Assembly (NCBI GenBank): GCA_965249725.1 | Contig: OZ252251.1 | Location: 672,001 to 736,000, forward strand | Length of the DNA stretch: 64,000 bases | Origin: Longimicrobiales bacterium | GTDB lineage: Bacteria; Gemmatimonadota; Gemmatimonadetes; Longimicrobiales; Gaopeijiaceae | Direction: 5' to 3' | Part shown: positions 1 to 64,000 of the stretch, piece after piece | Layout: each line of letters starts with the position of its first letter | Position numbering within the stretch: position 1 is the stretch's first letter | Translations under genes and position numbers: made by a program | Notes under the pieces: model-generated | What the model was told of the DNA's origin: nothing | The model's database searches: none | The model's input: the letters and a program-made list of their open reading frames with translations, nothing else

Positions 1-654
1 CTCGAGAGGGGAGAAGAGGCCGAGGAGCGGCGAGGTCTCCACCAGGCCCGCTCGGCGAAGCTCATCGGCGGTCTCCACGTAGGTGTACCGCTCCATCACC
101 TCCGCCCTGAGATCGACGTTGTCCCGTTCCTGGATCCTTCGGAACAGCTGGGTACCGCCGCCCAGGATCACGTCGACCGGCAGATCGGTCATCTGCTTGA
201 AGATCTCGCCGAGCTGGGTTCGACTTCGGGCGTGGGCGGCGAAGGATGCCGGAGTGGCGTCGGCCACGTAGGTCGTCGTGACCAGGCCGGTGGCCCAGCC
301 CCTGTCATGGGCCGCCTCGAGCGACGTTCTACGCGGGCGCCCATCCGGGCCCAGGGAGATGGCTCCACGGACGGTACGGACTCCGGTGGCGATCGCCGTG
401 GCGCTGGCGGCACTGCCTGTCACCTCGTGATCGGACCCCCGCGTGTCCACCAGGCCCGCCACCGGCATCCTGCGGACGGCGAGGTCGTCCGAGCCGAAGC
501 TGGCCAGGGTCCAGTGCCCTACCCCCGCCCCGTCCGCCATGAACACGATGACCGCTGTCGGATAGTCCTGGCCTGTCGCGACGGGGGCCGTCGTGCAGCT
601 CGAGGCCAGGAGGAGGAGAAGCGGAGCGACGCCATTCAGGGGCCTACGGCACAT
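1..654 (-). CDS. Alkaline phosphatase (PhoA family) lipoprotein, 3' end outside window
   Basis: Manual translation from ATG 654: MCRRPLNGVAPLLLLLASSC (lipobox), VIVFMADGAG, VTGSAASATAIATG (active-site Ser), TTTYVADATPASFAAH, VDVILGGG; absent from the ORF track because it has no stop in the window. Confidence 0.88.
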   Translation of the reverse strand, partial: MCRRPLNGVAPLLLLLASSCTTAPVATGQDYPTAVIVFMADGAGVGHWTLASFGSDDLAVRRMPVAGLVDTRGSDHEVTGSAASATAIATGVRTVRGAISLGPDGRPRRTSLEAAHDRGWATGLVTTTYVADATPASFAAHARSRTQLGEIFKQMTDLPVDVILGGGTQLFRRIQERDNVDLRAEVMERYTYVETADELRRAGLVETSPLLGLFSPLE

Positions 655-683
655 AGGTATTCCGTTCTGCTGGGCTGTGGATT

Positions 684-1095
684 CTAGGCTGCTGCCCGGA
701 ACGCCCTCTGGAACAGGCGGCGAATCAACAGAACCGCGAGCACCAGAATGATGAGGAGTTCGGCCAGGCTGCCGATGAACCAGATGCCCCAGCCGCGGAA
801 CATCGAAAGGAACCAGACCAGCGCAGCGCATATCGCGAAGAACTGGAAGACCTCGACAATAGACCGCCAGCTCGCCAATTCCGACAGCGGGAACGAATCC
901 CACGACCATCGCCAATGTGAACTGGAGTGCGGCAACGAGGATGAAGATGTTGGCGAAGAGGAGGCCGTCACGATCCGTTCGTCCACCTCGACCCACCAGC
1001 GCGGCGCCCGTCCCGATGAGCGGTATGGCTACCGCCATGACGAAGAACGGGAGGGCGTTGCTCTCCGCCAACGCAAACGCATCGAGGAAGATCTC
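684..1095 (-). pseudogene. Frameshifted small membrane protein
   Basis: Hydrophobic frame EIFLDAFALAESNALPFFVMAVAIPLIGTGAALVG...FTLAMVVGF switches at ~895 to a second hydrophobic frame FPLSELASWRSIVEVFQFFAICAALVWF...; no clear start. Confidence 0.4.
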
Positions 1096-2371
1096 ACGCG
1101 GCCTGGTGAATCTCCGTGGCGGCGCGGAGCCCTGACGCGAGTGCACCTTGCATCCACCCCCGCGCGTCGGAGGCGTGCTCCCCGGCGAAGTGTACGCGCC
1201 CTTCGGCCATCCCGAGGAACGGGCTGAGATCGGCATCCTGTTGCACTGTGGGTGCAGCGTACGCCGAGCCCGCCCAGGGGTCCTCAGTCCAGGCGTAGGA
1301 CGTTCCCGAGTCCACGTGCGCGGCGACATCCGGGAAGAAACCGCCCCAGTGTCCGAGCACGTGCTGCAGACGTTGCTCTTCGGTGAGGGATGCCAGCTCC
1401 AGGGCTCTGTCCCCTCGGACATAGGACAGCAGCAAGCCACTTGGTCCTGACCGGTCCCAAGTGGGGTGCCACAGCTCCTCCGGCCAGTCGGTAGTGCCCC
1501 AACCGTTCCATCCTTCGGCTTCCCAGAAGCGCTCCCGGAATTGGACGAATACCCTTGTCGCCGCGCGGTACTCGAACCCGCCGCTGGAGGCGCTGAGCTT
1601 CTCGGGAGAGAGTTCGGGTGTGAACCGGATCCGCCCTATCACTGGAAGCGGCACCGAGCAGAGCACTCGATCGACGAACGAGGTTTCACCGTCAGCCGTG
1701 GTCAGCCGAACGCCTCCACCCTGCTGTTCGACGTTCAGTACCTCCGCACCGAACCGCACTCGTTGGCCGAGTGCCTCTGCGAACGCCATAGGGAGCCGGT
1801 CTGTCCCTCCGCGGATCTTCACGAAGGCGGGCCGCTCGGAGAGGAACTCCGTGGGGGACCTGGTGGCGCGCTGTCCGTCGACGTACTCGACGAAGGATCC
1901 TGCTTGAGGATAGAACGGGTCCAGCTCGAGCCCGAAGTGACTGACGTAGCCGAGCGTCAGATCGTGTTCCGGACGGATCCGCGCCGCACCGGCTTCGGCG
2001 AGGTGACCATCCGCGAAGGGGGCACGGAGTGTGAGCACCCTCCCGCCGACCCGGGTCTGACCCTCTAGGATCGTCACCTCGTGGCCGCTCTGACTCAGCT
2101 CGTAGGCGGCGACAAGCCCGGACAGGCCTGCGCCGATGACCGCTACGCGTTTCGGCGACCCTGATCCGAGTGGTCCGGGGCTTTCTTCGGGTGTCGTCGG
2201 CCCGTCGCACGACACGAGTGTCGAACCAGCCAGCGCGAGGGCGCTTTGTCGAACGAAATCTCGTCTAGTGAGGTTTTGGGGTATCAGTGGGGGTATCAGT
2301 GGGGGTATCAGTGGGGGTATCAGTGGGGGTATCACGGTGATCGGGACAGGTGACTCTCGTGCGTCGATCAT
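1094..2371 (-). CDS. Tat-exported flavin monoamine oxidase family protein
   Basis: LTRRDFVRQS twin-arginine signal with Cys, GAGLSGL FAD motif, RVGGRV, EAGAARI, FAGEH...GWMQGALASG; start chosen at ATG 2371. Confidence 0.85.
   Translation of the reverse strand: MIDARESPVPITVIPPLIPPLIPPLIPPLIPQNLTRRDFVRQSALALAGSTLVSCDGPTTPEESPGPLGSGSPKRVAVIGAGLSGLVAAYELSQSGHEVTILEGQTRVGGRVLTLRAPFADGHLAEAGAARIRPEHDLTLGYVSHFGLELDPFYPQAGSFVEYVDGQRATRSPTEFLSERPAFVKIRGGTDRLPMAFAEALGQRVRFGAEVLNVEQQGGGVRLTTADGETSFVDRVLCSVPLPVIGRIRFTPELSPEKLSASSGGFEYRAATRVFVQFRERFWEAEGWNGWGTTDWPEELWHPTWDRSGPSGLLLSYVRGDRALELASLTEEQRLQHVLGHWGGFFPDVAAHVDSGTSYAWTEDPWAGSAYAAPTVQQDADLSPFLGMAEGRVHFAGEHASDARGWMQGALASGLRAATEIHQAA
2278..2334. 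repeat. 12-bp tandem repeat GGGGTATCAGTG x4.75 (encodes IPPL repeats)
   Basis: Directly visible perfect repeat. Confidence 0.95.
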
Positions 2372-2506
2372 GACAACGTAGGCGGCAACGTACGTGACAA
2401 CGTACGTGGGGCCTGGAGTGGGCTTTCCTCGTCTCGACGCCGGCTTGACGTGAGTCGACCCGTGTAAGGAGGTTGCTCTTTCGATCATCATCCACCGGAG
2501 ATCCCA

Positions 2507-3586
2507 GTGCCCGTTCGATTCCGTGCCTTGGCTGCCGTCGCCCTTTGCGTGTCCCCCGCTGTTCTGTGGGGTTGGCCTCCCGAAATGGCCAGCGCCCAAG
2601 TCCGCCCCATGCGGACCGAGCAGGAGAGCGGTACCTCCGTGCTTCTTCAGGCTGTGAGCCCGGTGAGTGATCAGATCGTGTGGGCCTCCGGCCACGGAGG
2701 GACCTTCGCCCGGACCACCGACGGGGGGGCGACCTGGACGGCCAGCGTGATGCCCGGAGAGGAGACGCTCCAGTTCCGGGACATCGACGCGTTCAGCGCT
2801 CGCACGGCCTACATGATGAGCGCCGGCGGCGGGACCGTATCGCGGATCTACCGTACCGATAACGGCGGCGACACGTGGGACCTCCAATTCCAGAATGAGC
2901 ATCCCGACGGCTTCTTCGACTGCATGGCTTTCTGGGACGTGGACCACGGCGTCCTGTATGGAGACGAGATCGAGGGGCAGCTCTACATTCTCCGGACCGA
3001 CGATGGGGGAGATTCCTGGAATCGTGTGCCCGCCAACTCGTTGCCTCCCGCACAGGACGGGGAGGGTGGCTTCGCTGCGAGCGGCACGTGCATCGCTACC
3101 GGCGAGGGTGGTCGCGGTTGGATCGCAACGGGTGCCGCGGAGCGCGCTCGGGTGTTGGTGACCGAGGATCAGGGCCGGACGTGGACCGAATCGCCGGTAC
3201 CTGTTCCGGGCGGGAACGCGGCAGGACTGACGACGATCGGCTTCCTCGACAACGACACCGGAATCGCCCTGGGTGGGTTGATCGGGCAGGATACGATGCG
3301 GGTGGACAACGTGACGGTTACGTCCGACGGCGGTCGCACGTGGACGTCAGGGGGCAGATCACGCCTGGCCGGTCCGGTCTACGGATCCTCCTGGGTGCCC
3401 GGGGCCTCGAGCCCCACCGTGTTCGCTGTGGGCCCCGGAGGAGCCGACTACTCGGTGGACGGCGGGCGAAGCTGGCGAGCGGCGGATACACGCACCTACT
3501 GGGCGGTCTCCTTCGTGTCGCCAGGGCGCGGGTGGGCGGTGGGTCCGCGAGGACGGATCACCCGCTTCGGTTTCGGGGGTCGCTGA
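2507..3586 (+). CDS. Secreted BNR/Asp-box (YCF48-like) beta-propeller protein
   Basis: Signal peptide; repeated TxDGGxTW / SxDGGxSW Asp-boxes. Confidence 0.8.
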   Translation: MPVRFRALAAVALCVSPAVLWGWPPEMASAQVRPMRTEQESGTSVLLQAVSPVSDQIVWASGHGGTFARTTDGGATWTASVMPGEETLQFRDIDAFSARTAYMMSAGGGTVSRIYRTDNGGDTWDLQFQNEHPDGFFDCMAFWDVDHGVLYGDEIEGQLYILRTDDGGDSWNRVPANSLPPAQDGEGGFAASGTCIATGEGGRGWIATGAAERARVLVTEDQGRTWTESPVPVPGGNAAGLTTIGFLDNDTGIALGGLIGQDTMRVDNVTVTSDGGRTWTSGGRSRLAGPVYGSSWVPGASSPTVFAVGPGGADYSVDGGRSWRAADTRTYWAVSFVSPGRGWAVGPRGRITRFGFGGR

Positions 3587-3710
3587 CCCTGCGTCTCCGG
3601 CTCCCGACCCACCTCGGCCGGGAACTTCTGCACGGGGTAACGGGATATGGAGTCATCTGTGCAAGACGGGGCCGCCCTGGTGAAGTGGTCCTGGCCAACC
3701 GGAGGGACCC

Positions 3711-4673
3711 ATGCTGATCAAGCGACCTGCCGATATTCCTTCGTCCGAGATCACGTCGGAGAGCGTCTACCTGAATCGCCGCGAGTTCATTGCCGGGCTC
3801 GCGCTGGCCGGGGCGGTGGGCGGCTCGATCCTGGATCCTCGGCGTGCCGAAGCGCAGCGCCCTAGCGATCTGCCCGGGTACGATCAGAAAGACTGGAGCA
3901 AGGTCCGCTCTGAACTCGACGAGTCGCTGAACTCCCACAAGGACGTCACCACATACAACAACTTCTACGAGTTCGGCACCGGCAAGGGTGATCCGGTGAA
4001 GAACGCGCACACGTTACGACCGGAACCCTGGACCATCGAGGTAGACGGTCTGTGCGCCAACCCGGGGACGTACGGGTTGGAGGACTTTGTGAAGCCCGGG
4101 AAGATGGAAGACCGCGTCTATCGTCTCCGCTGCGTCGAGGCCTGGTCGATGGTGGTTCCCTGGTACGGCTTATCGCTCAAGGACGTCATCGATCGGGCCG
4201 ATCCGCTCGGTAGTGCACAGTACGTGGAATTCACGACGCTCTACGACCTCGAGCAGATGCCGATGCAGCGCGCCTTCGTGCTGGAGTGGCCTTACGTCGA
4301 AGGACTTCGCTTGGACGAGGCACGCCATCCCCTGACCATGTTGGTGACGGGCGTCTACGGGCAGGATCTGCCGAACCAGAACGGGGCTCCATTGCGGCTC
4401 GTGATCCCTTGGAAGTACGGCTTCAAGGGTATCAAGTCGATCGTGAAGATGAGCTTCACCGATACCCCGCCTCTCAACTCGTGGCAGCGTTCCACTCCGT
4501 GGGAGTACGGGTTCTACGCCAACGTGAACCCTGAAGTGAACCATCCTCGGTGGAGCCAGGCACGGGAGCGCAGGCTGGGTGAGTTTCGCAAGCGCGAGAC
4601 GCTCATGTTCAACGGGTACGGCGATCAGGTGGCCAGCCTCTACTCCGGGATGGACCTTCGGGTGAACTTCTGA
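3711..4673 (+). CDS. msrP: Protein-methionine-sulfoxide reductase catalytic subunit MsrP
   Basis: MLIK..SEIT..YLNRREFI Tat signal, YNNFYEFG, RLRCVEAWSMV, QNGAPLRLVIPWKYGFKGIKSIV, YGFYANVNP. Confidence 0.96.
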   Translation: MLIKRPADIPSSEITSESVYLNRREFIAGLALAGAVGGSILDPRRAEAQRPSDLPGYDQKDWSKVRSELDESLNSHKDVTTYNNFYEFGTGKGDPVKNAHTLRPEPWTIEVDGLCANPGTYGLEDFVKPGKMEDRVYRLRCVEAWSMVVPWYGLSLKDVIDRADPLGSAQYVEFTTLYDLEQMPMQRAFVLEWPYVEGLRLDEARHPLTMLVTGVYGQDLPNQNGAPLRLVIPWKYGFKGIKSIVKMSFTDTPPLNSWQRSTPWEYGFYANVNPEVNHPRWSQARERRLGEFRKRETLMFNGYGDQVASLYSGMDLRVNF

Positions 4674-4689
4674 TCGGACGCTGAGCCGG

Positions 4690-5337
4690 TTGAACAAGAA
4701 GCGACAGATCCTCCTCCTCAAGGTCGTGGTGTGGCTGATCGGTCTTACGCCCGCGACCTGGCTCGTGTGGCGTGGCCTGACGGATCGTTTGGGAGCCAAT
4801 CCCATCGAGGAGATCCTGCATCGGCTGGGTGGTACGGCGTTGATCCTCCTCCTGACGACGCTGTCGGTGACGCCCATCCGGAGCGTCACGGGGTGGAACA
4901 GCCTCACCCATCTCCGCCGCCCGTTGGGGCTCTTCGGCTTCTTCTATCTCACCCTGCACTTTCTGACCTACGCCGTCCTGGACCAGACCCTCGACTGGGA
5001 GTTCATTCTCGAGGACTTGACCGAGCGGCGGTACATCATCGTGGGATTCACGGCGTGGGTCCTCCTGATCCCTCTGGCGGTGACGTCGACCAAGGGATGG
5101 ATCAGGCGGCTCGGCAAGCGCTGGCAGAAGCTCCATCGCATCGCGTACGTCTCGACGGCCCTCGGCGTGCTGCACTTCTATTGGCAGGTGAAGGCGGACA
5201 CTTACTGGCCCCTGGTGGCGACGACGGTCCTTGCGGTACTCATGCTCTTCCGACTCCGGGTGTGGCGGAGCAAGAGGTCTGCCAAGTCCGGCCCCGCTGC
5301 GGCGGTACCGGGTGCCTCCTCGGCGGCGAACCGCTAG
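4690..5337 (+). CDS. msrQ: Heme-binding membrane subunit MsrQ
   Basis: LGANPIE, RRPLGL...YLTLH, PLAVTS, W.KLHR.AY, LHFYW; directly after msrP. Confidence 0.93.
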   Translation: MNKKRQILLLKVVVWLIGLTPATWLVWRGLTDRLGANPIEEILHRLGGTALILLLTTLSVTPIRSVTGWNSLTHLRRPLGLFGFFYLTLHFLTYAVLDQTLDWEFILEDLTERRYIIVGFTAWVLLIPLAVTSTKGWIRRLGKRWQKLHRIAYVSTALGVLHFYWQVKADTYWPLVATTVLAVLMLFRLRVWRSKRSAKSGPAAAVPGASSAANR

Positions 5338-5347
5338 GACGGTCACG

Positions 5348-6814
5348 ATGCCACTCGAGCGATACCGAACGATCATCCCGGAGTGGGATCGCTTTCAGGC
5401 GACCATCCTGTTACGCGATCCGACGACGATCCGAGTTCGCACAGGACGGACCACATCAGGGGAGCTCGCCGAGCGACTCCGGACCCAGGGCTTCGTGCTC
5501 GAGCCTATCGAGGGGCTCCCCGACTTCATGCGCGTGGTCGACGGCCCGCACAGCGTGGCCGACACCATCGAGAACTGGCTCGGGATGTTCTACATCCAGC
5601 AAGCCTCCACGGGGGTAGCCGCTCCGCTTCTTGGGCCTCGCCCGGGGGAGCGCATTCTCGACATGTGTGCCGCGCCGGGGGGTAAGACGACTCACGCTGC
5701 AGACCTCATGGAAGACCGTGGCTGTATTGTGGCTGTGGATCGCAACGAGCACCGCATCCGCGCGCTGCTGGGCAACCTCTATCGCACCGCTCACCCCAAT
5801 GTGCTGGTGGTATCGGGCGATGGAAGGGCGCTCCCGGACGGGGCCCTGTTCGACCGGGTGCTCGTGGATGCGCCCTGTTCCGCCGAGGGCACGCTGCGCC
5901 GTAAGGGCGGAATCGTTCGCGGGCAGCCGAAGAAGTTCCGTCAGGGGGTACCCCGACGGCAGGAGGGGCTTCTTCGAAGAGCGATCGAGTTGACCCGTCC
6001 TGGTGGGGTCGTGCTCTATTCCACCTGCACTTTCGCCCCGGAGGAGAACGAGGCTGTGGTCAGCCGTGTTCTCGAGGATGCTCCGGTAGTGCTCGAACCC
6101 ATTTCCATCGAGGCGCCCCACGCGCCGGGGCTGATGAGCTTCGAGGGTGTGAAGTACCACGCCAGCCTGGAAGGGGCGTGCCGCATCTATCCCCACCACC
6201 TGGATTCCGGCGGGCTGTTCCTGGCAAGGCTCCGTCGCTTGGACGGGGACGCGTCAGGGGGAGGAGCCGATGGAGGGAGAGGCCAGGATCTGCCTGGATG
6301 GAGCCCTGTCCCCGTAGCCTTTCCCGATGGTACCGATCCCGACAAGGCCCGGCGGATGATCGACGAGGGGATGGAGAGGCTCAGAGCGTACTTCGGCGTC
6401 GAAGAGGCCGCATTCGAGGGGCTTCACTGGATGGTGCGAGGCGACGACTTATGGGTGCATCGCTGCGGCAGTTGGCCGCTGGATGCATGGGGTGAGCCCG
6501 ACCGTTGGCGCGTGGTGTCGGTTGGGCTGCGGGCGATGGTACCGGACTACAAGGGCCGCCCCAGGCCGACGAACGATCTCTTGCGACTGCTGGAGGGGGC
6601 GCTGGGTCAGAGTGTCGTTCCGCTGTCACGCGGCCAGTGGAAAGCGCTCCTCGAAGGCGCCGAGGTCGATGTCCCCGGTATCCAGTCGGGCTTCTCGCCT
6701 CTGGGTCTCGACGGGCATGTGGCGGGGCGTGGGCTGGTTCGCGGGGAACGCGTGAAGCATGAGATCCCGAAGGTTCAGGCGCGTTGGCTCGCCAAGATTC
6801 TCGGATCTGACTGA
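5348..6814 (+). CDS. RsmB/RsmF (NOL1/NOP2/Sun) RNA m5C methyltransferase
   Basis: ILDMCAAPGGKT, FDRVLVDAPCS, YSTCTFAPEENE motifs. Confidence 0.9.
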   Translation: MPLERYRTIIPEWDRFQATILLRDPTTIRVRTGRTTSGELAERLRTQGFVLEPIEGLPDFMRVVDGPHSVADTIENWLGMFYIQQASTGVAAPLLGPRPGERILDMCAAPGGKTTHAADLMEDRGCIVAVDRNEHRIRALLGNLYRTAHPNVLVVSGDGRALPDGALFDRVLVDAPCSAEGTLRRKGGIVRGQPKKFRQGVPRRQEGLLRRAIELTRPGGVVLYSTCTFAPEENEAVVSRVLEDAPVVLEPISIEAPHAPGLMSFEGVKYHASLEGACRIYPHHLDSGGLFLARLRRLDGDASGGGADGGRGQDLPGWSPVPVAFPDGTDPDKARRMIDEGMERLRAYFGVEEAAFEGLHWMVRGDDLWVHRCGSWPLDAWGEPDRWRVVSVGLRAMVPDYKGRPRPTNDLLRLLEGALGQSVVPLSRGQWKALLEGAEVDVPGIQSGFSPLGLDGHVAGRGLVRGERVKHEIPKVQARWLAKILGSD

Positions 6815-6839
6815 CCAAAGGGAACGTGGCCGAGAAGCG

Positions 6840-7226
6840 CTAGAGCATGGGGGCGAGCAGACTCTCCACGAAACGTCCATCGGACGGAGCGAGTGGTAGG
6901 TCCCGCAGGGCATCCAACCCGAACCAACCGATCTCCGAGTGCTCGAGGGCGCTGGGCTCGCCGGCGACCTCTACGTCGACGAACCTGATCATGAACGGAG
7001 CCTTCGGGTCCCGGCTCTCGAAAAGGATGTTACCGACAGAGAGCGTGCGCAGATCGAGTTCCTCTATGAGTTCCCGCTCCACCGCCTCGAAGTCGGTTTC
7101 CCCGGGATCGACCTTGCCGCCCGGAAACTCCCAGAGTCCTCCGTGTCGCTTGTGGACGGGGCGTCGGCCCAGAAGAAACAGGGGGCCTTTGCGAATGACG
7201 GCGGCTACGACTGAAATCTCATCCAT
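6840..7226 (-). CDS. NUDIX hydrolase (MutT/NudG-like)
   Basis: WEFPGGKVDPGETDFEAVERELIEE Nudix box. Confidence 0.9.
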   Translation of the reverse strand: MDEISVVAAVIRKGPLFLLGRRPVHKRHGGLWEFPGGKVDPGETDFEAVERELIEELDLRTLSVGNILFESRDPKAPFMIRFVDVEVAGEPSALEHSEIGWFGLDALRDLPLAPSDGRFVESLLAPML

Positions 7227-7475
7227 AGCGCCACGGTAACTCGCTGTGTGAGCCGGGGCGACCGCGGCCCTGCGTTCCCGACCGAAGGGCATGTTTCTTG
7301 ACCGTCGGAGGGGCTCCGCTTAGAGTCACCGACCCAGCAGGCAGCCCCTCCGTCGTCCCCCCCGACGATCCTGCAGTGGTTTGGCTACGAGTTGATCGGT
7401 CCTGTCCGGTTCGTCCAGATCGTTGAGGCGATTCCTCGGTGCGGCTCGGTCCGATTCGCAGAAAGAGGCGCGATA

Positions 7476-8096
7476 GTGAACTACGGAAGAACGACTCTCC
7501 AGACTTGTATCGCCCTTGGCCTGATCGCCCTTTCGGGGTGTGCGAGCGTCCCAAAGGAAACGGTTGCGCTCTCCGTGGCCGTCGGGGAGGACATCCAGCA
7601 GCTCTACTCGGGCTACAAGAGCATGGTCAGGCTCTCTTTCGAGCAGATGCGGGACAACGGAATGTTGGTGATCGACGAGGTCTGGACGCCCGTGTATCTC
7701 GCGACCTTCGTCCGCGAAGGGGAACTCCTGGAGATTGCGAGGGAGGAGAATTGGGACGATCTGCAGGGGTGGGCGAGTGCCGCCATCGAAGACATCGAGG
7801 CGAAACGAAGGGAGTTTCTCGATGAGGTGGACGCGAGAGAGACGGCGCTCCTCGAGAAGATCGACGAGGCGTTCGGGCGTACCCTCAGCGCCAACGCCGC
7901 CGTGACCGCCCACCTCAACAGCGTCCTCGAGGTGGAGGGTCTGCAGGATCAGATGATCGAAACGGCCGGGCTGAAGGATCTCAGGGACCAGATCACGTCG
8001 GATATTGCCGCCGCCTCCAACTTTGCGCGCAATGCCACCGAGGAAATCAGGGAGGCCTCATCGGTGCTGAATGCGGCGAATGACAACCGCCAGTAG
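7476..8096 (+). CDS. Hypothetical helical lipoprotein
   Basis: GTG start after GAGG; lipobox LSGC; coiled-coil-like body. Confidence 0.7.
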   Translation: MNYGRTTLQTCIALGLIALSGCASVPKETVALSVAVGEDIQQLYSGYKSMVRLSFEQMRDNGMLVIDEVWTPVYLATFVREGELLEIAREENWDDLQGWASAAIEDIEAKRREFLDEVDARETALLEKIDEAFGRTLSANAAVTAHLNSVLEVEGLQDQMIETAGLKDLRDQITSDIAAASNFARNATEEIREASSVLNAANDNRQ

Positions 8097-8143
8097 TGAT
8101 ACTCCGTCGCGGGCACGCTGACCAAAGAGAGAGAGGATCGATC

Positions 8144-8461
8144 GTGGGAAGAGACTTCAGGGAAGCTCGGAGAAAGGCCAAAGAGGCGGCGGACGAAGCC
8201 GTCGGTGACAAGCTCGATGCGATCCTGCAGGTCGCCGCCCACCTAGAGGAGATCTTCGACGAGTTGGAGTTGAGCGATCAGGAGGTGTACGATGGCCTGA
8301 CCGAGATTGTGCGGGACGCCACCGAGAAGAACGAGTCGCTCGCGACCGTGATCGATCGGGTGAGAACGCTCGGGGAGGTCGGTCAGGAACTCGCTACGAG
8401 AATTGCGGATGTGACCAGCGCCGGTGCCCTCGCGGCCGTGCGTGGCGCTCTGAACGTCTAG
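8144..8461 (+). CDS. Hypothetical protein
   Basis: GTG after GAGG; acidic helical sequence; co-oriented with the lipoprotein. Confidence 0.6.
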   Translation: MGRDFREARRKAKEAADEAVGDKLDAILQVAAHLEEIFDELELSDQEVYDGLTEIVRDATEKNESLATVIDRVRTLGEVGQELATRIADVTSAGALAAVRGALNV

Positions 8462-8586
8462 CCTGCAACCCAGCGTTTCCACTCCTCGGCGTCGTACCCC
8501 ACCGTCACGTCCTCTAGCCGATCACGTCCCGATACCGCGGCAATGGCGGAGGCGGCTGCGGTCTTGAGAAAGGCTCTTCGGTGCAT
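8458..8586 (-). CDS. 42-aa ORF, roughly half Tat signal peptide
   Basis: GGAG RBS then MHRRAFLKTAAASAIAAVSGRDRLEDVTVGYDAEEWKRWVAG*. Confidence 0.45.
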   Translation of the reverse strand: MHRRAFLKTAAASAIAAVSGRDRLEDVTVGYDAEEWKRWVAG

Positions 8587-8668
8587 AGTGATCTCCAGAT
8601 CCGTCGACAACGACTCAGCGGTTCGGCAGCAAGATAGATCGAGGGGGGCGGCTAGGCCCTCCGAGTCT

Positions 8669-9418
8669 TCAAGGCTTCCCCGTCAGGAATCGGCCCTCAC
8701 GGATGAAGTAGATGCACTGATCCGCCACGCCCCGGTGGTTCATGATGAACGTATGCGTGGCCTCGACGACGAGAAACGCGTCGGCACCCTCGAGTCGCGC
8801 CCGATCGACGGCCACCTTGCCATCGTCCGGTCCGGGGATGAGCCAAGAGTTGATCAGGTTCATGCTGCGGTTCCCTGTGATGATCCCGACCTCGAAGTCG
8901 GCAGGGCCGAGCTGGTGGGCGATGCCCATGCTATCGGTTCCGAGCCGCGATCCGCTCGGACCCAGGATGCCGCTCAAGACGGGTGACTCGGCGATCAGGT
9001 CGGAGACGAAGTCCGCGACCTCACTCCCCTGATTGGGGGGCGCGAGCATCACGACCCGTCCCTGGTGATTCGGCGAGTGTGCCCCCAGGTAGAACCGAAC
9101 TAGAAGGCCTCCCATGGAGTGTGTGACGAAGTGGACTCGCGTGATGTCCTGGGCACAGCACGCTTCCAGCCGGGCTCGCAGGCGGGCCACCAGACTCTCG
9201 ATGGGTTCGTCGGTCGAAGGGTAGCCGAAGTTGAAGACACGGAATCCGGCGGCCTCGAGTCGCTCCACCAGAATCGCCATCGACGTGGGCGTGCGGCCGA
9301 GCCCGTGGACGACGATGACGGTCTCGGCGTCGTCGTCGACCGGTGGGGACAGGCACCCCGAAACGAGCAGGGCCACCAACGTGGATACGAGTAGGAATGG
9401 GCGCGTCGTGATGGGCAC
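8669..9418 (-). CDS. Alpha/beta hydrolase (esterase/lipase) lipoprotein
   Basis: Lipobox VSGC, VHGLGR oxyanion motif, THSMGG nucleophile elbow, DDGKV, HTFIM. Confidence 0.85.
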   Translation of the reverse strand: MPITTRPFLLVSTLVALLVSGCLSPPVDDDAETVIVVHGLGRTPTSMAILVERLEAAGFRVFNFGYPSTDEPIESLVARLRARLEACCAQDITRVHFVTHSMGGLLVRFYLGAHSPNHQGRVVMLAPPNQGSEVADFVSDLIAESPVLSGILGPSGSRLGTDSMGIAHQLGPADFEVGIITGNRSMNLINSWLIPGPDDGKVAVDRARLEGADAFLVVEATHTFIMNHRGVADQCIYFIREGRFLTGKP

Positions 9419-9621
9419 GGCTCCTTCACCTCTCCGGTACTTCGGGTCACTAACGGTACGGGCATCTGTACCTGTGGCACAGAGGTATCCCGGAGCCGTG
9501 GGTGAGAACCGGGACCCAGGGCATTGCAGGATCATTCGTCCCCGTAGTATGTCCCATGGGTCGGACGCTCGCCCGCCCCGGGCCTGAGACCGTTGGATTC
9601 CAAGTCGGCAAAGGAACGACC

Positions 9622-10836
9622 ATGACCACGCGCAGATCCTTTCTCCATGGTGCCGCGGTACTCCCGTTGGGCACGTTACTTCCCGGTGTCGAAGACTCCG
9701 CTCTTGGACACGCTTCCGGACAGGCCCCGCGAGACTACTTCGCCGAACTCGAGCTCGGCTCGTTCATCAACGCGGCGGCTCCTTACTCGTCCCTCTCCGG
9801 CTCACCGATGTGGCCCGAGGTCATCGAGGCGATGGAGTATGCCATGACCCGCCCGGCCCGAATGAGTGAACTGCACGATGCCGTCGGCAAACGGATCGCG
9901 GAAATGGCGAGGAGTGAGGCGGCGATGGTGACGGCGGGCGCGACCTCGGCGATCACTCTCGGGACCGCCGCCTGCCTAACGGGCACCGATCCGGACCTCA
10001 TCCATCGGCTCCCCGACACGACCGGCATGAAGGACGAAGTGATCATCCAGAAAGGCCATCGCTACAGCTACGAGCACGCGGTCCGCAACTGCGGCGTCCG
10101 CCTCGTCGAGGTGGAGACGATGGCCGACGTGGACAGAACGATCAGCGAGAGCACGGCGATGCTCATGTTCAACTACAGCCAGTTGGATCGTGGAGGAATC
10201 GGTGCCGCAGAGTGGGTGGAGGTCGGCCGGAAGAGCGGGATTCCGACGTTCTGTGACGGGGCCACGATGCTGCCCCCCATCGAGAACATGTACATGCTCG
10301 TGAGCTACGGATTCGATCTGCTGTGCTTCTCCGGCGGGAAGGGGCTGCGCGGTCCATATAGCGCCGGACTCCTGATGGGCCGGCCCGATCTAGTGGCAGC
10401 GGCACGCCTCAACTCGGCCCCAAATGACGATGCCATCGGGAGGGGCATGAAGGTGGCCAAGGAGGAGCTCCTGGGGACCATGGTGGCCGTGGAGACCACC
10501 GCCGCCTTCGACTACGAGACCAACATCAAGATGAAGAGGGAGTGGGTCGACGCCATCGCCGCCGAGATCGACAAGGTCCCGGGAGTTGAGACCCTGGTCT
10601 ATTACCCCAAGGGGGACAACCATCAGCCACAACTCCGGATCACCTGGGATGAATCGAGAATCCGACTCACTCCGGCCGAGGCGAAGCAGAGGCTCCGGGA
10701 TGGCAACCCGGTGGTAGAGGTGCACTATCTGGGCCTGACGGACGGTAACCTGGAGCTCACGGCCTGGGTGCTCGAGGCCGACCAGGTCGCGGTCGTGGGT
10801 CGGCGGGTCCGCGAGGTGCTCGAGGCGGCGTCGTGA
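9622..10836 (+). CDS. Tat-exported PLP enzyme of the SelA-like/DgaE family
   Basis: MTTRRSFLHG Tat signal, FINAA, FSGGKGLRGP (PLP Lys), IGRGMKVAKEE. Confidence 0.8.
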   Translation: MTTRRSFLHGAAVLPLGTLLPGVEDSALGHASGQAPRDYFAELELGSFINAAAPYSSLSGSPMWPEVIEAMEYAMTRPARMSELHDAVGKRIAEMARSEAAMVTAGATSAITLGTAACLTGTDPDLIHRLPDTTGMKDEVIIQKGHRYSYEHAVRNCGVRLVEVETMADVDRTISESTAMLMFNYSQLDRGGIGAAEWVEVGRKSGIPTFCDGATMLPPIENMYMLVSYGFDLLCFSGGKGLRGPYSAGLLMGRPDLVAAARLNSAPNDDAIGRGMKVAKEELLGTMVAVETTAAFDYETNIKMKREWVDAIAAEIDKVPGVETLVYYPKGDNHQPQLRITWDESRIRLTPAEAKQRLRDGNPVVEVHYLGLTDGNLELTAWVLEADQVAVVGRRVREVLEAAS

Positions 10837-10959
10837 CTCGTCCCCACGAAGGCCTTTCCTATAGCGGGGCCAGGACCCGCTTACTACGTTGCTCGTCCGC
10901 CTCAATCGCTCGTATCAGTCGACACCGTACGATTGCCACACATGCGGGAGGAACCGCTC

Positions 10960-12306
10960 ATGTCGTACCCCCGAACCACCATCCTGGGCGCCGTTGCGGC
11001 CTTGGTTGCCTTCGCCGTCTTCGCCCCTACGCCCTCTGAGGCGCAGTGGAATGCGCTGGAGCGCGGAAGCGACAACATCGAAGTCCTCGGACATCTGCCC
11101 CTCGGCCCCGCGCTCAACGTCGCCGATATGGACGTCGAGCAGGAGCTGTCCCGTCCCTACGCCTACGTGGCTCGCATGGTCTACGCAGGCCAGGGGGTCA
11201 TGGGCATGGACGTCATCAGCATTGAAGATCCGTCGCAACCCGAGCTGCTCTACGAGTGGCGCATCGAGGAGCAGGACCTGCACCTCGGTCGAGGCGGCAT
11301 GGACGTCAAGCACTTCAAGTGGAATGATCGCTACTACGTGATCCAGTCCACCCAATTCGGGCAGGGTGGCCCGGATTCGGACATGGGCGGCGTCGTTCTC
11401 GACGTGACCGGTCTACCCGATGCATCGACGGTTCGTGAGGTCGCGCGAATCAGAGAGCCTCTCATGCCGGGTGGCTTCCACAACATCTTCGTCTACAAGC
11501 ACTCCGACGGGCGGGTGTTGTTGTTCGCAACAGTTTCAGGCGCCTTCGCGCAGGTTTACGACCTGGGCAAGCTGGTTGAAGGCGCCTCGTCCGAAGAGGC
11601 ACGCGCCGGCCGGGTCCCCAACCCCAGCTCGGACGAAGGAGGTGGACGGGGATATCACGACTTCTACGTCGGCTACCATCCAGACACCGATCAGGATCGG
11701 TTCTACGGCGGTGGCGGTGGTGGGTACTACATCTACAACGTCAGCGACCTTGAGGAGCCCGAGCTGGTGGTCACGCTCACGGGCGTCAGCGGTGTCGGTG
11801 GCGGCCACACGTTCACGCCTGGCCCGAACGGTCGCTACGTGGTGGCGGAGACGGAGTACGAGTTCGCACCGCTCAGAATCTTCGACCTGGAGCCTGCCCT
11901 GGAAGGGGAGGCCACGAACATCCGCCGACCCATCTCGGGTTGGACGGCCGACTACAAAAACTTGACCCACAATCACGAGATCCGGTGGCCGTTGGTCTTC
12001 GTGTCCGGCTATCTGGATGGTCTCCAGGTGTTCAGCCTCCAGGATCCGTACAATCCGGTCACGGTGGGCTACTACGACACCTACATCGGTCCGCGGTCCA
12101 CCGAGACCACCCCCGTATTCAACGGCGCATTCGGAATCGACGTCCGGAATGCGGACGGGCTGATCACGATCAGCGACATGAGCACCGGATTCTGGACGTT
12201 CCGCATGGATGGCTTCCAGGGCTGGAACGGAGCGCAGTGGGGCGTGCCGGACATCTCCAGCGCTCAGAAGTGGGATGAGCCCCTGAGGCGTCCCATCAGC
12301 CAGTAG
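10960..12306 (+). CDS. Secreted LVIVD-repeat beta-propeller, array copy 1
   Basis: RBS GAGG, signal peptide, FHNIF/YHDFY/GHTFT/HNHE motifs, C-terminal KWDEPLRRPIS. Confidence 0.85.
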   Translation: MSYPRTTILGAVAALVAFAVFAPTPSEAQWNALERGSDNIEVLGHLPLGPALNVADMDVEQELSRPYAYVARMVYAGQGVMGMDVISIEDPSQPELLYEWRIEEQDLHLGRGGMDVKHFKWNDRYYVIQSTQFGQGGPDSDMGGVVLDVTGLPDASTVREVARIREPLMPGGFHNIFVYKHSDGRVLLFATVSGAFAQVYDLGKLVEGASSEEARAGRVPNPSSDEGGGRGYHDFYVGYHPDTDQDRFYGGGGGGYYIYNVSDLEEPELVVTLTGVSGVGGGHTFTPGPNGRYVVAETEYEFAPLRIFDLEPALEGEATNIRRPISGWTADYKNLTHNHEIRWPLVFVSGYLDGLQVFSLQDPYNPVTVGYYDTYIGPRSTETTPVFNGAFGIDVRNADGLITISDMSTGFWTFRMDGFQGWNGAQWGVPDISSAQKWDEPLRRPISQ

Positions 12307-12357
12307 CGATAGCTGCAGGCCGCGTAACACCGCCGACCCTCTCCACGGAGTTGATGC

Positions 12358-13791
12358 ATGTCTGTTTCAGGTGGCCTCTCAGGTGTTCGCGTAGTCGGAC
12401 GCGGCCTTCGCCTTGCCGTTCACCTTGCGTGTACGCTGGCATGTACGCTGGCATGTGTGATGACAGTGCTCGGGACGCCCCGTGCCTCCGCGCAGGAGTG
12501 GACCGCCCTCGATCGGGGCAGTGAAAACATCGACGTGCTGGGCCACCTGCCGTTGGGCGGCCCGCTCAACGTGGGCGACATGGACGTGGAGCCGGAGGTT
12601 TCCCGCCCCTTCGCGTACGTCGGCCGCATGCGCTACGGCACGCCGGGACCCACGGGCATGGACATCATCAGCATCGAGGACCCGGACCGGCCCACGCTCC
12701 TCTACGAGTGGCGCATCGAGGATCAGGAGCTGCACACGGGACTCGGAGGCATGGACGTGAAGACGTTCAAGCTCGACGGGCGCTACTACGTGGTGCAGTC
12801 CCTTCAGTACGGCCAGGGCGGACCGGACTTCGACCTCGGTGCCGTGGTCTTCGACGTCACGGGTCTCCCCGACGCGTCGACCGTTCGTGAGGTGGCGCGG
12901 ATCCGTGAGCCGCTCCTACCTGGGGGCTTCCACAACATCTTCATCTACAAGCACTCCGACGGTCGGGCGCTCCTGTTCACGACGGTGAACGGCCCATCGG
13001 CGCACATCTACGACCTTGCGCGTGTCGTCGCGGGCGCCAGCGCGGAGGATGCACTAGTGGGTCGTGTGCCGATCCCGGATGCCGGCGGCGAGACCAGTCC
13101 CATCGGCGGCTATCACGACTTTTACGTCGGGTATCATCCCGATACGGACGAGGATCGCTTCTACGGTGGAGGTGCAGGCGGATACTTCATCTACGACGTG
13201 ACTGATCCGGCAGAGCCGGAGCTTCGGATCACGCTTACCGGCATTCGGGGCGTGCCGTTTGGGCACACCTTCACGCCCAGCCCGGACGGTCGCTACGTGA
13301 TCGCCGAGACAGAGTACGAGTTCGCTCCGCTGCGCATCTTCGATCTGCAGCCCGCCCTCGATGGCCAGACGACCAACATCAACCGCCCGATCGCAGGGTG
13401 GACGTCGGATTACCGGTATGTGGCCCACAACCACGAGGTTCGGTGGCCGTTGGTTTTTGTGTCCGGATACCTGGACGGCCTGCAGGTCTTCAACCTGCAG
13501 GACCCGACCGACCCGGTGACGGTGGGCTACTACGACACGTATATCGGGCCGCGAGCCACACTGAATCCAGACGGGGTCATGGGCGACTATGCCACCAGCC
13601 TTTTCAATGGGGCCTTCGGAGTGGATGTGCGGAACGAAGACGGCCTGATCCTGATCAGCGACTTCTCGACCGGCTTCTGGACGCTCCGCATGGACGGCTT
13701 CCAGGGCTGGAACGGAGAGCAGTGGGGCGTGCCGGATATCTCGAGCGAACAGAAATGGGACGAGCCGGTACGGCGGCCCATAAGCGAATAG
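12358..13791 (+). CDS. Secreted LVIVD-repeat beta-propeller, array copy 2
   Basis: Paralogue of copy 1 over its full length. Confidence 0.85.
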   Translation: MSVSGGLSGVRVVGRGLRLAVHLACTLACTLACVMTVLGTPRASAQEWTALDRGSENIDVLGHLPLGGPLNVGDMDVEPEVSRPFAYVGRMRYGTPGPTGMDIISIEDPDRPTLLYEWRIEDQELHTGLGGMDVKTFKLDGRYYVVQSLQYGQGGPDFDLGAVVFDVTGLPDASTVREVARIREPLLPGGFHNIFIYKHSDGRALLFTTVNGPSAHIYDLARVVAGASAEDALVGRVPIPDAGGETSPIGGYHDFYVGYHPDTDEDRFYGGGAGGYFIYDVTDPAEPELRITLTGIRGVPFGHTFTPSPDGRYVIAETEYEFAPLRIFDLQPALDGQTTNINRPIAGWTSDYRYVAHNHEVRWPLVFVSGYLDGLQVFNLQDPTDPVTVGYYDTYIGPRATLNPDGVMGDYATSLFNGAFGVDVRNEDGLILISDFSTGFWTLRMDGFQGWNGEQWGVPDISSEQKWDEPVRRPISE

Positions 13792-13819
13792 AATCTCAAC
13801 CCTAGCGGGAGCAGTAGAT

Positions 13820-15163
13820 ATGTCATCGTTCCGGTCCTGTGTAGTCGGCCTGGCCACGCTCGCCCTGATGGCGATCGTCGTGCCGGGGGCTTCGGCCCAG
13901 TGGACGGCCCTCAAGCGTGGTAGCGACAACATCGAGGTCGTCGCGCACCTCCCCCTCGGAGGTCGCGTCAGCGCAGCGGACACGGACATCGAGCAGGAGC
14001 TTGACAGGCCCTACGCCTACGTGGGGCGGATCTCTAACGGCGGCGGCGGCAAGGGCGTTGACGTCATTGATCTGTCAGACCCAGCGCACCCGGAGGTTCT
14101 CTACGAGTGGCGGATCGAAGATCCGGAGCTGCACCTCGGGTTGGGTGGCATGGACGTGAAGTACTTCAAGGTGGACGGCCGCTACTACGTGGTGCAGTCA
14201 CTCCAGTTCGGCCAGGGTGGTCCCGACTCCGACCTGGCTGCGGTGGTACTCGACGTGACTGATCTGCCCGATCCGTCCACGGTGCGTGAGGTGGCACGGA
14301 TGAGGGAGCCGCTTCTGCCGGGCGGCTTCCACAACATCTTCGTCTACAAGCACTCCGACGGGCGGGTGTTGTTGTTCTCCACGGTCAGCGGGCCCTTCGC
14401 CAACGTGTACGACCTGGGCATGATCGTGCAGGGCGCGGACATGGAGAGCGCGCTGGCGGGCCGGGTGCCCGTGCCGCAGGCCGCCCAAGGTGGCCAAGCG
14501 GGTGGGGGTTACCACGACTTCTACGTGGGCTATCACCCCGACACGGACGAGGATCGCTTCTACGGGGGCGGCACCGGAGGGTATTACGTCTACGACGTCA
14601 CCGACACGGAGGACCCCCAGCTCCGGATCAGCCTCACCGGTGCCCGAGGTGTAGCGCGGGGACACACCTTCACGCCCAGCCCTGACGGGCGATATGTGGT
14701 AGCCGAGACGGAGTATCAGTTCGCGCCGCTCCGTATCTTCGATCTGAAGCCCGCGCTCGACGGTGAGGTGACCAATATCAACCGGCCCATTGCGGGGTGG
14801 ACGGCCGACTTCAACAACCTCTCCCACAATCACGAAGTTCGCTGGCCGTTCGTGATCGTGTCGAGCTACCTGGACGGGATCCAGATCTTCAACCTGCAGG
14901 ACCCCACCAATCCGGTCACGGTGGGCTACTACGACACCTACATCGGGCCGCGCTTCACGGAGGATCTCAACCCGATCCTCAATGGCACGTTCGGCGTGGG
15001 CGTGCGCAACGCGGACGGGCTCATCATCGGGAGCGACTCCAGCACCGGATTCTGGGTCCTACGCATGGACGGCTTCCAGGGGTGGAACGGCGAGCAGTGG
15101 GGCATGCCGGACATCTCGAGCGCGCAGAAATGGGATGAGCCGGTCCGGAGGCCGATCAGCTGA
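13820..15163 (+). CDS. Secreted LVIVD-repeat beta-propeller, array copy 3
   Basis: Paralogue; same motifs. Confidence 0.85.
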   Translation: MSSFRSCVVGLATLALMAIVVPGASAQWTALKRGSDNIEVVAHLPLGGRVSAADTDIEQELDRPYAYVGRISNGGGGKGVDVIDLSDPAHPEVLYEWRIEDPELHLGLGGMDVKYFKVDGRYYVVQSLQFGQGGPDSDLAAVVLDVTDLPDPSTVREVARMREPLLPGGFHNIFVYKHSDGRVLLFSTVSGPFANVYDLGMIVQGADMESALAGRVPVPQAAQGGQAGGGYHDFYVGYHPDTDEDRFYGGGTGGYYVYDVTDTEDPQLRISLTGARGVARGHTFTPSPDGRYVVAETEYQFAPLRIFDLKPALDGEVTNINRPIAGWTADFNNLSHNHEVRWPFVIVSSYLDGIQIFNLQDPTNPVTVGYYDTYIGPRFTEDLNPILNGTFGVGVRNADGLIIGSDSSTGFWVLRMDGFQGWNGEQWGMPDISSAQKWDEPVRRPIS

Positions 15164-15180
15164 CTAACGGAGGATTACCG

Positions 15181-16518
15181 ATGTTGTTCAGAACACGCGC
15201 AGTCGCCGTATTCGCGGCGGCCGCCGCTGTCCTCATGGTCGCGGTCGGGTCCGCGTCGGCTCAGTGGACGCCACTGAAGCGAGGAAGCGACAACATCGAC
15301 GTGCTGGGGCATCTGCCGCTCGGAGGGCTGCACAGCGCCACCGACACCGACATTGAGCAGGAGCTCTCGAGACCCTACGCGTATGTCGGACGGAGCGTCA
15401 TCGGGCGGGGCGAGGGCCGGGGTGTCGATATCATCGACCTCTCCGACCCGGAGCGGCCGGGGCTGCTCTACTCGTGGCGGATAGAGGACGACGACGTCCA
15501 CATCGGGAGCGGCGGCATGGACGTGAAGCACTTCAAGGTCGATGGCCGCTACTACGTGGTGCAGTCACTCCAGTTCAGTCAGGGCGGGCCCGACGCGGAT
15601 ATGGGCGCGGTGGTGCTCGACGTGACAGGGCTGCCGGATCCATCGACCGTTCGCGAGGTAGCCCGGATCCGTGAACCCCTCCTGCCGGGCGGGTTCCACA
15701 ACATCTTCGTCTACCAGCACTCGGATGGGAGAGTGCTCCTTTTCACCACGGTGCGCGGGCCCAGCGCACACGTGTACGACCTTCGGAAGGTGGTGAACGG
15801 AGCCAGCGCGGAAGAGGCCCTTGCCGGGCGCGTGCCGGTTCCCGTGACCGGAGACACGCCGGGTAGTTATCACGACTTCTACGTGGGCTACCATCCCGAC
15901 ACGGATCAGGATCGCTTCTACGGCGGGGGCACGGGCGGCTACTACGTCTATAACGTCACCGACCCCGCTGACCCCGAGCTCGTCATAACGCTCACGGGGG
16001 TCCGAGGCGTTTCGTACGGGCACACGTTCACTCCCAGCCCTGACGGCCGCTACGCGGTGGCCGAGACGGAGTACCAGTTCGCCCCCCTCCGAATCTTCGA
16101 CCTGCAGCCGGCCCTGGACGGAGAGGCCGCCAATATCAACCGCCCGATCGCGGGCTGGACGGCCGACTACCGGAACCTGGTGCACAACCACGAGGTGCGC
16201 TGGCCGCTGGTGTTCGTATCCGGATACTTGGATGGCCTTCAGATCTTCAATCTGCAGGACCCCACGAATCCGGTGACCGTGGGCTACTACGACACCTATA
16301 TCGGGCCGCCGAGCCCGGTGCTGAACCCCGTATTCGGTGGGACCTTCGGCGTGGACGTGAGGAACGCGGACGGGCTCATCATCGTCAACGACTCGGGCAC
16401 GGGCTTCTGGACCTTCCGGATGGAAGGCTTCCAGGGATGGAACGGCGAGCAGTGGGGCATGCCGGACATCTCCAGTGCGCAGAAGTGGGACGAGCCGGTG
16501 CGGAGGCCCATAAGCTAA
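15181..16518 (+). CDS. Secreted LVIVD-repeat beta-propeller, array copy 4
   Basis: Paralogue; GGAGG RBS. Confidence 0.85.
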   Translation: MLFRTRAVAVFAAAAAVLMVAVGSASAQWTPLKRGSDNIDVLGHLPLGGLHSATDTDIEQELSRPYAYVGRSVIGRGEGRGVDIIDLSDPERPGLLYSWRIEDDDVHIGSGGMDVKHFKVDGRYYVVQSLQFSQGGPDADMGAVVLDVTGLPDPSTVREVARIREPLLPGGFHNIFVYQHSDGRVLLFTTVRGPSAHVYDLRKVVNGASAEEALAGRVPVPVTGDTPGSYHDFYVGYHPDTDQDRFYGGGTGGYYVYNVTDPADPELVITLTGVRGVSYGHTFTPSPDGRYAVAETEYQFAPLRIFDLQPALDGEAANINRPIAGWTADYRNLVHNHEVRWPLVFVSGYLDGLQIFNLQDPTNPVTVGYYDTYIGPPSPVLNPVFGGTFGVDVRNADGLIIVNDSGTGFWTFRMEGFQGWNGEQWGMPDISSAQKWDEPVRRPIS

Positions 16519-16616
16519 CGTGGCGCGGTTTTTTTTCGTCCCCTAGCTTGTCGAGCACGCAGAATCGATCCGTGCCGGACCGCACGGCGCTCAATCCATA
16601 GCAGGAGCACTCTCCA

Positions 16617-17957
16617 ATGCCACGCCCACGAACCGCCGTTCTCTGTGCCGTCGTTCTGGCGCTTCTCACACTACTGCCGGTCTCCGCGGTCGCCCAGGCG
16701 ACTGCACTGAATCGCGGAAGCGACAACATCGATGTTCTCGGGCACTTGCCGCTGGGCCCCGCCCTGAGCGTGTTGGACATGGATGTGGAGCAGGAGTTGT
16801 CCAGGCCGTATGCCTACGTGGCACGTGGTCGACTCGGGCCGGCTGGGCCGCGCGGGATGGACATCATCAGCATCGAGGATCCTGACCGCCCCGAGCTCCT
16901 GCACGAGTGGCGGATCGAGGATCAGGACCTGCATGTCGGGCCGGGTGGCATGGACGTGAAGTACTTCAAGGTGAACGGCCGTTACTACGTCGTGCAGTCG
17001 GTCCAGTTCGGGCAGGGAGGGCCGAACGCCGATGTCGGTGCCGTGGTTTTGGACGTGACGGGTCTCCCGGATCCGTCCACCGTGCGTGAGGTGGCCCGTA
17101 TCAGTGAGCCCCTCTCGCCTGGTGGCTTCCACAACATCTTCGTCTACAAGCACTCCGATGGTCGTGTGCTGCTTTTCGCGACGATCAACGGCCCGTATGC
17201 CCACATGTACGATCTGGGGATGGTCGTGTCAGGGGCCACTTCCGAGCAGGCGTTGGCCGGCAAGGTGCCCATCGCGAACGACGGCAATACGCCGGTCATC
17301 GTGGGCTACCACGACTTCTACGTCGGGTATCATCCGGACACGGATGAGGACCGCTTCTACGGTGGTGGTGGCGGTGGCTACTACGTCTACGACGTGAGCG
17401 ACCCGTCGTCGCCCGAGCTCCGCATCACGTTGACGGGAATCAGCGGAGTACCGTTCGGTCACACCTTCACCCCGAGCCCCGATGGACGGTATGTCGTTGC
17501 CGAGACGGAGTACGGCTTCGCGCCGCTCAGGTTCTTCGATCTGAAGCCGGCGCTGGACGGCGAGACCATGAACATTCGCCGGCCCATCTCGGGCTGGACA
17601 CCGAACTACAAGAACGTGGTCCACAACCACGAGGTGCGCTGGCCTTGGCTGTTCGTCTCGGGCTATCACGAGGGGCTACAGGTCGTGAACCTGCAGGACC
17701 CCACGGATCCGCAGACCGTGGGCTACTACGACACCTACATCGGACCCCACACCGAAGTGATCAACCCGATCTTCAATGGTGCGTTCGGGATCGACGTGCG
17801 GAACGAGGACGGCCTGATCCTGATCAGTGACATGAGCACCGGGTTCTGGACCTTCCGCATGGATGGATTCCAGGGTTGGAACGGTGAGCAGTGGGGCCAG
17901 CCGGATATCTCCAGTGTGCAGAAATGGGATGAGCCGGTGCGCAGGCCCATCAGCTAG
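16617..17957 (+). CDS. Secreted LVIVD-repeat beta-propeller, array copy 5
   Basis: Paralogue; AGGAG RBS. Confidence 0.85.
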   Translation: MPRPRTAVLCAVVLALLTLLPVSAVAQATALNRGSDNIDVLGHLPLGPALSVLDMDVEQELSRPYAYVARGRLGPAGPRGMDIISIEDPDRPELLHEWRIEDQDLHVGPGGMDVKYFKVNGRYYVVQSVQFGQGGPNADVGAVVLDVTGLPDPSTVREVARISEPLSPGGFHNIFVYKHSDGRVLLFATINGPYAHMYDLGMVVSGATSEQALAGKVPIANDGNTPVIVGYHDFYVGYHPDTDEDRFYGGGGGGYYVYDVSDPSSPELRITLTGISGVPFGHTFTPSPDGRYVVAETEYGFAPLRFFDLKPALDGETMNIRRPISGWTPNYKNVVHNHEVRWPWLFVSGYHEGLQVVNLQDPTDPQTVGYYDTYIGPHTEVINPIFNGAFGIDVRNEDGLILISDMSTGFWTFRMDGFQGWNGEQWGQPDISSVQKWDEPVRRPIS

Positions 17958-17994
17958 GAACAGAGTGTTGTCCATTCCAAAAGGAGGACCGTCC

Positions 17995-19329
17995 ATGTCG
18001 AACCGTCATCCACGCTATGCGGCCGCGGTTTCGACCGTATTCGCACTTCTCGTGCTCGTTGCAGCTCCCGTGTCCGGGCAGTGGACCGCCCTCAACCGGG
18101 GGAGCGACAACATGGAGGTGTTGGGACACCTCCCCCTGGGCCCCTTCCTGAACGTGTCGGACATGGACCTGGAGCAAGAGCTGTCTCGTCCCTACGCGTA
18201 TGTCTCCCGCATGGTATGGGGAGAGGGCGGTGCCAAGGGCATGGACATCGTCAGCCTCGAGGACCCTTCGCATCCCGAACTCATCTACGAGTGGCGGATC
18301 GAAGAACAGGATCTACACGTAGGGACCGGCGGCATGGACGTGAAGTACTTCAAGATTGCCGATCGTTACTACGTGGTGCAGTCGTTTCAATTCGGTCAGG
18401 GCGGTCCCGATTCGGACATGGGTGCGGTGGTCTTGGACGTGACGGGTCTCCCGGATCCATCAGCGGTTCGGGAGGTGGCCCGCATCCGAGAGCCGCTCCT
18501 GCCGGGTGGCTTCCACAACATCTTCGTCTATAAGCACTCCGACGGCCGGGTGCTGCTGTTCACGACCGTTTCCGGGCCCTACTCCCACGTCTACGATCTT
18601 GAGCGTGTGGTCGCCGGCGACATGGAAAATGCGCTGGTGGGTCGTGTGCCCGGTCCCGACCGCGAAGGTGGCGGTTCGGCCTATCACGACATCTACGTGG
18701 GCTACCATCCGGACACCGACCAGGACCGGTTCTACGGGGGCGGGACAGGTGGTTACTACATCTATGACGTCACGGACGTCGAGGCCCCCTCACTCGAAAT
18801 CAGTTTGACGGGGATCAGCGGGGTGGGCCGTGGTCACACGTTCACGCCGAGTCCCGACGGGCGCTACGCTGTGGCCGAGGTCGAGTACCAGTTCGCTCCC
18901 CTTCGGATCTTCGATCTACAGCCGGCCTTGGACGGTGAGACCACGAACATCCGTCGCCCCATCGCGGGCTGGACGGCGGACTACCAGAACCTGGTGCACA
19001 ATCACGAGGTTCGGTGGCCTTATGTGTTCGCTTCGTCGTACCTGGACGGACTCACGGTCTTCAACCTCCAGGATCCGTCCAATCCGGTGACGGTCGGCTA
19101 TTACGACACATATCTCGGAAAGCCGGGGCCCCGAAGCACCATTGTGGGTGGGGCGTTCGGCGTGGACATCCGCAATGAGGACGGCCTGATCGTCGTGAGC
19201 GACATGAACACGGGCCTGTGGACCTTCCGCATGGACGGTTTCCAGGGGTGGAGCGGCGACCAGTGGGGCGTGCCGGACATCTCGAGCGCCCAGAAGTGGG
19301 ACGAACCTCTGCGCAGACCGATCAGCTAA
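17995..19329 (+). CDS. Secreted LVIVD-repeat beta-propeller, array copy 6
   Basis: Paralogue; AAGGAGG RBS before ATG 17995. Confidence 0.85.
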   Translation: MSNRHPRYAAAVSTVFALLVLVAAPVSGQWTALNRGSDNMEVLGHLPLGPFLNVSDMDLEQELSRPYAYVSRMVWGEGGAKGMDIVSLEDPSHPELIYEWRIEEQDLHVGTGGMDVKYFKIADRYYVVQSFQFGQGGPDSDMGAVVLDVTGLPDPSAVREVARIREPLLPGGFHNIFVYKHSDGRVLLFTTVSGPYSHVYDLERVVAGDMENALVGRVPGPDREGGGSAYHDIYVGYHPDTDQDRFYGGGTGGYYIYDVTDVEAPSLEISLTGISGVGRGHTFTPSPDGRYAVAEVEYQFAPLRIFDLQPALDGETTNIRRPIAGWTADYQNLVHNHEVRWPYVFASSYLDGLTVFNLQDPSNPVTVGYYDTYLGKPGPRSTIVGGAFGVDIRNEDGLIVVSDMNTGLWTFRMDGFQGWSGDQWGVPDISSAQKWDEPLRRPIS

Positions 19330-19401
19330 CCATCACCCCATAGACATGCCCTCAACCCACTAGACATGCACGAATTCAACCTTCAGCGGGAGAAGCACTC
19401 A

Positions 19402-20739
19402 ATGTCGTTTTCCAGGTCGGCCGTTCTGAGCACGGCCCTCATCTTCGCCCTGATGGCCTGGGCGGCTCCCGCCTCGGCGCAGTGGACAGCCATGAACCGC
19501 GGCAGCGAGAACATCGAGGTGCTGGGGCACCTGCCTCTCGGTGCCCACCTGAACGTGTCCGACATGGATGTCGAGCAGGAGCTGTCTCGCCCGTACGCCT
19601 ATGTGTCCCGCATGGTCTGGGGACCCACGGGCACCAAGGGCATGGACATCGTCAGCATCGAAGACCCAGCCAACCCGGAGCGCATCTACGAATATCGGAT
19701 CGACGATCCGGACCTCCATCTCGGTACGGGGGGCATGGACGTGAAGCACTTCAAAATCGGCGACCGCTACTACGTGTTGCAGTCGTTCCAGTTCGGGCAA
19801 GGTGGTCCGGATTCCGAGCTGGGTGGGGTCGTGCTCGACGTGACGGGTCTCCCGGACGTATCGACCGTGCGTGAGGTAGGCGAGATCCGCGAGCCCCTGA
19901 TGCCCGGCGGCTTCCACAACATTTTCGTCTACAAGCACTCCGACGGTCGCGTCCTACTTTTCACGACCGTTAATGGACCCTACGCCCACATCTACGATCT
20001 GGCCGAGGTCGTGGATGGAGCCGACGCTGAAGACGCACTCGTGGGCCGCGTGCCAGTCGGTGCGGCCGAGGGTACCGGCGGAGGCTACCATGACATATAC
20101 GTTGCGTACCACCCCGACAGCGATCAGGACCGCTTCTACGGTGGCGGGACCGGTGGGTACTTCGTCTACGACGTGTCGGATCCCAGCAGCCCCTCGTTGG
20201 AGATCACCCTGGTGGGGATCCGTGGCATCACATACGGACACACCTTCACGCCGAGCCCCGATGGTCGGTACGCGGTAGCCGAGGTCGAGTATCGGTATGC
20301 GCCTCTGAGGATCTTCGACCTCAAGCCGGCGTTGGACGGTGAAACCACCAACATCAACCGGCCCGTATCGGGTTGGACCGCCGACTACCAGAACCTGGTG
20401 CACAACCACGAGGTGCGGTGGCCTCTCGTGTTCGCTTCGTCGTACCTCGACGGGCTGACCATCTTCAACCTCCAGGATCCGTCGAATCCGCAGACGGTGG
20501 GCTACTACGACACCTACATCGGCAAGCGCACACAGGATCGGTGCCCGGAGTGCAATGGCGCGTTCGGGGTCGACGTCCGGAATGCGGACGGTCTGATCCT
20601 CATCAGCGACATGAGCACGGGGCTTTGGACGTTCAAGATGGAGGGCTTCAACGGCTGGAATGGTGAGCAGTGGGGCATGCCCGACATCTCCAGCGCCCAG
20701 AAGTGGGACGAGCCGGTGCGCAGGCCCATTAGCCAGTAG
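19402..20739 (+). CDS. Secreted LVIVD-repeat beta-propeller, array copy 7 (CPEC loop)
   Basis: Paralogue; start ATG 19402. Confidence 0.85.
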   Translation: MSFSRSAVLSTALIFALMAWAAPASAQWTAMNRGSENIEVLGHLPLGAHLNVSDMDVEQELSRPYAYVSRMVWGPTGTKGMDIVSIEDPANPERIYEYRIDDPDLHLGTGGMDVKHFKIGDRYYVLQSFQFGQGGPDSELGGVVLDVTGLPDVSTVREVGEIREPLMPGGFHNIFVYKHSDGRVLLFTTVNGPYAHIYDLAEVVDGADAEDALVGRVPVGAAEGTGGGYHDIYVAYHPDSDQDRFYGGGTGGYFVYDVSDPSSPSLEITLVGIRGITYGHTFTPSPDGRYAVAEVEYRYAPLRIFDLKPALDGETTNINRPVSGWTADYQNLVHNHEVRWPLVFASSYLDGLTIFNLQDPSNPQTVGYYDTYIGKRTQDRCPECNGAFGVDVRNADGLILISDMSTGLWTFKMEGFNGWNGEQWGMPDISSAQKWDEPVRRPISQ

Positions 20740-20804
20740 CGCCAGTCAAACGTCGGAACGCGACGGTCACGTTGCTCGGCTCCCCCGGACACGGCACCTG
20801 TGTT

Positions 20805-20833
20805 GCCCCGGGGGGAGTGCGGGAACCCACCCG
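20805..20833 (+). repeat. Direct repeat, left copy (CCGGGGGAGTGCGGG-ACCCACCC)
   Basis: Near-identical to 22629-22656; the pair brackets the inserted inverted gene. Confidence 0.75.
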
Positions 20834-20954
20834 TTATACGCAACGGCAGGTAGACTCTGGGTTGATAGGTAACAGGAGGTTACGGGGTGAACGGCGGCCT
20901 AGGGCGCGGCAAACGAACCTGCGACGGACTGATGGAGCTACGCCAAGTCGAGCG

Positions 20955-22409
20955 TTAGAGCCCGTAGATCAGGCGAGCGTTCTCGAGCCCGATGAGCCGA
21001 GCGAGGTCCGGGGGGAGGGCCTGCAGCAAGGCCTCGAACGGCTCCATGTGTGCGTCGATGAGGTCGGGGTTGGCGTAGAAGGTGTCGGAGCCCAGAACGA
21101 AGCGGTCGGGGAAGGCCGTGAAGAGTGCAAGCCACTCCGGTCGCAGCGCACCTCCTTCGTCGAGCGGCGCGTGCTCGGGAAAGAGCGGCACGATGGCGTC
21201 ACTATATATGAGGACCTGGAGGAAGAGGTTGGGGTGAGCCTCGAGCAGGGTGCCAAGCAGCTCCACGGTCATGTCGCCGGTGTTGTCCCAGCCGACATGG
21301 GCCCACACGATGCGCGTCTCCTGATTGTGCGAAAGGAGTCGCTCCAGTGCGTCGACGTTGGCACGTAGGGAGGCCGGGTTCAGGGCGCTGCGCTGCAAGA
21401 AGACTGGGGGTGTAGGCTTCTCGGTCACCACCGCCTCCATGTGAAGGTCGATGGGAACGCCGTACTGCGCGGCCAGGTCCGCCGCGAGAAGGAAGGCGGC
21501 ATGATCGGGCGGCATCTCGAGGAATGGGTGCTCGGGCCGAAAGGAGAGGTGTAGCGCAGTGAGCTCACCTAAGACGACCGAGCCGCTGGTGGAGAGCTGC
21601 GCCGCCGCGGCTACCAAAGCGTCTGAAAGTTCGGACGTGAGGCCGTCTACCTGGCTCTGGTGAAGAAGCGGGTTGAGCGAGAAGCCGCCAGCGGCGAAGG
21701 CGAAGCGGTCAGACCGGCTGGTGATGGCCGCTGATAGCGCGCTTTCGAAGGCGTTGGCTGCTACGGGTGAAGGAGGTGGCATCATCACCGCCTGCACGAC
21801 GTGGTGCACATCTTGGCGAGCGACGGCTCGGTCCAGGCAGGCAGGATCGAAGCAGCTGACCATCTCACCCGGCCCAAAAGTGGGGTGCGTGTGCGTGTCG
21901 ATCCATGTCGCCGCGGGGGCGGGGGCTACCATCGTGGCTACTGCCGTTCCGCTTCGTCCCTCGCTCGAGGCCGTGAGGGTGCTCACGCCAGGTCCGACGG
22001 CTGTGACGAGCCCGCTGGCACTAACGGTCGCGGCACCTTGGCTCGAGCTGGACCAGGTGACCGTTCGACCGGAAAGCACATTCCCGCCTGCGTCCGTCAC
22101 GGTGGCCGTGAATTGCGCCGTTTGACCGATTTCGAGCGTAATCGAACTCGGAGAGACCGCTACCGAGGCGACAGGCACGGGGAGGGTAGGCCCCGGCGCA
22201 GTAGGCTGCTCGGAGCTGCCTCCACCCTCACCACCACCGCAAGCTGTTAGTGCCAGTAAGAGGACCAACCAAGTTAGGAACTTCCGATTCTGGCTTTGCT
22301 TAAGATCCTCAGCCAGATGCACCGTGGCCATGCCACCCTCGCCCAACTCACGCTCGATGGCGTAGCGGCCCTCCAAAGCCGAGTTCAGGCGGTCAACTGG
22401 ATCGGACAT
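20955..22409 (-). CDS. Chimeric lipoprotein: Ser/Thr kinase N-terminal remnant + lipobox + Ig-like (Big_2) + amidohydrolase
   Basis: MSDPVDRLNSALEGRYAIERELGEGGMATVHLAEDLK; LALTAC; VTWSSS..ATVSASGLVTAV; IDTHTH, PIDLH, WAHVG, VLGSD. Confidence 0.8.
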   Translation of the reverse strand: MSDPVDRLNSALEGRYAIERELGEGGMATVHLAEDLKQSQNRKFLTWLVLLLALTACGGGEGGGSSEQPTAPGPTLPVPVASVAVSPSSITLEIGQTAQFTATVTDAGGNVLSGRTVTWSSSSQGAATVSASGLVTAVGPGVSTLTASSEGRSGTAVATMVAPAPAATWIDTHTHPTFGPGEMVSCFDPACLDRAVARQDVHHVVQAVMMPPPSPVAANAFESALSAAITSRSDRFAFAAGGFSLNPLLHQSQVDGLTSELSDALVAAAAQLSTSGSVVLGELTALHLSFRPEHPFLEMPPDHAAFLLAADLAAQYGVPIDLHMEAVVTEKPTPPVFLQRSALNPASLRANVDALERLLSHNQETRIVWAHVGWDNTGDMTVELLGTLLEAHPNLFLQVLIYSDAIVPLFPEHAPLDEGGALRPEWLALFTAFPDRFVLGSDTFYANPDLIDAHMEPFEALLQALPPDLARLIGLENARLIYGL

Positions 22410-22494
22410 GGGCACTCCCCGGACTAGACCGTTGTGAATGTCCGGGTTCGGGGAGCGCAAGCAGAACGACGTTGAAGGCCGACTCAGCAAGGTC

Positions 22495-22628
22495 GCCTAA
22501 CAAGCTGGTTTGCACGAACTCGCATGCGCTCGTTCGCCCTTCGGGTAACGCGCCGCTGGTCACTGCGCTTGCCTTCGCAAGCTCGTGGCCTGTCTCGCGG
22601 CGCGCTCGCGAACCAGACTCCGTTCGCC
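22495..22628 (+). mobile_element. attC-like (integron cassette recombination) site, degenerate
   Basis: GCCTAAC...GTTCGCC ends, CTGGTTTGC/GCGAACCAG L boxes, nested stems GCGCCGC/GCGGCGC, GGTCAC/GTGGCC, GCTTGC-CTTC-GCAAGC; 134 bp. Confidence 0.6.
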
Positions 22629-22656
22629 GCCCGGGGGAGTGCGGGCACCCACCCCG
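22629..22656 (+). repeat. Direct repeat, right copy
   Basis: Matches 20805-20833. Confidence 0.75.
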
Positions 22657-22805
22657 ACGTTCTCCGAATCGTTCCCCCTCGGACCGCTGCCCGGGCCCGC
22701 CCCGTTGGCGGGTTTTTCGACGGCCCCGTAGGTTGTGGGCCACGCTTGTTTCAACAGGACGCGCCGCTCAGCCTGGCGCATCGACTTCAGCGGGAGGCAC
22801 CGCTC

Positions 22806-24155
22806 ATGCTCTACACTCGGCCAACCCTCATAGCGACGGCGTTCGCCCTCGCGGCGTTGATCGCCACGGCCGTGGCTCCCGTTTCGGCCCAGTGGACTCC
22901 GTTGAGCCGCGGGAGTGACAACATCGAGGTGCTCGGGCACCTCCCTGTGGGTCCCGCTCTCAGCGTCTCGGACATGGATGTGGAGCAGGAGCTGTCCCGT
23001 CCCTACGCTTACATGAGCCGCATGGCCTATGGCGGCGAAGGGCCCATGGGCCTCGACATCATCAGCATCGAGGACCCGGGGAATCCGCAGATCCTCTACG
23101 AATGGCGGATCGCCGACCGCGACCTCCACTCGGGTAACGGGGGGATGGACGTGAAGTACTTCAAGGTGAACGGCCGCTATTACGTGGTGCAGTCGACACA
23201 GTTCGGCCAGGGTGGTCCGGACTCGGACATGGGCGCCGTAGTGCTCGACGTCACGGGTCTGCCCGATCCGTCCACCGTGCGTGAGGTCGCCAGGCTCCGT
23301 GAGCCGCTGCTGCCCGGCGGCTTCCACAACATCTTCGTCTACAAGCACTCGGATGGCCGAGTGCTGCTGTTCGCCACCGTCAGTGGGCCGTTCGCCAACG
23401 TGTATGACCTGGGCAAGGTGGTTCAGGGGGCATCCGCCGAGGAGGCGCTCGCCGGACAGGTTCCCAACCCGCAATCTCAGGCCGCCGGCGGCGGACGAGG
23501 GTACCACGACTTCTACGTCGCCTACCATCCGGATACCGATGAGGACCGCTTCTACGGAGGTGGCGGTGGCGGGTACTACATCATCGACGTCTCCGATCTG
23601 TCGGATCCACAGGTCCGCATCACGCTGACGGGCGTCCGCGGAGTGGGCGGGGGCCACACGTTCACCCCGAGCTCCGACGGCCGCTACGTCGTCGCCGAGA
23701 CAGAGTATCAGTTCGCGCCCCTCCGGTTGTTCGACCTCAAGCCTGCTCTCGATGGAGAGGTCACCAACATCAACCGCCCGATCTCGGGCTGGACCGCGGA
23801 CTGGAACAACCTGGTCCACAATCACGAGGTCCGTTGGCCCTACGTGTTCGTGACCGGTTATCTGGACGGACTCCAGGTCTTCAACATGCAGGACCCCGCG
23901 AATCCGCAGACGGTTGCCTATTACGACACGTACATCGGAGTTCGCGATCCCGAGCGTTGCCAGGAGTGCAACGGTGCGTTCGGGGTCGACGTTCGCAACG
24001 CCGACGGACTCATCGTGATCAGCGACATGAGCACTGGCCTGTGGACGTTTCGCATGGACGGCTTCCAAGGTTGGAACGGAGAGCAGTGGGGGATGCCCGA
24101 CATCTCCAGCGCTCAGAAGTGGGATGAGTCGGTACGGCGGCCGATTAGTGATTAG
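22806..24155 (+). CDS. Secreted LVIVD-repeat beta-propeller, array copy 8 (CQEC loop)
   Basis: Paralogue; GGAGG RBS before ATG 22806. Confidence 0.85.
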   Translation: MLYTRPTLIATAFALAALIATAVAPVSAQWTPLSRGSDNIEVLGHLPVGPALSVSDMDVEQELSRPYAYMSRMAYGGEGPMGLDIISIEDPGNPQILYEWRIADRDLHSGNGGMDVKYFKVNGRYYVVQSTQFGQGGPDSDMGAVVLDVTGLPDPSTVREVARLREPLLPGGFHNIFVYKHSDGRVLLFATVSGPFANVYDLGKVVQGASAEEALAGQVPNPQSQAAGGGRGYHDFYVAYHPDTDEDRFYGGGGGGYYIIDVSDLSDPQVRITLTGVRGVGGGHTFTPSSDGRYVVAETEYQFAPLRLFDLKPALDGEVTNINRPISGWTADWNNLVHNHEVRWPYVFVTGYLDGLQVFNMQDPANPQTVAYYDTYIGVRDPERCQECNGAFGVDVRNADGLIVISDMSTGLWTFRMDGFQGWNGEQWGMPDISSAQKWDESVRRPISD

Positions 24156-24231
24156 CCGAAGCCGCTCCTCTATCGAGCACTCGTCCATAAAGATATATCA
24201 CAGAAGCACTTACAGCAGGAGCACACGGTTC

Positions 24232-25581
24232 ATGTCACACCATCGGTCAAGTACGGTAGCGACGGCTTTTGCCGTCGTAGCTCTCGTCGCACTCGCCGCG
24301 GCGCCGGTCTCTGCGCAGTGGACCGCCATGAAGCGCGGTAGCGACAACATCGAGGTCATCGGCCACCTGCCGCTGGGGCCGGCCTTGAGTGTTTCCGATA
24401 TGGATGTGGAGCAGGAGTTGTCCCGTCCGTATGCCTATGTGTCGCGAATGCTCTACGGTGTCACCGGCCCCAAGGGCATGGACATCATCAGCATCGAAGA
24501 CCCGGCCAACCCCGAGATCATCTACGAGTGGCGGATCGAAGAGCAGGATCTTCATCTGGGCCGAGGCGGCATGGATGCCAAGCACTTCAAGATCGGCAAC
24601 CGCTACTACGTGGTTCAGTCCACGCAGTTCGGCCAGGGCGGCCCCAATTCAGACATGGGCGCCGTGGTCCTTGATGTGACCGGACTGCCGGACCCGGCCA
24701 CGGTCCGAGAGGTCAACCGAATCCGGGAGCCTCTGCGTCCCGGTGGCTTCCACAACATCTTCATCTACAAGCACTCTGATGGCCGAGTACTTCTGTTCGC
24801 GACGGCGGCCGGGCGGGTCGCCTTGATCTACGACCTCGCTCTGGTGGTGGATGGTGCGGACGCCGAAGCGGCCCTCGTCGGGGAGGTTCCGATCCCCAAT
24901 CAACCCGAGGGCCAGGACAACAGGAGTTATCACGACTTCTACGTCGGCTACCATCCGGACACCGATCAGGACCGGTTCTACGGGGGTGCCGGGGGCGGCT
25001 ACTACATCTATGACGTGACGGATCCGGCGAATCCCAACCTCGAAATCACCCTTACGGGGATTCGCGGGGTGGAGTGGGGTCACACATTCACGCCCAGCCC
25101 GGACGGTCGCTACGTGGTGGCCGAGGCCGAGTACCAGTTCGCACCGCTCCGTATCTTCGACCTGAAGCCGGCTCTGGACGGCCAGACGACCAACATCAAC
25201 CGCCCGATCTCAGGCTGGACGGCGGACTACGACAACCTGGTGCACAACCACGAGATCCGGTGGCCCTGGATGTTCGTGACGGGCTATGTGGACGGCCTTC
25301 AGGTCGTAAACCTCCAGGATCCGACGAACCCCGTGACAGTCGGCTACTACGACACGTACCTCGGTGTCAAAGACCCGACCCGGTGCCAGGAGTGTAACGG
25401 GTCCTTCGGAATCGACGTCCGCAACGAAGACGGACTCATCGTCATGAGCGACATGAGCACCGGCCTCTGGACTTTCCGCATGGACGGCTTCCAGGGTTGG
25501 AGCGGTGAGCAGTGGGGTATGCCGGACCTGTCGAGTGCCCAGAAGTGGGACGAGCCGGTGCGGAGGCCGATCAGTCAGTAG
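24232..25581 (+). CDS. Secreted LVIVD-repeat beta-propeller, array copy 9 (CQEC loop)
   Basis: Paralogue; start ATG 24232. Confidence 0.85.
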   Translation: MSHHRSSTVATAFAVVALVALAAAPVSAQWTAMKRGSDNIEVIGHLPLGPALSVSDMDVEQELSRPYAYVSRMLYGVTGPKGMDIISIEDPANPEIIYEWRIEEQDLHLGRGGMDAKHFKIGNRYYVVQSTQFGQGGPNSDMGAVVLDVTGLPDPATVREVNRIREPLRPGGFHNIFIYKHSDGRVLLFATAAGRVALIYDLALVVDGADAEAALVGEVPIPNQPEGQDNRSYHDFYVGYHPDTDQDRFYGGAGGGYYIYDVTDPANPNLEITLTGIRGVEWGHTFTPSPDGRYVVAEAEYQFAPLRIFDLKPALDGQTTNINRPISGWTADYDNLVHNHEIRWPWMFVTGYVDGLQVVNLQDPTNPVTVGYYDTYLGVKDPTRCQECNGSFGIDVRNEDGLIVMSDMSTGLWTFRMDGFQGWSGEQWGMPDLSSAQKWDEPVRRPISQ

Positions 25582-25714
25582 GAAACTCAACAAATCATGC
25601 ACGCCGGCTGTCTATATATACTGGCGAGGTTCCTGACGCCTTGGTAGATTACGTGGACGTCGGCGACAGCGCTGATCGTACGTGGCAAATCATCTAAAGT
25701 TGGAGAGATCGCCC

Positions 25715-27064
25715 ATGCAACGCTCCCGGACCGGCATCCTCGCGGCTGCCATCCTTACAGTTCTCGCTACCAGCATGCCCGCTGATGCGTCTGCGCAAGA
25801 GATGAACGCGCTCACGCGTGGCAGTGACAATATCGAGGTGCTAGGGCATCTCCCCCTCGGACCCGCCCTAAACACGTCGGACATGGACGTTGAGCAGGAG
25901 ATGTCCCGTCCTTATGCCTACGTCGGTCGGATGGCATACGGTGGCGTTGGCGTGAAGGGCATGGACATCATCAGCATCGAGGATCCGTCGAATCCGGAGA
26001 TTCTGTACGAGTGGCGCATCGAGGACCAGGATCTCCACCTGGGCCTGGGCGGGATGGACGTGAAGCACTTCAAGTGGAACGACCGCTACTACGTGGTGCA
26101 GTCGCTCCAGTTTGGTCAGGGTGGACCGGACGCGGACCTCGGCGCGGTAGTGCTCGACGTCACAGGTCTTCCCGATCCGTCCACGGTGCGTGAGGTCGCG
26201 CGAATCCATGAGCCGCTGATGCCGGGTGGTTTCCACAACATCTTTATCTATAAGCACTCGAGTGGTCGGGTGCTGCTCTTCACGACCATCGGAGGACCCT
26301 TTGCTCAGATCTATGACCTGGGCACGCTCGTCGAGGGTGGCTCCACTGAGGATGCGCGGGCCGGCCGGGTGCCGAACCCGCAGTCCCAAGAGACCGGCGG
26401 TAACGGCGGGTACCACGACTTCTACGTCGGATACCATCCGGACACCGATGAAGACCGCTTCTACGGCGGCGGGCGCGGTGGTTACTACATCATCGACGTT
26501 ACGGATCTTTCGGATCCGCAGGTTCGCATCACCCTGACGGGCGTCAGCGGAGTGGGCGGTGGTCACACGTTCACGCCGAGCCCCGACGGCCGGTACGTGG
26601 TTGCCGAGACCGAGTACGAGTTCGCTCCGCTCCGGTTCTTCGACCTGCAGCCGGCGCTGGACGGCGAAACGACCAACATTCGTCGGCCCATCTCCGGCTG
26701 GACATCGAACTACAAGAACCTCGTGCACAACCACGAGGTCCGTTGGCCCTGGCTGTTCGTCTCGGGCTACCTGGACGGACTCCAAGTCGTGAACCTCCAG
26801 GATCCGACCAATCCGCAGACCGTGGGGTATTACGACACTTACATCGGTGCGCGCCGCGCGGATCGTACGCCCGTGTTCAACGGCGCGTTCGGGATAGACG
26901 TGAGAAACGCGGATGGGCTAATATTGATCAGTGATATGAGCACGGGGTTCTGGACCTTCCGAATGGACGGCTTCCAGGGCTGGAACGGCGAGCAGTGGGG
27001 AGTCCCCGACATCTCCAGCGCTCAGAAGTGGGATGAGCCCGTGCGTCGTCCAATAAGCGAGTAG
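25715..27064 (+). CDS. Secreted LVIVD-repeat beta-propeller, array copy 10
   Basis: Paralogue; start ATG 25715. Confidence 0.85.
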   Translation: MQRSRTGILAAAILTVLATSMPADASAQEMNALTRGSDNIEVLGHLPLGPALNTSDMDVEQEMSRPYAYVGRMAYGGVGVKGMDIISIEDPSNPEILYEWRIEDQDLHLGLGGMDVKHFKWNDRYYVVQSLQFGQGGPDADLGAVVLDVTGLPDPSTVREVARIHEPLMPGGFHNIFIYKHSSGRVLLFTTIGGPFAQIYDLGTLVEGGSTEDARAGRVPNPQSQETGGNGGYHDFYVGYHPDTDEDRFYGGGRGGYYIIDVTDLSDPQVRITLTGVSGVGGGHTFTPSPDGRYVVAETEYEFAPLRFFDLQPALDGETTNIRRPISGWTSNYKNLVHNHEVRWPWLFVSGYLDGLQVVNLQDPTNPQTVGYYDTYIGARRADRTPVFNGAFGIDVRNADGLILISDMSTGFWTFRMDGFQGWNGEQWGVPDISSAQKWDEPVRRPISE

Positions 27065-27067
27065 ATC

Positions 27068-27613
27068 ATGAACATCTTTATTCCGATTGCGGTGGCGGTG
27101 CTGGGTGTAGGGCCCAACGGGGCTCAGGCGGCCCCGGCCATGTGTTTCGCCGCCGACAACCAGCCTCCCGTCTTCTATCGGGTGGAGCTCATCACCACGA
27201 AGCGAGTCCCGGGGTCGGGAATGGCGACCGGCGCGGGCGAGATCACGTTCACGCCCTCTCCGTTCGCGGTGAACCTCACGCCTGAGGGTGATTACCTGCG
27301 TGACGTGAACATCACCGTGAACGGTCTCAAGCCGGCTGCGAGCGGCAACTACGTCGCTTGGGTGACGACCCCCGCATTGGACCGCACCACGCGGCTCGGC
27401 GTGCTTGATGCCGACGGAACCGCCAGCGGACAGATCGCCTTCAACAAGTTCCTCCTCGTGATCTCTCTCGAGGAAGACGACGGCTCGTCCTCGGAGCGTT
27501 GGAAGGGACCCATCGCGCTGAGGGGCATGTCCCGGAGTGGGGCAATGCACACCTCTGCGGGGCACGGACCCTTCGTGGTCGAGAACTGCACGGGGTACGG
27601 CTTCAACGGGTAA
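27068..27613 (+). CDS. Secreted hypothetical protein (RskA C-terminal-like beta-sandwich pattern; MHxxxxH tail)
   Basis: 3 bp after copy 10; signal-like N-terminus; GLKP..YVAW..LGVL..FLLVISLE..GPIAL pattern. Confidence 0.65.
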   Translation: MNIFIPIAVAVLGVGPNGAQAAPAMCFAADNQPPVFYRVELITTKRVPGSGMATGAGEITFTPSPFAVNLTPEGDYLRDVNITVNGLKPAASGNYVAWVTTPALDRTTRLGVLDADGTASGQIAFNKFLLVISLEEDDGSSSERWKGPIALRGMSRSGAMHTSAGHGPFVVENCTGYGFNG

Positions 27614-27634
27614 GGAGTCAGCCCGTTCACAACG

Positions 27635-27676
27635 ACATCCCCGTCGGTCTCGGTCATCCGTGGCCGACGGGGATGT
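27635..27676 (+). terminator. Stem-loop, probable intrinsic terminator or processing hairpin
   Basis: ACATCCCCGTCGG / CCGACGGGGATGT 13-bp inverted repeat followed by TTCGCTTT. Confidence 0.6.
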
Positions 27677-27701
27677 TTCGCTTTCAACCGAAGTGATACG
27701 C

Positions 27702-29453
27702 ATGCGCCAGACCAATAGCCGACGGTCCGCTGGGCCGCGGAGATCTTACAGAATCCTAGGGGCCACGGTACTCGGCCTCTCCGTTCTCACCGGCCAGTTA
27801 CAGGCCCAGGAGATGGACCACAGCCAGCACGAGATGGAGATGGGTGACAGCCTGATGTGGACCATGCCTCCTCATCCCGTGTGGATGAACCCGGCCATGA
27901 TGGCGCCGTTCATGGGGATTCTCCCCGACGTCGAGCCGTTCATGCCTGGCTGGGAACTGGACATCATGACGTTGCCGGTCGCGAAGGCGCCCGAGGTGGT
28001 CCAGCTCGCATCAGGGGACACGCTCCGACTCGATGGCGGGATCCTACACGGAATGGTGGGCAGCCGGATGCTCAAGGTGTACGGGTTCAACGGCCAGTTC
28101 CCCGGACCGACGCTCAAGGTGCCCCAGAACGCGTCAATCACGGTGGAATTCACCAACAACATCGACTTCGCGACCACCCTGCGTTGGCACGGGGTGAGGG
28201 TGGAGAACGAGTACGACGGCGTGCCGGGCCAAACGCAGAGGCCGGTCCGCGTCGGGGCGACCTATACCGCGGAAGTCACGTTCCCGGATGCGGGCGCATT
28301 CTGGTATCATCCGCACCAGCGCGGGTACATCGCGCAGGATCTGGGTCTCTACGGTGCGATCCTCGTGGACTCGCCCGATCCCGACTACTACGCGCCCGCC
28401 AACTCCGAAGAGGTGCTAATCCTCGATGACGCCCTCATGACCGCGACGAACTGGGCTCCGTTCGGCCTGGAGGCCCCGACGAATGCTCTCATGGGGCGTT
28501 TCGGCAACGTGCTCCTGGTCAATGGACGTCCCGGCTTCAGGAAGGACGTCAAGAAGGGCGACGTCGTGCGGCTGCACCTGACCGACGCCTCGAACACCAA
28601 GAACTACAATCTCAGGGTCGAGGGTGACGTCCCGATGAAACTCGTTGCCGGAGACTTGAGCCGGTATGAGCACGAGCAGATGGTGTCCAACGTGATCATC
28701 GCTCCCGGGCAGCGGTACACCGTGGACACCAGGTTCGCCGAGTCGGGCGAGTACGCGCTCACCAACCGGATCACGGCCGTCGATCACTGGATGGGAGAGT
28801 ACTTCTATCAGGTGGATACGCTCGGTGTGTTCGTCGTCTCCGATGAGGAGACCGATCAGGACTACGGCGCGCAGTTCGCAGAGCTACGCACCAACGATGA
28901 CGTCGTGGCCGAGTTCGCGGCCGTGCGCGCCCAGGCGGGTCGCCAGGTCGATGAGGAACTCGTGCTGTCGCTCAAGGTCGGCGAGTTGCCGATCCCCGTC
29001 ATCATGATGATGGAGATGGATACTCTCTTCTATCCTCCGGTCGAGTTCAACGATGCCATGCCTATGATGAACTGGCTCTCCACGGGCATCGACGTCATGT
29101 GGCTCATGCACGAGCCCTCGCCCGGAGTGTCGCCTCGGGACCTCGGGCCGGCGGTCGGCTGGCGGTTCAAGCAGGGCGACATCGTCAAGATTAGGGTGTT
29201 CAATTCCCACGACTCGTGGCACCCCATGAGCCATCCGTTGCACCTGCACGGTCAGCGGTTCGCAGTGATCGAGCAGGACGGTGTGCAGACGGACAACCTG
29301 GTGTGGAGGGACACCATCCTGATTCCGGTGGGCACCACCATGGATCTTATGGTGGAGATGTCGAATCCCGGCACGTGGATGTTCAACTGTCAGATTCCGG
29401 AGCACGTGGGATCCGGCATGTCGATGAATTTCACGGTGGATCCGGTCAACTAG
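27702..29453 (+). CDS. Multicopper oxidase homologue with degenerate T2/T3 ligands
   Basis: FNGQFPGPTL, RWHG, WYHPH, HPLHLHG, WMFNCQIPEHVGSGM; Met/His-rich N-terminus. Confidence 0.88.
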   Translation: MRQTNSRRSAGPRRSYRILGATVLGLSVLTGQLQAQEMDHSQHEMEMGDSLMWTMPPHPVWMNPAMMAPFMGILPDVEPFMPGWELDIMTLPVAKAPEVVQLASGDTLRLDGGILHGMVGSRMLKVYGFNGQFPGPTLKVPQNASITVEFTNNIDFATTLRWHGVRVENEYDGVPGQTQRPVRVGATYTAEVTFPDAGAFWYHPHQRGYIAQDLGLYGAILVDSPDPDYYAPANSEEVLILDDALMTATNWAPFGLEAPTNALMGRFGNVLLVNGRPGFRKDVKKGDVVRLHLTDASNTKNYNLRVEGDVPMKLVAGDLSRYEHEQMVSNVIIAPGQRYTVDTRFAESGEYALTNRITAVDHWMGEYFYQVDTLGVFVVSDEETDQDYGAQFAELRTNDDVVAEFAAVRAQAGRQVDEELVLSLKVGELPIPVIMMMEMDTLFYPPVEFNDAMPMMNWLSTGIDVMWLMHEPSPGVSPRDLGPAVGWRFKQGDIVKIRVFNSHDSWHPMSHPLHLHGQRFAVIEQDGVQTDNLVWRDTILIPVGTTMDLMVEMSNPGTWMFNCQIPEHVGSGMSMNFTVDPVN

Positions 29454-29467
29454 GAGCGATCCGCTTC

Positions 29468-31903
29468 CTAGAAGACCGGCTGCCTGGCCTTCCGCACCAC
29501 GAAGAGCCCCTCTCGCATGCTCGTGAAGATGATCAGCCCGCTCTCGAAGAACGGGTAGTTGCTCCACGAACCGGCGAATCCGGGCGAGTTGTCTCCCACT
29601 GGAACGCTGTCGAAGAACCCGACCTCTCTCGGCTCGGCCGGATCCGATACGTCGAGGATCCTCAGTCCGCTCACATAGTTGGACTGGTACATGAACTGGC
29701 CGTTGACGTAGAGGTTGTGGTCGGACGCGGCGGTTTCGCCGAGATGCTCTTTGACCAGCACCGGATCGTCGAGGTCTTCGATGTCCCACACCAGCGTCCG
29801 TGTGCGCTCGACGAGGCCTCCCACCTCGTCTCCTTCGTCGTTGACGTAGAAGAAGCGGTGATCGTCCGAGATCCAGCCCTGGTGGACGTAGGCGGGGTTG
29901 GGGTAGACGGCCGTGGCGATCGAAACAGGATTCGACTTGTCCGAGACGTCTGAGATGCTGAGGGCGGTCTCGTTGGCGCCAAAGCAGACTTCCCTCCCGG
30001 CGTGATCCGTGTCGGGGCCCTGGTACACGAGACACTGAGCGTCGTGGCTGAACCCCGTCCCGTTGTTCCCGGTCTCGGTCTCGGAGAAGCACCCGGCGAA
30101 GACAGGGTTCGTCGGCTCGCGCACGTCGATCATATGCAGGCCGCCCCCACACGTCTCGCCCCCCATGCTCGCTCCGACCACGTAGGCGAAGCCCGTTTCC
30201 TCATTCATCACGATGTTGTGGGCGCTGAAGATGCCGTCGTAGTGAGCGGTCTCCTCGAACGTGACTGGGGCGTTCTCCACGTCACGCAACTGACGAAGAT
30301 CGAAGATCTGCACGCCATGTTCGCCGGCACCGTCGGCCACGATGAATGCGTGGTCGGCGTAGACCTTCACGTCACGCCAGAGATTCGTGCTGGCGCCCTC
30401 CGTGAGAGGAAGCTCTCCGAGGTACCGTGGATTCGTCGGGTCCTCGAGGCCTACGAAGGTCATGGCGTCCATGCGACCCACCAGGGCGTACTCGGTACCG
30501 GTCTGGGAGTCGGTCCACCCCCAAATGTCGTTCACCATGACCCCGCGGGCTCCGCCCAGGTCCTTGAGTGGCAGGAACGACACCAGATCGACATCGGAGC
30601 AGTTGAAGCCACCGACCGTGCCGGCGTCACTACACTCCTCGGGTGATCCGAGGATGCCGTCCATGCCACCGCCGTCGTCGATCAACGATTCGAGCACGGA
30701 CCACTCGCCGTCGGCGCTCGCGCGACCATATAGGCTGCCCATGCCCTCGAAGAAATCGGCTCCCGGGGCTCCCACGACGGCGATGTCTTCGCCGCCCGCG
30801 ATCGACACCCCCATGAACGACATGGCCGCCGTCATCGTCAACGCCTGGAGCTCCTGCCAACCACCGCCCGCCGAGGGGCGATACACGTAGGTGACTCCCG
30901 CCAGCGGAGCACCGACGAAGACATCACCGCCCGCACGGGCCAGTCCCATGCCGAATCCGGACTGGGGCGCCGGCGTGGACGACGTGATGGCATCGCCATG
31001 AACCCACTCCCCCGAGGCCGCCCTCTCGTACGTGTGTACGGCCCCGGCGAACTGGCTCGCGAGAGGCGCTCCGATAAGCGCTTGCTCCCCCTCGAGGACG
31101 ACCGACTGACCGAACATGCCGGGGCCCTCCTCTCCTGATATCACCCGGGAGCTCTCTACGAAGCCACCGGCTTCTAGCTCGAAGAAGTATGCAGAGCCGG
31201 ACAGCGGCGCGGTCGTGGCTCCCGGCACCAGCCCGGGGAACGGACCGGGCGCCCCGACCAGGAGGCGCCCGCCGTCGAAGGCCATGGCCGAGCCGAACCG
31301 CTCACCCGCTACGACCTCCGAACCCTCGATCGTGGCGATCTCGGTCCAAGCCCCGCCGAGCATGCGGAAGACCACGACGGCCCCGGCACCCTCCGCGTGA
31401 CCGGGTGCCCCTACGAGCGCGAAGTCTCCGCTGAGCGCAACCGAGCCTCCCAGTTCGTCACCCGCGGTGCGGGTCGCCGACCGGAGTACCGCTGCCTGTT
31501 GCCATGCTGCGTCTGCGCCAGACCGCCGGAAGACGTAGGCAGCGCCCCTGGCGTCATCGGTCTTGGGGGCACCGACGAGGAGTGTGTTGCCTGACGCGCC
31601 CAGGGCTTGTCCAAAGCCGTCCCCCACGGCGACCGAGGGCGACGTGACGACCGCCGCCTCGACCCACGTGCCACCGTTGTTCGCGAAGACGTTGACGGTG
31701 CCCGTGTGGTTCGGCGGGATGGGAAAGAACGGAAACTCGCCTGGACGGCCGACGAAGATCTCGTCGCCGTCGATGAACACGGCTGCTCCCAGGCCGGCCG
31801 CGCCCATGGGGGTGCCGTCCACTGGGGCGGTCTGAGCCATGATCGGGGTTCCGGCCAGCAAGAGGCCGAAGCCTGCAGCGAATAGACCTTGGGTGACTCT
31901 CAT
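29468..31903 (-). CDS. Choice-of-anchor B family protein with N-terminal FG-GAP repeats
   Basis: FG...LVGAP repeats; VNDIWGWTD, WRDVKVY, AHNIV, SHDAQC, YVHQGW, DHNLY, GSWSNYPFF; GAGGAG RBS. Confidence 0.85.
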   Translation of the reverse strand: MRVTQGLFAAGFGLLLAGTPIMAQTAPVDGTPMGAAGLGAAVFIDGDEIFVGRPGEFPFFPIPPNHTGTVNVFANNGGTWVEAAVVTSPSVAVGDGFGQALGASGNTLLVGAPKTDDARGAAYVFRRSGADAAWQQAAVLRSATRTAGDELGGSVALSGDFALVGAPGHAEGAGAVVVFRMLGGAWTEIATIEGSEVVAGERFGSAMAFDGGRLLVGAPGPFPGLVPGATTAPLSGSAYFFELEAGGFVESSRVISGEEGPGMFGQSVVLEGEQALIGAPLASQFAGAVHTYERAASGEWVHGDAITSSTPAPQSGFGMGLARAGGDVFVGAPLAGVTYVYRPSAGGGWQELQALTMTAAMSFMGVSIAGGEDIAVVGAPGADFFEGMGSLYGRASADGEWSVLESLIDDGGGMDGILGSPEECSDAGTVGGFNCSDVDLVSFLPLKDLGGARGVMVNDIWGWTDSQTGTEYALVGRMDAMTFVGLEDPTNPRYLGELPLTEGASTNLWRDVKVYADHAFIVADGAGEHGVQIFDLRQLRDVENAPVTFEETAHYDGIFSAHNIVMNEETGFAYVVGASMGGETCGGGLHMIDVREPTNPVFAGCFSETETGNNGTGFSHDAQCLVYQGPDTDHAGREVCFGANETALSISDVSDKSNPVSIATAVYPNPAYVHQGWISDDHRFFYVNDEGDEVGGLVERTRTLVWDIEDLDDPVLVKEHLGETAASDHNLYVNGQFMYQSNYVSGLRILDVSDPAEPREVGFFDSVPVGDNSPGFAGSWSNYPFFESGLIIFTSMREGLFVVRKARQPVF

Positions 31904-32048
31904 GTCTCGCACTCCTCGTAGGGATGGGGTCTAAATCTCGAAAAGCGGGAGGGATGACGCCATGGGTCTGTACGACATCTTCTTGCTCCTCGCCACTGCG
32001 GTTGGCACCTTACTTGCCGATCGTCTCTCATATCAGGAAACGAACCAC

Positions 32049-32498
32049 GTGACTCGACTGTTCGACCCGACGACGTCTTTGAAGCGAGGCACCTCGAGTC
32101 GCCTATGGGTGGCTCTGTCGATCGCGATCGTCATGGTGTTCACGCTCGGGCCCGATGATGCGGCGGCTCAGGCGGGTTCATCGATGTCGACTCAAGATGG
32201 AGTCTTCTCCGAGGCTCAGGCGCGAAGTGGGCAGGAGACGTTCGAGACCGTGTGCGCAGCCTGTCACGAGCCGTCCCAATTCGGCGAGGGCTTCATCTCG
32301 GCCTGGGCAGGCGCCACGGTCGGAGACCTCTTCGACTTGTTGAGCGCGCTCATGCCCGAGGATCAGCCGGGCTCCCTGGAGCCGGCGCAGTACGTAGCGG
32401 TCCTCTCCTACATCTTCGAGATGAACGGACTCCCTACCGGGCCCCTCGCGCTCGGTGAGCAGAGGGACGTCTTGGGCAGTATCCGCATCGAGAATTGA
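32049..32498 (+). CDS. Monoheme cytochrome c
   Basis: Signal/TM segment, CAACH heme motif, distal LMP. Confidence 0.88.
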   Translation: MTRLFDPTTSLKRGTSSRLWVALSIAIVMVFTLGPDDAAAQAGSSMSTQDGVFSEAQARSGQETFETVCAACHEPSQFGEGFISAWAGATVGDLFDLLSALMPEDQPGSLEPAQYVAVLSYIFEMNGLPTGPLALGEQRDVLGSIRIEN

Positions 32499-32560
32499 AA
32501 CCGAGGCGAACGGATGCCCCAGAGCGGGGTGACGAACGCTTCCTGAGAGAAGGAGTCAGC

Positions 32561-33205
32561 ATGCGAAATTTTCGTTTGATTCTTGCCGCCGTTCCGCTGG
32601 TGTTGCTGGGCTGGAGCCCTGCACCCGTTCAGGAGCCCGCGATGAGCTTCTTCCTCACCAGCGCCGGACCTGGAAACGGGGCCGACCTGGGTGGACTCGA
32701 GGGTGCAGACCGCTACTGTCGGATGTTGGCCCGGACCGTGGAGGGTGACGATGAGCGTGCATGGCGCGCCTATCTCAGCACGACAGGGCCGATGGGGTTC
32801 AACGCACGGGATCGGATCGGATCAGGTCCGTGGTACAATTCGCGCGGCGTCCGTATAGCGGACAACGTGGCAAACCTGCACAGTGACTCGAACAACCTCA
32901 CGAAGGACACGCAGCTATCCGAAAAGGGTGAGGTGATCAACGGTCGAGGCGACAGCCCCAACCGACACGACATCCTTACGGGCTCCCAGTTGGACGGCAC
33001 TGCCGCTCCGGGTGGAGACGACACGAACTGCTCGAACTGGACGAGTCAGGGAGAGGGTAGCGCTCTGGTGGGTCACCACGATCGCCAAGGTGGTGGTGCG
33101 AACCCAACGTCATGGAACTCCGCGCACGCCTCCAGAGGCTGCAGCCAGGACAACCTACAGGGCACCGGCGGAGATGGCCTCTTCTATTGTTTCGTCGGGA
33201 TCTGA
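32561..33205 (+). CDS. Secreted endostatin/C-type-lectin-like protein
   Basis: FFLTS..GADLGGLEGADRYC, WRAYLS, ARDRIG.GPW, CSNWTS, terminal LFYCF. Confidence 0.7.
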   Translation: MRNFRLILAAVPLVLLGWSPAPVQEPAMSFFLTSAGPGNGADLGGLEGADRYCRMLARTVEGDDERAWRAYLSTTGPMGFNARDRIGSGPWYNSRGVRIADNVANLHSDSNNLTKDTQLSEKGEVINGRGDSPNRHDILTGSQLDGTAAPGGDDTNCSNWTSQGEGSALVGHHDRQGGGANPTSWNSAHASRGCSQDNLQGTGGDGLFYCFVGI

Positions 33206-33437
33206 TTCCCCGATAGCGGAAGTGGCGGGCTCCTCTCTGGCGTACGTGTCGGGGGGGAGCTTTGCCGTACGTGTGGCCGTGGCCTTGGTGATTACGCTAT
33301 GCGTCCAGGCTCCGCTCGGGGCTCAGCAAGTCCTGGTCCCTTGCCCATCCTGCGGCCTGTAGGCTGGTGGCTCCGGACAACTCGCACGGACTCTGCTGGG
33401 AGCGAATTGTGTCCTCTGGAGAGGACGTGTGATCGGG

Positions 33438-35543
33438 CTAGCGAGAGGCCCGACGTAGGAGCGCGGCAGCGTTGGGAAGTGCAACGAGGGCCATTGTGGC
33501 TGCGGTCAACGTACCCAGGATGACGGCGAAGCCGAAGCGCCGGGTGGGTGGGAAGGTGGAGAGGGCGAAGATGCCGAAACCGACGCAAATGAGGAGCGTC
33601 GCCGCAAGTACCGGTTGAAGGATCTGACTCCTGGCGGTGGTCCAACTCTCGGTCCGAGCAAAGCCGCGGTCCCGCAGATGTCGCACTCTTACGACCAGGT
33701 GAATCATGGAATCCACTCCCATGGCCAGCGCAACGTTGGCTGCGGGAGACGTGATGATGTCCACGGCTATCCCCAGGTGGCCGAAGGTGCCGAGCACGAC
33801 CAAGGGGATCGTGGTGAGGCAGGCCACCATGACCAGTGCGTGTCGCGACGAGCGAGAGACGACGAGGGCCACGCCTACGAACAGGATCAGCAGCCCCCCC
33901 AACCCGATGCGAAGGCTCGACGCGATCAGGCGTCCCAGTTGTGCCTGCAGATCGTAGAGGCCCCCGACCAAGACGGGCTCCAGGCCCGCGTCACGGGCGT
34001 GATCCGTCAAGCGCTCGATCACAACGTCTCGCGAAGCTTCCTTCGCCGACTCTCGCATGCGAAGAAAGAAGAGCCCCTCGTCCCTCTCTCTGGTGACGAA
34101 GCTCAGTGCTACTTGGTCGAGGGCCGGGCTTTCCGCGATGTCCAAGAGGGTGCTCAGGCCCATGAAACGAGCGAGGGGCTGCAGCCGAGCGTGTCCGAGC
34201 AGCACGGGGGGTGACACGACCACTCCGACCGCCGAATCGGCTTCCAAAGCGTCCTGGAACGCCCACATGCGTTCGTTGACCACATCCTCGTCGATGCGCC
34301 CTCCCGCGGCGTCGCGGACGGCGATGTTGAGGGTGCTGCTGCCGCCGTCACGGTCGACGCGCTCGAGGCCCTCGCGCAGGCTCGATCCCTCAGCGAAGTA
34401 GGTGAGCAGGCCGGGATCGGTATCCAGCTTCGGCACGCCGACACCCAAGGCGATAGCGATCACAGCGATCCCGGCGAGCATGCCGGGTCGGGCCCTCCAC
34501 GGGGACTCTGGCGTGCCCGCCGCCGCCGACTCGTCGGGGCCGGGTCCCGGCATCGCCCCGCGACTTAAGAACGTCGGGTAGATCGTGTAGGCCACAACCA
34601 TGGCCGTAGCCGCGCCAATGGCTCCCGCGATTCCCAACTCCCTCAGCGGCCTGGCAGACGCCACGAGCAGGCTCAGAAAGCCCAAGAGGGTCGTTGCCAT
34701 GGACCAAAAGGAAGCCTCCACGGTCGATGCCACGGCATGACCCACCACTTCGTCGGCCGTAAGCGCTTCACCTCGGGTTCGTCGCCAGTTCGCTGTGAGA
34801 AACACGACGTGCGACAAGGTGAGCACGAAGACGATCGTGATGAGGTTGGCGGTGAGCAGCCCGATCTGTATGCCCAGGGACTGGGTCACCAACAAGGTGG
34901 CAGCGCACGCAGTGACGCAGGTCGTCAACGCCCCAATGACGATGGCGCCGTCCCGGTAGACGACTCCAGCCAGGAAGCCGTAGAGGAGGAGGGCCGCAAG
35001 GCTGAACACAACCAGGTCTCGAAACAGGTTGCGTCGAATCTGTTCGACGATGACCGGGACCCCTGACATCACCAGGCCGAGTTCCGGGGCCTCGTGGGCG
35101 TCGATCACTGTCTCCAGCCGCGGCAGCAGCACCTCTGGGTCGGTGCCGTCCGTCTGGAGGATGAGGTTGGTCGCGTTTTCGTCAGCCGTCAGCAGGATCC
35201 GCGAGAACAGGGGGCTCCTCGCAGGGGAGTCTGTGGTGATCGAGAACACGTTCACCGCGCCGTTCACCTCGGAGAGGGCTTGGGTCAGGTCGCTCACTCG
35301 TTCGCGGTAGAGGGCCGGATCGCCTCCCCGATCTGCCGCGCGGACCACCACTTGAGGCGGGGACGGATATCTGTGGTCGAGCTCGACCGACGCCTGGAGC
35401 TGAGGATCGTCGGCGGAAAAGAAAAAGTCCGTCTCGACCTTGGGCGACAGGTCCACCCACTGTCCGACGGCCAAGAGCCCTGCCGCCATCACCCCCAGCG
35501 AGCCCCATGGTGCGGTCGGGTGGGTCCAAGCACGACGGAACAT
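33438..35543 (-). CDS. MMPL/RND family transporter
   Basis: Two repeats of periplasmic loop + TM bundle; SMATTLLGFLSL, AMGVDSMIH; start uncertain (35543 or 35591). Confidence 0.85.
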   Translation of the reverse strand: MFRRAWTHPTAPWGSLGVMAAGLLAVGQWVDLSPKVETDFFFSADDPQLQASVELDHRYPSPPQVVVRAADRGGDPALYRERVSDLTQALSEVNGAVNVFSITTDSPARSPLFSRILLTADENATNLILQTDGTDPEVLLPRLETVIDAHEAPELGLVMSGVPVIVEQIRRNLFRDLVVFSLAALLLYGFLAGVVYRDGAIVIGALTTCVTACAATLLVTQSLGIQIGLLTANLITIVFVLTLSHVVFLTANWRRTRGEALTADEVVGHAVASTVEASFWSMATTLLGFLSLLVASARPLRELGIAGAIGAATAMVVAYTIYPTFLSRGAMPGPGPDESAAAGTPESPWRARPGMLAGIAVIAIALGVGVPKLDTDPGLLTYFAEGSSLREGLERVDRDGGSSTLNIAVRDAAGGRIDEDVVNERMWAFQDALEADSAVGVVVSPPVLLGHARLQPLARFMGLSTLLDIAESPALDQVALSFVTRERDEGLFFLRMRESAKEASRDVVIERLTDHARDAGLEPVLVGGLYDLQAQLGRLIASSLRIGLGGLLILFVGVALVVSRSSRHALVMVACLTTIPLVVLGTFGHLGIAVDIITSPAANVALAMGVDSMIHLVVRVRHLRDRGFARTESWTTARSQILQPVLAATLLICVGFGIFALSTFPPTRRFGFAVILGTLTAATMALVALPNAAALLRRASR

Positions 35544-35605
35544 CAGAGTGCCAAGACGGTCGAAGGGTGTGAATATCGTCGCCACCGACACAAGGAAGCG
35601 CTCAC

Positions 35606-36061
35606 GTGAGAGCCCACACAGTCATCCTCGTCCTATCCCTCGTATTGTCATGGCAAGCTCAACCCGCGGCGAGCCAGGAGGCCGAGGTACGGCAAGCCGT
35701 TACCGAGACGCTCGAGGCGTGGAGATCCGGTGACTTCGGGCGGTTCGCGACCTTCTACCACGCCGAAACCCGTGGGTTCTTTCTCGACGGCGGGGCACTC
35801 CTCGAAGGGTTCAACGTGGCGGCTCTCGAGGCCGCGTACAACACCGGATTCCGGGCCGAGCTGGACCTCGGCGAGGTGAGTGTTCGGGTGCGTGGCGACG
35901 TGGCGACGACGACGGCACTCCTGGAGGGGGCATTGACCATGCCCGGAGGGTCCACCGTGGAGGGTACGTGGCGCTACACGGACACCCGAGTTCTCGAAGA
36001 GGGGACATGGAAGGTCCTGCAATACCACTTCTCCGAGATGGAGGCTCCGGTAGGTCGGTGA
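35606..36061 (+). CDS. Secreted NTF2/SnoaL-like protein
   Basis: Signal peptide; EAWRSGD, RYTDTRVLEEGTWKVLQYHFS. Confidence 0.75.
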   Translation: MRAHTVILVLSLVLSWQAQPAASQEAEVRQAVTETLEAWRSGDFGRFATFYHAETRGFFLDGGALLEGFNVAALEAAYNTGFRAELDLGEVSVRVRGDVATTTALLEGALTMPGGSTVEGTWRYTDTRVLEEGTWKVLQYHFSEMEAPVGR

Positions 36062-36063
36062 CG

Positions 36064-36801
36064 TCACCGCATCCGGTCTTCGTCTCTCAGTGAGTTCCCG
36101 AGGAAATCCGCTGCGTAGTCGATCGTGCACATGGTCCGAAACGTGAAGTGAGGGCCGCAGGCTACGCCGATGAAGCGGAACTCGGGGCTGAAGATGTTGT
36201 GCCGGTGGCCCCGGTCGGGCACCCCGTCGTCGATGATCAAACCCATGACCACCCGGCGCGCTTGGTCCGGCCCGTAGGAGATGTTCTCGCCGACCACCAC
36301 GTCCCACTTGCCGTAGCGTGCGACCCGGTCCCAGGGCTTCGAGCCATCACTCCCGTCGTGACCGGTGGCACCCCTCGGCCCCTGGTCGAGAACGTGGTCT
36401 TCTGCCGCTCGCGAAATGCCTTTGGATGCCGTGAGGGGGGGCAGAGGGTTCACGTCCAAGAGGTACTGAATCGCCTCGGTCACCGCTTTGACCCCTTCCT
36501 GCGTGATCACGCTCGGTTCCCCCGGGAAGTGGATCATCTTCCCCTCGAACCGGCGTCCCAGGATGGCCAAGTGTTGGACGTACGCCTTGGGATTCTGCCG
36601 AGCGAGATTGTGCTCCTCGACGATCGCGTCCTCAAGGGCGCCGAAGCGGTCGTAGGGGGTGACGGTTGCTCCGGCCGCAGGCTCGTCAGCACGAGCGTTG
36701 TCAGCAGCGTTGGTAGCAGCGTTGGTAGGAGCGTTGGTAGGCGAACCGGTCACGGATAGGGCGCCCACGGTGGCCAGGATGACAAGAACAATGCGCGTCA
36801 T
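36064..36801 (-). CDS. CAP/SCP domain protein
   Basis: HNLARQNP, AEDH, GHDGSDG, GENISYG, GHRHNIF, GVACGPH. Confidence 0.85.
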   Translation of the reverse strand: MTRIVLVILATVGALSVTGSPTNAPTNAATNAADNARADEPAAGATVTPYDRFGALEDAIVEEHNLARQNPKAYVQHLAILGRRFEGKMIHFPGEPSVITQEGVKAVTEAIQYLLDVNPLPPLTASKGISRAAEDHVLDQGPRGATGHDGSDGSKPWDRVARYGKWDVVVGENISYGPDQARRVVMGLIIDDGVPDRGHRHNIFSPEFRFIGVACGPHFTFRTMCTIDYAADFLGNSLRDEDRMR

Positions 36802-36866
36802 GATGTGTCAACGTATACTGATTGCCTCAGATAGGTTCCTCGCACCGACGAGAAGGAGGGCTCCCG

Positions 36867-37499
36867 ATGCGACTACGCTGGACTGCGTTCGTCTTCGCCC
36901 TTGCCTTGGGGTTCGTGTTGGTCCAACCCGCTGAAGCCCAGAATGAAGAATCCACGCTCATTGCCGTGGGTGAGATGGCGCCGGACTTCTCGCTTCCCGG
37001 TGCAACCCGCTACGGAGTCCTCCAGGACCCGGTCCGCTTGTCGGATTTGAGGGGAGAGGTGGTGGTATTGGCGTTCTTCTTCAGGGCGCGAACACGTGGC
37101 TGAACAATTCAAATGGAAGCGTACCGTGATCAGTACGCCAGCGTATTCAGGGGTGGCCGAGGCGTAACCGTCATCGGCATCAGCGACGACTCCGCGGAGG
37201 AACTCGGTTCGTGGGCTGCCGACGCCGATTTCCCCGTCCTCTTCGCACAGGACGAGGGCCATGAGGTTGCCGAGGCCTATGGTCTCGGACTCCGTACGAG
37301 CGGTAACATCGCCTCACGATCGGTCATCGTGATCGGTCCGGATGGTAGGATTGCCTGGGTGACCGAACGGTTCCGTGAGATCGACCCGACGGCCTACGAA
37401 GAGCTCGGCGCCGAGGTTGAGCGCGTGGCTCCGGCCCTGGACGAGGGAGATGACGAGTCCATGGACGATGGACCTGAGGGAGCGGGTCCCGACTGCTAG
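36867..37499 (+). CDS. Exported BCP/PrxQ-like peroxiredoxin, selenoprotein (UGA 37101-37103 read as Sec)
   Basis: ORFs 36822-37103 and 37113-37499 share a frame; APDFSL..VVLAFFFRARTRG-U-TIQM..VIGISDD..RSVIVIGPDGRI; U sits at the TxGC peroxidatic position. Confidence 0.85.
37114..37140 (+). promoter_or_regulatory. Putative bacterial SECIS element
   Basis: GCGTAC-CGTGATCA-GTACGC hairpin; G at loop position 2, 23 nt after UGA. Confidence 0.65.
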
Positions 37500-37537
37500 C
37501 CCGGAGTGTCCACAGGGCGTGGACATCGAATTGAATG

Positions 37538-37569
37538 AGAGGGGTCTGGCCAGGTGGCCAGGCCCCTCT
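37538..37569. terminator. Hairpin between convergent genes (possibly bidirectional terminator)
   Basis: AGAGGGGTCTGGCCA / TGGCCAGGCCCCTCT. Confidence 0.6.
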
Positions 37570-37593
37570 TCGCTTGCAACGGCTAAGGGCGGG

Positions 37594-38157
37594 CTAGTCC
37601 GACCCGTCCAGGGCGGTCATGACGGCGGCCTCGATGTTCTGCTCCGGCCCCACCCCGGTGTAGGTGACGACGCCCTGCGTGTCCAAGACGACGATGTATG
37701 AGGTGGCGGGAGCGAGGAAGGCTCGCACGGCTCGCCCACCTTCGTCCCAGATCGTGGCGTAGTCGACCGGATGGTCCGCGAGCGCTCGCTTGACCGATCG
37801 GGGCGACTGAGACACGGCGACGCTGATGGCCAGAAACTCGATGCGGTCACGGAATCGCCCATAAACGTCGACCATCTGTGGCACGAGCGCCTCGCAGTTC
37901 TCGCACCATCGTGCGTAGAACTCGATCAGTAGAGGCTTCTCGCCCACGTAGTCCGTCAGCTTCACCGGGTTGCCATCGAGGTCCGCGATCTCCACGAGCT
38001 CGGGGCGCTCCCCCAGCGCGATTCCCACCTCCCCACGCATCTGGGCTGAGGCGCTCCGAGGAGCTGTCACGAGAATCGTGAAGACCAGCATCGTGACGAG
38101 TGTCGGAAGCAGGCCCGCGGACGGGTGCCAGAGTCCATCGAGATCGATCTTGTTCAC
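37594..38157 (-). CDS. TlpA/ResA-like thioredoxin
   Basis: N-terminal TM, LIEFYARWCENC, cis-Pro region APATSY; GTG overlaps the ccdA stop. Confidence 0.85.
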   Translation of the reverse strand: MNKIDLDGLWHPSAGLLPTLVTMLVFTILVTAPRSASAQMRGEVGIALGERPELVEIADLDGNPVKLTDYVGEKPLLIEFYARWCENCEALVPQMVDVYGRFRDRIEFLAISVAVSQSPRSVKRALADHPVDYATIWDEGGRAVRAFLAPATSYIVVLDTQGVVTYTGVGPEQNIEAAVMTALDGSD

Positions 38158-38882
38158 AGTACCATGCCCACCTGAACGAAGTAGTACTCGGCCATCAAGA
38201 GCATAATCACCGCGGCGGCCTTTTTGATCCAGACCATCCACGAGCCGGAGGCGGGCAACGCCGCTCCGAAGCCCGAGAAGAGGCCCACTCCAACCAGTAG
38301 CGCCGTCATCCCGAGGGAGAAGACGAACAGGTAGAGGAAGCCCATCAGTCCCGCCTGGGTCGCCGCCACCCACGTGAGAACCACGGCGAACGCGGGTGCG
38401 CCACACGGAGCGGCCACGACGCCCGAGGTCGCTCCGAGGGCGAACACTGCGGGATAGGAGCCGCCTCCCAGGCCGCCCGCCCACGCCAGAAGCCGTCGGG
38501 GCGCGGAGAGGGGGAAGACGTCGAGCATGGCCAGGCCGAACACCAGAAGCAGGTTGGCGATCGCGAACCGGGCCCACGGGCTCGCGCTCACGGTCCCGAA
38601 AAGTGTGCCCGTCATGCCGGCGATGAGTCCCACCGTGGCGTAGAGCAGTGCGAGGCCCATCACATAGGTGAGCGTAAGACCGACGACCCTCGATCGGGGC
38701 GCGTCGTGGTCCGTCGTGCCGGCCAGGACGGAGGCCGTGATCGGGATCATCGGGTAGATGCACGGCGTCAGGCTTGTCAGCACGCCAGCCCCGAACAGAG
38801 TCACGAGCGCGAGGAGCGGGCTTTGCGAAAGGCTCTCCGAGAGGCCGGAGCTCTGAAGCGTCAGATAGAGCATGGCCGTCAT
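38154..38882 (-). CDS. ccdA: CcdA/DsbD-beta membrane electron transporter
   Basis: SLTPCIYPMIP and AAPCGAP motifs; multiple TM helices. Confidence 0.88.
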   Translation of the reverse strand: MTAMLYLTLQSSGLSESLSQSPLLALVTLFGAGVLTSLTPCIYPMIPITASVLAGTTDHDAPRSRVVGLTLTYVMGLALLYATVGLIAGMTGTLFGTVSASPWARFAIANLLLVFGLAMLDVFPLSAPRRLLAWAGGLGGGSYPAVFALGATSGVVAAPCGAPAFAVVLTWVAATQAGLMGFLYLFVFSLGMTALLVGVGLFSGFGAALPASGSWMVWIKKAAAVIMLLMAEYYFVQVGMVL

Positions 38883-39030
38883 TGTAGTGGGACGAAACCG
38901 AAGTTCCTAGCGTCGCTCCGACCGAAGTGCTCGCTTTGACGTTTGGGGTGGGGCAAGTTAGATGGTAGGCGCCGTACAGACCTACCGCGGGAAACTCCAC
39001 TTCACGAACTCTCCAATTGAGGACTCGAGC

Positions 39031-42000
39031 GTGCGGAAAACCGGCCATCATCGACTTCACCCCCTGTCCGCCGCTTCGAAGCGCGGCGACAGGATAGACT
39101 TCCAGAAGCTCCTTCCTGTGACCGTCGCGCTGTCCCTCGGCTTGACGAGTTGTGGAGGTGGTGGAGACGGTGGCGGTGGTGGTGGTGGCGGCGTCCAACC
39201 CGATCCTCCCAGGGCAACGAGCATGACCGCGTCGCCCACGACCGTGGCATTGGCCTTCTTGGGAGAGTCGACGCACCTGACCGCTTCGGTACGAGATCAA
39301 AACGGACAGCCCTTCAATACGTCCGTCACCTGGTCGTCGGCCGATCCGAGTGTGGCCACCGTGTCTGCGAGTGGCGACGTGACGGCAGTGGCCAACGGTA
39401 CGACTCAGGTGAACGCCGCGGCCGGATCGGTATCGGCCACGGTGGCGGTGACCGTGCAGCAGGTGGCAACCCAAGTGACGATCGTCTCGGGAGACGGCCA
39501 GACCGCGGCGGTAGGCGCGGCCCTGGCGAACCCTCTGGTCGCCCAGAGCAGCGACGCCGGTGGTGCCGCGGTTGGCAACACCGCCATGTCCCTCGCGGTG
39601 ACGACAGGCGGCGGAGCGCTTACGGAGACCTCGGTGACGACCGGCGCAGACGGAAGGGCATCTTCTTCTTGGACGTTAGGCACCGTAGCGGGCACTCAGG
39701 AGGTCACGGCATCCATCGTCGGTGTGACCGGCGGGGCAGCACGGTTCACTGCGGAAGCGACGGCGGGTGCGGCGACGGCCTTTGCGGTTGAGTCCGGTAA
39801 CAACCAGTCCGGTCCGAAGGGCTTTGCCCTTGCGGCGCCGGTCGTTGTGAAGCTCTCCGACGAGTTCGGAAACGGGGTCGCAGACGGCTCCGTTACGTTC
39901 GCGGTAACGGGTGGAGGCGGTTCGGTAGCTCCCGCGGTCGCCACAACGGGATCCGACGGTCTAGCCGAGGCAGCTTGGACCATGGGACCGGCACAGGGCC
40001 CAAACGTGATGACGGCGACGGTTGCGGGTTTCGATGCCGTGACGCTCAACGCCACTTCCGTAGGGATTGCCGATCTCACAGTGGGAGCGATCACCACGAG
40101 CCCGTCATTCCCCACGCCGGCGGATGCGATCACCGCGACCGCGACGATCACCAATGGCGGTGATGGTTCCACGGTGATCGCGTTTCCCGTTCGAGTCCTC
40201 GTGGACAACGTCGAGCAGGCGACGGTCACGGTGGCGGCCCTCGCCGCCGGGGCCGCATTCACGGTGAATCTCCCCGTCGGTGCGTTGGCCGAAGGCACGC
40301 ACGCCTTGAGCGTCGAAGCCGACCCTGATGCGAACGTCCCAGAGTCGGACGAGACCAACAATACGGCGGCGGCGACGGTGAGTTCGCAGACCGGCACAGC
40401 TCTCGCGGCGGGCACCCCCGTGACGGGATTGTCGGGGGCCGCGGGCACCATGACCTTCTTCACGTTCGAGGTTCCCGGCCCGACCGCCGCGCCAGGCCAG
40501 GCGGCGGTGGCGAGCTCTATTCAGGTGGGTGAGGGCCCACAGAAGCCTGGACCTTCGGTTGGGGACATCCGGAAGGTGAACCCAGGTCCAGCCGCCACGT
40601 CATCGGCATCTGTGGTGACCGGGACGGTGAGTCAGTTGGACGTAACCCTGTCGGGCGGCACGGGCGACGCGGACTTGTACGTCAACTTCGGGGATCGGCC
40701 CGATGTCCTGGCAGACTGGGATTGCTTCTCGCTGACGTTCACGAGTGAGGAGACCTGTACCCTGACCGATCCGGTGCCAGGCACCTATCACATCGGGTTT
40801 CAGGCGTTCGGCGCCTTTTCCGGCCTTACGGTCAACGCCGAGACGGTCGTGACCTTCCCCGACCTCGGCGTGACCTCGGTCAACGTGACCCCGGCCAGTC
40901 CCACGCTCACTCAGACCGTCGACGTCGACGTGGTCGTCTCGAACATTGGCGATGGCCCGACCGTTCTGGACTTCGACACCCGACTCATGGTGGACGGAGT
41001 GGCGGTCGAGAGCACGAACGTCAGCGCCCTGGGGACGGGGGGGACCGCCAACGTGTCGTTCACCACGGGCCCGCTCGCCGAAGGGGATCATACGTTCGGG
41101 ATCGAGGTGGACCCGGCGGATGTGATCGACGAGTCGAATGAGGCGAACAACACCACGGAAACGACTGTATCCGCGGTCGATGCGACGCCCATCGTCGCAG
41201 GTATGGCGGTCGACGGGCTATCCGGCGCTGTCGGTAGCGCCGCCTTCTTCACCATCGAGGTGCCGGCCGCAGCGGCCGCACCGGCGTGGGGTCCGGTAGC
41301 GAGTTCCATCGAGGCCGGCGTGGGACCCCAGAAGTTCAGTTCGGCCAGGGGCCGGCCGAGGACGGTCGACTTCGACGGGGACGCGGCTGGCTTCACGGCG
41401 GCGGCTGCGATCACGCAACTCGAGATCACGCTCTCGGGCGGGACCGGGGATTCCGATCTCTTCGTGAGCCATGGGAGCCGCGGAAGTACCACGCCATCGC
41501 CCACCGATTGGGATTGTGCCTCGCAAGGTCCCGCGAGCACCGAGTCGTGCGTGTTCAACAGCCCGGCACCCGGCACGTACCACATCATGATACAGGGCTT
41601 TTCCGCCTTCTCCGGGGCGAGCCTGTTGGGGGCGACGTCCGAGGGCCCGGTGGAGAGCGCATTCAAGATCGAGTTGGTGTACATCAACCATGGCACCGCC
41701 TCTCAGGACGCCGCCTTCCAAGCCGCGGCGGATCGTTGGATGAGCATCATCACTGCCGATGTACCCAGCGTTTCGGTGAGTCTCGCGGCCGACGACTGTA
41801 CGGACGGGTCGCCCGCGTTCACGGGCCTGGTCGACGACTTGATCATCTACGTGGACATCACGCCCATCGACGGGCTCTTCAACACCGTGGGACAGGCCGG
41901 CCCCTGCATCATCCGAGGCGGCACCGGTATTCCCGCCGTCGGAGCGATGCAGTTCGACAATGCCGATCTCGCGCAGATGGAGAACAGACGGCGACCTCGT

Positions 42001-42508
42001 GGAGGTGGCTATCCACGAAATGGGCCACGTGCTCGGAGTCGGCGTGCTGTGGAACCAGCTCGGATTCATCACGAATCCGTCTCTCCCCTCCAATGGAGGC
42101 ACCCAGGGCGCCGACACGCACTTCACCGGTCCGTTGGCGATCGCGGCCTTCGACGCAGCGGGCGGGACGGGGTACACCGGGGGATCCAAGGTGCCGGTCG
42201 AAAATATGCTCGGGGACGGCTCCGGGGATTCCCACTGGAGGGAGGATCCCTTGGGCAACGAGCTCATGACGCCTTCGTTCACTGCCGGGCAGGTGAACCC
42301 GCTGAGCGCGATCTCGATCCAATCCGTGGCGGACATAGGCTACACGGTCGATGTCTCGCAGGCGGAGCCGTACAGCAAGGCATTCACGAGTCCGCCTAGG
42401 GCTCCAGCACCCGGAGTGCGCATGATCGATCTTTCCAACGACGTCCGGCGAGGGCCCATCCGTGTGGTGGACGAGAACGGTCGAGTGCTGCGGGAGATCC
42501 GGCGATGA
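39031..42508 (+). pseudogene. Large lipoprotein (Ig-like, CARDB, PPC domains) with a C-terminal leishmanolysin-like Zn metalloprotease, split by a 1-nt insertion at ~41983
   Basis: LTSC lipobox; E..ESDETNN CARDB; GGTGDADLYV PPC; HEMGH, SHW, ELMT lie in the shifted frame. Confidence 0.8.
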
Positions 42509-43206
42509 GCGGCGTGCGAGGAGCCCGGCGAGGAGCCCGGCGAGGAGCCCGGCGGCGGGCCCGGCGGTGGGCCCGGCGGGGGGGAGCGTTGGCCTTGCTG
42601 TTCCTGGCGCCTCTTGCTCTCGCATCGTGCACGGGATCTGGAGGCGAGTCTTCGTCTGAGGGCGGAGATGTGCCTGAGGCCTCGGTCGAAGCCGCCGCGA
42701 CGTGCGTGGAGTCGATGGGCTCGCTCGGATTAGGTGCCTCGTTGAACGGCCGGGCTGGAGAGTACGTGCTGACGATGGTGGGAGGCGCCGAGGGCGACGA
42801 CCCGGCTTCCGTCCAGGGAGCCCTCGCTCTGCAGGATCAATTAGAAGATCTGAGGCAGTTTTCAGGGAGCGGCGGAGACGCGATTCCCGGCGTACTCTCG
42901 CCCCTCTTTGGCACGACCGATGTGGGCGTCGAGGGCGTGGGAGCACTCCGGGTCGGTGATCTGTCGAGTGTCGATCCCGCTGCTCCCGGCGTCCTCGTCA
43001 TCGAGAGCAAGACTGCCGAAGGGCCCAGCATTCTCCTTCGGTTCGGGTCTGATGCGAACCGTCGGGACGTGGTTCGCTTCGACGGTGGATTCACGGTCCT
43101 GGAGCTCACCGAGATCAGGGACGACGGGTTTAGCGGGAGGTGGAACAGCGGCGCACAGGGCCCGAGAGCAGCCGGGTATTTCTGTGCCGAGCTGGTGTCG
43201 GGCTAA
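42505..43206 (+). CDS. Hypothetical lipoprotein
   Basis: ATGA overlap with the upstream stop; LASC lipobox; 12-bp repeats at 42516-42579. Confidence 0.65.
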   Translation: MSGVRGARRGARRGARRRARRWARRGGALALLFLAPLALASCTGSGGESSSEGGDVPEASVEAAATCVESMGSLGLGASLNGRAGEYVLTMVGGAEGDDPASVQGALALQDQLEDLRQFSGSGGDAIPGVLSPLFGTTDVGVEGVGALRVGDLSSVDPAAPGVLVIESKTAEGPSILLRFGSDANRRDVVRFDGGFTVLELTEIRDDGFSGRWNSGAQGPRAAGYFCAELVSG

Positions 43207-43321
43207 CGGTCCCCGGCAACTTTTCCGCCGCTCGAATGGTCCAACTGCGCAAAGAGAAACCCCTCGGGCGTTACCCGCGTAGGGGGGTTGCAGGAGAGAC
43301 ACAGAACTTCAACGGGAGCCG

Positions 43322-43612
43322 AACAGCGCCATGATGACCGGGGAGCGCGTGGGCGTCGGCCACGACCCGAGCCGCGGGGCCGCCTACGTCGAGGGGTGGG
43401 TCGCTGCCCTCGAGGAGGATCCCCGGGAGATCCGCCGCGCCGCGGCCGACGCACAGAAGATCTCCGACTTCGTGCTCGCCCGAAGCCGTGAGCGCCAGGT
43501 CGAGCGCGAGCCGGCGCCCGTGGCCGCCACCCGCGCCCCCGCCCGGGAGCCCGCCGTCCGGCCGGAGCTTCCGCTGCCGCTACCGAACCGGAGCTTCGGC
43601 CCGCGCCGCTGA
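43322..43612 (+). pseudogene. ardC: ArdC-family antirestriction protein, C-terminal fragment
   Basis: SAMMTGERVGVGHDPSRGAAYVEGWVAALEEDPREIRRAAADAQKISDF; N-terminus missing. Confidence 0.7.
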
Positions 43613-43630
43613 CGCCCAAGGAGGGACAAC

Positions 43631-44512
43631 ATGATGGACCGAACGATCGAATCGGACCCGCGCCCCGCCGCGCCACAAAGCCGCACTCACTACCGCATGC
43701 GGGACGGCCATCGCCGAGAATACGACGCGCGCGAGGGCGCCGGGTCCATCTCCTTCCGCGACCGCTCCGAGCGGGCGCTCGCCGATGTGGGCATCTACCG
43801 CTGCGTCTCGTTCCGGGACCTGGCCGAGACCCATTTCGGCGGGCATCCTTACACCACCCGGCGGGCCGTGAACGCCTGGATCCGCGAAGGGCTCGCCAAG
43901 GAGTCCACGGCCGAGGGGCCGAAGGGAAGGCCGTTCAAGGTTCTGACGCTCACACGGAGCGGCGTCGCCGCCACACGTGAGCTGGCCTCCGCGCGAGGGC
44001 TGGATCCCGGCCAGGAGATCGGTATCGCTCGCCTCCAACGCTCCCAGCTCGCACACGACACCGCGATCTACAGGGCCTGCGGGCTCGAGCGCCAACGCCT
44101 GCTTGAGCGGGGCGCCACCATCCGGCGCGTGCGGCTCGACGGCGAGCTCAAGAGCACCGTCGCACGCAAGAGCGAGGCCGCAAGGGTGAGAGACGGCCGG
44201 CGGGCCGGCGACGCCGAACGGCACCGCGCCGCCCAAGAACTGGACCTGCCTATCGACGCCCGGGGACGCGTGCTCTACCCCGATGCACAGATCGAATACA
44301 CCGACTCCGACGGGCGGAGCGGCCGCGTCAACATCGAGGTCGCCTCCGGCAACTACCGCCAGGGAGCGGTCCGGGCCAAGGCCGCCGCCGGGTTCCGGAT
44401 GCATGCCAACGGACCGGCCGGGAGACGGGTCCTCCGAATCCTCGGGCCGGGCAACGATCGTAGCTCCCTGCGCGGCCCGGCCGAGCACGACCCCGCGGCG
44501 CTCGAGCTCTAA
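43631..44512 (+). CDS. Plasmid/ICE protein, wHTH + PD-(D/E)xK (replication-relaxation-like)
   Basis: LTLTRSG, QLAHD, YPDAQIEY, VNIEV. Confidence 0.55.
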   Translation: MMDRTIESDPRPAAPQSRTHYRMRDGHRREYDAREGAGSISFRDRSERALADVGIYRCVSFRDLAETHFGGHPYTTRRAVNAWIREGLAKESTAEGPKGRPFKVLTLTRSGVAATRELASARGLDPGQEIGIARLQRSQLAHDTAIYRACGLERQRLLERGATIRRVRLDGELKSTVARKSEAARVRDGRRAGDAERHRAAQELDLPIDARGRVLYPDAQIEYTDSDGRSGRVNIEVASGNYRQGAVRAKAAAGFRMHANGPAGRRVLRILGPGNDRSSLRGPAEHDPAALEL

Positions 44513-44521
44513 GGACCTCGC

Positions 44522-44836
44522 GTGCAACCCTGGAAGATCAGCGTAGGGCTCAGCGCTGCCCTTGCCGGCTCGGTCGTCCTCCTAGCCGGATCCCGCCTCG
44601 AGTACCTCGCGCCGTTCTGGCGGATGATACTCGCCGACCATGGCGCCTCGCTCGTGATGCACCTCGGGCTGGCGCTCGCGGCGGTCGCGGCCGCCATCTA
44701 CGCCATCGCCCGCGGTGCCGGGCTCGCCGACCTGGGCCGCCGCGTCGATCTCGCCGAACGCTCCGTCCGCCGCGGCGAGGGCGATCCCGCACTCGCCGAC
44801 GCGCTCCGCAGGGATGCGGAGGGCGAGTGGGACTGA
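44522..44836 (+). CDS. Small membrane protein
   Basis: Two hydrophobic segments; AAGGA RBS. Confidence 0.5.
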   Translation: MQPWKISVGLSAALAGSVVLLAGSRLEYLAPFWRMILADHGASLVMHLGLALAAVAAAIYAIARGAGLADLGRRVDLAERSVRRGEGDPALADALRRDAEGEWD

Positions 44837-45403
44837 GCCCAGACCCTTGCCGGGGCTGGACGCGTCCCCGGAAGACGCACTCCCGATGTGGAGCTGGTGA
44901 GCCTCGAACTACGACTGGTGAAATGGATCGTCGGTGCCGCGCTGGCCGGCGCCGGCCTCGTCATCGCGGCCGTATGGCTCTTCGGCGGCCAGCCTTACAT
45001 CCCCGTTTTTGGGGCTTAGGAGCCGTCCCAAGAAGGCTTAGCAGCTTCTGGGCGCCTAGAAGCCGTTTACCCCCCCGGATCCGTCTCCAGGTCCTCGACG
45101 TCGGCCTGCTCCGCGCCGCCCTCGCCCTCCTGGAAGCCGAACTCGGCCGCGATGGACCAGCTGCAAGCGACCGGCAGCCCCAAGTCGCCGGTCGCGTCCA
45201 GCGTCGCGCCGAGGTCGGCCGATCGCCAAATCAAGACCGCAGGCTCGCCGCCGAGCATCGTGATCGTCACGTCTCCTCCTCCTGGGCCATTCGGCAGGGT
45301 TGACCTCATCCGGGAATCGTGACCGTAGGGACCCGTAACCACGGGACACAGCGGCCGATATAGCCGGTGGAGGCCCGTCCGGTCTGGCCCGCCCGGGATC
45401 CAC

Positions 45404-47532
45404 CTACGCCTCGTGGGGGTCGGGCATGCGGTAGCCGACGCCGTGCTCGTTGAAGATGTAGGCGGGAGTGGAGGCGCTGTCGCCGAGCTTGTGGCGGAGC
45501 CTCTTGACGGCCGATCGGATGCGGTCGGCGTTGTCGGCGTGGCGCCTGCCCCACACCCGGCGGAGCAGGACGCGGGTCGTCACGACATCCCCGGCGTTGA
45601 GGGAAAGGACGCGGAGGAGATCGAACTCGGTGGCCGTGAGCGGGACCACTTGGCCGGCCAGGCTCACCCGCCGGGGTCCGTAGTCGATGGCGAGGTCGCC
45701 GAGGACGAACGTCTCGGGCTCGGCCCGGTCCCTGAGCGCGGCCTGGACACGGGCCACGAGCTCGGTGGGGGAGAACGGCTTGACGATGTAGTCGGCCGCG
45801 CCGCTCTCGAGCGCCTTGGCGATCGTCTCGTCGCGCCCGTAGGCGGAGATGAAGATGACAGGGAGGTGGTCGAGCTCGGGCACCTGCTTCATGAGCTCGA
45901 TGCCGTCGGTTCCGGGGAGCATCAGGTCGAGGAGCACGAGGCCGGGCCTCTCGGAGCGGATCAAGCGGGAGAGCCCTGCCGGATCGCCCGTGACGACCGG
46001 CGCGTAGCCTGCGTCGGACAGCACGCTCCTCACGTAGCGCAGCGTCTCGGGATCGTCGTCGAGGATGAGGATCGGCGTCTTCGCGCGGCCTCGCCCGGGA
46101 GCGCGCGGCGGGCCGCCGGACGGCGCTCCCTCCGGGGCGGCGCCTCCGGCGACCGGGATCGTGAACGTGAAGCGGGATCCGAGGCCCATCCCTCCGCTCT
46201 CGGCCCGGATGCGGCCGGCGTGCGCCTCGACGAGCCCTTTGCATATCGCGAGGCCGAGTCCGGTGCCTCCGGCCAGCCCGGCCCGCTTGCGGAAGAGGTG
46301 CGGGACTGCGTCGGGGGATGGCGGCCCCCGCCGGTCAGGAACGTGGTGCGGGCCTGGTCGACGAGCGCGGCGACGTTCGAGGGCTCGGGCGCGACGGTGA
46401 GCGTCCCCGCCTCGATGCTGCCCGCGTCGAGGAGGTTCGCGATCAGGCGCCTCATGCGGTCGGCCTGCCCGTCGATGATGCGGAAGAACTGGCGCATCTC
46501 GGCCCGCGTCGGAGCCGGGGCGGCGTGGAGCACGGTCGTCGTCGAGCCCTTGATCGAGGTGAGCGGCGCGCGCAGCTCGTGGCTCACCATCTCGAGGAAC
46601 TCCGCCCGCTGCCGCTCGAGCTCCTCGAGCGGCGCGAGATCCTGCATCGTGACGACGACCGAGACGACCATGCCGTCGTCCGAGCGGATGGGGGTGGCGT
46701 TGACGAGCGTGCGCATGCTCCGCCCGTCGGGCACCGACAGCTCGATCTCCTCGGCGTGGGTCCCCGTACTGCCCTCGAGCTGGTGGACAAGGGGAAGCTC
46801 TTCGAAGGAGACCTCCCGCCCGTCGGCGCGCCGGCAGGTCACCACGTCGAGGAGCTGTTCGGTGGGGCAGCCCGGCGTCCGGATCTCCTCGACGATGCGC
46901 CGCGCCTCACGGTTGAGCGAGACCGCCCGGCCGGTGGCCGCGTCCAGCACCACGACGCCGACCGGCGAGGTCTCGACCAGCGCCTCGAGGTTGGCCCGCG
47001 CCCGCTCCACGTCGCGGTGCGTCCTGGCGTTCACGATCGCCGTCGCCGCCTGCGAGGCGAAGAGCACCAGGATCTCCTCGTCCTCGGCGGTGAACGCCTC
47101 CCCGTCCTCCTTGTCGCCGAGGAAGAAGTGGCCGAGATGCTCGCCCCGGTGGTGCATCGGAGCTCCCTGCAGCGACCTGGAGGCCCAGGGGACCGCGGAA
47201 AAGCCGAGCGATTTCAGGTAACCGGAAAGGTCCGCCACCCGAAGCGGCCCCGGACGGTCCCACAGGTGCTCGAAGAGCCGAGGCCCGTCCGGCCACTCGA
47301 TGATCTCCCGGCGCTCCTCCCGCGAGACGCCGGAGGTGATGAAGCTCCGGATCCGTCCCCGCTCGCAGACCATCGCAATCGCACCGGAGTTGGCACCGGT
47401 GAGCGAGCGGGCGCCCGCGATGGCTTCCCGGAGCACCCTGGCCACATCGAGGCTCTGGCTGATGCGGAGGATCGCCGCGCTCAGCCGGGACGCGCGGTCC
47501 GCCGAGGGTCCGCTCCGGTCCGGATCGCTGAT
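45404..47532 (-). pseudogene. GAF-PAS-HisKA-HATPase-REC-OmpR wHTH hybrid with internal deletion and frameshift at ~46318
   Basis: SHELRAPL H-box; jumps from GGGRH to [15 protein letters not shown] in another frame with N/G1 boxes missing; LDLMLPG, KPFS, TEFDLL, GVGYRM; no ATG at the expected start. Confidence 0.8.
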
Positions 47533-47704
47533 CGTTCCGCTCCCGCCACAGGGTGAGACGTCCGGCGGGGGCTCCGCCGGACTGCCGGGGACGGAAAAGA
47601 TAGCGTCGCTCGGAAAAAGAGAAAAACGCGTGTCACGACCATGACATGCGGGTTTTCCACAATGTCACAACTCAGGCACGAAATACCGCCTAGATTGTCG
47701 GCAA

Positions 47705-47732
47705 GCTCCCGATAATTGCAGTTATCGGGAGC
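47705..47732. other. dif/lox-like tyrosine-recombinase site
   Basis: GCTCCCGATAA-TTGCAG-TTATCGGGAGC: perfect 11-6-11 palindrome 60 bp from the recombinase 3' end. Confidence 0.6.
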
Positions 47733-47791
47733 AAAGCATCAAGAAAAATGTGACAAGAGCGCGCAAAGGCAACCCCGGCGGCCTTCGGCGC

Positions 47792-48122
47792 TCACTTGCG
47801 CTTCTGCAGCCGTGCGAGCTGCGCGGCGCCGTTCCGCTGCGCGAGCAGCCGCTCGCCGTAACGCTGCACCATCGAGGCGCTCTTCCAGCGCCCGGCCTGC
47901 ATGATCGCGGGGATCCCGATCCCCGAAGCGATCATGTCCTGGGCCGCCCCCACGCGCGGGCTGTGCCCGGAGATCCGCCGCACCACGTCGGAAGGCAGGC
48001 CCGCGCGCTCGGCCATCGCGCGGTAAATGCGCGGCACATGGCTTGGGTCGAGCGCCTCGCCCAAGGCGCCGTCCTTCGTGACCGAACGGAACAGCCTGCC
48101 CGAAGCGATGCCTGTGCGCGCC
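47792..48122 (-). pseudogene. Cre-like tyrosine recombinase, C-terminal fragment
   Basis: SGHSPRVGAAQDM, IMQAGRWKSASMVQRY (HxxR, W, Y); N-terminal half absent. Confidence 0.8.
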
Positions 48123-48204
48123 CGCGGCAGCCCACGGCCACGGCTGTCGGGGAGCGCCGCCACTCGCTCGCCTCCACACGGCGTGCCTGCTCCTGCTCGG
48201 GGCG

Positions 48205-51200
48205 TTGGCGCTGGCGCTGCCCGTTCCAGCGCAGGCCCAGGCGCCGATGCCGAGCGTCTGCGATCGCACCAGTCAGGTAAGGGATGTCATCGTGAGTGAG
48301 GTATCCGGCGTGAGTAACTGCGCCAACATCACCACCACGCACCTGGCGGCGATCCTCGAACTGGATTTCGATCCCGCCAACAACAGGAGCATACACAGCC
48401 TCCAGTCGGGCGACTTTGCGGGTCTCACCGGGCTGAAGGTCCTGAATCTGCATAACAACAACCCCGTAGGTAGTGGACGCACGTTGACACTTCCGGCGGA
48501 TATTTTCGACGGTCTCACCTCGCTTGAGGAATTGGATCTCGGCCGAAACGCGATCCCGAGCCTGCCCACCGGTGTTTTTGACGATCTCACCGTCTTGACT
48601 GACTTGAACCTCAATGGTGGCGATATCGCCAGCGTGTCCGCGAATGTGTTCAGTCGCCTCTCGAACCTTGAATTGCTGAATTTGACCAGTTCGGCACCCG
48701 CGCTGCCCGCCGGCATTTTCGACGGCCTGACCAAGCTGACTCGATTGGTATTGCATTCACCTAGTCTCTCCTCTGGCCTGACCAGTATTCGCAGCGACCT
48801 CTTCGACGAACTGACCGCGTTGGAATCCCTGTCGCTTCAAGGTTTCAGCCTTTCGACGCTTCCGGCGGATATATTCGACAACCTGGCCCGTCTGACCGAA
48901 TTGATCATCGGCAACAATGGGCTGACGAGTCTGCCCGCCGGCATTTTCAACAACCTCCCCGGCCTGACCACGTTGTACGTAGCGGGTGAGGCGATCTCGA
49001 GCCTGCCGCTCGGGATTTTCGACAACGTCACTCGGCTGACTTACCTGGGCCTCTATGACAACCGCCTGCAGACGCTACCGGACGACCTGTTCGAACGACT
49101 CACCGCGCTCCAGGCGCTCGTTTTCCACGGCAATCCCGGCATGGACAGCTTCGTCCCCACGGCCGTGGCCGGCGACAACCAGGCGGTCGCGCCGGGCGCG
49201 GCGGTGACGCTTGACGCCACCGCCAGCGGCGGCGCCTGGGGCACGAACGTCACCTACGCCTGGACCCAGGCCAGCGGCGCGCCGGTGGACCTGACGGGTG
49301 CCGGCACCGCCACGCCGAGCTTCACCGCGCCGGACTCTGCGGGCGATCTCGAATTCGAGCTCGCCGTGATGGGCGTGAGTTGCGGGGCTTATTGTCAAGG
49401 GGACCAGCCAAGCGCGCTTACGTCGACCGGCAGGGTGACGGTCCAGGTGGGCCCAGTCGTCTCCATCACCCCCGGTCTCCAGTCCGTTGCCGAGGATGCC
49501 GGCGAGGCCGTGCTCACGATTTCGCTGCACCGGCCCGCCGAGTCCGCGCTGTCCGTTTCCTGGCATACGCAGGATGAACGTGCGGACGCGCCGGCCGACT
49601 ACACCGCCCGGCAGGATGCGGTAACCTTTGCCGCCGGAGAAGACCGGAAGACCATCTCCGTCTCCATCGTGGACGACGCGGTGCGGGAGGACCCGGACCC
49701 GGTCTATGGCTTGCACGAGAACTTCTGGGTCATCCTCGAGGCAGGCCAGGACTACACCCGTGGAGACGAGTTCGCCGCCATCGTGGAAATCGTCGACAAC
49801 GACGGCGACGCCCCGGGGGACGTGACGCCGCCGCGGCTCCTCCAAAGGACGGTGAACGGGACCACGCTGGTGCTGACCTACGACGAGACGCTCGACGACG
49901 CGTCGGTCCCGGCGGTGGGCGACTTCGTCGTGCAGTCCGGGGGGAACACCATCAACGTGAGCCAAGTGAGCGTCGACGGATCGAGAGTGACGCTGACGCT
50001 GGCCGCCCCCGTCCAGCCCAACCAGGCGGTGTCGATCGACTACACGCCGGGGGCGAACCCGATTCAGGACGCGGCGGGCAACGACGCGGCGCCGCTCTCG
50101 GGCACGGACGTGACGCCGCCGCATCTCACCCGGGCGGCGGTGAACGCGGGCACGCTGGTGCTGACCTACGACGAGACGCTCGACGTCGCGTCGGCCCCGG
50201 CTCCGGGCGACTTCGTCGTGACGGCGGCGGGGAACTCGGTCGGTGTCAGCGGCGTGAGCGTGGGCGGATCAAGGGTGACGCTGACGCTGGCCACCGCCGT
50301 CCAGGCGAACCAGGCGGTGACGCTCGACTACACGCCGGGCGCGAACCCGACCCAGGACGTGGCGGGCAACGACGCGGCGGCGCTCTCCGGACAGGCCGTG
50401 ACCAACAACACTCCGGGAAGCGGTGAAGGCAGCGGCGGTGGCGGAGGGGACCCCTCGGTGCCGGGCGCGCCCGCGTCCCTGACGGCGACGGCGGGCGACG
50501 AAGAGGTGGAGATCGTCTGGAGTGCCCCTGCGGACGATGGCGGCGCACCCGTCACCGGCTACGAGTACCGCTACGCGGCGGGAGACGCGGTGCCCGGGGA
50601 CACGCCTTGGCAATCCGCCGGACTGAACCTCGAGTGGACGGTGACCGGCTTGACCAACGGCCAGGAGTACGCCTTCGAGATGCGGGCGCGGAACAGCGTG
50701 GGCGAAGGCCCGGCACGGGGAGCCCTGGCCACTCCGGGGGGGCAGCCGGGCGTGCCGTCATCCCTGACGGCGACGGCGGGCGACGAAGAGGTGGAGCTCG
50801 TCTGGAGCGCGCCCGCGGACGATGGCGGCGCACCCGTCACCGGCTACGAGTACCGCTACGCGGCGGGAGACGCGGTGCCCGGGGACACGCCTTGGCGGTC
50901 CGCGGGGCTGAGCCTCCAGTGGACGGTGACCGGACTGACCAATGGCCAACAGTACGCCTTCGAGGTGCGGGCGCTGAGCCGCGTGGGCGAGGGTGCAGCA
51001 CGGGGAGCCCTGGCCACTCCGGTGGGCGCGCCGGGCGCGCCCGCGTCTCTGACGGCGACGGCGGGCGACGGAGAGGTGGAGCTCGTCTGGAGTGCGCCCG
51101 GGGCCGATGGCGGCGCGCCCGTCACCGGCTACGAGTACCGCTACGCGGCGGGAGACGCGGTGCCCGGGGCGATGCCCTGGCAAGAGGCCGACGGCGACGG

Positions 51201-53520
51201 GACGGCGACGGTCACGGAGCTGGAGAACGAGACGCGCCACGCCTTCGAGGTGCGGGCGCGGAACCGCGTGGGCGAAGGCGAGGCGGCGAGGACGACGGCC
51301 CTGCCGCTTCGGCTGCGGGCGGAGTTGTTCAGCTCGCCGTCGGCGGCGGAGGGCGAGGCGCTCGTGATCGGGGTGCGCCGGAGCGGGGGGCTCGCGCTTC
51401 CGGCCCACGCCTACATCGGCGTGACGGACAGCGCGCTGCCCGGCGTGACCGCGACGGAAGAGGGGCGCGACGACGGGCTCGGCCGCCACCGGCTGGAGTT
51501 CGCGGCCGGCGCGGCCGAGGCGACGGTCGCCGTCACGGTGGCCTTCGACGGCGGGCGACGGCAGGACCGGGTGCTGAGGGCGACGCTCGATTCCGCGGAA
51601 TCGGAGGTCGACGGCGTGACGCGGGTCCATGAACTCGTCACGCCGGCACTGGTTGTTCCGGTGACGGAGGGGGACGCCGGGCTGTCGGTGGCCGATGCCC
51701 GAGTGCAGGGAGGGAGCGTGGTGCTGGCGTTCACGGTGAGCATGGACCGCACGCGGGACGCGGCTGTGCGGGTGGACTACGCCACGGAAGACGGTTCGGC
51801 CAAGGCCGGGGAGGACTACACTCCGGTCACGGGGACGTTGACGATCGCCGGCGGCGGGCGCGAGGGCACGGTCGAGGTGCCGGTGCTTCCGGCCCTGCAC
51901 GTGACGGGCGAACGGACGCTGACCCTGAGGCTGTCGAATGCCAGGGGCGCGGTGATCGACGACGCGTCGGCGACGGGCACGATCGTTCGCGAGTCGGAGC
52001 TGCCCAAGGCTTGGCTGGCGCGGTTCGGGCGGACGGCTTCGGACCATGCGGCCCAGGCGATCGCCGGTAGGTTGGAGACCGGTGGGCGGGAGACGCATGT
52101 GACAGTGGCGGGCCGGCGTGTGGACGGGCTGTCCGTGGGCGGGCTGCTTGCGGGGGCACTGCCTTCGCGCGGAAGGGGGCTGGCTTCGACGGCCCGGAAC
52201 GTGGTGACCAGACTGGCCGCGCCCGCTCGGGCGGTTTCCGGCGCCTCGGGGACGGGTCAGGGTGTACCGGGTGTGTCACCCGGCGGCTGGGGCGGGGCTC
52301 CGGACGGGTTCGGGCAGGAGTCCTCCAGAGATGCCGGGCAGGCGTTGCGCCGGGCGGTGCTTCCCGACTTCGGGTTCCGCCTGCCGGGGGTGGAGGAAGC
52401 GCTCCTGGGCAGTTCATTCTACGTCGGAGGCGGAGCACAACAGGCCGAGGGCGGCGGCACTTGGGCCGCATGGGGCGACGTGGCCGCGACCCGTTTCGAG
52501 GGTGACGCGAACGGGCTTGCGCTCGACGGTGACGTGGTGACGGGCACGGTAGGGCTCGACCGGCAGTGGCGGACACTCCTCGTCGGGATCGCGCTCTCGA
52601 GGAGCAGCGGTGAGGGAGGGTACGGCACGGGCGCCGGGACGATCGCGAGCACGCTGACGAGCGTCCACCCGTACGTGCGACTACGGCTCGCGGACCGCGC
52701 GCAGCTGTGGGGCGCGGCGGGCTGGGGCCGGGGCGGACTCGAGATCACGCCGGAGAGTGGGACCGCGCTCGAGGCGGATCTCACGAACAGGATGGGGGCG
52801 CTCGGCGGGAGGGCGGTGCTCGCGGGCGCCGGTGCGCTCGAGATCGCGCTCCGCTCCGACCTGCTCTGGACGGAGACCTCCTCCGACGAGACCGCTGGGC
52901 TGGCGGAGGCCGTGGGCACGGCGAGCCGCGGGCGGCTGATGCTCGAGAGCACGGGCCGGATCCAGGGGCTCGGAGGCGTCGTGCGGCCCAGGATCGAGGG
53001 CGGCGTCCGCTACGACCGCGGGGATGCGGAGACCGGACGAGGGTTCGAGGTGGGCGGCGGGCTCGGCTGGGCCCGGGGATCGCTCATGCTCGAAGCGAGT
53101 GGGAGAGTGCTCGTCGCCCACGCCGACGCCTCCTACGAGGAGTGGGGCTACAGCGGCTCGCTCGTTTACGCGCCGGGCACCGACGGACTGGGTCTCCAGA
53201 TGCGGGTCGGATCCACAGCGGGTGCGGCGGTGAGCGGCGTCCGCAACCTGTGGATGCTCGAGAACGCGAGCGGCCTGGTGCGCCCGGGCCACGGCGGGAT
53301 GCCCCTCGCGCAGCGGTTCGACGCCGAGGTCGGCTACGGGCTCGGGGGTGGAGCACTGTGTTACCCGTACTTCGTCGCCGACGACTCCGGGCTGACGAGG
53401 CTCGGCCTCAAGCTCACCTCGGCAGACGTGCTCGGCGTCGGCCTCGAGTTCGGGCGAAGGGAGGGTGTGGACCTCGGGCCGGAGGACACCATGCTCCTCC
53501 GGGGGGAGCTCAGGTTCTAG
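48205..53520 (+). CDS. Giant adhesin/autotransporter-like protein: LRR, PKD-like, Calx-beta, 2x SwmB-like, 3x FN3, Calx-beta, beta-barrel; original start apparently lost
   Basis: LP.GIFD.LT.L..L.L LRRs; DYATEDGSA Calx-beta; LTYDETLD repeats; WSAPADDGGAPVTGYEY FN3; terminal GELRF. Confidence 0.8.
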   Translation: MALALPVPAQAQAPMPSVCDRTSQVRDVIVSEVSGVSNCANITTTHLAAILELDFDPANNRSIHSLQSGDFAGLTGLKVLNLHNNNPVGSGRTLTLPADIFDGLTSLEELDLGRNAIPSLPTGVFDDLTVLTDLNLNGGDIASVSANVFSRLSNLELLNLTSSAPALPAGIFDGLTKLTRLVLHSPSLSSGLTSIRSDLFDELTALESLSLQGFSLSTLPADIFDNLARLTELIIGNNGLTSLPAGIFNNLPGLTTLYVAGEAISSLPLGIFDNVTRLTYLGLYDNRLQTLPDDLFERLTALQALVFHGNPGMDSFVPTAVAGDNQAVAPGAAVTLDATASGGAWGTNVTYAWTQASGAPVDLTGAGTATPSFTAPDSAGDLEFELAVMGVSCGAYCQGDQPSALTSTGRVTVQVGPVVSITPGLQSVAEDAGEAVLTISLHRPAESALSVSWHTQDERADAPADYTARQDAVTFAAGEDRKTISVSIVDDAVREDPDPVYGLHENFWVILEAGQDYTRGDEFAAIVEIVDNDGDAPGDVTPPRLLQRTVNGTTLVLTYDETLDDASVPAVGDFVVQSGGNTINVSQVSVDGSRVTLTLAAPVQPNQAVSIDYTPGANPIQDAAGNDAAPLSGTDVTPPHLTRAAVNAGTLVLTYDETLDVASAPAPGDFVVTAAGNSVGVSGVSVGGSRVTLTLATAVQANQAVTLDYTPGANPTQDVAGNDAAALSGQAVTNNTPGSGEGSGGGGGDPSVPGAPASLTATAGDEEVEIVWSAPADDGGAPVTGYEYRYAAGDAVPGDTPWQSAGLNLEWTVTGLTNGQEYAFEMRARNSVGEGPARGALATPGGQPGVPSSLTATAGDEEVELVWSAPADDGGAPVTGYEYRYAAGDAVPGDTPWRSAGLSLQWTVTGLTNGQQYAFEVRALSRVGEGAARGALATPVGAPGAPASLTATAGDGEVELVWSAPGADGGAPVTGYEYRYAAGDAVPGAMPWQEADGDGTATVTELENETRHAFEVRARNRVGEGEAARTTALPLRLRAELFSSPSAAEGEALVIGVRRSGGLALPAHAYIGVTDSALPGVTATEEGRDDGLGRHRLEFAAGAAEATVAVTVAFDGGRRQDRVLRATLDSAESEVDGVTRVHELVTPALVVPVTEGDAGLSVADARVQGGSVVLAFTVSMDRTRDAAVRVDYATEDGSAKAGEDYTPVTGTLTIAGGGREGTVEVPVLPALHVTGERTLTLRLSNARGAVIDDASATGTIVRESELPKAWLARFGRTASDHAAQAIAGRLETGGRETHVTVAGRRVDGLSVGGLLAGALPSRGRGLASTARNVVTRLAAPARAVSGASGTGQGVPGVSPGGWGGAPDGFGQESSRDAGQALRRAVLPDFGFRLPGVEEALLGSSFYVGGGAQQAEGGGTWAAWGDVAATRFEGDANGLALDGDVVTGTVGLDRQWRTLLVGIALSRSSGEGGYGTGAGTIASTLTSVHPYVRLRLADRAQLWGAAGWGRGGLEITPESGTALEADLTNRMGALGGRAVLAGAGALEIALRSDLLWTETSSDETAGLAEAVGTASRGRLMLESTGRIQGLGGVVRPRIEGGVRYDRGDAETGRGFEVGGGLGWARGSLMLEASGRVLVAHADASYEEWGYSGSLVYAPGTDGLGLQMRVGSTAGAAVSGVRNLWMLENASGLVRPGHGGMPLAQRFDAEVGYGLGGGALCYPYFVADDSGLTRLGLKLTSADVLGVGLEFGRREGVDLGPEDTMLLRGELRF

Positions 53521-53877
53521 CGGCTGGGGCTCGGGGAGGTGGATACGCTACGGGCCCAGGCGGTCGCGCGCGCGGCCTGCCGGAGCAGCCACTCCGAGAG
53601 CGCGGCGCCGGGGGGTGCGTACAGCCCGCCCCCTTCGATGCCCGCCCGAAGTCCGGCTGGCGATATTCTCCGCTCGTGCGGTCAGACACTCTCGGTTCCT
53701 CCGTGGCGTCCGCTCCGGTCCCGGTCCCCCCGCGTTGGACGCCCCTGCCCGCATCGATGCGATGCACGGCGCTGTAGCCCGGGGCCGCGCCCGCTCGCGC
53801 AGTTCGCGACTCGCCTAGCAAACACACCCGCAGATCGCGTATCGGCCGTTGCCGCCGCGGAGACGCTGGCCGGGCAC

Positions 53878-54028
53878 GTCCGATCGCGACCGGCTGCGTC
53901 CCTCGAGCGCGCGGGCATCACGACATCGACGCCCGGTCGGCAAGCGGTGGGCGATCCACACCTGGTGCGTCACCTCCGTCCTGGCCGCTCGCCGAAGCTC
54001 GCGACGACCTGCCGTGTCCCGGTGTTCA
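53878..54028 (+). pseudogene. Decayed Cro-like small HTH
   Basis: LERAGITTSTPGRQAVGDPHLVRHLRPGRSPKLAT resembles phage-type regulators found before alpA. Confidence 0.35.
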
Positions 54029-54131
54029 CGGAAGCCCGCAGCCGGGCCCGTGTGGCCCCTGTTCCCTCCCGGGGCAACGCGCCCCGGAATCCCTTCCGGA
54101 ACAGAACGGAGGCAGTCCAATGTCAATAGGA

Positions 54132-54347
54132 ATGGAACAGGGCATGGACGCGCCCGTACGCGTCCTGCGGTTGCCCCGAGTGCAGGCCCGCACCGGCCTC
54201 TCGCGGAGCTCCATCTATATGCGAGTGGCTGACAGGAGCTTTCCCCAACCGATCCGCCTCGGCCCCCGAGCCATCGGCTGGATCGAATCGGAGGTCGATC
54301 AGTGGATCCGAGACCAGATCTCCGCAAGCCGCGGCAACGCGGAGTGA
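54132..54347 (+). CDS. alpA: AlpA family regulator/excisionase
   Basis: LRLPRVQARTGLSRSSIY..FPQPIRLGPRAIGWIESEV. Confidence 0.9.
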   Translation: MEQGMDAPVRVLRLPRVQARTGLSRSSIYMRVADRSFPQPIRLGPRAIGWIESEVDQWIRDQISASRGNAE

Positions 54348-54578
54348 TCTTAGACGTAAACCATCCCAATAGTTCGTAGTCAGAGAGGACAGGGGCCATC
54401 CACAACCGTCCTCCGGCACGCCTACGCTTCTTCGCCATTTCGCCGACAGTTCCTTGGCCTGCGTCGCCCACCTGCCTACGCCGATCGGGGTGACACCGCG
54501 CTCGGCGAGGTTGGTTCGGTTCGCCCTACAGCTCGTTCGCTAAGCCCCGCTACAGTCCACTGGATTCCCGTTCAGAAA

Positions 54579-54700
54579 GAGGGGTGTAATGAGGGGATAG
54601 CAGCCAGGTCATAAGCCTTATCTCTATTATTAACAATGCTTTATAATTATATCGGCACGGCTCATGGACGATTGGGCTGCCTATCTGGCCGGGGGGCGTC
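54579..54700 (+). other. Possible att-site remnant plus P4-type integrase C-terminal tail
   Basis: GAGGGG repeated at 12-bp spacing, AT-rich tract, then LMDDWAAYLAG. Confidence 0.4.
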
Positions 54701-55150
54701 GAAACCCGGAGGCCCGTCCGTTCCGGTTAGGGGCTGGCGAGGGGATCCCCCGTGAGAGCCCCGGAGAGCGCCGATCTCCCCGCCAGATGGCGGTCTAGCC
54801 CACCCGATTGTCTCCGGCACCGAACGCCAGCCGGCGCCGGTCCTCCGCCGTCAGCACCGGGTAGGCTTCCGGGTCAGCCGCCCAGGTGCGTTGTCCTCCA
54901 GAGCGGGGAATCACTACCCGCGTCTTCCCGGACCTCCAGGTCACTGACCGGGCGGCGAGTGCACCTCGAGCCGGGCCAGCTCACGCCCGCCGATGATCGG
55001 CCCGCTCGCTGTCCCCGGCGGGAGCTCCACGTCGAGGAGCACCAGGTCGTCCAGGCCCGCGTCTCGGTTGCACCGCCCCGGAGCGCGATCGGCAGCCAAT
55101 CGCGCACAGTCTCGCCCTCCCAGAGGGCGCCACAGGGGAAGCGTCAATCC

Positions 55151-55549
55151 TCAATCAACAGAGTCAAAGGCAATATCGCCATTCTTCCAAAGGGCTATTG
55201 CTACATCCATTTGTCCGTTGCGTTGCTTAATCTGGCCCTGCATGACGCATTCCCACAATTGTGTGGAGTTATCAGACAGATCGGGCGAGGTCTGCAACAA
55301 TTTAACCGCTTCAAGCGCGTAGCCCTTGTTGTCTATAGATCGTGTGTACCTTCCTGGAGGTATACCACGAATCAACCCCTCTTCCGCCAGCCCCAAAAAC
55401 GCGTTGCGTGGACAGCTCTTTTCCCGACTCGCCGTTTGTTCTGAAAAAATTTCCTCAGCGGATGTCTTCCAAGCTGAGATCGGGCATAGGCCGTTTCCCT
55501 CGCGTACTTTCTTAGCCGCACACACTGCAATAGTCCCGTATTTCGACAT
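55151..55549 (-). CDS. DUF6979-like hypothetical protein (lower GC)
   Basis: KSCPRNAFLGLAEEG, NKGYALEAV, NGQMDV; AGAGGAG RBS. Confidence 0.65.
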   Translation of the reverse strand: MSKYGTIAVCAAKKVREGNGLCPISAWKTSAEEIFSEQTASREKSCPRNAFLGLAEEGLIRGIPPGRYTRSIDNKGYALEAVKLLQTSPDLSDNSTQLWECVMQGQIKQRNGQMDVAIALWKNGDIAFDSVD

Positions 55550-55610
55550 GTGCTCTCCTCTTCATTAAATTGTAGTCACGAACTCAGAGATGCTTTACGC
55601 ATACGGCCGC

Positions 55611-55958
55611 TCACGCGGGGATGATGTCATCCACCGCAACCCGAAGAGCATCGGCCAGCTTGCGAAGGGTGTGCACCGACCCGCTGTTGCGTCCCGATTC
55701 GATCTCGACGATCTGCACCCGGTTGACGCCGCAGGCGCGCGCGAGGGCGGACTGAGACAGTCCACGGTATTCGCGCCAGACCCGTAGGGGCGGTTCCCGG
55801 TCGATAAGTCGGTCGGCCACATGCGCCGGCACAAGTTCTTCCGCGCCGCTGGCGATTCTCGCCTCGACGGCCAGCGCCGTCCGTATATCCGTAAAATCTT
55901 CTTCCATGGCACACAGGCGTTCATACTCGACTCTGGGAATCGTCACGGTTTCGTTCAT
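55611..55958 (-). CDS. XRE/HTH antitoxin (HigA-like)
   Basis: VTIPRVEYERL, PLRVWREYRGLSQSALARACGV..IESG. Confidence 0.85.
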   Translation of the reverse strand: MNETVTIPRVEYERLCAMEEDFTDIRTALAVEARIASGAEELVPAHVADRLIDREPPLRVWREYRGLSQSALARACGVNRVQIVEIESGRNSGSVHTLRKLADALRVAVDDIIPA

Positions 55959-55963
55959 GATAT

Positions 55964-56218
55964 TCACTCCTTGTAGGCGCTGCCGCGGCTGGCCACATGC
56001 AGAACTCGCAGCACGTTTCCATCTCTCATTACTACGCGCCAGTCTCCCACCCGAAGGCGCACCAGTCCGTCTTGGCCCTTCAGACGTATGACGTTGTTGG
56101 CCTGCGACGCCGGGTCATCGGCGTAAGCCCGGATCTTGTCCCGGAGACGCTCCGCCCAATTACGGGGCATCTGGGTCAGGACCTTCAGAGCCGTACGGCT
56201 GTAGGCAATTTCTTTCAC
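55964..56218 (-). CDS. RelE/ParE family toxin (toxin-first order)
   Basis: IAYSRTALKVL, RLRVGDWRVV, SRGSAY. Confidence 0.85.
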   Translation of the reverse strand: MKEIAYSRTALKVLTQMPRNWAERLRDKIRAYADDPASQANNVIRLKGQDGLVRLRVGDWRVVMRDGNVLRVLHVASRGSAYKE

Positions 56219-56253
56219 AGCAAGTATGTAGCGCAAGACTACGATGTAGTCAA
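56219..56253 (-). promoter_or_regulatory. TA promoter/operator, likely leaderless transcript
   Basis: TTGACT-17bp-TACATA-6bp-GTG; palindrome GACTAC-gat-GTAGTC (56237-56251) overlaps the -35. Confidence 0.6.
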
Positions 56254-56765
56254 TAACGACAATGCCCCCTCCGGCGTTACTGTCGTTCGGAAGCTCTGCC
56301 CTGAGCACGTCCATGTCCCTGGAGCGCGACGTTCAGGGACATGACCGCCGCTCCCCGGCACCTGACGGGCCATGCATCGCCTCCTTGGTGCGCCTTGCCG
56401 CCTCGGCAAGGGTGCTCCGCCGCGCAGTGCGGGGGGTCCTCTCCGGGGGGGCACTACTCCATCACAGTGTCCGGACGCGCTCCCGGTCGCCGGCCAAGCT
56501 AGGGTGCCAAGTCGAGCCGAACAGGAAGCCGCGAAGCTCCCGGACGATCGTGACAAGCTCCCCGTCGATTTCCGGGAGGCTGTGGGGGGGGCAGGATGCA
56601 CGCGCCGATGTAGACAGCCAGGTCCCCGAGGGGTGCGCCTCGACCTCAGGCCGTGGTGGGGATGCCGTGGGAGTCCACGAGCGTATCTCGCCAGCGAGCG
56701 TCGAGACGCGGAGGCCGGACCGATCCGCTGAGGAGCCGGCTCATGACCCGTATGTGGACGCCCCC

Positions 56766-57042
56766 CGGGTTGGCAAGCCTGACTTCGAACCGAGGTTGGT
56801 GGCAATCAGGTCCGGTACTGTCGTATGTCCGGCCTCTTGATGCAGCCCTCGTTGGCTGCGGGCCCGTATGGTGTTCGTGAGATCGGATCCAAATCGTTAG
56901 GTCGGGCTCGGTGGCCCTTCGGGTCATCCTGGTGTTTCCGATCCCGTCTTCCAGACCGTTTGCCCTTACCCGTTCTTGCGTCCTGCTGCCCACATCTCCC
57001 AGCAGCTTTCTCTGTTTGCGCTTCTCTCCTTTCGTTGGCCGG
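56766..57042 (-). ncRNA. Bridge/seek RNA region of the IS1111-type element (ends not defined)
   Basis: Two stem-enclosed internal loops whose segments match the target flanks and the element ends. Confidence 0.75.
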
Positions 57043-58065
57043 TCAGGCGGCAGCGCGAACCCGATGGATCTCCTTCTTCGTGGTCAGCGCCCAGACCATC
57101 CGCGCCGTCCTGTTGGCGAGCACCACCGCGACCAGCATCTTCGGCTTGCGTGCCAGCATCCTGGCCAGCCACGGATCCGTGATCTCGCCGCGCCGGATCG
57201 CGTTTTGGACGACCGCCATGGCTCCCGTGATCAAGAGCCGCCGGAGATCGCGCTGGCCCATCTTCGATATCCTGCCCAGCCTCGGCTTGCCGCCGGTGGT
57301 GTGCTGCCGCGGCACAAGGCCGAGCCAGGCCGAGAAGTCGCGCCCGCGCCGGAAGCTCTCCATCGGCGGTGCGAAGGCCTGCAGTGCCATCGCGGTGATC
57401 GGTCCGATTCCGGGGATTGTCATCAGCCGCGCCGTCTCTTCGCGCTCCCGTGTGCTCGCCCGGAGCTTCCTGTCGAGTCCATCGATCTTCTCATCGAGCT
57501 CGTCGATCGGCCCGAGCAGCAGCCATCCCAGCTCGACGACCGCCTCCGGCAGGCCGGCGTCCCCGTCTTCCAGCACCCGGGCCAGTTGCCCGATCCGGGC
57601 CCTGCCCTGCGGAGCAACAACTCCGAACTCGGCGAGGTGACCCCGAAGGGCATTGATCGTCTGTGTGCGCTGGCGCACCAGCAGGTCACGCGTGCGAAAG
57701 AGCATCCCCTGACCCTGCTGCGCTTCGGTCTTGACCGCCACGAAGCGCATGGTCGGACGCTGTGCGGCTTCCGAGATCGCCTCCGCGTCCGCCGTGTCGT
57801 TCTTCTGCCTCTTGACGAAGGGCTTCACGTAGATCGGTGGAACCAGCCTCACCTCGTGACCGAGCGCCACGATCTCCCGGCCCCAGTAATGGGCGCTGGC
57901 GCACGCCTCCATCGCCACCGTGCAAGGCGGCTGCGAGGCGAGAAAACTCAGCAGCTTCCCGCGGCTCAGCTTCTTGCGGTACGCTACCGACCCGTCCGCC
58001 TTCGCCCCGTGTACCTGAAAGCTGCGCTTTGCCAGATCGATCCCGATGATGCTAACCTCCTCCAT
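57043..58065 (-). CDS. IS110 family recombinase/transposase
   Basis: IGIDLAK, MEAC, KNDTADA (DEDD), IPGIGPITA, GLVPRQHTTGGK, LANRTAR. Confidence 0.95.
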   Translation of the reverse strand: MEEVSIIGIDLAKRSFQVHGAKADGSVAYRKKLSRGKLLSFLASQPPCTVAMEACASAHYWGREIVALGHEVRLVPPIYVKPFVKRQKNDTADAEAISEAAQRPTMRFVAVKTEAQQGQGMLFRTRDLLVRQRTQTINALRGHLAEFGVVAPQGRARIGQLARVLEDGDAGLPEAVVELGWLLLGPIDELDEKIDGLDRKLRASTREREETARLMTIPGIGPITAMALQAFAPPMESFRRGRDFSAWLGLVPRQHTTGGKPRLGRISKMGQRDLRRLLITGAMAVVQNAIRRGEITDPWLARMLARKPKMLVAVVLANRTARMVWALTTKKEIHRVRAAA

Positions 58066-58597
58066 TGGATGCCTCCTCCCTCAGATGGTCGAAAAATGCT
58101 CAGTACCATCTTGGCACATTGCGATGCCGCCGGGAGGGGGCGTCCACCCCATCGTTAGCAGTCATGAGCCAGCCCACGCAATGTTGAACATTGCGATCTG
58201 GCGAGGGGATGCTGCGCCCCCCTTCGAACCCCCGGCTTCCTGCGCCGCTGCCGGGGCAGCGGGCGGGCGGGGGGCGCCGCCCCCCGAACCCCGTCGCCGG
58301 TGCGCTCATGGCTGACCGCCGCACCGCCACCGCGCTCAGCGGCGCTCGATGTCCTTCCCGCACGGGACCCCTGGTCGGGAGCCCCGGATCGGCACCGCGC
58401 CCCCCGCGCCCGCGCCGGAAGCGCGAGGACGCCAGCCACATACGGACGCGGTGGCCTGCACATGGAAGCAAGCCTTTCGGTGTGCATGCACCCCATTTGT
58501 CTCATGTGCACTTGCCGATCGGCACCGACCCTCGCCGATCCGCGTCCAAGATCCGCCTCCAAGGAGCTGTCTCAAACGCCAGGTCGGGAAGCCCTCG

Positions 58598-58862
58598 ATT
58601 CTCCGCGTAGATGTGGTTGATCCCCTACCGGTCGCGGATGATCTCGACGGGAGCCTGGATGCCGGGGAGGGTGAGGGTGGTGGTGGCGGCGAGGCCGGAC
58701 GGGGTGGCGGTGAGAGCCGCCACGCCCGGCCCTGCCAGTGGGGGCCGCAACGTCAGCCCTGGCGGCATCGGCTGGTGGCGGGGACTGGGCGGTGGTGGGG
58801 GCGGGCGCCGCGAGCAGGTCTCCCAGGGCGAGCAGGGCCCGTGGGTGCTGACAGTTCGGCAT
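58598..58862 (-). pseudogene. Penicillin acylase family N-terminal remnant
   Basis: LPGIQAPVEIIRDR*GINHIYAEN (stop at the usual Trp), frameshifted signal region, truncated. Confidence 0.65.
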
Positions 58863-59186
58863 CGTGAGAGGATCTCCCGTTCTGGAGAGGATCGCGGTTG
58901 AAGCTGGAGCCGCATGCGTGGGCAAACACCTGACTGTGGCAGGTAAGGCGCACCGTGCCTGTCGCGCTTCCCCGCCACCCTGTGCAGAGAATCACGCTGC
59001 AAACCGAACAGTGGTACGCGAGATGCGAACAGGGGCGTCCCGGTTTGCGGATTCCACGGTCGCTCCCTAGCATAGAGGTAACTAGCGCCACCATGACCAC
59101 CCGGGTCGACCGGGGAGCCGACGGTGGTATGCGCTCCGCTTGCCGAATAGGGCCAAGCAGTTCTCATCACCAGGGGGGACCAGACC

Positions 59187-59738
59187 ATGAGGAAGCCCAT
59201 CTTCACATCCTTCGCGCTTCTGGCATTTCTCAGCGTGACCGCCTGCGAGCAGGGCACGCAGGACCAGAGCATGGAAGACCTGAGCCCGGCAAGCGTCGAC
59301 CACTACCTGCAAGCTTCCTCGTCGGTGACGCAGTGCCCGGGGACGGCGCCCGAGGTGGTCGCCATGGACATCACGGACGCCGCCAGCGGAGTCGCCATTG
59401 CGGCCAACCAGATCACGGTGTCCGAAGCCGGAGCGTATCTCATCGTGGCCGCGCCCCAGGTCGGTCGTGAGGGCGGCGGTCCTTACGGCTGCTTCGATCT
59501 CTGGCTGCGCGTCAACGGGACCGATGTGGCCAACTCCAACGTCCAGCTCTGCCAGGACGAGGGGAGCATGGCCAAGGACGTCATCATCTCGCAGGGCATT
59601 GTGCCACTCGAGGCGGGTGACATGGTCGAGGTCATGATGTCCGTCAGCAATCCGGAGGCGAACATCTGCATCGAGGCGATTCAGCCGGAGGGCGAACCGC
59701 TGGTGCCTGCGATCATCTTCTCGATGATCAAGTACTAG
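59187..59738 (+). CDS. Lipoprotein with a C1q/TNF-like (BclA C-terminal-like) domain
   Basis: VTAC lipobox; ITVSEAGAYLI, WLRVNG, IVPLEAGDMVEV. Confidence 0.6.
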   Translation: MRKPIFTSFALLAFLSVTACEQGTQDQSMEDLSPASVDHYLQASSSVTQCPGTAPEVVAMDITDAASGVAIAANQITVSEAGAYLIVAAPQVGREGGGPYGCFDLWLRVNGTDVANSNVQLCQDEGSMAKDVIISQGIVPLEAGDMVEVMMSVSNPEANICIEAIQPEGEPLVPAIIFSMIKY

Positions 59739-59968
59739 GGGTCATCTTCGCCCGTCCAGCCCGCGGCAGCGGAATCAAGGCCGAGGTCGTGGCCTGGTAG
59801 CCGGGGTACTTGGCAACGGACAACGCCTCGGTCATCCGCAAGGACGGAATGAACAGCGTCAGCCCGATGCAGCCCATGACCCGTCCAGTGTAGCCATTCG
59901 CCGGACGCCGCGACCGCGAACGGGTAGAATACCCACCACATGGCGATCTCGCAGAAGAAGTTCGGGTG
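59735..59968 (-). pseudogene. DUF1295 (steroid 5-alpha-reductase-like) C-terminal fragment
   Basis: RHPNFFCEIAMWW and, after a frameshift, SLRMTE..KYPGYQATTSALIP. Confidence 0.65.
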
Positions 59969-59970
59969 AC

Positions 59971-60100
59971 GGCCTGACAACGGCGGAGCGCGAGGAACTG
60001 CGTCGGCTGGCGCTGTGGCAGAGGAGGCCCGAGGCGGTGATCCATCACTCGGACCAGGGGGGCCAGGCCAGTCCCTCGCCGTCGGGCGCCGGTGCAAGAC
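59971..60100 (+). mobile_element. Internally deleted IS3-family remnant
   Basis: OrfA-like LTTAEREELRRL joined to the rve piece RRPEAVIHHSDQG..AVGRRCK. Confidence 0.65.
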
Positions 60101-60280
60101 GGGCAGCCGGAGCCGGATCGAGGCGAACCGCAGCCGAGTGTGTCGTCTTCGACCGAGGGTAATCTTCCGAGCGGTGGGGGCTTTCGCAATCCGCAGCGCT
60201 CCGCTTACTTACCACATGAACCGTGACGGAGCGCATCTAGCGCCGCGACTCGGGAGGGCACAGAACCGAGGGGAGAGGCG

Positions 60281-60841
60281 ATGGGGAAGCTGTTGCTCCT
60301 GGTCGCCGCCGTGCTCGCGGCGGCCGACGCAAGTGCGCAGACCACTTGGCGGGGATTGGTGGTTGCACCAGAGCACCGTTGTTCACCGTACCGGTCTGGC
60401 GACTACAGCTATCCGCAGTCCGTCCAGGCCTCGATCGTCCGAGAGTTGGGCGGCATCTACTCGCCGTACACCGGAGAGCGGTTCGCGTCAATGGGTCAGA
60501 CGGATATCGAGCACACGGTGGCTCGTAGCGAAGCCCATGATTCCGGTCTTTGCGCGGCGAGCCGCGAAACACGCCGGGCGTTCGCTCGGGACTTGCTGAA
60601 CCTCACGCTGGCCAGTCCGGGACTGAACCGGGGAGCCAAGGGTGCGGATGATGCCGCCGAATGGATGCCTCAGCGTAACCGCTGCTGGTTTGCAGACCGA
60701 GTTGTGGCGGTCCGTCGGCGGTGGGGGCTGACCATTGACGCCCGAGAGGCAAACGCCCTGGAGGCCGTACTGGCCGGCTGCACGACTACGGCTCTGGAGG
60801 CTGCCGGGGGCGGCGCCTTCGCGCCCATTGGTCATGCCTAG
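60281..60841 (+). CDS. Secreted HNH (DUF1524-like) nuclease, probably C-terminally truncated by IS1595
   Basis: Signal peptide, DIEHTVARSEAHDSG, NLTLA..NRGAKG..AEWMP; its stop lies inside the IS end. Confidence 0.75.
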   Translation: MGKLLLLVAAVLAAADASAQTTWRGLVVAPEHRCSPYRSGDYSYPQSVQASIVRELGGIYSPYTGERFASMGQTDIEHTVARSEAHDSGLCAASRETRRAFARDLLNLTLASPGLNRGAKGADDAAEWMPQRNRCWFADRVVAVRRRWGLTIDAREANALEAVLAGCTTTALEAAGGGAFAPIGHA

Positions 60842-61323
60842 CTGAGCGGGTTTTGGCGGAGGGATTTTAGCAAAGTTTGATACTTGTCGGCATGTCGATA
60901 GTTGTATCGCCATTCGGTTTCCTTGAGGTGCAAATGGAAGGTGTGTCTGAGGAGCCCTTTGAACTTCGCCAGCCGGACCTTGGCCAGGCCCCAGAAGCCC
61001 TCGATGCAGTTGATATGAACGGTGCCCTTGGTGAACTCGTCGCGGGCATGATCGACGCGGAAGTGGCCATAGCCTAGATCAACCAGGCCGTTGTAGCCGC
61101 GCCAGCCATCGGAGTTGATGACGGTGTGCGGGTCCACCCGGCCACGGATGATGCCCTGCAGGGTTGGCTTCGAGCAGTCCGGGACGATCTCGGTATACAC
61201 TTGGCCCTGCCACTCGAAGATGCCCAAGACGACCGTCTTGCCGTAAGCGCCGCGCCCACGCCGGCCCTTGACCCGGCGCGCTCCGAAGAAGCTCTCGTCG
61301 ACATCGACGACCCCGAACGGGAA
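60830..61323 (-). mobile_element. IS1595-family transposase, 3' part
   Basis: VDVDESFFG..GRGAYGK, NSDGWRGY, HINCIEGFW, HLKETEWRYN; 5' part missing. Confidence 0.85.
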
Positions 61324-61326
61324 GCT

Positions 61327-61727
61327 CTACAACGAGATAAGACCGCATGAGGCGTTAGGCGGTAACGTGCCCGCCGACCACTACCGACCCTCACCTCGAC
61401 CCTTCCCCAATCAACTCGAGCCGGTCACGTATCCAGGCCACTTCGAGACCCGGCTCGTCAGCTCGAACGGTGGCATCCGATGGTACGGTGACCGCGTCCC
61501 TGTCGGTCGACTCTTCGCCGGACATGAAGTCGGACTCGAAGAGATTGACCACGGCCTCTTTGAGGTCTACTTCGGTCCCATCTGGCTAGGACGCTTTGTT
61601 GAACCCAAACGCCTCATCTTCGACTCCCTCGGACGAGGGCAAAGACGAACTGGAGGTACTTGCAAAGGACGCAGAACTGTTACCTAGGTCTCTTTACTTA
61701 ACTGTCACCCAGGTCTTTTACCGCTCA
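61327..61727 (+). mobile_element. IS481-family 3' fragment with terminal repeats
   Basis: YNEIRPHEAL..P..HY.PSPR, VSSNGGIRW; AACTGTYACCYAGGTCT repeated at 61675 and 61700. Confidence 0.8.
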
Positions 61728-61923
61728 ACCGGCCTGGCTGATGCGCCTATGGTGCGGAAAGCCACAAGGAAAGCCTGTAGAGAGGGAGCATCAGTTCGAG
61801 CGCCACTACGACGGCATCCGGTCCTTGCGTGGTGCCAGATCTCCGCGAGAACGCACCGAGCTGGTTGTCTCGTCTGGATGGTGGCCTTGGGACTCCTGCC
61901 CTCCGACTCACCGACTACCCGGG

Positions 61924-64000
61924 TCAGAGAATCCTGAGCTGCCTCGAGTATTTCACGATCAACGACCGTGTGAGGGGTCCGGTGAGGCTCGCCAAGCCGT
62001 GAGACTCTTGTGCTTCGTTGTAGACCACGTACAGCCCCGTCCCCGCGGTGTCTAACACGCCGAGACGTGCGTTCACCGACCACACATCGGCTTGATCCGA
62101 GTATTGAAGAAGGGTCTGCAAGAAGATTCGCGGTGTGAAAAAATATCCGACCCGAAAGCTCGTTCGTGTGGTCTTGAGGTCGCCCTCGTCCAATCGGACG
62201 ATGTTGTGGTCGAACCTGAACTCGGCGGTCAGAGTCTCTCCCTGCCGATAGGTGATCCCCATGTCGCCCGTGTACCGTGTGCCGGAGAAGAACTGGCCGC
62301 CATGAACCATAATGCGGCCTGACCAGCGAGCCGAGGGGTCGGTCCTCAGCTCCAGCGCCGGGAGAAAGTCGTTGTAACGCCCCGCAGGGATGACGACGCC
62401 CGGAGCGACCTCGAACGGCTCGCTGAGCCCCTCCTGGTGGAAGTTGAATTCCGGACCGAACCGACCTCCGCCCTCGGTGATGAACTCGGTATCGAGGTGG
62501 AAGTATCCCGTCTGTAGTTCCCCATCCAAGTCCCAGTAGTAGCTCGAGTTAATGTGCGGCGAAAACTCCCGGATCCACGACACCGAGGGCATCCGGACAG
62601 CCTTGGCGATGTTGGCATCGAGGTAGCGGTACCCAACCCGGCTCACGAAGCCCACCTCCGGGTTGAAATTTTTTCCGACCGCCCGCAACTGCATGCTCGT
62701 GCTGAAATCGCGGATCTGGTACGACAGATTGACGTTCGCGGCTTCGTCGCCTCCGATCAGCCCCGGGGTCTCCGTGCGGGCCACCCAGGCGTCGACGCTA
62801 AACGCGTCTCCAATGCCCAAACGCCCATCGACGGCGTATGTGCGGTTGTGGTCGCCCCCATCGTGGGTCGCCCTCCGTTGTACGAACATGGCCCCGGCGC
62901 GTGAGCGGTTGGGCAGTTCCTTAGTCACGCGGGCCACCGTGAAGGAATTCTCGCGGACACCCACCTCGACGTTCTCGTCGAGGTTATCCGTGAAGATCTG
63001 CACCAGCCCCACGCCAAGGCCTCGCACCTTGCCACTCAGCCGGCCGCCTCCCAGGATCGGCACCGCCTTGCCGCCGGGCGATATCCCGATCCTTCGACTG
63101 AAGAACAGATCCGCCGCCCGAGGTGTGCCGGCGGCGAAGGTCCCGGCGTTCTCGAGGAAGAACGGCCGCTTCTCCTGGAAGAACAGAGCGAACCGCTCGT
63201 TGACCGCGATCTGACCGGCGTCGGCCTCTACCTGACTGAAATCCGGATTGACCGTCCCGTCCAGGGTGAGGTTCGACGTCAGCCCATACGTCAGGTTGGC
63301 ACCGAAGTCGCCAGTGGGATCATCCCGAAGGAACACGTCGTTATCGTCGAGTGCACCGTTCAGGCTGCCCGTAACCACCGGATTGATCTCCATGAAGAGG
63401 CCCGGATCGAGGTCTCGGAGGTCCTGGAGCTTGCCAGCCTCCAAGAGCTTGTTGGGTTGGTTCGCAAAGGACGGCGCCCACGACTGCTGGTAGCCATTGC
63501 GCTGGATCCGACGGGTCACCTGAATGCCCCAGTCCTGGACCGGCACGTCGGCAAACCGCACGCTCTTGAACGGAATCCGTAGCTCGACCTCGTACCCTTG
63601 GTCGGTGAGGCGTCCTCCCGACTCCCATATGAAGTCGGGATTGTCGTCGATCGGCGGGCGGGAAAAGCCGCCGCCCCCGCCTCCGCTCCCGCCCCAGTGT
63701 CCACTTCGCCCGCCGCTGCCTCCCTCGAGCCAGATGCCGTCCTACTGGACTCCGAACGGGTTCACCGAAAAGGCGTACGCCCGCCGCTGATCGTCGAACG
63801 TATCCAGTACGACGCGGACATAGTCGTTCGAACGCGTCACCTGGTCGCGCTCCGTCATGGTCGCGCGGATGCCCGCTGGATCCGAGTCGAGAGCCTTGAT
63901 CGCGAAGTAGACGGCGTCATCGGTTACGAAGACACGTACCTCCGTCTGTTGCGAGCCGGGAATCCCCTCGGAGGGGTCGTACTGCGTGAAGCCGGTGAGG
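61924..64000 (-). pseudogene. CBM9/DUF5916 outer-membrane protein with an in-frame TAG (63742-63744); 5' end outside window
   Basis: VNPFGVQ*DG, YEVELRIPFKS, NPDFSQVEAD, EKRPFFLE, LFFSRRIG. Confidence 0.8.

Follow-up and report, generated by a model that had tools for sequence, protein, structure and literature searches.

Organization of the locus

Ten intact, co-oriented paralogous genes of ~445 codons occupy the forward strand between positions 10960 and 27064 of the analysed window (the whole 64,000-nucleotide stretch of DNA), each bearing a signal peptide, and downstream of them lie the genes of a small exported protein and of a homologue of multicopper oxidases (MCOs). The features are listed below, with tree supports in brackets.

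10960..12306, + strand: propeller paralogue 1, the array's first position; frame open, with a signal peptide and the full set of His motifs; clusters with the first genes of arrays L037, L038, L039 and L040 (1.0)
12358..13791, + strand: propeller paralogue 2; orthologue is gene 2 of 7 in L038 (1.0)
13820..15163, + strand: propeller paralogue 3; orthologues are L037 gene 2 and L038 gene 3 (1.0)
15181..16518, + strand: propeller paralogue 4, the copy modelled with AlphaFold2; sister of the copy-3 group (0.98)
16617..17957, + strand: propeller paralogue 5; orthologues are L038 gene 4 and L039 gene 2 (0.99)
17995..19329, + strand: propeller paralogue 6; orthologues are L037 gene 3, L038 gene 5 and L040 gene 2 (1.0)
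19402..20739, + strand: propeller paralogue 7; orthologue is L042 (1.0)
20955..22490, - strand: Big_2 + Amidohydro_2 gene (Pfam, NCBIfam) between copies 7 and 8
22809..24155, + strand: propeller paralogue 8; orthologues are L037 gene 4 and L038 gene 6 (0.99)
24232..25581, + strand: propeller paralogue 9; orthologues are L037 gene 5 and L040 gene 3 (1.0)
25715..27064, + strand: propeller paralogue 10, the last position, abutting the small-protein gene; orthologues are the last genes of L037, L038 and L040 (0.97)
27068..27613, + strand: small secreted protein, 181 aa; modelled beta-sandwich core, putatively SOD-like, and disordered Met/His/Cys tail
27702..29453 (ORF 27537-29453, likely start 27702), + strand: MCO homologue of CopA/CueO type (Pfam domains, motif comparison)
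29468..31912, - strand: convergent neighbour with FG-GAP_2 repeats and a true choice-of-anchor B domain (TIGR04312, 428.9 bits)

A sequence-only reading of this DNA had described ten intact, signal-peptide-bearing paralogues with four invariant motifs, and the closer inspection agrees: the frames are open in 10/10 copies, and in the alignment each copy has a hydrophobic leader closing in A-x-A ahead of QW, while FHNIF, YHD[FI]Y, GHTFT and HNHE show no variation in any of the ten. The small protein, which ends in MHTSAGHG, and the MCO reading frame were likewise found downstream as described. The same reading spoke of a ten-gene array; the ten genes are present, but their continuity is broken by the minus-strand gene at 20955..22490, whose frame opens with a 30-aa Ser/Thr kinase fragment. 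No comparable gap occurs at this place in the orthologous arrays L037 and L038, and the gene probably lies outside the system. The convergent neighbour holds the same position in L037, L039, L040 and L049, and is thus syntenic in close relatives.

Modelled fold and histidine ring of the propellers

The AlphaFold2 model of copy 4 (pLDDT 92.5, pTM 0.89) comprises 28 strands in seven blades. In five blades of this model an invariant histidine (H107, H173, H231, H281 or H335) stands at the first residue of the innermost strand or at most two residues before it, and in the other two an aspartate opens that strand (D55 and D392 in copy 4). Over the 45 copies in the genome, H107, H231, H281 and H335 are conserved in 45/45 and H173 in 44/45, and behind the ring lies a second shell of invariant residues (H180, D232, H337, E338, N174, N336, Y178, Y234, R340 and W341). 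The strand topology of the model suggests that the five ring histidines converge at the mouth of the central channel. Comparison of the model with 48,161 chains by VIA-align returned Z ~29-31 for dozens of WD40-type propellers and Z ~31 to seven-bladed propellers, which confirms the seven-bladed fold but does not single out a relative.

Most of the variation among the copies falls in loops surrounding the His ring, with a column entropy of 0.94 in the D-A and B-C loops vs 0.51 in the A-B and C-D loops (Mann-Whitney p = 4e-4). This loop-centred pattern fits the earlier proposal of one presumed chemistry with many specificities. The propellers carry a family-specific Trp-rich tail without a C-terminal anchor, and no anchor or sorting signal was found in them.

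Family membership and nearest relatives

No Pfam or NCBIfam model reaches its cut-off on the propellers. The LVIVD model (Pfam PF08309, cut-off 20.2 bits) gives 17.4 and 19.2 bits for copies 5 and 7 and no match at E <= 0.01 for 8/10 copies, and the choice-of-anchor B model (NCBIfam TIGR04312, a 364-position domain) gives 38.2, 42.2 and 47.2 bits in 3/3 copies tested vs a cut-off of 100. Profile alignment of the propeller family to choice-of-anchor B with hhalign nevertheless yields 97.1% probability (E 5.5e-11, 342 columns); four ring histidines and D232 are common to both, and their HN, HD, H and HN motifs align. This supports, at the level of sequence profiles, one homologous superfamily for the propellers and the choice-of-anchor B domain, which is likewise without known function, and by the same token the product of 29468..31912 is a distant homologue of the propellers. 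The propeller family itself is large, with 5,040 cluster representatives at E <= 0.001.

The only solved relative found by sequence is the haloalkylphosphorus hydrolase (phosphotriesterase) of Sphingobium sp. TCM1, Sb-PTE (PDB 5hrm, 5ioj), which matches the family profile A2 at E 3e-6 with HMMER aligning four short repeat stretches only; a PDB search with the first family profile, A1, gave just one 25-residue repeat match. Foldseek also ranks 5hrm first for the copy 4 model (E 7e-11). Like the propellers, Sb-PTE is a secreted seven-bladed propeller of LVIVD-like repeats, and the title of a published paper places a binuclear metal centre in it. The metal in Sb-PTE is manganese, and the enzyme has no known MCO link; it is 16% identical to the family and aligns in HMMER in its repeat segments only.

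In N2O reductase CuZ, thiocyanate dehydrogenase and SBP56/methanethiol oxidase, histidines from successive blades ring a seven-bladed hub, with copper chaperone genes nearby, which makes them an analogy in idea only. The sequence-only reading had drawn its analogies from carotenoid cleavage oxygenases, N2O reductase and SBP56; it missed that the nearest solved relative is a binuclear-Mn hydrolase and not a Cu enzyme. The ring in the present family has five His and two Asp, not the seven His of the CuZ type; SBP56/methanethiol oxidase (Pfam PF05694) matches 0/10 copies at E <= 0.01, and N2O reductase is not among the 3 PDB sequence matches. N2O reductase, thiocyanate dehydrogenase and SBP56 are absent among the structure matches listed (50 rows), which are non-selective and exclude none of them. 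Literature searches found no functional study of LVIVD repeats, nothing on choice-of-anchor B or on an MCO with a beta-propeller in Gemmatimonadota, and no paper on the propeller family, so that the earlier impression that no characterised family accounts for these proteins held in Pfam, NCBIfam, PDB and literature searches alike.

Age, selection and reality of the array

The ten copies are 70-80% identical in protein (vs copy 1) and 69-76% in DNA, with a median dS of 1.2 and a median dN/dS of 0.14 (range 0.085-0.21, 45 pairs). They are therefore old paralogues under purifying selection, not collapsed strain variants. Homologues in other phyla remain 68-88% identical. The tree gives all ten copies positional orthologues in other arrays (supports 0.97-1.0, copy 4 as sister of the copy-3 group), and four other genomes carry orthologous arrays, 2 to 7 genes long; the order is matched position by position there, hence the array is ancient. 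Ten genes make it the longest among the arrays examined. Recent dosage amplification, in the style of metallothionein arrays, was considered and rejected in view of saturated dS and positional orthology.

That strain variants had been stacked in tandem by the assembly was also weighed, given that no single Logan contig piece from four runs of four studies spans the whole array. In these same runs 30/30 bins of 10500-29900 are covered at >=95% identity (i.e., at least 95%) and several array junctions are bridged by public contig pieces, and with copies that differ by 24-31% in DNA, saturated dS and the ordered arrays elsewhere, an artefact is scarcely credible. The sequence-only reading had seen a hint of selection in ten intact copies amid many broken genes. 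Some genes, though not many, are broken, with a frame change in a surface protease (38962-42508) and the ATPase part absent from a kinase (46030-47445) as examples, but a three-contig assembly may carry indel errors, so intactness is weak evidence next to dN/dS.

The small secreted protein

The model of the small protein has a confident core (residues 35-155, pLDDT >90) and a disordered tail (159-181, <50). In structure it comes closest to Cu,Zn-SOD, SOD-like proteins and domain 2 of the copper chaperone for SOD (CCS), at Z 8.8-6.7: the highest scores are 8.8 (SOD1), 8.7 and 8.3 over 101-106 aligned residues, yeast CCS domain 2 reaches 6.9, and SOD/CCS entries fill 13/16 top rows, which is a middling match. 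Foldseek returned no match at E <= 0.001, and its weak matches (E ~0.01-0.06) are the periplasmic Cu/Fe proteins P19, FetP and HftA.

The ligand histidines of Cu,Zn superoxide dismutase are absent from the core, which holds no invariant or near-invariant His in the homologue alignment (A3); the only conserved histidines, H161 and H166, both belong to the tail, whose motif RGMSRSGMMHTMAGHG..NC is kept in 35/36 aligned homologues. The model resembles CCS in its putative SOD-like sandwich followed by a disordered Met/His/Cys-rich tail. Unlike CCS, the protein is periplasmic and lacks an Atx1-like domain, its identity of 14-20% makes the likeness one of fold level only, and its tail motif is MMHTMAGHG rather than CXC. 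It can be regarded, on the strength of the model, as a candidate periplasmic copper chaperone or adaptor. A separate lead in the Atlas points to RskA_C (score 0.86); against that model (Pfam PF10099, cut-off 29.4 bits) the protein scores 14.9 bits (E 0.034) and a homologue 12.7 bits.

The multicopper oxidase homologue

Three Pfam models exceed their cut-offs on the MCO homologue (Cu-oxidase_3 109.1, Cu-oxidase_2 82.8 and Cu-oxidase 70.5 bits), and like CopA/CueO it has three cupredoxin domains, a Met-rich N-terminal stretch and all four type-1 Cu ligands. The equivalog cut-offs of CueO (NF008205, 133.7 vs 525 bits) and CopA (TIGR01480, 111 vs 478.95) are missed by a wide margin. The protein was rightly called atypical at the outset: compared with 13 other sequences (12 usable) and 79 in related loci, it keeps 5/8 trinuclear-cluster histidines of the set HxHG, HxH, HxxHxH and HCH, with RWHG for HWHG and NCQ for HCH. 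Following the usual ligand assignment, we take the missing residues to be one type-2 and two type-3 ligands. The variant is found in the clade where the arrays arose, and since three trinuclear ligands are lost with the blue-copper site kept, the MCO of this clade is more likely an electron or copper carrier than an O2-reducing oxidase.

Linkage of the three genes and wider genomic context

Linkage to the small protein and the MCO, suspected from this one locus, is strongly conserved in other genomes. Around the closest propeller relatives the small gene is present in 69/75 loci and the MCO in 67/75, in the order propeller, small protein, MCO; as the top-scoring matches to copy 4, these loci represent one orthologous subfamily, and many of the genomes behind them are related, which makes the counts non-independent. 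The trio occurs together in 9/9 genomes examined, from three taxonomic families and in four different arrangements, and the 63/63 propeller-positive genomes among 201 sampled are positive for the small protein too. In another 38 of the sampled genomes the small domain occurs, for the most part as a fusion with an MCO, and no propeller is seen at E <= 1e-30, so the small protein and MCO pair works without the propeller as well. Within the present genome the three large ones of four Cu-oxidase_3 matches adjoin a propeller-family gene, as do 4/4 small-protein homologues. In 10/11 MCO loci a small-protein homologue lies upstream of the MCO or is fused to it. The ancestral module carries one propeller.

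The ten copies are 10/45 in the genome, where the family takes up ~1.4% of the DNA, a scale that the sequence-only reading did not reach. Thirty-five of the 45 lie outside the window's array; two of these also abut an MCO (L005, L010) and the remainder are MCO-unlinked. Many MCO-unlinked copies sit with SusC/SusD, TonB-dependent receptors, peptidases and amidohydrolases: SusC/SusD pairs stand beside family arrays at 3/18 genome loci (L003, L004, L016), a TonB-dependent receptor without a SusD match at L002, and peptidases, amidases and amidohydrolases occur near family arrays.

Among relatives with a canonical MCO, the co-oriented genes upstream of the propeller encode a TonB-dependent receptor (26/75), a DUF5916 outer-membrane-type protein (31/75) and a HupE/UreJ_2 metal permease (13/75); none of these transporter genes is present at the window's own locus. 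A ~440-aa protein lies upstream of the propeller in 28/75 loci, with a weak CehA/McbA metallohydrolase match (32 bits vs a cut-off of 80). The gene at 9502-10836 upstream of the array, a DgaE/SelA-like PLP enzyme, was tried as its counterpart and rejected (BLASTP E 0.22).

Functional interpretation

The evidence points to an undescribed metal-dependent cell-envelope system. In the reading that we tentatively prefer, with appreciable doubt, the ten genes form a tandem array of great age and preserved order, in which the leading gene of a conserved envelope module of three genes has been expanded, and they encode predicted copper-linked periplasmic enzymes. The propellers would be periplasmic metalloenzymes, probably copper-dependent, with a shared chemistry and diversified entrance loops. 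Each would be exported by its Sec-type signal peptide, and the mouth of its seven-bladed channel, lined by five His and two Asp, would accommodate a centre of two or more metal ions, most likely copper. The same chemistry would operate in all copies, and because the loops at the channel mouth differ between them, each would act on a substrate of its own. Via its flexible tail the small protein may deliver copper, or it may dock the oxidase, and the MCO may maintain the proper redox state of the metal or of the enzyme, serving in the window's clade as an electron or copper carrier. Gene order suggests the earlier notion of propellers feeding into the MCO. The pointers to copper are the MCO domains, the Met-rich leader, the SOD/CCS-like fold of the small protein and its conserved tail.

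A His and carboxylate ring is typical of binuclear hydrolases, and five His with carboxylates suit such an enzyme no less than they would a copper cluster. By analogy, the one characterised relative, Sb-PTE, also speaks against copper, being a manganese hydrolase and not a copper redox enzyme. The propellers could accordingly be binuclear (Mn, Zn or Fe) hydrolases that degrade imported esters, phosphoesters or amides in the periplasm, with the MCO and small protein loosely connected, e.g., oxidising a released phenol or thiol or supplying oxidised metal. The importers, peptidases, amidases and amidohydrolases beside family arrays would suit this, as would the ~440-aa protein upstream, although its CehA/McbA match lies far under the cut-off. 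Considering the low identity to Sb-PTE, and that such a role leaves a copper oxidase and a Met/His-tailed protein kept beside the propeller through four gene arrangements unexplained, we hold hydrolysis to be a possible but rather unlikely function.

Unlikely, too, is that the propellers are non-enzymatic periplasmic metal binders or shuttles in TonB-dependent metal acquisition or copper tolerance, the ten copies adding capacity or covering different metal complexes. The receptor, DUF5916 and HupE/UreJ_2 genes of the canonical-MCO relatives are consistent with such a role, together with the CopA/CueO-type MCO and its Met-rich stretch, the Cu(I)-like tail of the small protein and its weak likeness to P19, FetP and HftA; however, the transporter genes are missing at the window's own locus, many invariant non-ligand residues near the ring and the high cross-phylum identity resemble an active site more, and the copies are old and individually retained, unlike a dosage amplification. 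Proteins with LVIVD repeats usually carry adhesive or structural annotations; the repeats were described in cell-surface proteins (PMC2447325), and a preprint deals with one LVIVD protein as an attachment factor. It is very improbable that the propellers are such surface proteins with structural histidines, as they have no anchor or sorting signal, and histidines at the same position of five blades, low dN/dS and identity of this order across phyla are unexpected for adhesins.

The preferred copper-linked reading can be extended to a new class of periplasmic copper-cluster enzymes, in which the five-His/two-Asp ring binds multinuclear Cu, a CCS-like chaperone metalates it via its Met/His tail, and a CopA-type oxidase wires it to O2 or the respiratory chain, becoming in the array clade a type-1-only electron carrier for up to ten substrate-specialised propellers. 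In this full form it is a speculative and improbable proposal.

Overall, we present a propeller family that is large and unusually conserved for a secreted protein, and whose constant association with a copper oxidase and a chaperone-like partner provides a concrete experimental route. The ancient, order-preserving retention of ten genes indicates ten retained specialisations rather than dosage, and the window shows an MCO lineage without three trinuclear ligands, its blue-copper site kept, in precisely the clade in which the arrays originated. Should the centre contain copper, the propellers would add a new type of copper enzyme to the Gemmatimonadota, which are abundant in soil and sea; should they prove to be hydrolases, a large and so far overlooked family for nutrient scavenging, coupled to TonB-dependent import, would come to light.

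Layout, reality and age of the array

The sequence-only reading had described ten intact, co-oriented paralogues with signal peptides and invariant histidine motifs, and this description is borne out by the alignment. Ten open frames of 445–477 aa run along the + strand at 10960–27064, each carrying a hydrophobic leader that ends in A-x-A followed by QW, and the motifs FHNIF, YHD[FI]Y, GHTFT and HNHE are unchanged in 10/10 copies. Identity to copy 1 is 70–80% (MAFFT protein alignment). The genes that flank or interrupt the array are as follows.

9502–10836 (+): DgaE/SelA-like PLP enzyme, the gene just before the array (sub-cut-off TIGR01437 match, 147 bits)
20955–22490 (−): interrupting gene with Big_2 and Amidohydro_2, between copies 7 and 8
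27068–27613 (+): small secreted protein of 181 aa, starting three bases after copy 10
27702 (+): likely ATG start of the multicopper-oxidase (MCO) homologue, downstream of the small gene

The ATG at 27702 was taken as the MCO start, since beginning at the earlier GTG would make the two genes overlap. In the frame of the interrupting gene, the first 30 residues are an N-terminal Ser/Thr-kinase fragment; a lipoprotein-like leader comes next, and the orthologous arrays L037 and L038 of related genomes have no counterpart of this insertion.

That the array might be an assembly of strain variants had been named as a case against it; this was put to the data and the array stood, so that an assembly artefact now has a vanishingly small probability. 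Pairwise DNA identity of the ten copies is 69–76%, and across the 45 copy pairs the median dS is 1.22 (saturated). In public runs, at least 87% of the sampled words of 24232–29453 (5.2 kb: copies 9 and 10, the small gene and the MCO) were found in runs of five studies, all 30 bins of 10500–29900 were covered by contigs of four runs from four studies, and contig pieces bridge junctions (e.g. 18501–20397 and 27008–29566); no single piece among the contigs of these four runs crosses the entire array.

Ordered orthologous arrays were also found elsewhere. A maximum-likelihood tree of 137 sequences over 448 profile columns (FastTree, LG+gamma), with the genome's own most divergent propeller copy as root, places the ten copies in one 34-tip clade (support 0.98) together with the arrays of four other genomes, namely L037 (6 genes), L038 (7), L040 (4) and L039 (2). 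Each window copy clusters with the genes of equal rank in the other arrays, first with first and last with last, with supports of 0.97–1.0. The array is therefore older than the split of these genomes; it is real and old, and its order has been preserved with differential loss.

Purifying selection is evident from the median dN/dS of 0.14 (range 0.085–0.21, same 45 pairs). The earlier argument that intactness itself betrays selection fares less well: some window genes are indeed out of frame (38962–42508 and 46030–47445), and the argument is weak because these may be indel errors in what is a three-contig assembly.

Propeller fold and the histidine ring

None of the Pfam families exceeded its cut-off on the propellers, LVIVD reaching 17–19 bits in two copies against a threshold of 20.2, and the NCBIfam choice-of-anchor B model scored 38–47 bits in 3/3 tested copies, below its cut-off of 100. 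The AlphaFold2 model of copy 4 (53-sequence alignment) has a pLDDT of 92.5, a pTM of 0.89 and 28 strands forming seven four-stranded blades, and seven-bladed propellers match it at Z of about 31 in VIA-align.

Blades were assigned by reading the strand list of the model against the LVIVD pattern, whose repeat runs from the C strand through the DP..P loop to the D strand. In five blades, one residue per blade, H107, H173, H231, H281 and H335 are the first residue of the innermost strand or lie at most two residues before it, and D55 and D392 hold the corresponding place in the two remaining blades. In propellers generally, the starts of the innermost strands encircle one mouth of the central channel; the five His and two Asp would thus, on the model, ring one such mouth. 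The genome holds 45 full-length propeller copies across 18 loci, one with an internal stop, and at least 43/45 keep H107, H173, H180, H231, D232, H281, H335 and E338, as they do many Asp, Asn, Tyr, Arg and Trp residues. When the family was compared by hhalign with the choice-of-anchor B domain of the convergent neighbouring gene (97.1% probability, 342 columns), the HN, HD, H and HN motifs lined up; the His ring therefore predates the propeller family.

Diversification among the copies is uneven. Column entropy across the ten copies is 0.99 in D-A loops, 0.83 in B-C loops, 0.63 in C-D loops and 0.27 in A-B loops, giving 0.94 for top against 0.51 for bottom loops (Mann-Whitney p = 4e-4, ‘top’ being set by topological assignment). 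Variability is greatest in the loops leading into the His-bearing strands (222–225, 278–279, 331 and 378–381) and in one B-C loop (73–79). The sequence-only proposal of one chemistry with many specificities gains from this concentration around a conserved ring: the pattern fits a shared centre with entrances that differ among copies, as far as the topological choice of top loops holds. Copies 7, 8 and 9 additionally carry an RC(P/Q)EC motif near residues 380–390, within the variable loop preceding blade 7; the other copies are Cys-free there, and the motif could be a disulfide or a paralogue-specific extra metal ligand.

The small protein and the variant oxidase

The small protein is modelled as a beta-sandwich (residues 35–155 with pLDDT >90; tail 159–181 disordered). 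In VIA-align, Cu,Zn-SOD, SOD-like proteins and CCS domain 2 occupy 13 of the top 16 rows at Z 8.8–6.6, and Foldseek returned weak matches only (E about 0.01), to SOD1 and CCS domain II as well as to the periplasmic Cu/Fe proteins Tp34, HftA, P19 and FetP. Conserved His is absent from the core of the aligned homologues, while the tail RGMSRSGMMHTMAGHG...NC is almost invariant in 35/36 of them. A Pfam match to RskA_C was sub-threshold (E 0.034).

All three cupredoxin domains of the MCO exceed their cut-offs, and a Met-rich stretch follows its leader. The copper protein had been called atypical, rightly so: the first of its copper motifs is RWHG and the last NCQ, with HPxHxH and the type-1 Cys, His and Met retained. 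By the usual ligand assignment, we take one type-2 and two type-3 ligands to be lost. The genome's three large MCO homologues all share this motif pattern, and in one of them a 716-aa frame joins the oxidase to a small-protein domain.

The variant was traced in 75 loci, the closest relatives of copy 4 in a scan of one genome per species and hence one orthologous subfamily picked by similarity. They hold 79 MCO genes, 9 of the RWHG/NCQ variant and 70 with HWHG, the last motif being unread in two (the L041 variant, at a contig end, and an HWHG gene of L076); 12 are fused to the small domain. The nine variants lie in L037–L041, L043, L045, L047 and L053. Eight of these nine loci belong to the clade of the window's ten copies, the L047 propeller falling outside, and the variant accompanies each of the Gemmatimonadota arrays, those of L037, L038, L039, L040 and the window. 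Loss of trinuclear ligands and multiplication of the propeller gene thus coincide in one lineage.

Twelve loci (L058, L061, L064, L065, L069, L070, L072, L074, L076, L078, L081 and L084) have a second small-MCO pair, fused and divergent, upstream of the propeller, so that two oxidases flank it. After the choice-of-anchor B gene in the window, at 31962–33205 (+), come genes for a cytochrome c with one haem (Cytochrome_CBB3 domain) and for a secreted Cys-rich protein that matches DUF1554 weakly; the cytochrome could be an electron partner of the type-1-only oxidase variant.

Linkage in related genomes

A synteny search upheld the expected linkage of propeller, small protein and MCO elsewhere. 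Within the genome, the three large genes among the four Cu-oxidase_3 matches directly adjoin a propeller-family gene, and 4/4 small-protein homologues abut one. The trio occurs together in each of nine genomes from three taxonomic families, in four arrangements: propeller-small-MCO; small-MCO-propeller(s); MCO divergent from propeller-small; and propellers convergent on MCO-small. At 10/11 MCO loci of five genomes the small domain either directly precedes the MCO or forms one protein with it.

Among the 75 loci, labelled Gemmatimonadota/Longimicrobiales, Rhodothermales and Gammaproteobacteria, the small gene is present in 69 and the MCO in 67, in the order propeller, small, MCO. Six of the eight MCO-less loci (L042, L046, L054, L089, L101 and L109) lie on short contigs or run into a contig end; the two full-length ones are L090, with the small gene and no MCO match, and L092 (labelled Acidobacteriota), with neither.

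In 201 sampled genomes of the phylum, the propeller was found in 63 (E ≤ 1e-30) and the small domain in 101 (E ≤ 1e-10), the latter tally including the unpublished G097, G057 and G157. In these counts related genomes are not independent, and eight candidates per genome were scored for the propeller. All 63 propeller-positive genomes are also small-positive (two tables compared by hand). Counted by hand among the matches listed, and leaving the window's own genome aside, about 59 of 62 propeller-positive genomes have a propeller match <3 kb from one to the small protein; G188, G040 (5.6 kb) and G043 do not. A further 38 genomes have the small domain without the propeller, mostly in long MCO-containing frames. 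First-look family candidates number 108 in G127, a genome of the same class, with 8 scored, versus the 63 of the window's genome, so that other genomes can carry an even larger expansion.

Genomic surroundings

Other propeller loci of the genome have SusC/SusD pairs and outer-membrane barrels of small size as neighbours (L002, L003, L004 and L016), and amidohydrolases, amidases and peptidases also lie around such loci. Where the relatives have a canonical MCO, the genes 5′ of the propeller share its orientation.

Genes upstream of the propeller, co-oriented, among the 75 loci
DUF5916/CBM9-like protein: 31/75
Unknown ~440-aa protein with a weak match to CehA/McbA metallohydrolases: 28/75
TonB-dependent receptor: 26/75
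HupE/UreJ_2 permease: 13/75

L049:5464-9805 exemplifies the upstream set followed by propeller, small gene and MCO, as do 25–30 other related loci; a seven-gene import and processing operon is possible. These four upstream genes are absent from the window's own locus. The PLP enzyme at 9502–10836, considered as a counterpart of the ~440-aa protein, proved unrelated; it has a twin-arginine-like leader, and its location is an odd one for this cytoplasmic enzyme family.

The broken genes of the window are frameshifts or assembly indels. In the CARDB/PPC/Big_2 surface protein (38962–42508, +) the frame changes near 41.9 kb and the HExxH-bearing end lies in another frame, and the GAF-PAS-HisKA kinase (45404–47445, −) is without its ATPase domain; the final residues of that domain stand at the start of the response-regulator frame. 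Outside the window, split genes for PALP (L003) and LtrA (L014) have a similar appearance. The gene at 48205–53520 (+) encodes a 1771-aa protein with LRR, PKD-like, Calx-beta, SWM repeat and three fn3 domains plus a long C-terminal part; at 50–54 kb the G+C content is 73–74%, versus about 64% on either side, and an IS110-family transposase lies at 57043–58065.

Possible function and significance

Our tentative preference, held at somewhat less than even confidence, is that the propellers are metalloenzymes of the periplasm whose ring binds a metal centre, probably copper; a chaperone-like small protein and a dedicated oxidase would serve them, each array copy being specialised through its own entrance loops. 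Metal binding, the identity of the metal, catalysis and the partners' roles are inferred here, whereas the data establish the fold, the conserved ring residues, purifying selection, how old and ordered the array is, the synteny and the degenerate oxidase motifs. The closest comparison points elsewhere. Sb-PTE, the phosphotriesterase of Sphingobium sp. TCM1, is the sole solved relative by sequence (family profile match, E 3e-6) and the top Foldseek match to the model (E 7e-11, 16% identity), and the title of its paper places a binuclear metal centre within a seven-bladed propeller. A binuclear hydrolase of this kind, acting on imported nutrients, is the strongest competitor and still an unlikely one. 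Somewhat less probable again is that the propellers shuttle metal without catalysis, in copper tolerance or in the TonB-dependent uptake of metals, and an adhesin role for these ring-conserving propellers is very improbable. No functional paper on the family was found within the literature covered.

The window contributes a ten-gene array with positional orthology across genomes, a concentration of variation in the propeller entrance loops, an SOD/CCS-like fold for the small protein, and an oxidase lineage in which trinuclear ligands have presumably been lost.

Follow-up and report, generated by a model that had tools for sequence, protein, structure and literature searches.

The window, a 64,000-nt stretch of contig OZ252251.1 from a Longimicrobiales bacterium, carries between positions 10960 and 27064 ten intact plus-strand open reading frames. 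They are tandem paralogs of approximately 445 aa, each with a signal peptide (c1 to c10, Table 1). The starts given in the table are the likely ATG codons, and a GGAG-like site lies 5' of each of them (10/10 copies). When the ten copies were combined into a profile, it scored 849-884 bits against each of them over positions 1-423, and the full-length copies share 71-82% identity in protein and 71-78% in DNA. The array is interrupted once, between c7 and c8, by an unrelated minus-strand gene; this gene is missing at the matching place in locus L001, which has a gap of 297 bp there. Copy c10 adjoins the genes of a small protein and a multicopper-oxidase homolog, where most other genomes have their only copy. 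Orthologs of seven of the ten copies were found in related genomes, with their order kept, and none was found for c2 among the fetched loci.

Table 1. Propeller array, neighbouring genes and variable loops of copy c10 (window coordinates)
Feature	Position	Strand	Remarks
c1	10960..12306	+	448 aa; signal peptide, mature part from 11038; orthologs L001_1, L002_1
c2	12358..13791	+	477 aa; longest 6D>7A loop (19 aa)
c3	13820..15163	+	447 aa; loop A shorter by one residue; ortholog L001_2
c4	15181..16518	+	445 aa; sister to c3/L001_2
c5	16617..17957	+	446 aa; sister to c2
c6	17995..19329	+	444 aa from likely ATG (listed ORF start 17863); orthologs L001_3, L002_2
c7	19402..20739	+	445 aa; C-P-E-C in 6D>7A loop; ortholog L011_1
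Array-splitting gene	20955..22490	-	short kinase-like N-terminal match; Big_2 and Amidohydro_2 domains
c8	22806..24155	+	449 aa; C-Q-E-C in 6D>7A loop; ortholog L001_4
c9	24232..25581	+	449 aa; C-Q-E-C in 6D>7A loop; orthologs L001_5, L002_3
c10	25715..27064	+	449 aa; copy used for AlphaFold model
c10 loop A	25934..25957	+	blade 1 B>C loop, predicted top face; most variable loop, mean entropy 1.77
c10 blade 1>2 D>A loop and start of strand 2A	26018..26053	+	HxGxGG; H82 invariant, x positions variable
c10 blade 3>4 D>A loop before YHD	26375..26410	+	length-variable; mean entropy 1.69
c10 blade 4>5 D>A loop	26540..26569	+	ends in xxGHT
c10 blade 6>7 D>A loop after YDTYIG	26834..26884	+	length-variable
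Small secreted protein	27068..27613	+	181 aa, conserved; beta-sandwich
Multicopper-oxidase homolog	27537..29453	+	true start probably later than 27537
FG-GAP repeats and full choice-of-anchor B (LVIVD) propeller	29468..31912	-	syntenic in L001, L002, L005

The AlphaFold model of c10 (pLDDT 92.4, pTM 0.92) contains 28 strands that form seven four-stranded blades; by this model, the scaffold is a seven-bladed beta-propeller. A Foldseek search with the model gave at least 500 matches at E<=0.001. The best of the matches listed was 5hrm (rank 1-2, E 2.4e-11, TM 0.59-0.63, 14% identity), and those listed after it were generic seven-bladed WD40 proteins. Propellers of the WD40 type usually bind their ligands on the top face.

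The mature-protein alignment of the ten copies has 434 columns, of which 201 are invariant and 64 are hypervariable, that is, with four or more states. The original prediction held that the copies differ mainly in a few discrete loops. The strings on which it was based are all present: ten variants of loop A, ten residue pairs before GHT, and eight distinct pairs in HxGxGG, two of them occurring twice. The segment before YHD varies in length, and the loop after YDTY(I/L)G measures 9-19 aa. Column entropy was autocorrelated at lags 1-3 (0.24, 0.20 and 0.22, reached by 0/5000 permutations) and not at lag 5, where 994/5000 permutations reached the observed value. The densest 10-column window holds seven hypervariable columns, which 113/5000 permutations reached. 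Given the autocorrelation and this density, we concluded that the variation is genuinely clustered in short segments, as had been proposed. Variable columns are also present outside these five loops.

The faces were assigned by applying canonical propeller topology to the strand list of the model, not by measured geometry. Since each of the five loops is of the D>A or the B>C type, canonical blade topology supports their placement on the same predicted "top" face. The top loops had a mean entropy of 0.89 with 35/119 hypervariable columns, compared with 0.52 and 11/89 for the bottom loops and 0.47 and 15/181 for the strands. The difference between top and bottom loops was clear with columns as units (Fisher p=0.0039; Mann-Whitney p=3.4e-4) and weaker with loops as units (p=0.055). 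The bottom loops 3C>3D, 4C>4D and 1C>1D and the tip of the 2A>2B hairpin are likewise variable. Therefore, the idea that the variable loops line one face stood only in part. By topology the loops share a face, 35 of the 64 hypervariable columns fall there, and entropy on the predicted structure is in excess over the bottom loops; but the other 29 lie elsewhere (strands 15, bottom loops 11, termini 3).

Six histidines, H82, H148, H208, H258, H312 and H314 (c10 mature numbering), are invariant. According to the strand list of the model, they stand at the inner-strand starts of blades 2-6, where invariant Asp, Asn and Glu residues accompany them. This ring is identical in 10/10 window copies with the sole exception of D369, which is Gly in c3 and in its ortholog L001_2. 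The six His are identical in 23/23 close homologs and, together with most acidic ring residues, in 59/59 single-copy homologs, in which D32 is Asp in 49 and Glu in 10. The ring residues are kept in 18-20 of 20 Rhodothermales/Bacteroidota copies (D32 being Asp in 15 and Glu in 5). Of 19 distant homologs, at 50% identity or below, only 3-6 retain the six His, indicating that the ring is a signature of function in this subfamily and not a requirement of the fold. The invariant constellation agrees with the proposal of a fixed site beside variable loops. Hypervariable positions overall were not enriched within four residues of a ring residue (9/63, p=0.62). Like other propeller enzymes, the copies would have a fixed site at the hub, formed by the ring and serving in metal binding or catalysis. 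That the ring binds a metal, and which one, is inferred, and no metal-binding family model or solved relative backs the ligand assignment.

The 59 single-copy homologs, all from other genomes, served as a comparison set. Their entropy was 0.58 in top loops and 0.65 in bottom loops, which is opposite in order to that of the array. Column entropies of paralogs and single-copy genes were correlated (Spearman 0.55), and the excess of the former over the latter was greater on the top than on the bottom (Mann-Whitney p=7.5e-8). Seventeen positions are near-invariant in the single-copy genes but variable in the array; ten are in top loops and seven in strands, whereas none of 39 conserved bottom-loop positions turned variable. 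Seven of these 17 positions lie within four residues of a ring residue (p=0.007). The top/bottom divergence ratio was 1.70 in the window and 1.47, 1.58, 1.33 and 1.37 in the arrays L001, L002, L079 and L073, respectively, compared with 0.87 and 0.64 in two sets of single-copy orthologs. The bias towards top loops recurs in an independent Bacteroidota expansion. The pattern of a top face conserved among single-copy orthologs and diversified among paralogs holds in two independent expansions. Relatives differ in copy number (10, 6 and 4).

Among the copies, pS is 0.60 and dS is about 1.25. Judged by a dS above 1, the duplicates are ancient, which argues against a recent amplification. For loop A and the 6D>7A, 7D>1A and 5D>6A loops, identity was 77-95% across 7 independent ortholog pairs and 36-60% across the 45 paralog pairs, and several loops are identical between genomes. 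The loops of each copy are largely retained by the orthologs that two related genomes carry. With only 59% and 50% identity between orthologs, the pre-YHD and pre-GHT segments differ nearly to the extent expected from other parts; they drift, as do the bottom C>D loops, and may simply be weakly constrained. Whole-gene omega between orthologs was 0.07-0.12, a range indicative of strong purifying selection on all tested copies, and loop omega was 0.24. A counting test biased, if at all, towards finding non-synonymous excess detected no positive selection (0/435 sites at p<0.1). Loop pN approaches pS among the copies (ratio 0.77); this value is uninformative because synonymous sites are saturated at that distance. 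A near-identical template repeat was not found among the copies; they share exact runs of at most 54 nt, the longest being in a conserved stretch. The original prediction had likened the loops to CDRs and expected an excess of non-synonymous change in them. With a loop omega of 0.24, no site with such an excess and four top loops conserved between orthologs, this part failed. CDR-like or DGR-type diversification was rejected on the same grounds and for want of a template repeat among the copies.

The small protein downstream of c10 has a disordered tail with an invariant Met/His motif and a Cys. The adjacent oxidase homolog has three cupredoxin-type domains (Cu-oxidase_3, E 1.9e-31; Cu-oxidase, E 2.3e-19; Cu-oxidase_2, E 2.5e-23) and is a multicopper oxidase by domain content. 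A complete set of copper-ligand motifs in such oxidases comprises HxH, HxH, HxxHxH and HCHxxxH...M. The window oxidase departs from this set: at the positions of HWH and HCH in 55 of 65 aligned neighbours, it reads RWH and NCQ. In this clade, the His of the trinuclear cluster (T2/T3) are replaced at three of eight positions, and the T1 ligand positions are kept. In 64/80 sources the propeller has a multicopper-oxidase homolog as a neighbour, which in most cases follows on the same strand after about 550 bp, and the small protein lies between the two at 38 loci in addition to the window. Judged by this gene order, the propeller, the small Met/His-motif protein and the oxidase form a conserved module. 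Given this composition, copper or copper-linked redox chemistry is the most likely setting, and propeller and oxidase may, beyond what neighbourhood shows, be coupled physically or in mechanism.

We favor, at a probability of about 0.5, the explanation that the array arose by old tandem duplication and encodes ten propellers, secreted or periplasmic, with one chemistry and ten pockets, sub- or neo-functionalized in their specificity for substrate or ligand. The hub of every copy would keep the same ring at the mouth of the central channel, and divergence after duplication would have fallen mainly on the loops of the ring's face, which presumably form the substrate pocket. Each loop version would thereafter have been preserved by purifying selection. 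Loops maintained in this way would make the copies a set of isoforms and not a hypervariable system shaped by an arms race.

Alternatively, the copies may have no catalytic role and serve as binding or scaffold propellers, namely as receptors at the surface or in the periplasm, as adhesins or for metal sequestration; their top face would bind different partners, and their His ring would be structural or a metal store. The WD40-type proteins among the Foldseek matches listed after 5hrm fit this explanation, as do the failure of enzyme family models to match and the role in attachment or protein interactions put forward for LVIVD proteins in a preprint (bioRxiv 10.1101/2022.05.06.490989). However, a ring present in all 59 single-copy homologs (D32 as Asp or Glu) and lost in distant ones resembles an active or metal site, and the nearest solved fold is that of an enzyme. 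We consider a purely binding function unlikely.

Amplification for dosage, for example under copper stress, followed by neutral drift would leave the loops variable as the least constrained exposed parts. The correlated entropies, a loop omega below 1, the varying copy number and the drift of the pre-YHD, pre-GHT and bottom C>D loops between orthologs would all be expected. This explanation is nevertheless quite improbable, since top loops are the more conserved ones in single-copy genes, opposite to the arrays, and positions invariant in 59 species vary only in arrays and only in the top loops or strands. Orthologs, moreover, retain paralog-specific loops, and omega is low (0.07-0.12) in every copy tested. 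Continuing diversifying selection, with an arms race acting on truly CDR-like hypervariable loops, would explain why the variation gathers in separate loops of one face, some of them variable in length, and why loop pN comes near pS among the copies. We regard it as largely refuted and highly improbable: the pN/pS ratio carries no information at saturation, the ortholog comparison gave a low loop omega and no site with non-synonymous excess, several loops are identical between genomes, and a template repeat is lacking.

A tentative and rather doubtful proposal goes further. The propeller, the small protein and the oxidase would represent an undescribed, widely conserved redox module of the periplasm in Gemmatimonadota and Rhodothermota, with the propeller as a new metalloenzyme with a His-ring hub, most likely for copper. 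The small protein would load the propeller, which would exchange electrons with the blue-copper site of the oxidase. In some lineages the propeller would have been amplified, up to ten-fold, and only its pocket face remodelled so as to broaden the substrate range. The oxidase of this clade, without three of the eight trinuclear-cluster His, may be reduced to an electron carrier.

With respect to known families, the array proteins are uncharacterized and distantly LVIVD-like. A Pfam search at E<=0.01 found no match in the three window copies tested (3/3), and enzyme family models did not match the copies. The LVIVD repeat model PF08309 scored 11.6-14.9 bits in 3/3 tested copies against a gathering cut-off of 20.2. 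The cluster representative P0001 (87% identical) bears a precomputed PF08309 label, so the family is borderline LVIVD, and one source names the homolog P0064 "LVIVD repeat-containing protein". TIGR04312 (choice-of-anchor B) matched 3/3 tested copies over the full length with 38.2, 42.2 and 47.2 bits, below its cut-off of 100. The same model scored 428.9 bits against the opposite-strand gene 2.4 kb downstream, the product of which is a distant relative of the array proteins. Distant relatives do not keep the His ring of the array copies, and the copies have no C-terminal anchor domain. For LVIVD proteins, attachment or protein interactions have been proposed as an untested idea (bioRxiv 10.1101/2022.05.06.490989).

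The only solved protein found by sequence was 5hrm (E 0.005 for a single copy as query, 2.1e-5 for the profile), and that alignment spans only the LVIVD-type C-D hairpins. Like the array copies, the Sphingobium sp. TCM1 phosphotriesterase, a haloalkylphosphorus hydrolase (5hrm, 5ioj), is a seven-bladed propeller with such hairpins. Its binuclear Mn centre sits atop the central channel. It differs in length (495-591 aa versus 423 in the array) at 14% identity, and we know of no multicopper-oxidase context for it. The mnxG operon for Mn oxidation in Pseudomonas putida GB-1 includes a propeller of another family, in single copy, with the accessory genes SCO and SurA. Nitrous oxide reductase (CuZ) and thiocyanate dehydrogenase are seven-bladed propellers whose copper cluster at the hub is coordinated by several His, contributed by inner strands of consecutive blades. 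Neither enzyme was among the Foldseek matches listed or the PDB sequence matches; unlike nitrous oxide reductase (NosZ), the array copies have no cupredoxin (CuA) domain, and no sequence relation was seen. The likeness, by analogy only, would lie in the six inner-strand His of the array copies and in the copper proteins encoded alongside them.

The array consists of ten plus-strand genes (c1 to c10 in order), each with a GGAG-like site ahead of a likely ATG and each encoding a hydrophobic signal peptide with an Ala-x-Ala-type end, followed by a mature protein of ~422 aa. The ten-copy profile matched all copies end to end (849-884 bits) and found no match beyond them in the whole window. The copies share 71-82% protein identity (mean 75%) and 71-78% DNA identity (mean 73.5%), and their synonymous divergence (pS 0.60) marks them as old duplicates. 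Long antisense ORFs overlapping the array genes were taken as putative frame shadows of the 63% G+C sequence. The positions of these genes and of their neighbors are listed in the table.

Positions in the window of the propeller array and the genes around it
Feature	Position	Strand	Remarks
DgaE/SelA-like PLP enzyme	9502-10836		directly upstream of array; 147 bits, under cut-off
Array, c1 to c10	10960-27064	+	ten genes, 444-477 aa each
c3	13820-15163	+	G at ring position D369
c7	19402-20739	+	C-[PQ]-E-C pair
Big_2 + Amidohydro_2 gene	20955-22490	-	splits the array between c7 and c8; unrelated to it
c8	22806-24155	+	C-[PQ]-E-C pair
c9	24232-25581	+	C-[PQ]-E-C pair
c10, codons ~31-70	roughly 25880-26000	+	includes loop A
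Small protein	27068-27613	+	181 aa; start 4 nt past c10 end
Multicopper-oxidase homolog	27537-29453	+	
FG-GAP/choice-of-anchor B protein	29468-31912	-	814 aa; beside the oxidase

We aligned the mature proteins of the ten copies over 434 columns and recovered every string quoted in the original prediction. Its picture of a conserved scaffold with discrete variable loops held, as 201 columns were invariant, 64 had at least four states, and entropy was clustered. Column entropy was autocorrelated over 1-3 columns, with the observed values reached by 0 of 5000 permutations, and no autocorrelation was found at lag 5.

Propeller blades have their D>A and B>C loops on the 'top' face; their A>B and C>D loops are on the bottom. 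An AlphaFold model of c10 (52-sequence alignment, pLDDT 92.4, pTM 0.92) has 28 strands. Blades were assigned from its strand list, not from coordinates, with the LVIVD-like motif as the C-D hairpin and the N-terminal strand closing blade 7. By this topology, the five loops that had been expected to line one face would indeed all be top loops, namely 1B>1C for loop A and D>A loops for the HxGxGG, pre-YHD and pre-GHT segments and the loop after YDTY(I/L)G (6D>7A). The top loops (119 columns) had a mean entropy of 0.89 and 35 hypervariable columns, compared with 0.52 and 11 for the bottom loops (89 columns) and 0.47 and 15 for the strands (181 columns); the termini (45 columns) had 3. The difference between top and bottom was significant by column (Fisher p=0.0039, Mann-Whitney p=3.4e-4) but not with whole loops as units (p=0.055), and the bottom loops 3C>3D, 4C>4D and 1C>1D and the tip of the 2A>2B hairpin were also variable. 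Therefore, the top-face bias is real but not exclusive.

A ring of conserved residues lies where the D>A loops end and the inner strands start: H82, H148-N149, H208-D209, H258, H312-N313-H314-E315, D30/D32, D89 and D369 (c10 mature numbering). All ten copies and all 15 same-clade relatives share it unchanged except at D369, where c3 and its ortholog have G, the sole departure among these 25 members. In single-copy homologs, the six His and most acidic or Asn positions are identical in 59/59, with D (49) or E (10) at position 32. The ring positions are also kept in 18-20 of 20 Rhodothermales/Bacteroidota copies (position 32 D in 15, E in 5). Among 19 distant homologs (26-49% identity), just 3-6 keep the six His, whereas scaffold residues such as N13, D221, Y224, R371 and Q411 are universal. 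Such a pattern marks a functional site that is specific to the subfamily and lies at the central channel's mouth. Topology and comparative evidence thus support a fixed site on the face of the diversified loops, as had been proposed; the proposed metal is a matter of inference.

Scanning one genome per species gave 79 loci among the matches listed, 66 of which have a single family copy within the sequence examined (copy numbers refer to 10-kb flanks). Two close Longimicrobiales relatives carry arrays of six (locus L001) and four (L002) copies bounded upstream by non-family ORFs, and Rhodothermales/Bacteroidota loci carry 2-7. A 104-sequence tree placed the window copies together with L001, L002 and five single-copy loci in a single clade. 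The six L001 copies, L001_1-6, are one-to-one orthologs of c1, c3, c6, c8, c9 and c10 with the order kept; L002_1-4 pair with c1, c6, c9 and c10, and the copy at L011 pairs with c7. No ortholog of c2, c4 or c5 was found within the loci compared. At ten Rhodothermales/Bacteroidota loci (L006, L036, L040, L041, L046, L049, L057, L064, L073, L079), graded propeller sets lie upstream of the oxidase, and their profile scores of ~700, 550 and 200-320 indicate much more divergent paralogs there too.

The paralog-specific loops are largely retained in orthologs; in c7 and c8, loop A does not differ at all from the ortholog's. We compared segments in 7 independent ortholog pairs and 45 paralog pairs. 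Identity was 77% vs. 36% for loop A, 82% vs. 38% for the 6D>7A loop, 90% vs. 40% for 7D>1A and 95% vs. 60% for 5D>6A. The values were 71-73% vs. 52-57% for the bottom C>D loops, 59% vs. 27% for the pre-YHD segment and 50% vs. 14% for the pre-GHT segment, and these three evolve as positions that are fast in general do. A C-[PQ]-E-C pair was observed in the 6D>7A loop of c7, c8 and c9, just ahead of blade 7. Their orthologs keep it, the commonest variants of this loop in the 59 single-copy homologs lack it, and it may have been added as a disulfide or as a pair of metal ligands.

The loops had been likened to the CDRs of antibodies, with an excess of non-synonymous change expected at the variable sites. 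A selection test among the ten copies was uninformative, many synonymous distances being undefined. Given this saturation, we turned to ortholog pairs and to 25 sequences tested by parsimony counting. Between orthologs, dS was 0.6-0.95 and whole-gene omega 0.07-0.12. For 11 pooled window-vs-ortholog pairs, omega was 0.24 in the predicted loops and 0.077 elsewhere, and 0.12 for both top and bottom loops. The counting test found non-synonymous excess (p<0.1) at 0 of 435 sites and purifying selection (p<0.05) at 257. With loops largely kept in orthologs and under purifying selection, the antibody-like reading is not supported; because synonymous sites are saturated, episodic selection right after each duplication is beyond the reach of these tests. 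The array is best read as an ancient isoform set of an uncharacterised hub-site propeller, maintained by purifying selection.

The contrast with single-copy genes was the decisive one. In the 59 single-copy homologs, the top loops were slightly more conserved than the bottom loops (entropy 0.58 vs. 0.65), an order that the array reverses (0.94 vs. 0.52), and the paralog-minus-ortholog entropy was much higher for top than for bottom (p=7.5e-8). Seventeen positions were near-invariant across the 59 species but variable within the array, 10 in top loops and 7 in strands; they include the residue after H82-x-G, Y49 in loop A and the two residues ahead of Y207-H208. None of 39 comparably conserved bottom-loop positions varied in the array. 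Seven of the 17 are no more than four residues away from a ring residue (p=0.007), and no such enrichment was found for all hypervariable positions (9/63, p=0.62). The top/bottom divergence ratio was 1.70 in the window, 1.47 at L001, 1.58 at L002, 1.33 at L079 and 1.37 at L073, compared with 0.87 and 0.64 in two single-copy sets. Since L079 and L073 belong to a separate Bacteroidota expansion in the tree, top-biased divergence arose at least twice. Judged from these comparisons of sequence, the divergence of the isoforms is best read as functional and face-specific.

No recent gene conversion was found among the copies, the top 90-nt identity (0.90) falling within conserved stretches. Codons ~31-70 of c10 share 81-86% DNA identity with the c1-type gene of L001 and 74-78% with c10's own ortholog, and the string HFKWNDRY is common to c1 and c10 alone, which suggests an old event, mosaic or gene conversion, involving the copies at either end of the array. 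The gene that splits the array has a 28-aa kinase-like match at its N-terminus, and the matching place at L001 is a gap of 297 bp only. The PLP enzyme upstream bears a twin-arginine-type signal (RRSFL); it and a hydrolase upstream of the array were not found at L001 or L002.

Downstream, a multicopper-oxidase homolog neighbors the family gene in 64 of 80 sources, typically ~550 bp away on the same strand. At 38 loci, a protein of ~190 aa is encoded in the space that separates the oxidase from the last propeller; its counterpart in the window is the small protein of the table. No conservation was found for other neighbors; the remaining clusters are heterogeneous, each with at most 12 loci (Sortilin/BNR, DUF5916, PKD-OmpA, xylose-isomerase-like, DinB, asparaginase, S41 peptidase). 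With the oxidase and the small protein, the array makes up a conserved module that includes copper proteins; literature searches found no paper on it. The window oxidase has a Met/His-rich N-terminus. Among 65 aligned neighbors, it and seven other full-length ones carry RWH (within RWHG, in place of HWHG) and NCQ, and the canonical HWH and HCH were found in 55; the seven are at L001, L002, L003, L005, L008, L067 and L076. By these replacements, the window oxidase has lost three of eight trinuclear-cluster His positions, and its blue-copper (T1) ligand positions are retained. The minus-strand protein beside it combines FG-GAP repeats with a complete choice-of-anchor B propeller; it is distantly related to the array proteins, and its synteny extends to L001, L002 and L005.

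The small protein was modeled as an eight-strand sandwich (pLDDT 78.9) with a disordered tail carrying invariant R-G-x-S-R-S-G, H-T and G-H-G, a Cys and a Met/His motif. A fold search gave nothing at E<=0.001. The best, weak matches (E 0.009-0.07, TM 0.26-0.38) were Cu,Zn-SOD, CCS domain II and P19/Tp34-type copper-binding sandwiches, a likeness of the predicted fold that we take as a lead only. Pfam gave only weak RskA_C matches, in 7 of 34 members, and the protein was assigned to no family. A prediction of c10 in complex with residues 30-181, run without controls, scored 0.00 twice and bears neither way.

The family counts at least 2678 database proteins at E<=0.001 (8000 candidates scored), 3239 homolog clusters at 50% identity and, among the matches listed, 602/639 matched stretches in the one-genome-per-species collection. 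Annotation is almost entirely hypothetical; named homologs are 'hypothetical' or 'LVIVD repeat-containing' proteins of Gemmatimonadota/Longimicrobiales, and the ESM Atlas returned only the family's own kind of cluster, labelled likewise. The family lacks a Pfam model of its own: nothing was found at E<=0.01 in the three copies tested, and LVIVD alone appeared at E<=10 (11.6-14.9 bits, cut-off 20.2). NCBIfam choice-of-anchor B matched weakly (38-47 bits, cut-off 100).

These results give the family a fold, a candidate active site and a three-gene context that is conserved and includes a multicopper oxidase. The ten-copy array is a natural experiment marking specificity-tuning residues, and the 17 positions can serve directly as targets when residues are mutated or loops swapped. 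Should the hub site be a metal centre, this would be a new metallo-propeller family tied to copper chemistry, in marine and soil phyla that are poorly studied.

Regarding known systems, an attachment role has been guessed for an LVIVD protein in a preprint (bioRxiv 10.1101/2022.05.06.490989), and P. putida is reported to carry a different propeller family in its mnxG operon. In the PDB, the family of 5hrm and 5ioj was the only one matched by sequence. Mapping the ligands onto 5hrm by sequence was dropped, as the alignment covers LVIVD-type hairpins alone. The best Foldseek matches were both chains of 5hrm (E 2.4e-11 and 1.2e-10, TM 0.59-0.63, 14% identity), a Sphingobium phosphotriesterase, followed among the matches listed by generic seven-bladed WD40 proteins.

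Follow-up and report, generated by a model that had tools for sequence, protein, structure and literature searches.

RNA-guided recombinases of the IS1111 bridge-RNA/seekRNA class have been known since 2024 (Siddiquee 2024; Durrant 2024). For four IS1111 members, RNA of the non-coding region is reported to bind the transposase and to be needed for transposition (PMC11187229), and 93% of the IS1111 elements in ISfinder already had a predicted bridge RNA (PMC11208160). IS1111-group transposases are described as proteins of 330-350 aa with the motif GL-P----S(t)G, threonine at the nucleophile position being a listed variant (PMC11187229), and subterminal repeats of 7-17 bp are given for these elements (PMC11208160).

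The locus analyzed here lies in a 64,000-nt stretch of DNA (the window), to whose positions all coordinates refer, and had been predicted from its letters to hold an IS1111-type element with guides readable against its own insertion site. The element is a new member of this class. We conclude with high confidence that it is an intact insertion sequence of the IS1111 group (IS110 family), with a DEDD/Thr recombinase that is most likely guided by an RNA from the element's right end.

Element boundaries and transposase

The insertion-sequence body occupies 56751-58152 on the minus strand (1,402 bp) and is flanked by two copies of a CG core, one at the right-end (RE) junction (56749-56750), where uninterrupted sites hold a single CG, and one at the left-end (LE) junction (58153-58154). 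The ends, LE ATGGGGTGGACGCC and RE GGGGGCGTCCACATA, were placed by their conservation in relatives and by uninterrupted sites in three related genomes (G002, G005 and G001). As originally predicted, removing 56751-58154 leaves ATGACC-CG-TTAG, and the same sequence is uninterrupted in G002, a genome of the same genus, where the exact 12-bp site lies within C6:13922-13948; the boundaries are thus fixed independently of the element itself. The proposed CG core was correct for the window copy. Across 53 loci, the left/right core copies were CG/CG in 31, TG/TG in 16 and CG/CA in 5, with the right flank off the contig in the remaining 1. Motif-based end calling gave spurious ends in 11 loci and no ends in 10, and the last 215 nt of 7 long elements did not align.

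The left subterminal inverted repeat (58136-58147, + strand GGGGGCGTCCAC) is set in by 5 nt from the LE tip, and the right one (56754-56765, + strand GTGGACGCCCCC) by 3 nt from the RE tip. The two are 12 bp long and match perfectly, and the pair co-varies in relatives (e.g., GGACGCCTCC/GGAGGCGTCC and GGATGCCCCC/GGGGGCATCC). The non-coding region 3′ of the transposase gene measures 292 nt (56751-57042), vs. 87 nt on the 5′ side (58066-58152).

The transposase/recombinase gene (57043-58065, minus strand) is an open reading frame of 340 aa with Pfam matches to DEDD_Tnp_IS110 (PF01548, 2.1e-16) and Transposase_20 (PF02371, 2e-23). In an alignment to chain 8wt6_A, residues D10, E53, D90, D93 and T257-G258 fell on D11, E60, D102, D105 and S241-G242 of IS621, the catalytic residues of the latter being taken from PMC11208158. 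The motif GL-P----S(t)G reads GLVPRQHTTG at residues 249-258, and identity to IS4321/IS5075 family transposases was 40.9% over residues 1-334 (98% of the protein). The IS1111-type assignment made from the sequence agreed with every structural feature tested.

One full copy was found by DNA search of the genome, plus one partial match of 170 nt, and a protein search for further copies returned only IS110-family genes that were 29-32% identical. An orphan RNA/RE module is present on another contig (C3:2826889-2827115); this module has decayed, with a disrupted P3 helix and guides that show little agreement with its flank.

Structure and conservation of the RNA gene

The core of the bridge/seek RNA gene was delimited to 56809-56971 on the minus strand, from the conserved GGGUAAGGGCAAAC through the 3′ strand of the closing helix P1. 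A covariance model (R1) matched 56751-56979 with 185 bits (E 1.3e-47) and found the RNA in 24 of 28 loci outside its building set. Of the checks proposed with the original prediction, the covariance search was positive, single-sequence folding of the 292-nt region was uninformative by itself (z = -1.36), and the other full copies that were to be compared are absent from this genome.

The consensus structure was derived from a 44-sequence alignment. Compensatory changes were present at 17 of its 29 base pairs and 97.1% of cells were paired (slid controls, 20-46%), with 0 of 500 shuffles as good. There were 96 cells that stay paired with both sides changed, G-U included (e.g., 11 GU at column pair 47:114), and the window copy is able to form each of the 29 consensus pairs. 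The target-binding arm (56880-56944, minus strand) consists of the stems 56937-56944/56880-56887 and 56930-56932/56889-56891, with compensatory changes at 7 of 8 and 2 of 3 pairs, respectively, an internal loop, and an apical hairpin at 56904-56917. This arm contains the predicted stem GATCGGA (56881-56887)/TCCGATC (56937-56943), at the positions proposed for it, and the predicted GGGC/GCCC hairpin. Hairpin P3 (56831-56864, minus strand; GGCC/GGCC and GCAGC/GCUGC) lies between the two strands of the donor loop.

Target guides and insertion site

The 5′ target guide (56920-56927, minus strand; RNA AUGACCCG) is complementary to the top strand, in transposase orientation, of the core and right target (CG-GGTCAT). 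The 3′ target guide (56895-56900, minus strand; RNA CUAACG) equals the top strand of the left target and core, and would pair with the bottom strand. Together, in the first internal loop, the two match both strands of CTAA-CG-GGTCAT. Read 5′ to 3′, the RNA has the top-strand match first and the bottom-strand match second, as PMC11187229 reports for IS1111 seekRNAs. The original prediction had paired the left flank ATGACCCG (56743-56750) with its reverse complement CGGGTCAT at 56920-56927, and had noted CGTTAG at both 58153-58158 and 56895-56900. All of these strings are present as + strand text; since transposase and RNA are both encoded on the minus strand, what the RNA carries is their reverse complements.

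For the covariation test, 38 relatives with distinct guide pairs were used and flanks were shuffled among loci 5000 times. The mean longest common string between the loop segments and their own flanks was 5.68 and 6.53 nt for the two sides (shuffled, 3.28 and 3.34 nt), and 0 of 5000 shuffles equaled the observed value on either side, so that the segments covary with their targets across relatives, as had been anticipated. A guide match of at least 6 nt was seen on both sides in 16 of the 38 variants and on neither side in 6; the 5′ guide had at least 6 nt of flank in only 19. The exact 12-bp target occurs at 0 other sites in the 4.16-Mb genome, and one-mismatch sites number 3. The lone copy fits this absence of a second exact site.

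Among the relatives, L020 is inserted exactly in the GGGCAAA-CG-GTCAA motif, a conserved one, of a sibling's bridge-RNA gene, and L031 in a sibling's subterminal repeat. Perfect 131-bp right-end arrays were observed at L034.

Donor loop

The second loop is formed by a 5′ strand (56865-56879, minus strand; RNA CACGAACACCAUACG) and a 3′ strand (56814-56830, minus strand; RNA GGACAUACGACAGUACC). Within the latter, ACAUACGA corresponds to the last 5 RE bases, the core and the first LE base. This 8-nt identity was found in 13 of 17 distinct guide/donor combinations, including switches of the core from CG to TG, and the other 4 were off by one base. The string TCGTATGT (56821-56828), proposed to match the circle junction, is thus part of the donor 3′ strand, and its imperfect partner CGTATGGTG (56865-56873) proved to be the conserved 5′ strand of the same loop. 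The xCCAT of the 5′ strand reads as the reverse complement of the opening 5 bases of the LE in 10 of the 17 distinct combinations. In the window copy CCAU-A-CG would pair with the LE start and core (CCCAT-CG) discontiguously; discontiguous pairing is likewise described for the RDG of IS621 (Durrant 2024, PMC11208160).

Host locus and uninterrupted sites

The insertion splits a hairpin with its left arm at 56738-56747 (+ strand, GGCTCATGAC) and its right arm at 58161-58170 (+ strand, GTCATGAGCC). Directly before it lies the remnant of a P4-like tyrosine integrase gene, namely its final codons (56681-56731, + strand), which read …AYLASERRDAEAGPIR and then a stop codon. The last 70 nt of the left flank were 89% identical to G005:C10:71987-72056, and this match ends a 397-aa ORF with Arm-DNA-bind_3, Phage_int_M and Phage_integrase domains. 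Uninterrupted target hairpins are located just 3′ of P4-like integrase genes in the related genomes G002, G005 and G001. The insertion sites of the window copy and of a G002 relative with 63% identity to it are 24 bp apart in one conserved sequence, the hairpin of which follows a P4-like integrase gene where uninterrupted.

Hairpin targets as a general property of the clade were rejected, since only 7 of 35 rejoined sites folded well enough to rank in the top 10% against windows from their own flanks (median percentile 0.45; the window copy, which lacked control windows, was left out). A tRNA-derived attachment site in the right flank was rejected, as ARAGORN found no tRNA in 54000-59500. The surroundings of the element are a graveyard of integrase remnants, and from the host's side the locus is one unremarkable insertion within a region of decayed integrative elements.

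Expression, mobility and alternative explanations

An Rfam search of 56400-58500 (E up to 1) gave only a chance miRNA-like match of 22 bits, and a sigma-70-like promoter scan of 56600-58300 returned 0 sites. The sole terminator-like site is on the + strand inside a guide loop, and was discarded as not meaningful. A candidate -35, TTGCCA (56771-56776, minus strand, 20 nt from the RE tip), lies in a conserved CTTGC motif that is near-invariant in the 44-sequence alignment. By analogy with the junction promoter described for IS621 (PMC11208158), it is possible that the promoter would be complete only at the circle junction, with TA-CG-AT as the -10. One run labelled as an RNA library (X1) contained 0.04 of sampled words; its contigs were 101-604 nt long and 90-99% alike (43 of 68 at 90-95%), and are not tied to the window copy. 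A joint of depth 2 from 56740 to 58204 was rejected, as it is not an element boundary.

None of the contigs examined shows a circle junction or precise excision. Together with the single full copy, the one decayed orphan module on another contig and the integrase graveyard around the element, this would suit a true IS1111 member that is an immobile relic, an old single insertion kept by chance with its RNA or protein dead. We consider such a relic unlikely, given a full-length ORF with all five catalytic positions, two ends and two subterminal repeats that are perfect, target guides in full agreement with the flanks (8 and 6 nt), and an RNA in which every consensus pair is possible; moreover, without a second exact target even an active element would stay single-copy. 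Far less probable is that the flank-matching segments work as DNA, i.e., as protein-recognised or strand-pairing sites in the right end with no guide RNA involved. The empty promoter scan and the RNA-library contigs, which are not tied to the window copy, would agree with this, but the doubly changed paired cells, with G-U among them, fit RNA better than duplex DNA, and four IS1111 members are reported to make transposase-bound RNA in this region (PMC11187229). That the matches arose by coincidence, or merely follow from the palindromic target, can practically be dismissed: the matches are short and a hairpin with 10-bp arms raises the odds of short reverse-complement matches, yet in relatives these two positions of the alignment agree with flanks of unrelated sequence, which no shuffle reproduced, and the targets of most relatives are not hairpins.

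The reading of an intact, RNA-guided IS1111 element leads to the following mechanism. A guide RNA of ~165 nt, encoded in the right end, would fold into a three-way junction. The loop of its second arm is predicted to pair likewise with the RE-LE junction of the excised circle (ACATA-CG-ATGG), and the recombinase would then swap strands at the shared CG core, so that the circle is inserted and CG is duplicated. The hairpin that follows the stop codon of the P4-like integrase gene of an integrative element would have received the window copy in its loop and 3′ arm. Transcription, RNA-recombinase binding, circle formation and the chemistry of strand exchange are inferred by analogy with described members. 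As far as can be judged from sequence, the original prediction of a complete natural RNA-guided recombinase is well supported.

Comparison with known systems

The present case shows that a bridge-RNA element can be interpreted correctly from its raw sequence. The known IS1111-type systems gain a clearly bounded member from uncultured bacteria, in which the core is CG or TG and the nucleophile position is occupied by threonine. The 38 guide variants that occur in nature on a single scaffold make visible which RNA positions vary and which are fixed. These variants may aid the engineering of IS1111-type recombinases, a group that has received less study than IS621. A broader reading, that the clade is a natural library in which one three-way-junction scaffold has often been reprogrammed, partly against other mobile elements, appears doubtful to us. 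If it were true in general, IS1111 elements would compete via RNA-guided insertion into each other's essential parts, and the L034 arrays would be footprints of half-site recombination at donor-guide DNA.

By protein, the closest named relatives found were IS4321/IS5075 of the IS1111 group, which differ in target and host range. With ISEc11, ISPa11, ISKpn4 and ISPst6, as described by Siddiquee et al. 2024 (PMC11187229), the element has in common a DEDD transposase of 330-350 aa with GL-P----S(t)G, subterminal repeats and a long non-coding region 3′ of tnp; in the seekRNAs of this group, as in the window RNA, a top-strand match is followed by a bottom-strand match and the two overlap at the insertion point. 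The likeness is drawn from the published description. The window element differs in its origin from uncultured-bacterium genomes, in having Thr and not Ser at the nucleophile position, and in its target, a hairpin behind an integrase gene.

With respect to Pseudomonas putida elements, the target stem-loop of ISPpu10 is described as a second layer of specificity (bioRxiv 10.64898/2026.03.19.712850), and the window target is also a stem-loop; stand-alone small-RNA modules are described for ISPpu9 (PMC12288879), and the window genome has an orphan RNA/RE module. In contrast to these systems, stem-loop targets are not general in the window clade and the orphan module is decayed.

IS621/ISCro4 (Durrant 2024, PMC11208160; Hiraizumi 2024, PMC11208158; PDB 8wt6, 9t56) are described with two internal loops, each carrying a pair of guides directed at opposite strands and overlapping in a 2-nt core, a donor loop that reads the RE-LE junction with a discontiguous right-donor guide, and conserved DEDD and hydroxyl residues, all of which are shared by the window element. 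Protein similarity is distant (E 7e-10 and 2e-12) and lies chiefly in the C-terminal domain. Unlike in IS621/ISCro4, the window RNA is encoded at the right end instead of the left, its guides stand in the opposite order, the repeats measure 12 bp vs. 2-3 bp, CG (or TG) takes the place of CT as the core, and one shared long-range helix closes both loops.

Element anatomy and transposase

Within the element (56751-58152), the sole long real gene (58065 to 57043, minus strand) encodes a 340-aa transposase with the Pfam domains DEDD_Tnp_IS110 and Transposase_20. Read in the direction of the transposase, the element has its left end (LE) at 58152 and its right end (RE) at 56751, with non-coding regions of 292 nt (57042-56751) downstream of the gene versus 87 nt upstream. 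The junctions in this orientation are CTAACG/ATGGGGTGGACGCCCCC and GGGGGCGTCCACATA/CGGGTCAT, and the element carries a perfect 12-bp subterminal inverted repeat, with CG at either side. Every string and coordinate of the original prediction was recovered by reading 56500-58400: ATGACCCG (56743-56750), CGTTAG twice (58153-58158 and 56895-56900), CGGGTCAT (56920-56927), the stem GATCGGA (56881-56887)/TCCGATC (56937-56943), the GGGC/GCCC hairpin separating the two flank matches, and the second-loop strings TCGTATGT (56821-56828) and CGTATGGTG (56865-56873).

Among PDB sequences the transposase matched only ISCro4 (9t56, E 2e-12) and IS621 (8wt6, E 7e-10) by phmmer. Residues D10, E53, D90, D93 and T257-G258 align opposite IS621 D11, E60, D102, D105 and S241-G242; threonine here, giving TG instead of SG, is a listed variant among IS1111 transposases (PMC11187229). 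Plasmid genes matched by tblastn included some annotated as IS4321/IS5075 family, 40.9% identical across 98% of the protein, and unnamed 'IS110 family transposase' genes from Alphaproteobacteria, with identities reaching 68%.

Relatives, boundaries and insertion context

Relatives were sampled as 80 loci (57-94% identity) of 538 confirmed in a scan of genome contigs. Their sources were Longimicrobiales, other Gemmatimonadota, Vicinamibacterales and many Alphaproteobacteria, with single records from Chloroflexota, Binatia, Acidimicrobiia and Gammaproteobacteria. End motifs paired as in the window element were present in 71 of 81 sequences (window plus 80 loci), and the subterminal repeat copies covary with each other across relatives.

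The boundaries were proven independently by uninterrupted sites in related genomes. The intact target hairpin (a 27-nt pattern) was present in 3 of 40 such genomes, once in G002 (exact, ATGACCCGTTAG), once in G005 and twice in G001, the last three sites each having one change within the 12-bp site; the reversed pattern, used as a control, gave no match in 40 related genomes. Each of the four sites follows, at a distance of at most ~90 nt, a gene homologous to that of a 397-aa tyrosine integrase (Arm-DNA-bind_3, Phage_int_M, Phage_integrase); in the window only the final codons of a gene of this kind remain (56681-56731). The left flank's final 70 nt recur in G005 and G002, where they continue directly into the right-flank hairpin arm, and contigs from two sequencing runs leave the window sequence at 56751 for a G005-type uninterrupted site.

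On one side of the insertion is a ParE/HTH toxin-antitoxin pair (55611-56314), on the other unannotated DNA. Two integrase C-terminal remnants, 56681-56731 and 54661-54726, mark a region of decayed integrative elements; the second shares 68% identity with the G005 integrase across 22 aa and lies in an AT-richer stretch. From 58189 onward the right flank matches a same-genus genome at 99% identity, and the sequence upstream differs in that genome, which places the window copy at the border of a variable, island-like segment. The right flank contains stretches (~58166-58330 and ~58380-58600) with 74-91% identical copies in several places of this genome and in related ones; they are a dispersed GC-rich repeat (58166-58600). 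Neighbouring accessory genes encode a DUF6979 protein and an HTH antitoxin-like gene product, the latter gene overlapping a ParE-like toxin gene (together 55151-56314), and a GmrSD_C nuclease domain (60281-60841). No tRNA was found in 54000-59500 (ARAGORN).

Structure of the RNA gene

A MAFFT alignment of the elements' final 215-225 nt gave a strongly conserved scaffold broken by two hypervariable segments. The consensus fold predicted by RNAalifold is a three-way junction that is closed by a long-range helix (56953-56957/56809-56813) and comprises a target arm (8+3-bp stem, large internal loop, small apical hairpin) and a second hairpin (GGCC + GCAGC), the single strands on either side of which make up the second loop. 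Across 44 distinct sequences, 97.1% of 1,273 helix cells were paired and 17 of 29 base pairs carried both-sided changes (96 cells vs. 22 ± 4.8 in shuffles). Each of five pairing measures was reached by 0 of 500 shuffles, a control that is weak for related sequences, the two count-based measures being robust and both exceeded. Pairing fell to 20-46% when partner columns were slid by 1-3.

The covariance model built from this alignment (R1) had exactly two matches in the 4.16-Mb genome, scoring 185 bits for the window copy and 102 bits for an orphan module. It recovered the RNA in 24 of 28 loci outside its training alignment; those without a match at E ≤ 1e-15 were L057 and L082 (contig ends soon after the transposase gene), L019 (protein match limited to residues 1-314) and L016 (partial match only, 19 bits). 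The orphan RNA/right-end module (G000:C3:2826889-2827115, in the window's own genome; L002 1500-1726, minus strand) is 82% identical over 170 nt, with neither a left end nor a transposase gene in its vicinity. It has other guide segments, a disrupted P3 helix (the hairpin between the donor-loop strands) and an own-flank match of just 4-5 nt, and resembles the decaying remains of a sibling element.

Guide segments, target sites and element ends

The 5' strand of the target loop, AUGACCCG, is complementary to top-strand CG-GGTCAT right of the element. The 3' strand, CUAACG, is identical to top-strand CTAA-CG left of it and would therefore pair with the bottom strand. For the comparison of guides with flanks, 10 loci without an end pair, 11 with evidently spurious end pairs and 7 long elements whose last 215 nt did not align were left out, and 38 distinct guide pairs were kept after removal of duplicates and incomplete-flank loci. 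Loop segments covaried with the relatives' targets, as the original prediction required, with 0 of 5000 flank shuffles reaching the observed value on any measure. The mean longest common string was 5.68 nt for the 5' guide and 6.53 nt for the 3' guide, against 3.28 ± 0.16 and 3.34 ± 0.17 with flanks shuffled among loci, and fixed-register identity over the 7 positions upstream of the core was 5.11 (2.07 when shuffled). Matches of at least 6 nt were seen on the 5' side in 19/38, the 3' side in 29/38, both in 16/38 and neither in 6/38 (L023, L047, L048, L069, L078, L084). By eye, using the true RE tip, a 5'-guide match of 6-7 nt was found in four of the seven long elements (L040, L041, L045, L046) and was absent in L027, L043 and L044.

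For the donor loop, 17 distinct guide/donor combinations were obtained from 53 loci. The 3' strand contains ACAUACGA, made up of the final five RE bases followed by the core and the first base of the LE, and was identical at 8/8 nt in 13 combinations and one base off in 4 (shuffled mean 1.9, maximum 7 identical combinations). It tracks CG-to-TG core changes and ACATA/ATAGA/ACACA/ATACA tip changes. The 'imperfect partner' is the donor-loop 5' strand (xCCAU-A-CG): in 10 of 17 combinations xCCAU is reverse-complementary to the five bases that begin the LE, and pairing is broken by the extra A.

Arrays, nesting and right-end variants

Directly after the RE of one IS1111 relative, a 131-bp unit is perfectly repeated in tandem (10.1 copies, 100% match) up to the locus end (L034 2669-3996). 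The unit covers the DNA from that encoding the donor loop's 5' strand through to the RE tip. Repeated recombination of the RE tip with guide-encoding DNA might have left this array, for which 'half-match' recombination (bioRxiv 10.64898/2026.08.31.748434) is a comparison. At L020 (1340-2900) a relative is nested exactly in the conserved GGGCAAA-CG-GTCAA motif with which a sibling's bridge-RNA gene begins; its guides UUGACCG and GCAAACG match this site, and the sibling persists as a transposase fragment upstream (560-1327) and the remainder of its RNA/RE module downstream (2794-3000). At L031 (1205-2860) another relative is inserted within the subterminal repeat of a sibling's RE (GGGGG-CG-TCCATAGA), with a 9-nt match of the 5' guide UCUAUGGAC. 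A 63%-identical relative of ~1,517 bp in a same-genus genome (L102, G002:C7) is inserted at AACATTG-CG-TGGGCTGGCTC, and as this target sequence lies 24 bp from the insertion point in the window (CG 58177-58178 in the window), two differently programmed relatives struck neighbouring positions in one conserved sequence.

In L027, L040-L046, L049 and L080 (Vicinamibacterales/Acidobacteria) the RNA scaffold ends ~220-300 nt before the true RE tip, with extra DNA separating the RNA gene from the terminal 75 nt. The tip was a separate weak model match at ~3010-3087 (L040-L045), 3652-3728 (L049) and 2880-3024 (L080); none was listed for L027 or L046. Short RE-tip duplications occur in L010 and L078, and L030 has a second RE motif and RNA module after a second transposase fragment, ~1,100 nt downstream.

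Proposed mechanism and comparison with known systems

By anatomy and homology to tested elements, excision, RNA expression, loop pairing and strand exchange should be expected. The element would excise as a circle with RE and LE joined at a single CG and would express a recombinase-bound RNA, the donor loop pairing with the RE-LE junction and the target loop with CTAA-CG-GGTCAT, and strands would be exchanged at the core. No RNA from the window copy was seen in contigs of one RNA library, no circle junction in sequencing-run contigs matching the element, and no promoter in a sigma-70 scan of 56600-58300. In the element-end alignment a CTTGC motif is near-invariant 20 nt inside the RE tip; we infer that it would give the -35 and junction-spanning TA-CG-AT the -10 of a putative junction promoter, which would fit that described in IS621 (PMC11208158).

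A search of full-text literature gave nothing on this clade or an integrase-linked hairpin target; a close ISfinder entry may exist. The discontiguous donor pairing is comparable to the RDG-RD pairing of IS621 (Durrant et al., PMC11208160). Guide order, with the top-strand match first, is that of IS1111 seekRNAs, the reverse being found in the IS110 type (Siddiquee et al., PMC11187229). Bridge RNAs were predicted, located in the RE, for 93.0% of ISfinder IS1111 entries (Durrant et al., PMC11208160), and function was demonstrated for four IS1111 members (Siddiquee et al., PMC11187229). As every testable feature of IS1111-group elements and of bridge/seek RNAs is present in the element, it is a further example of this already known system type.
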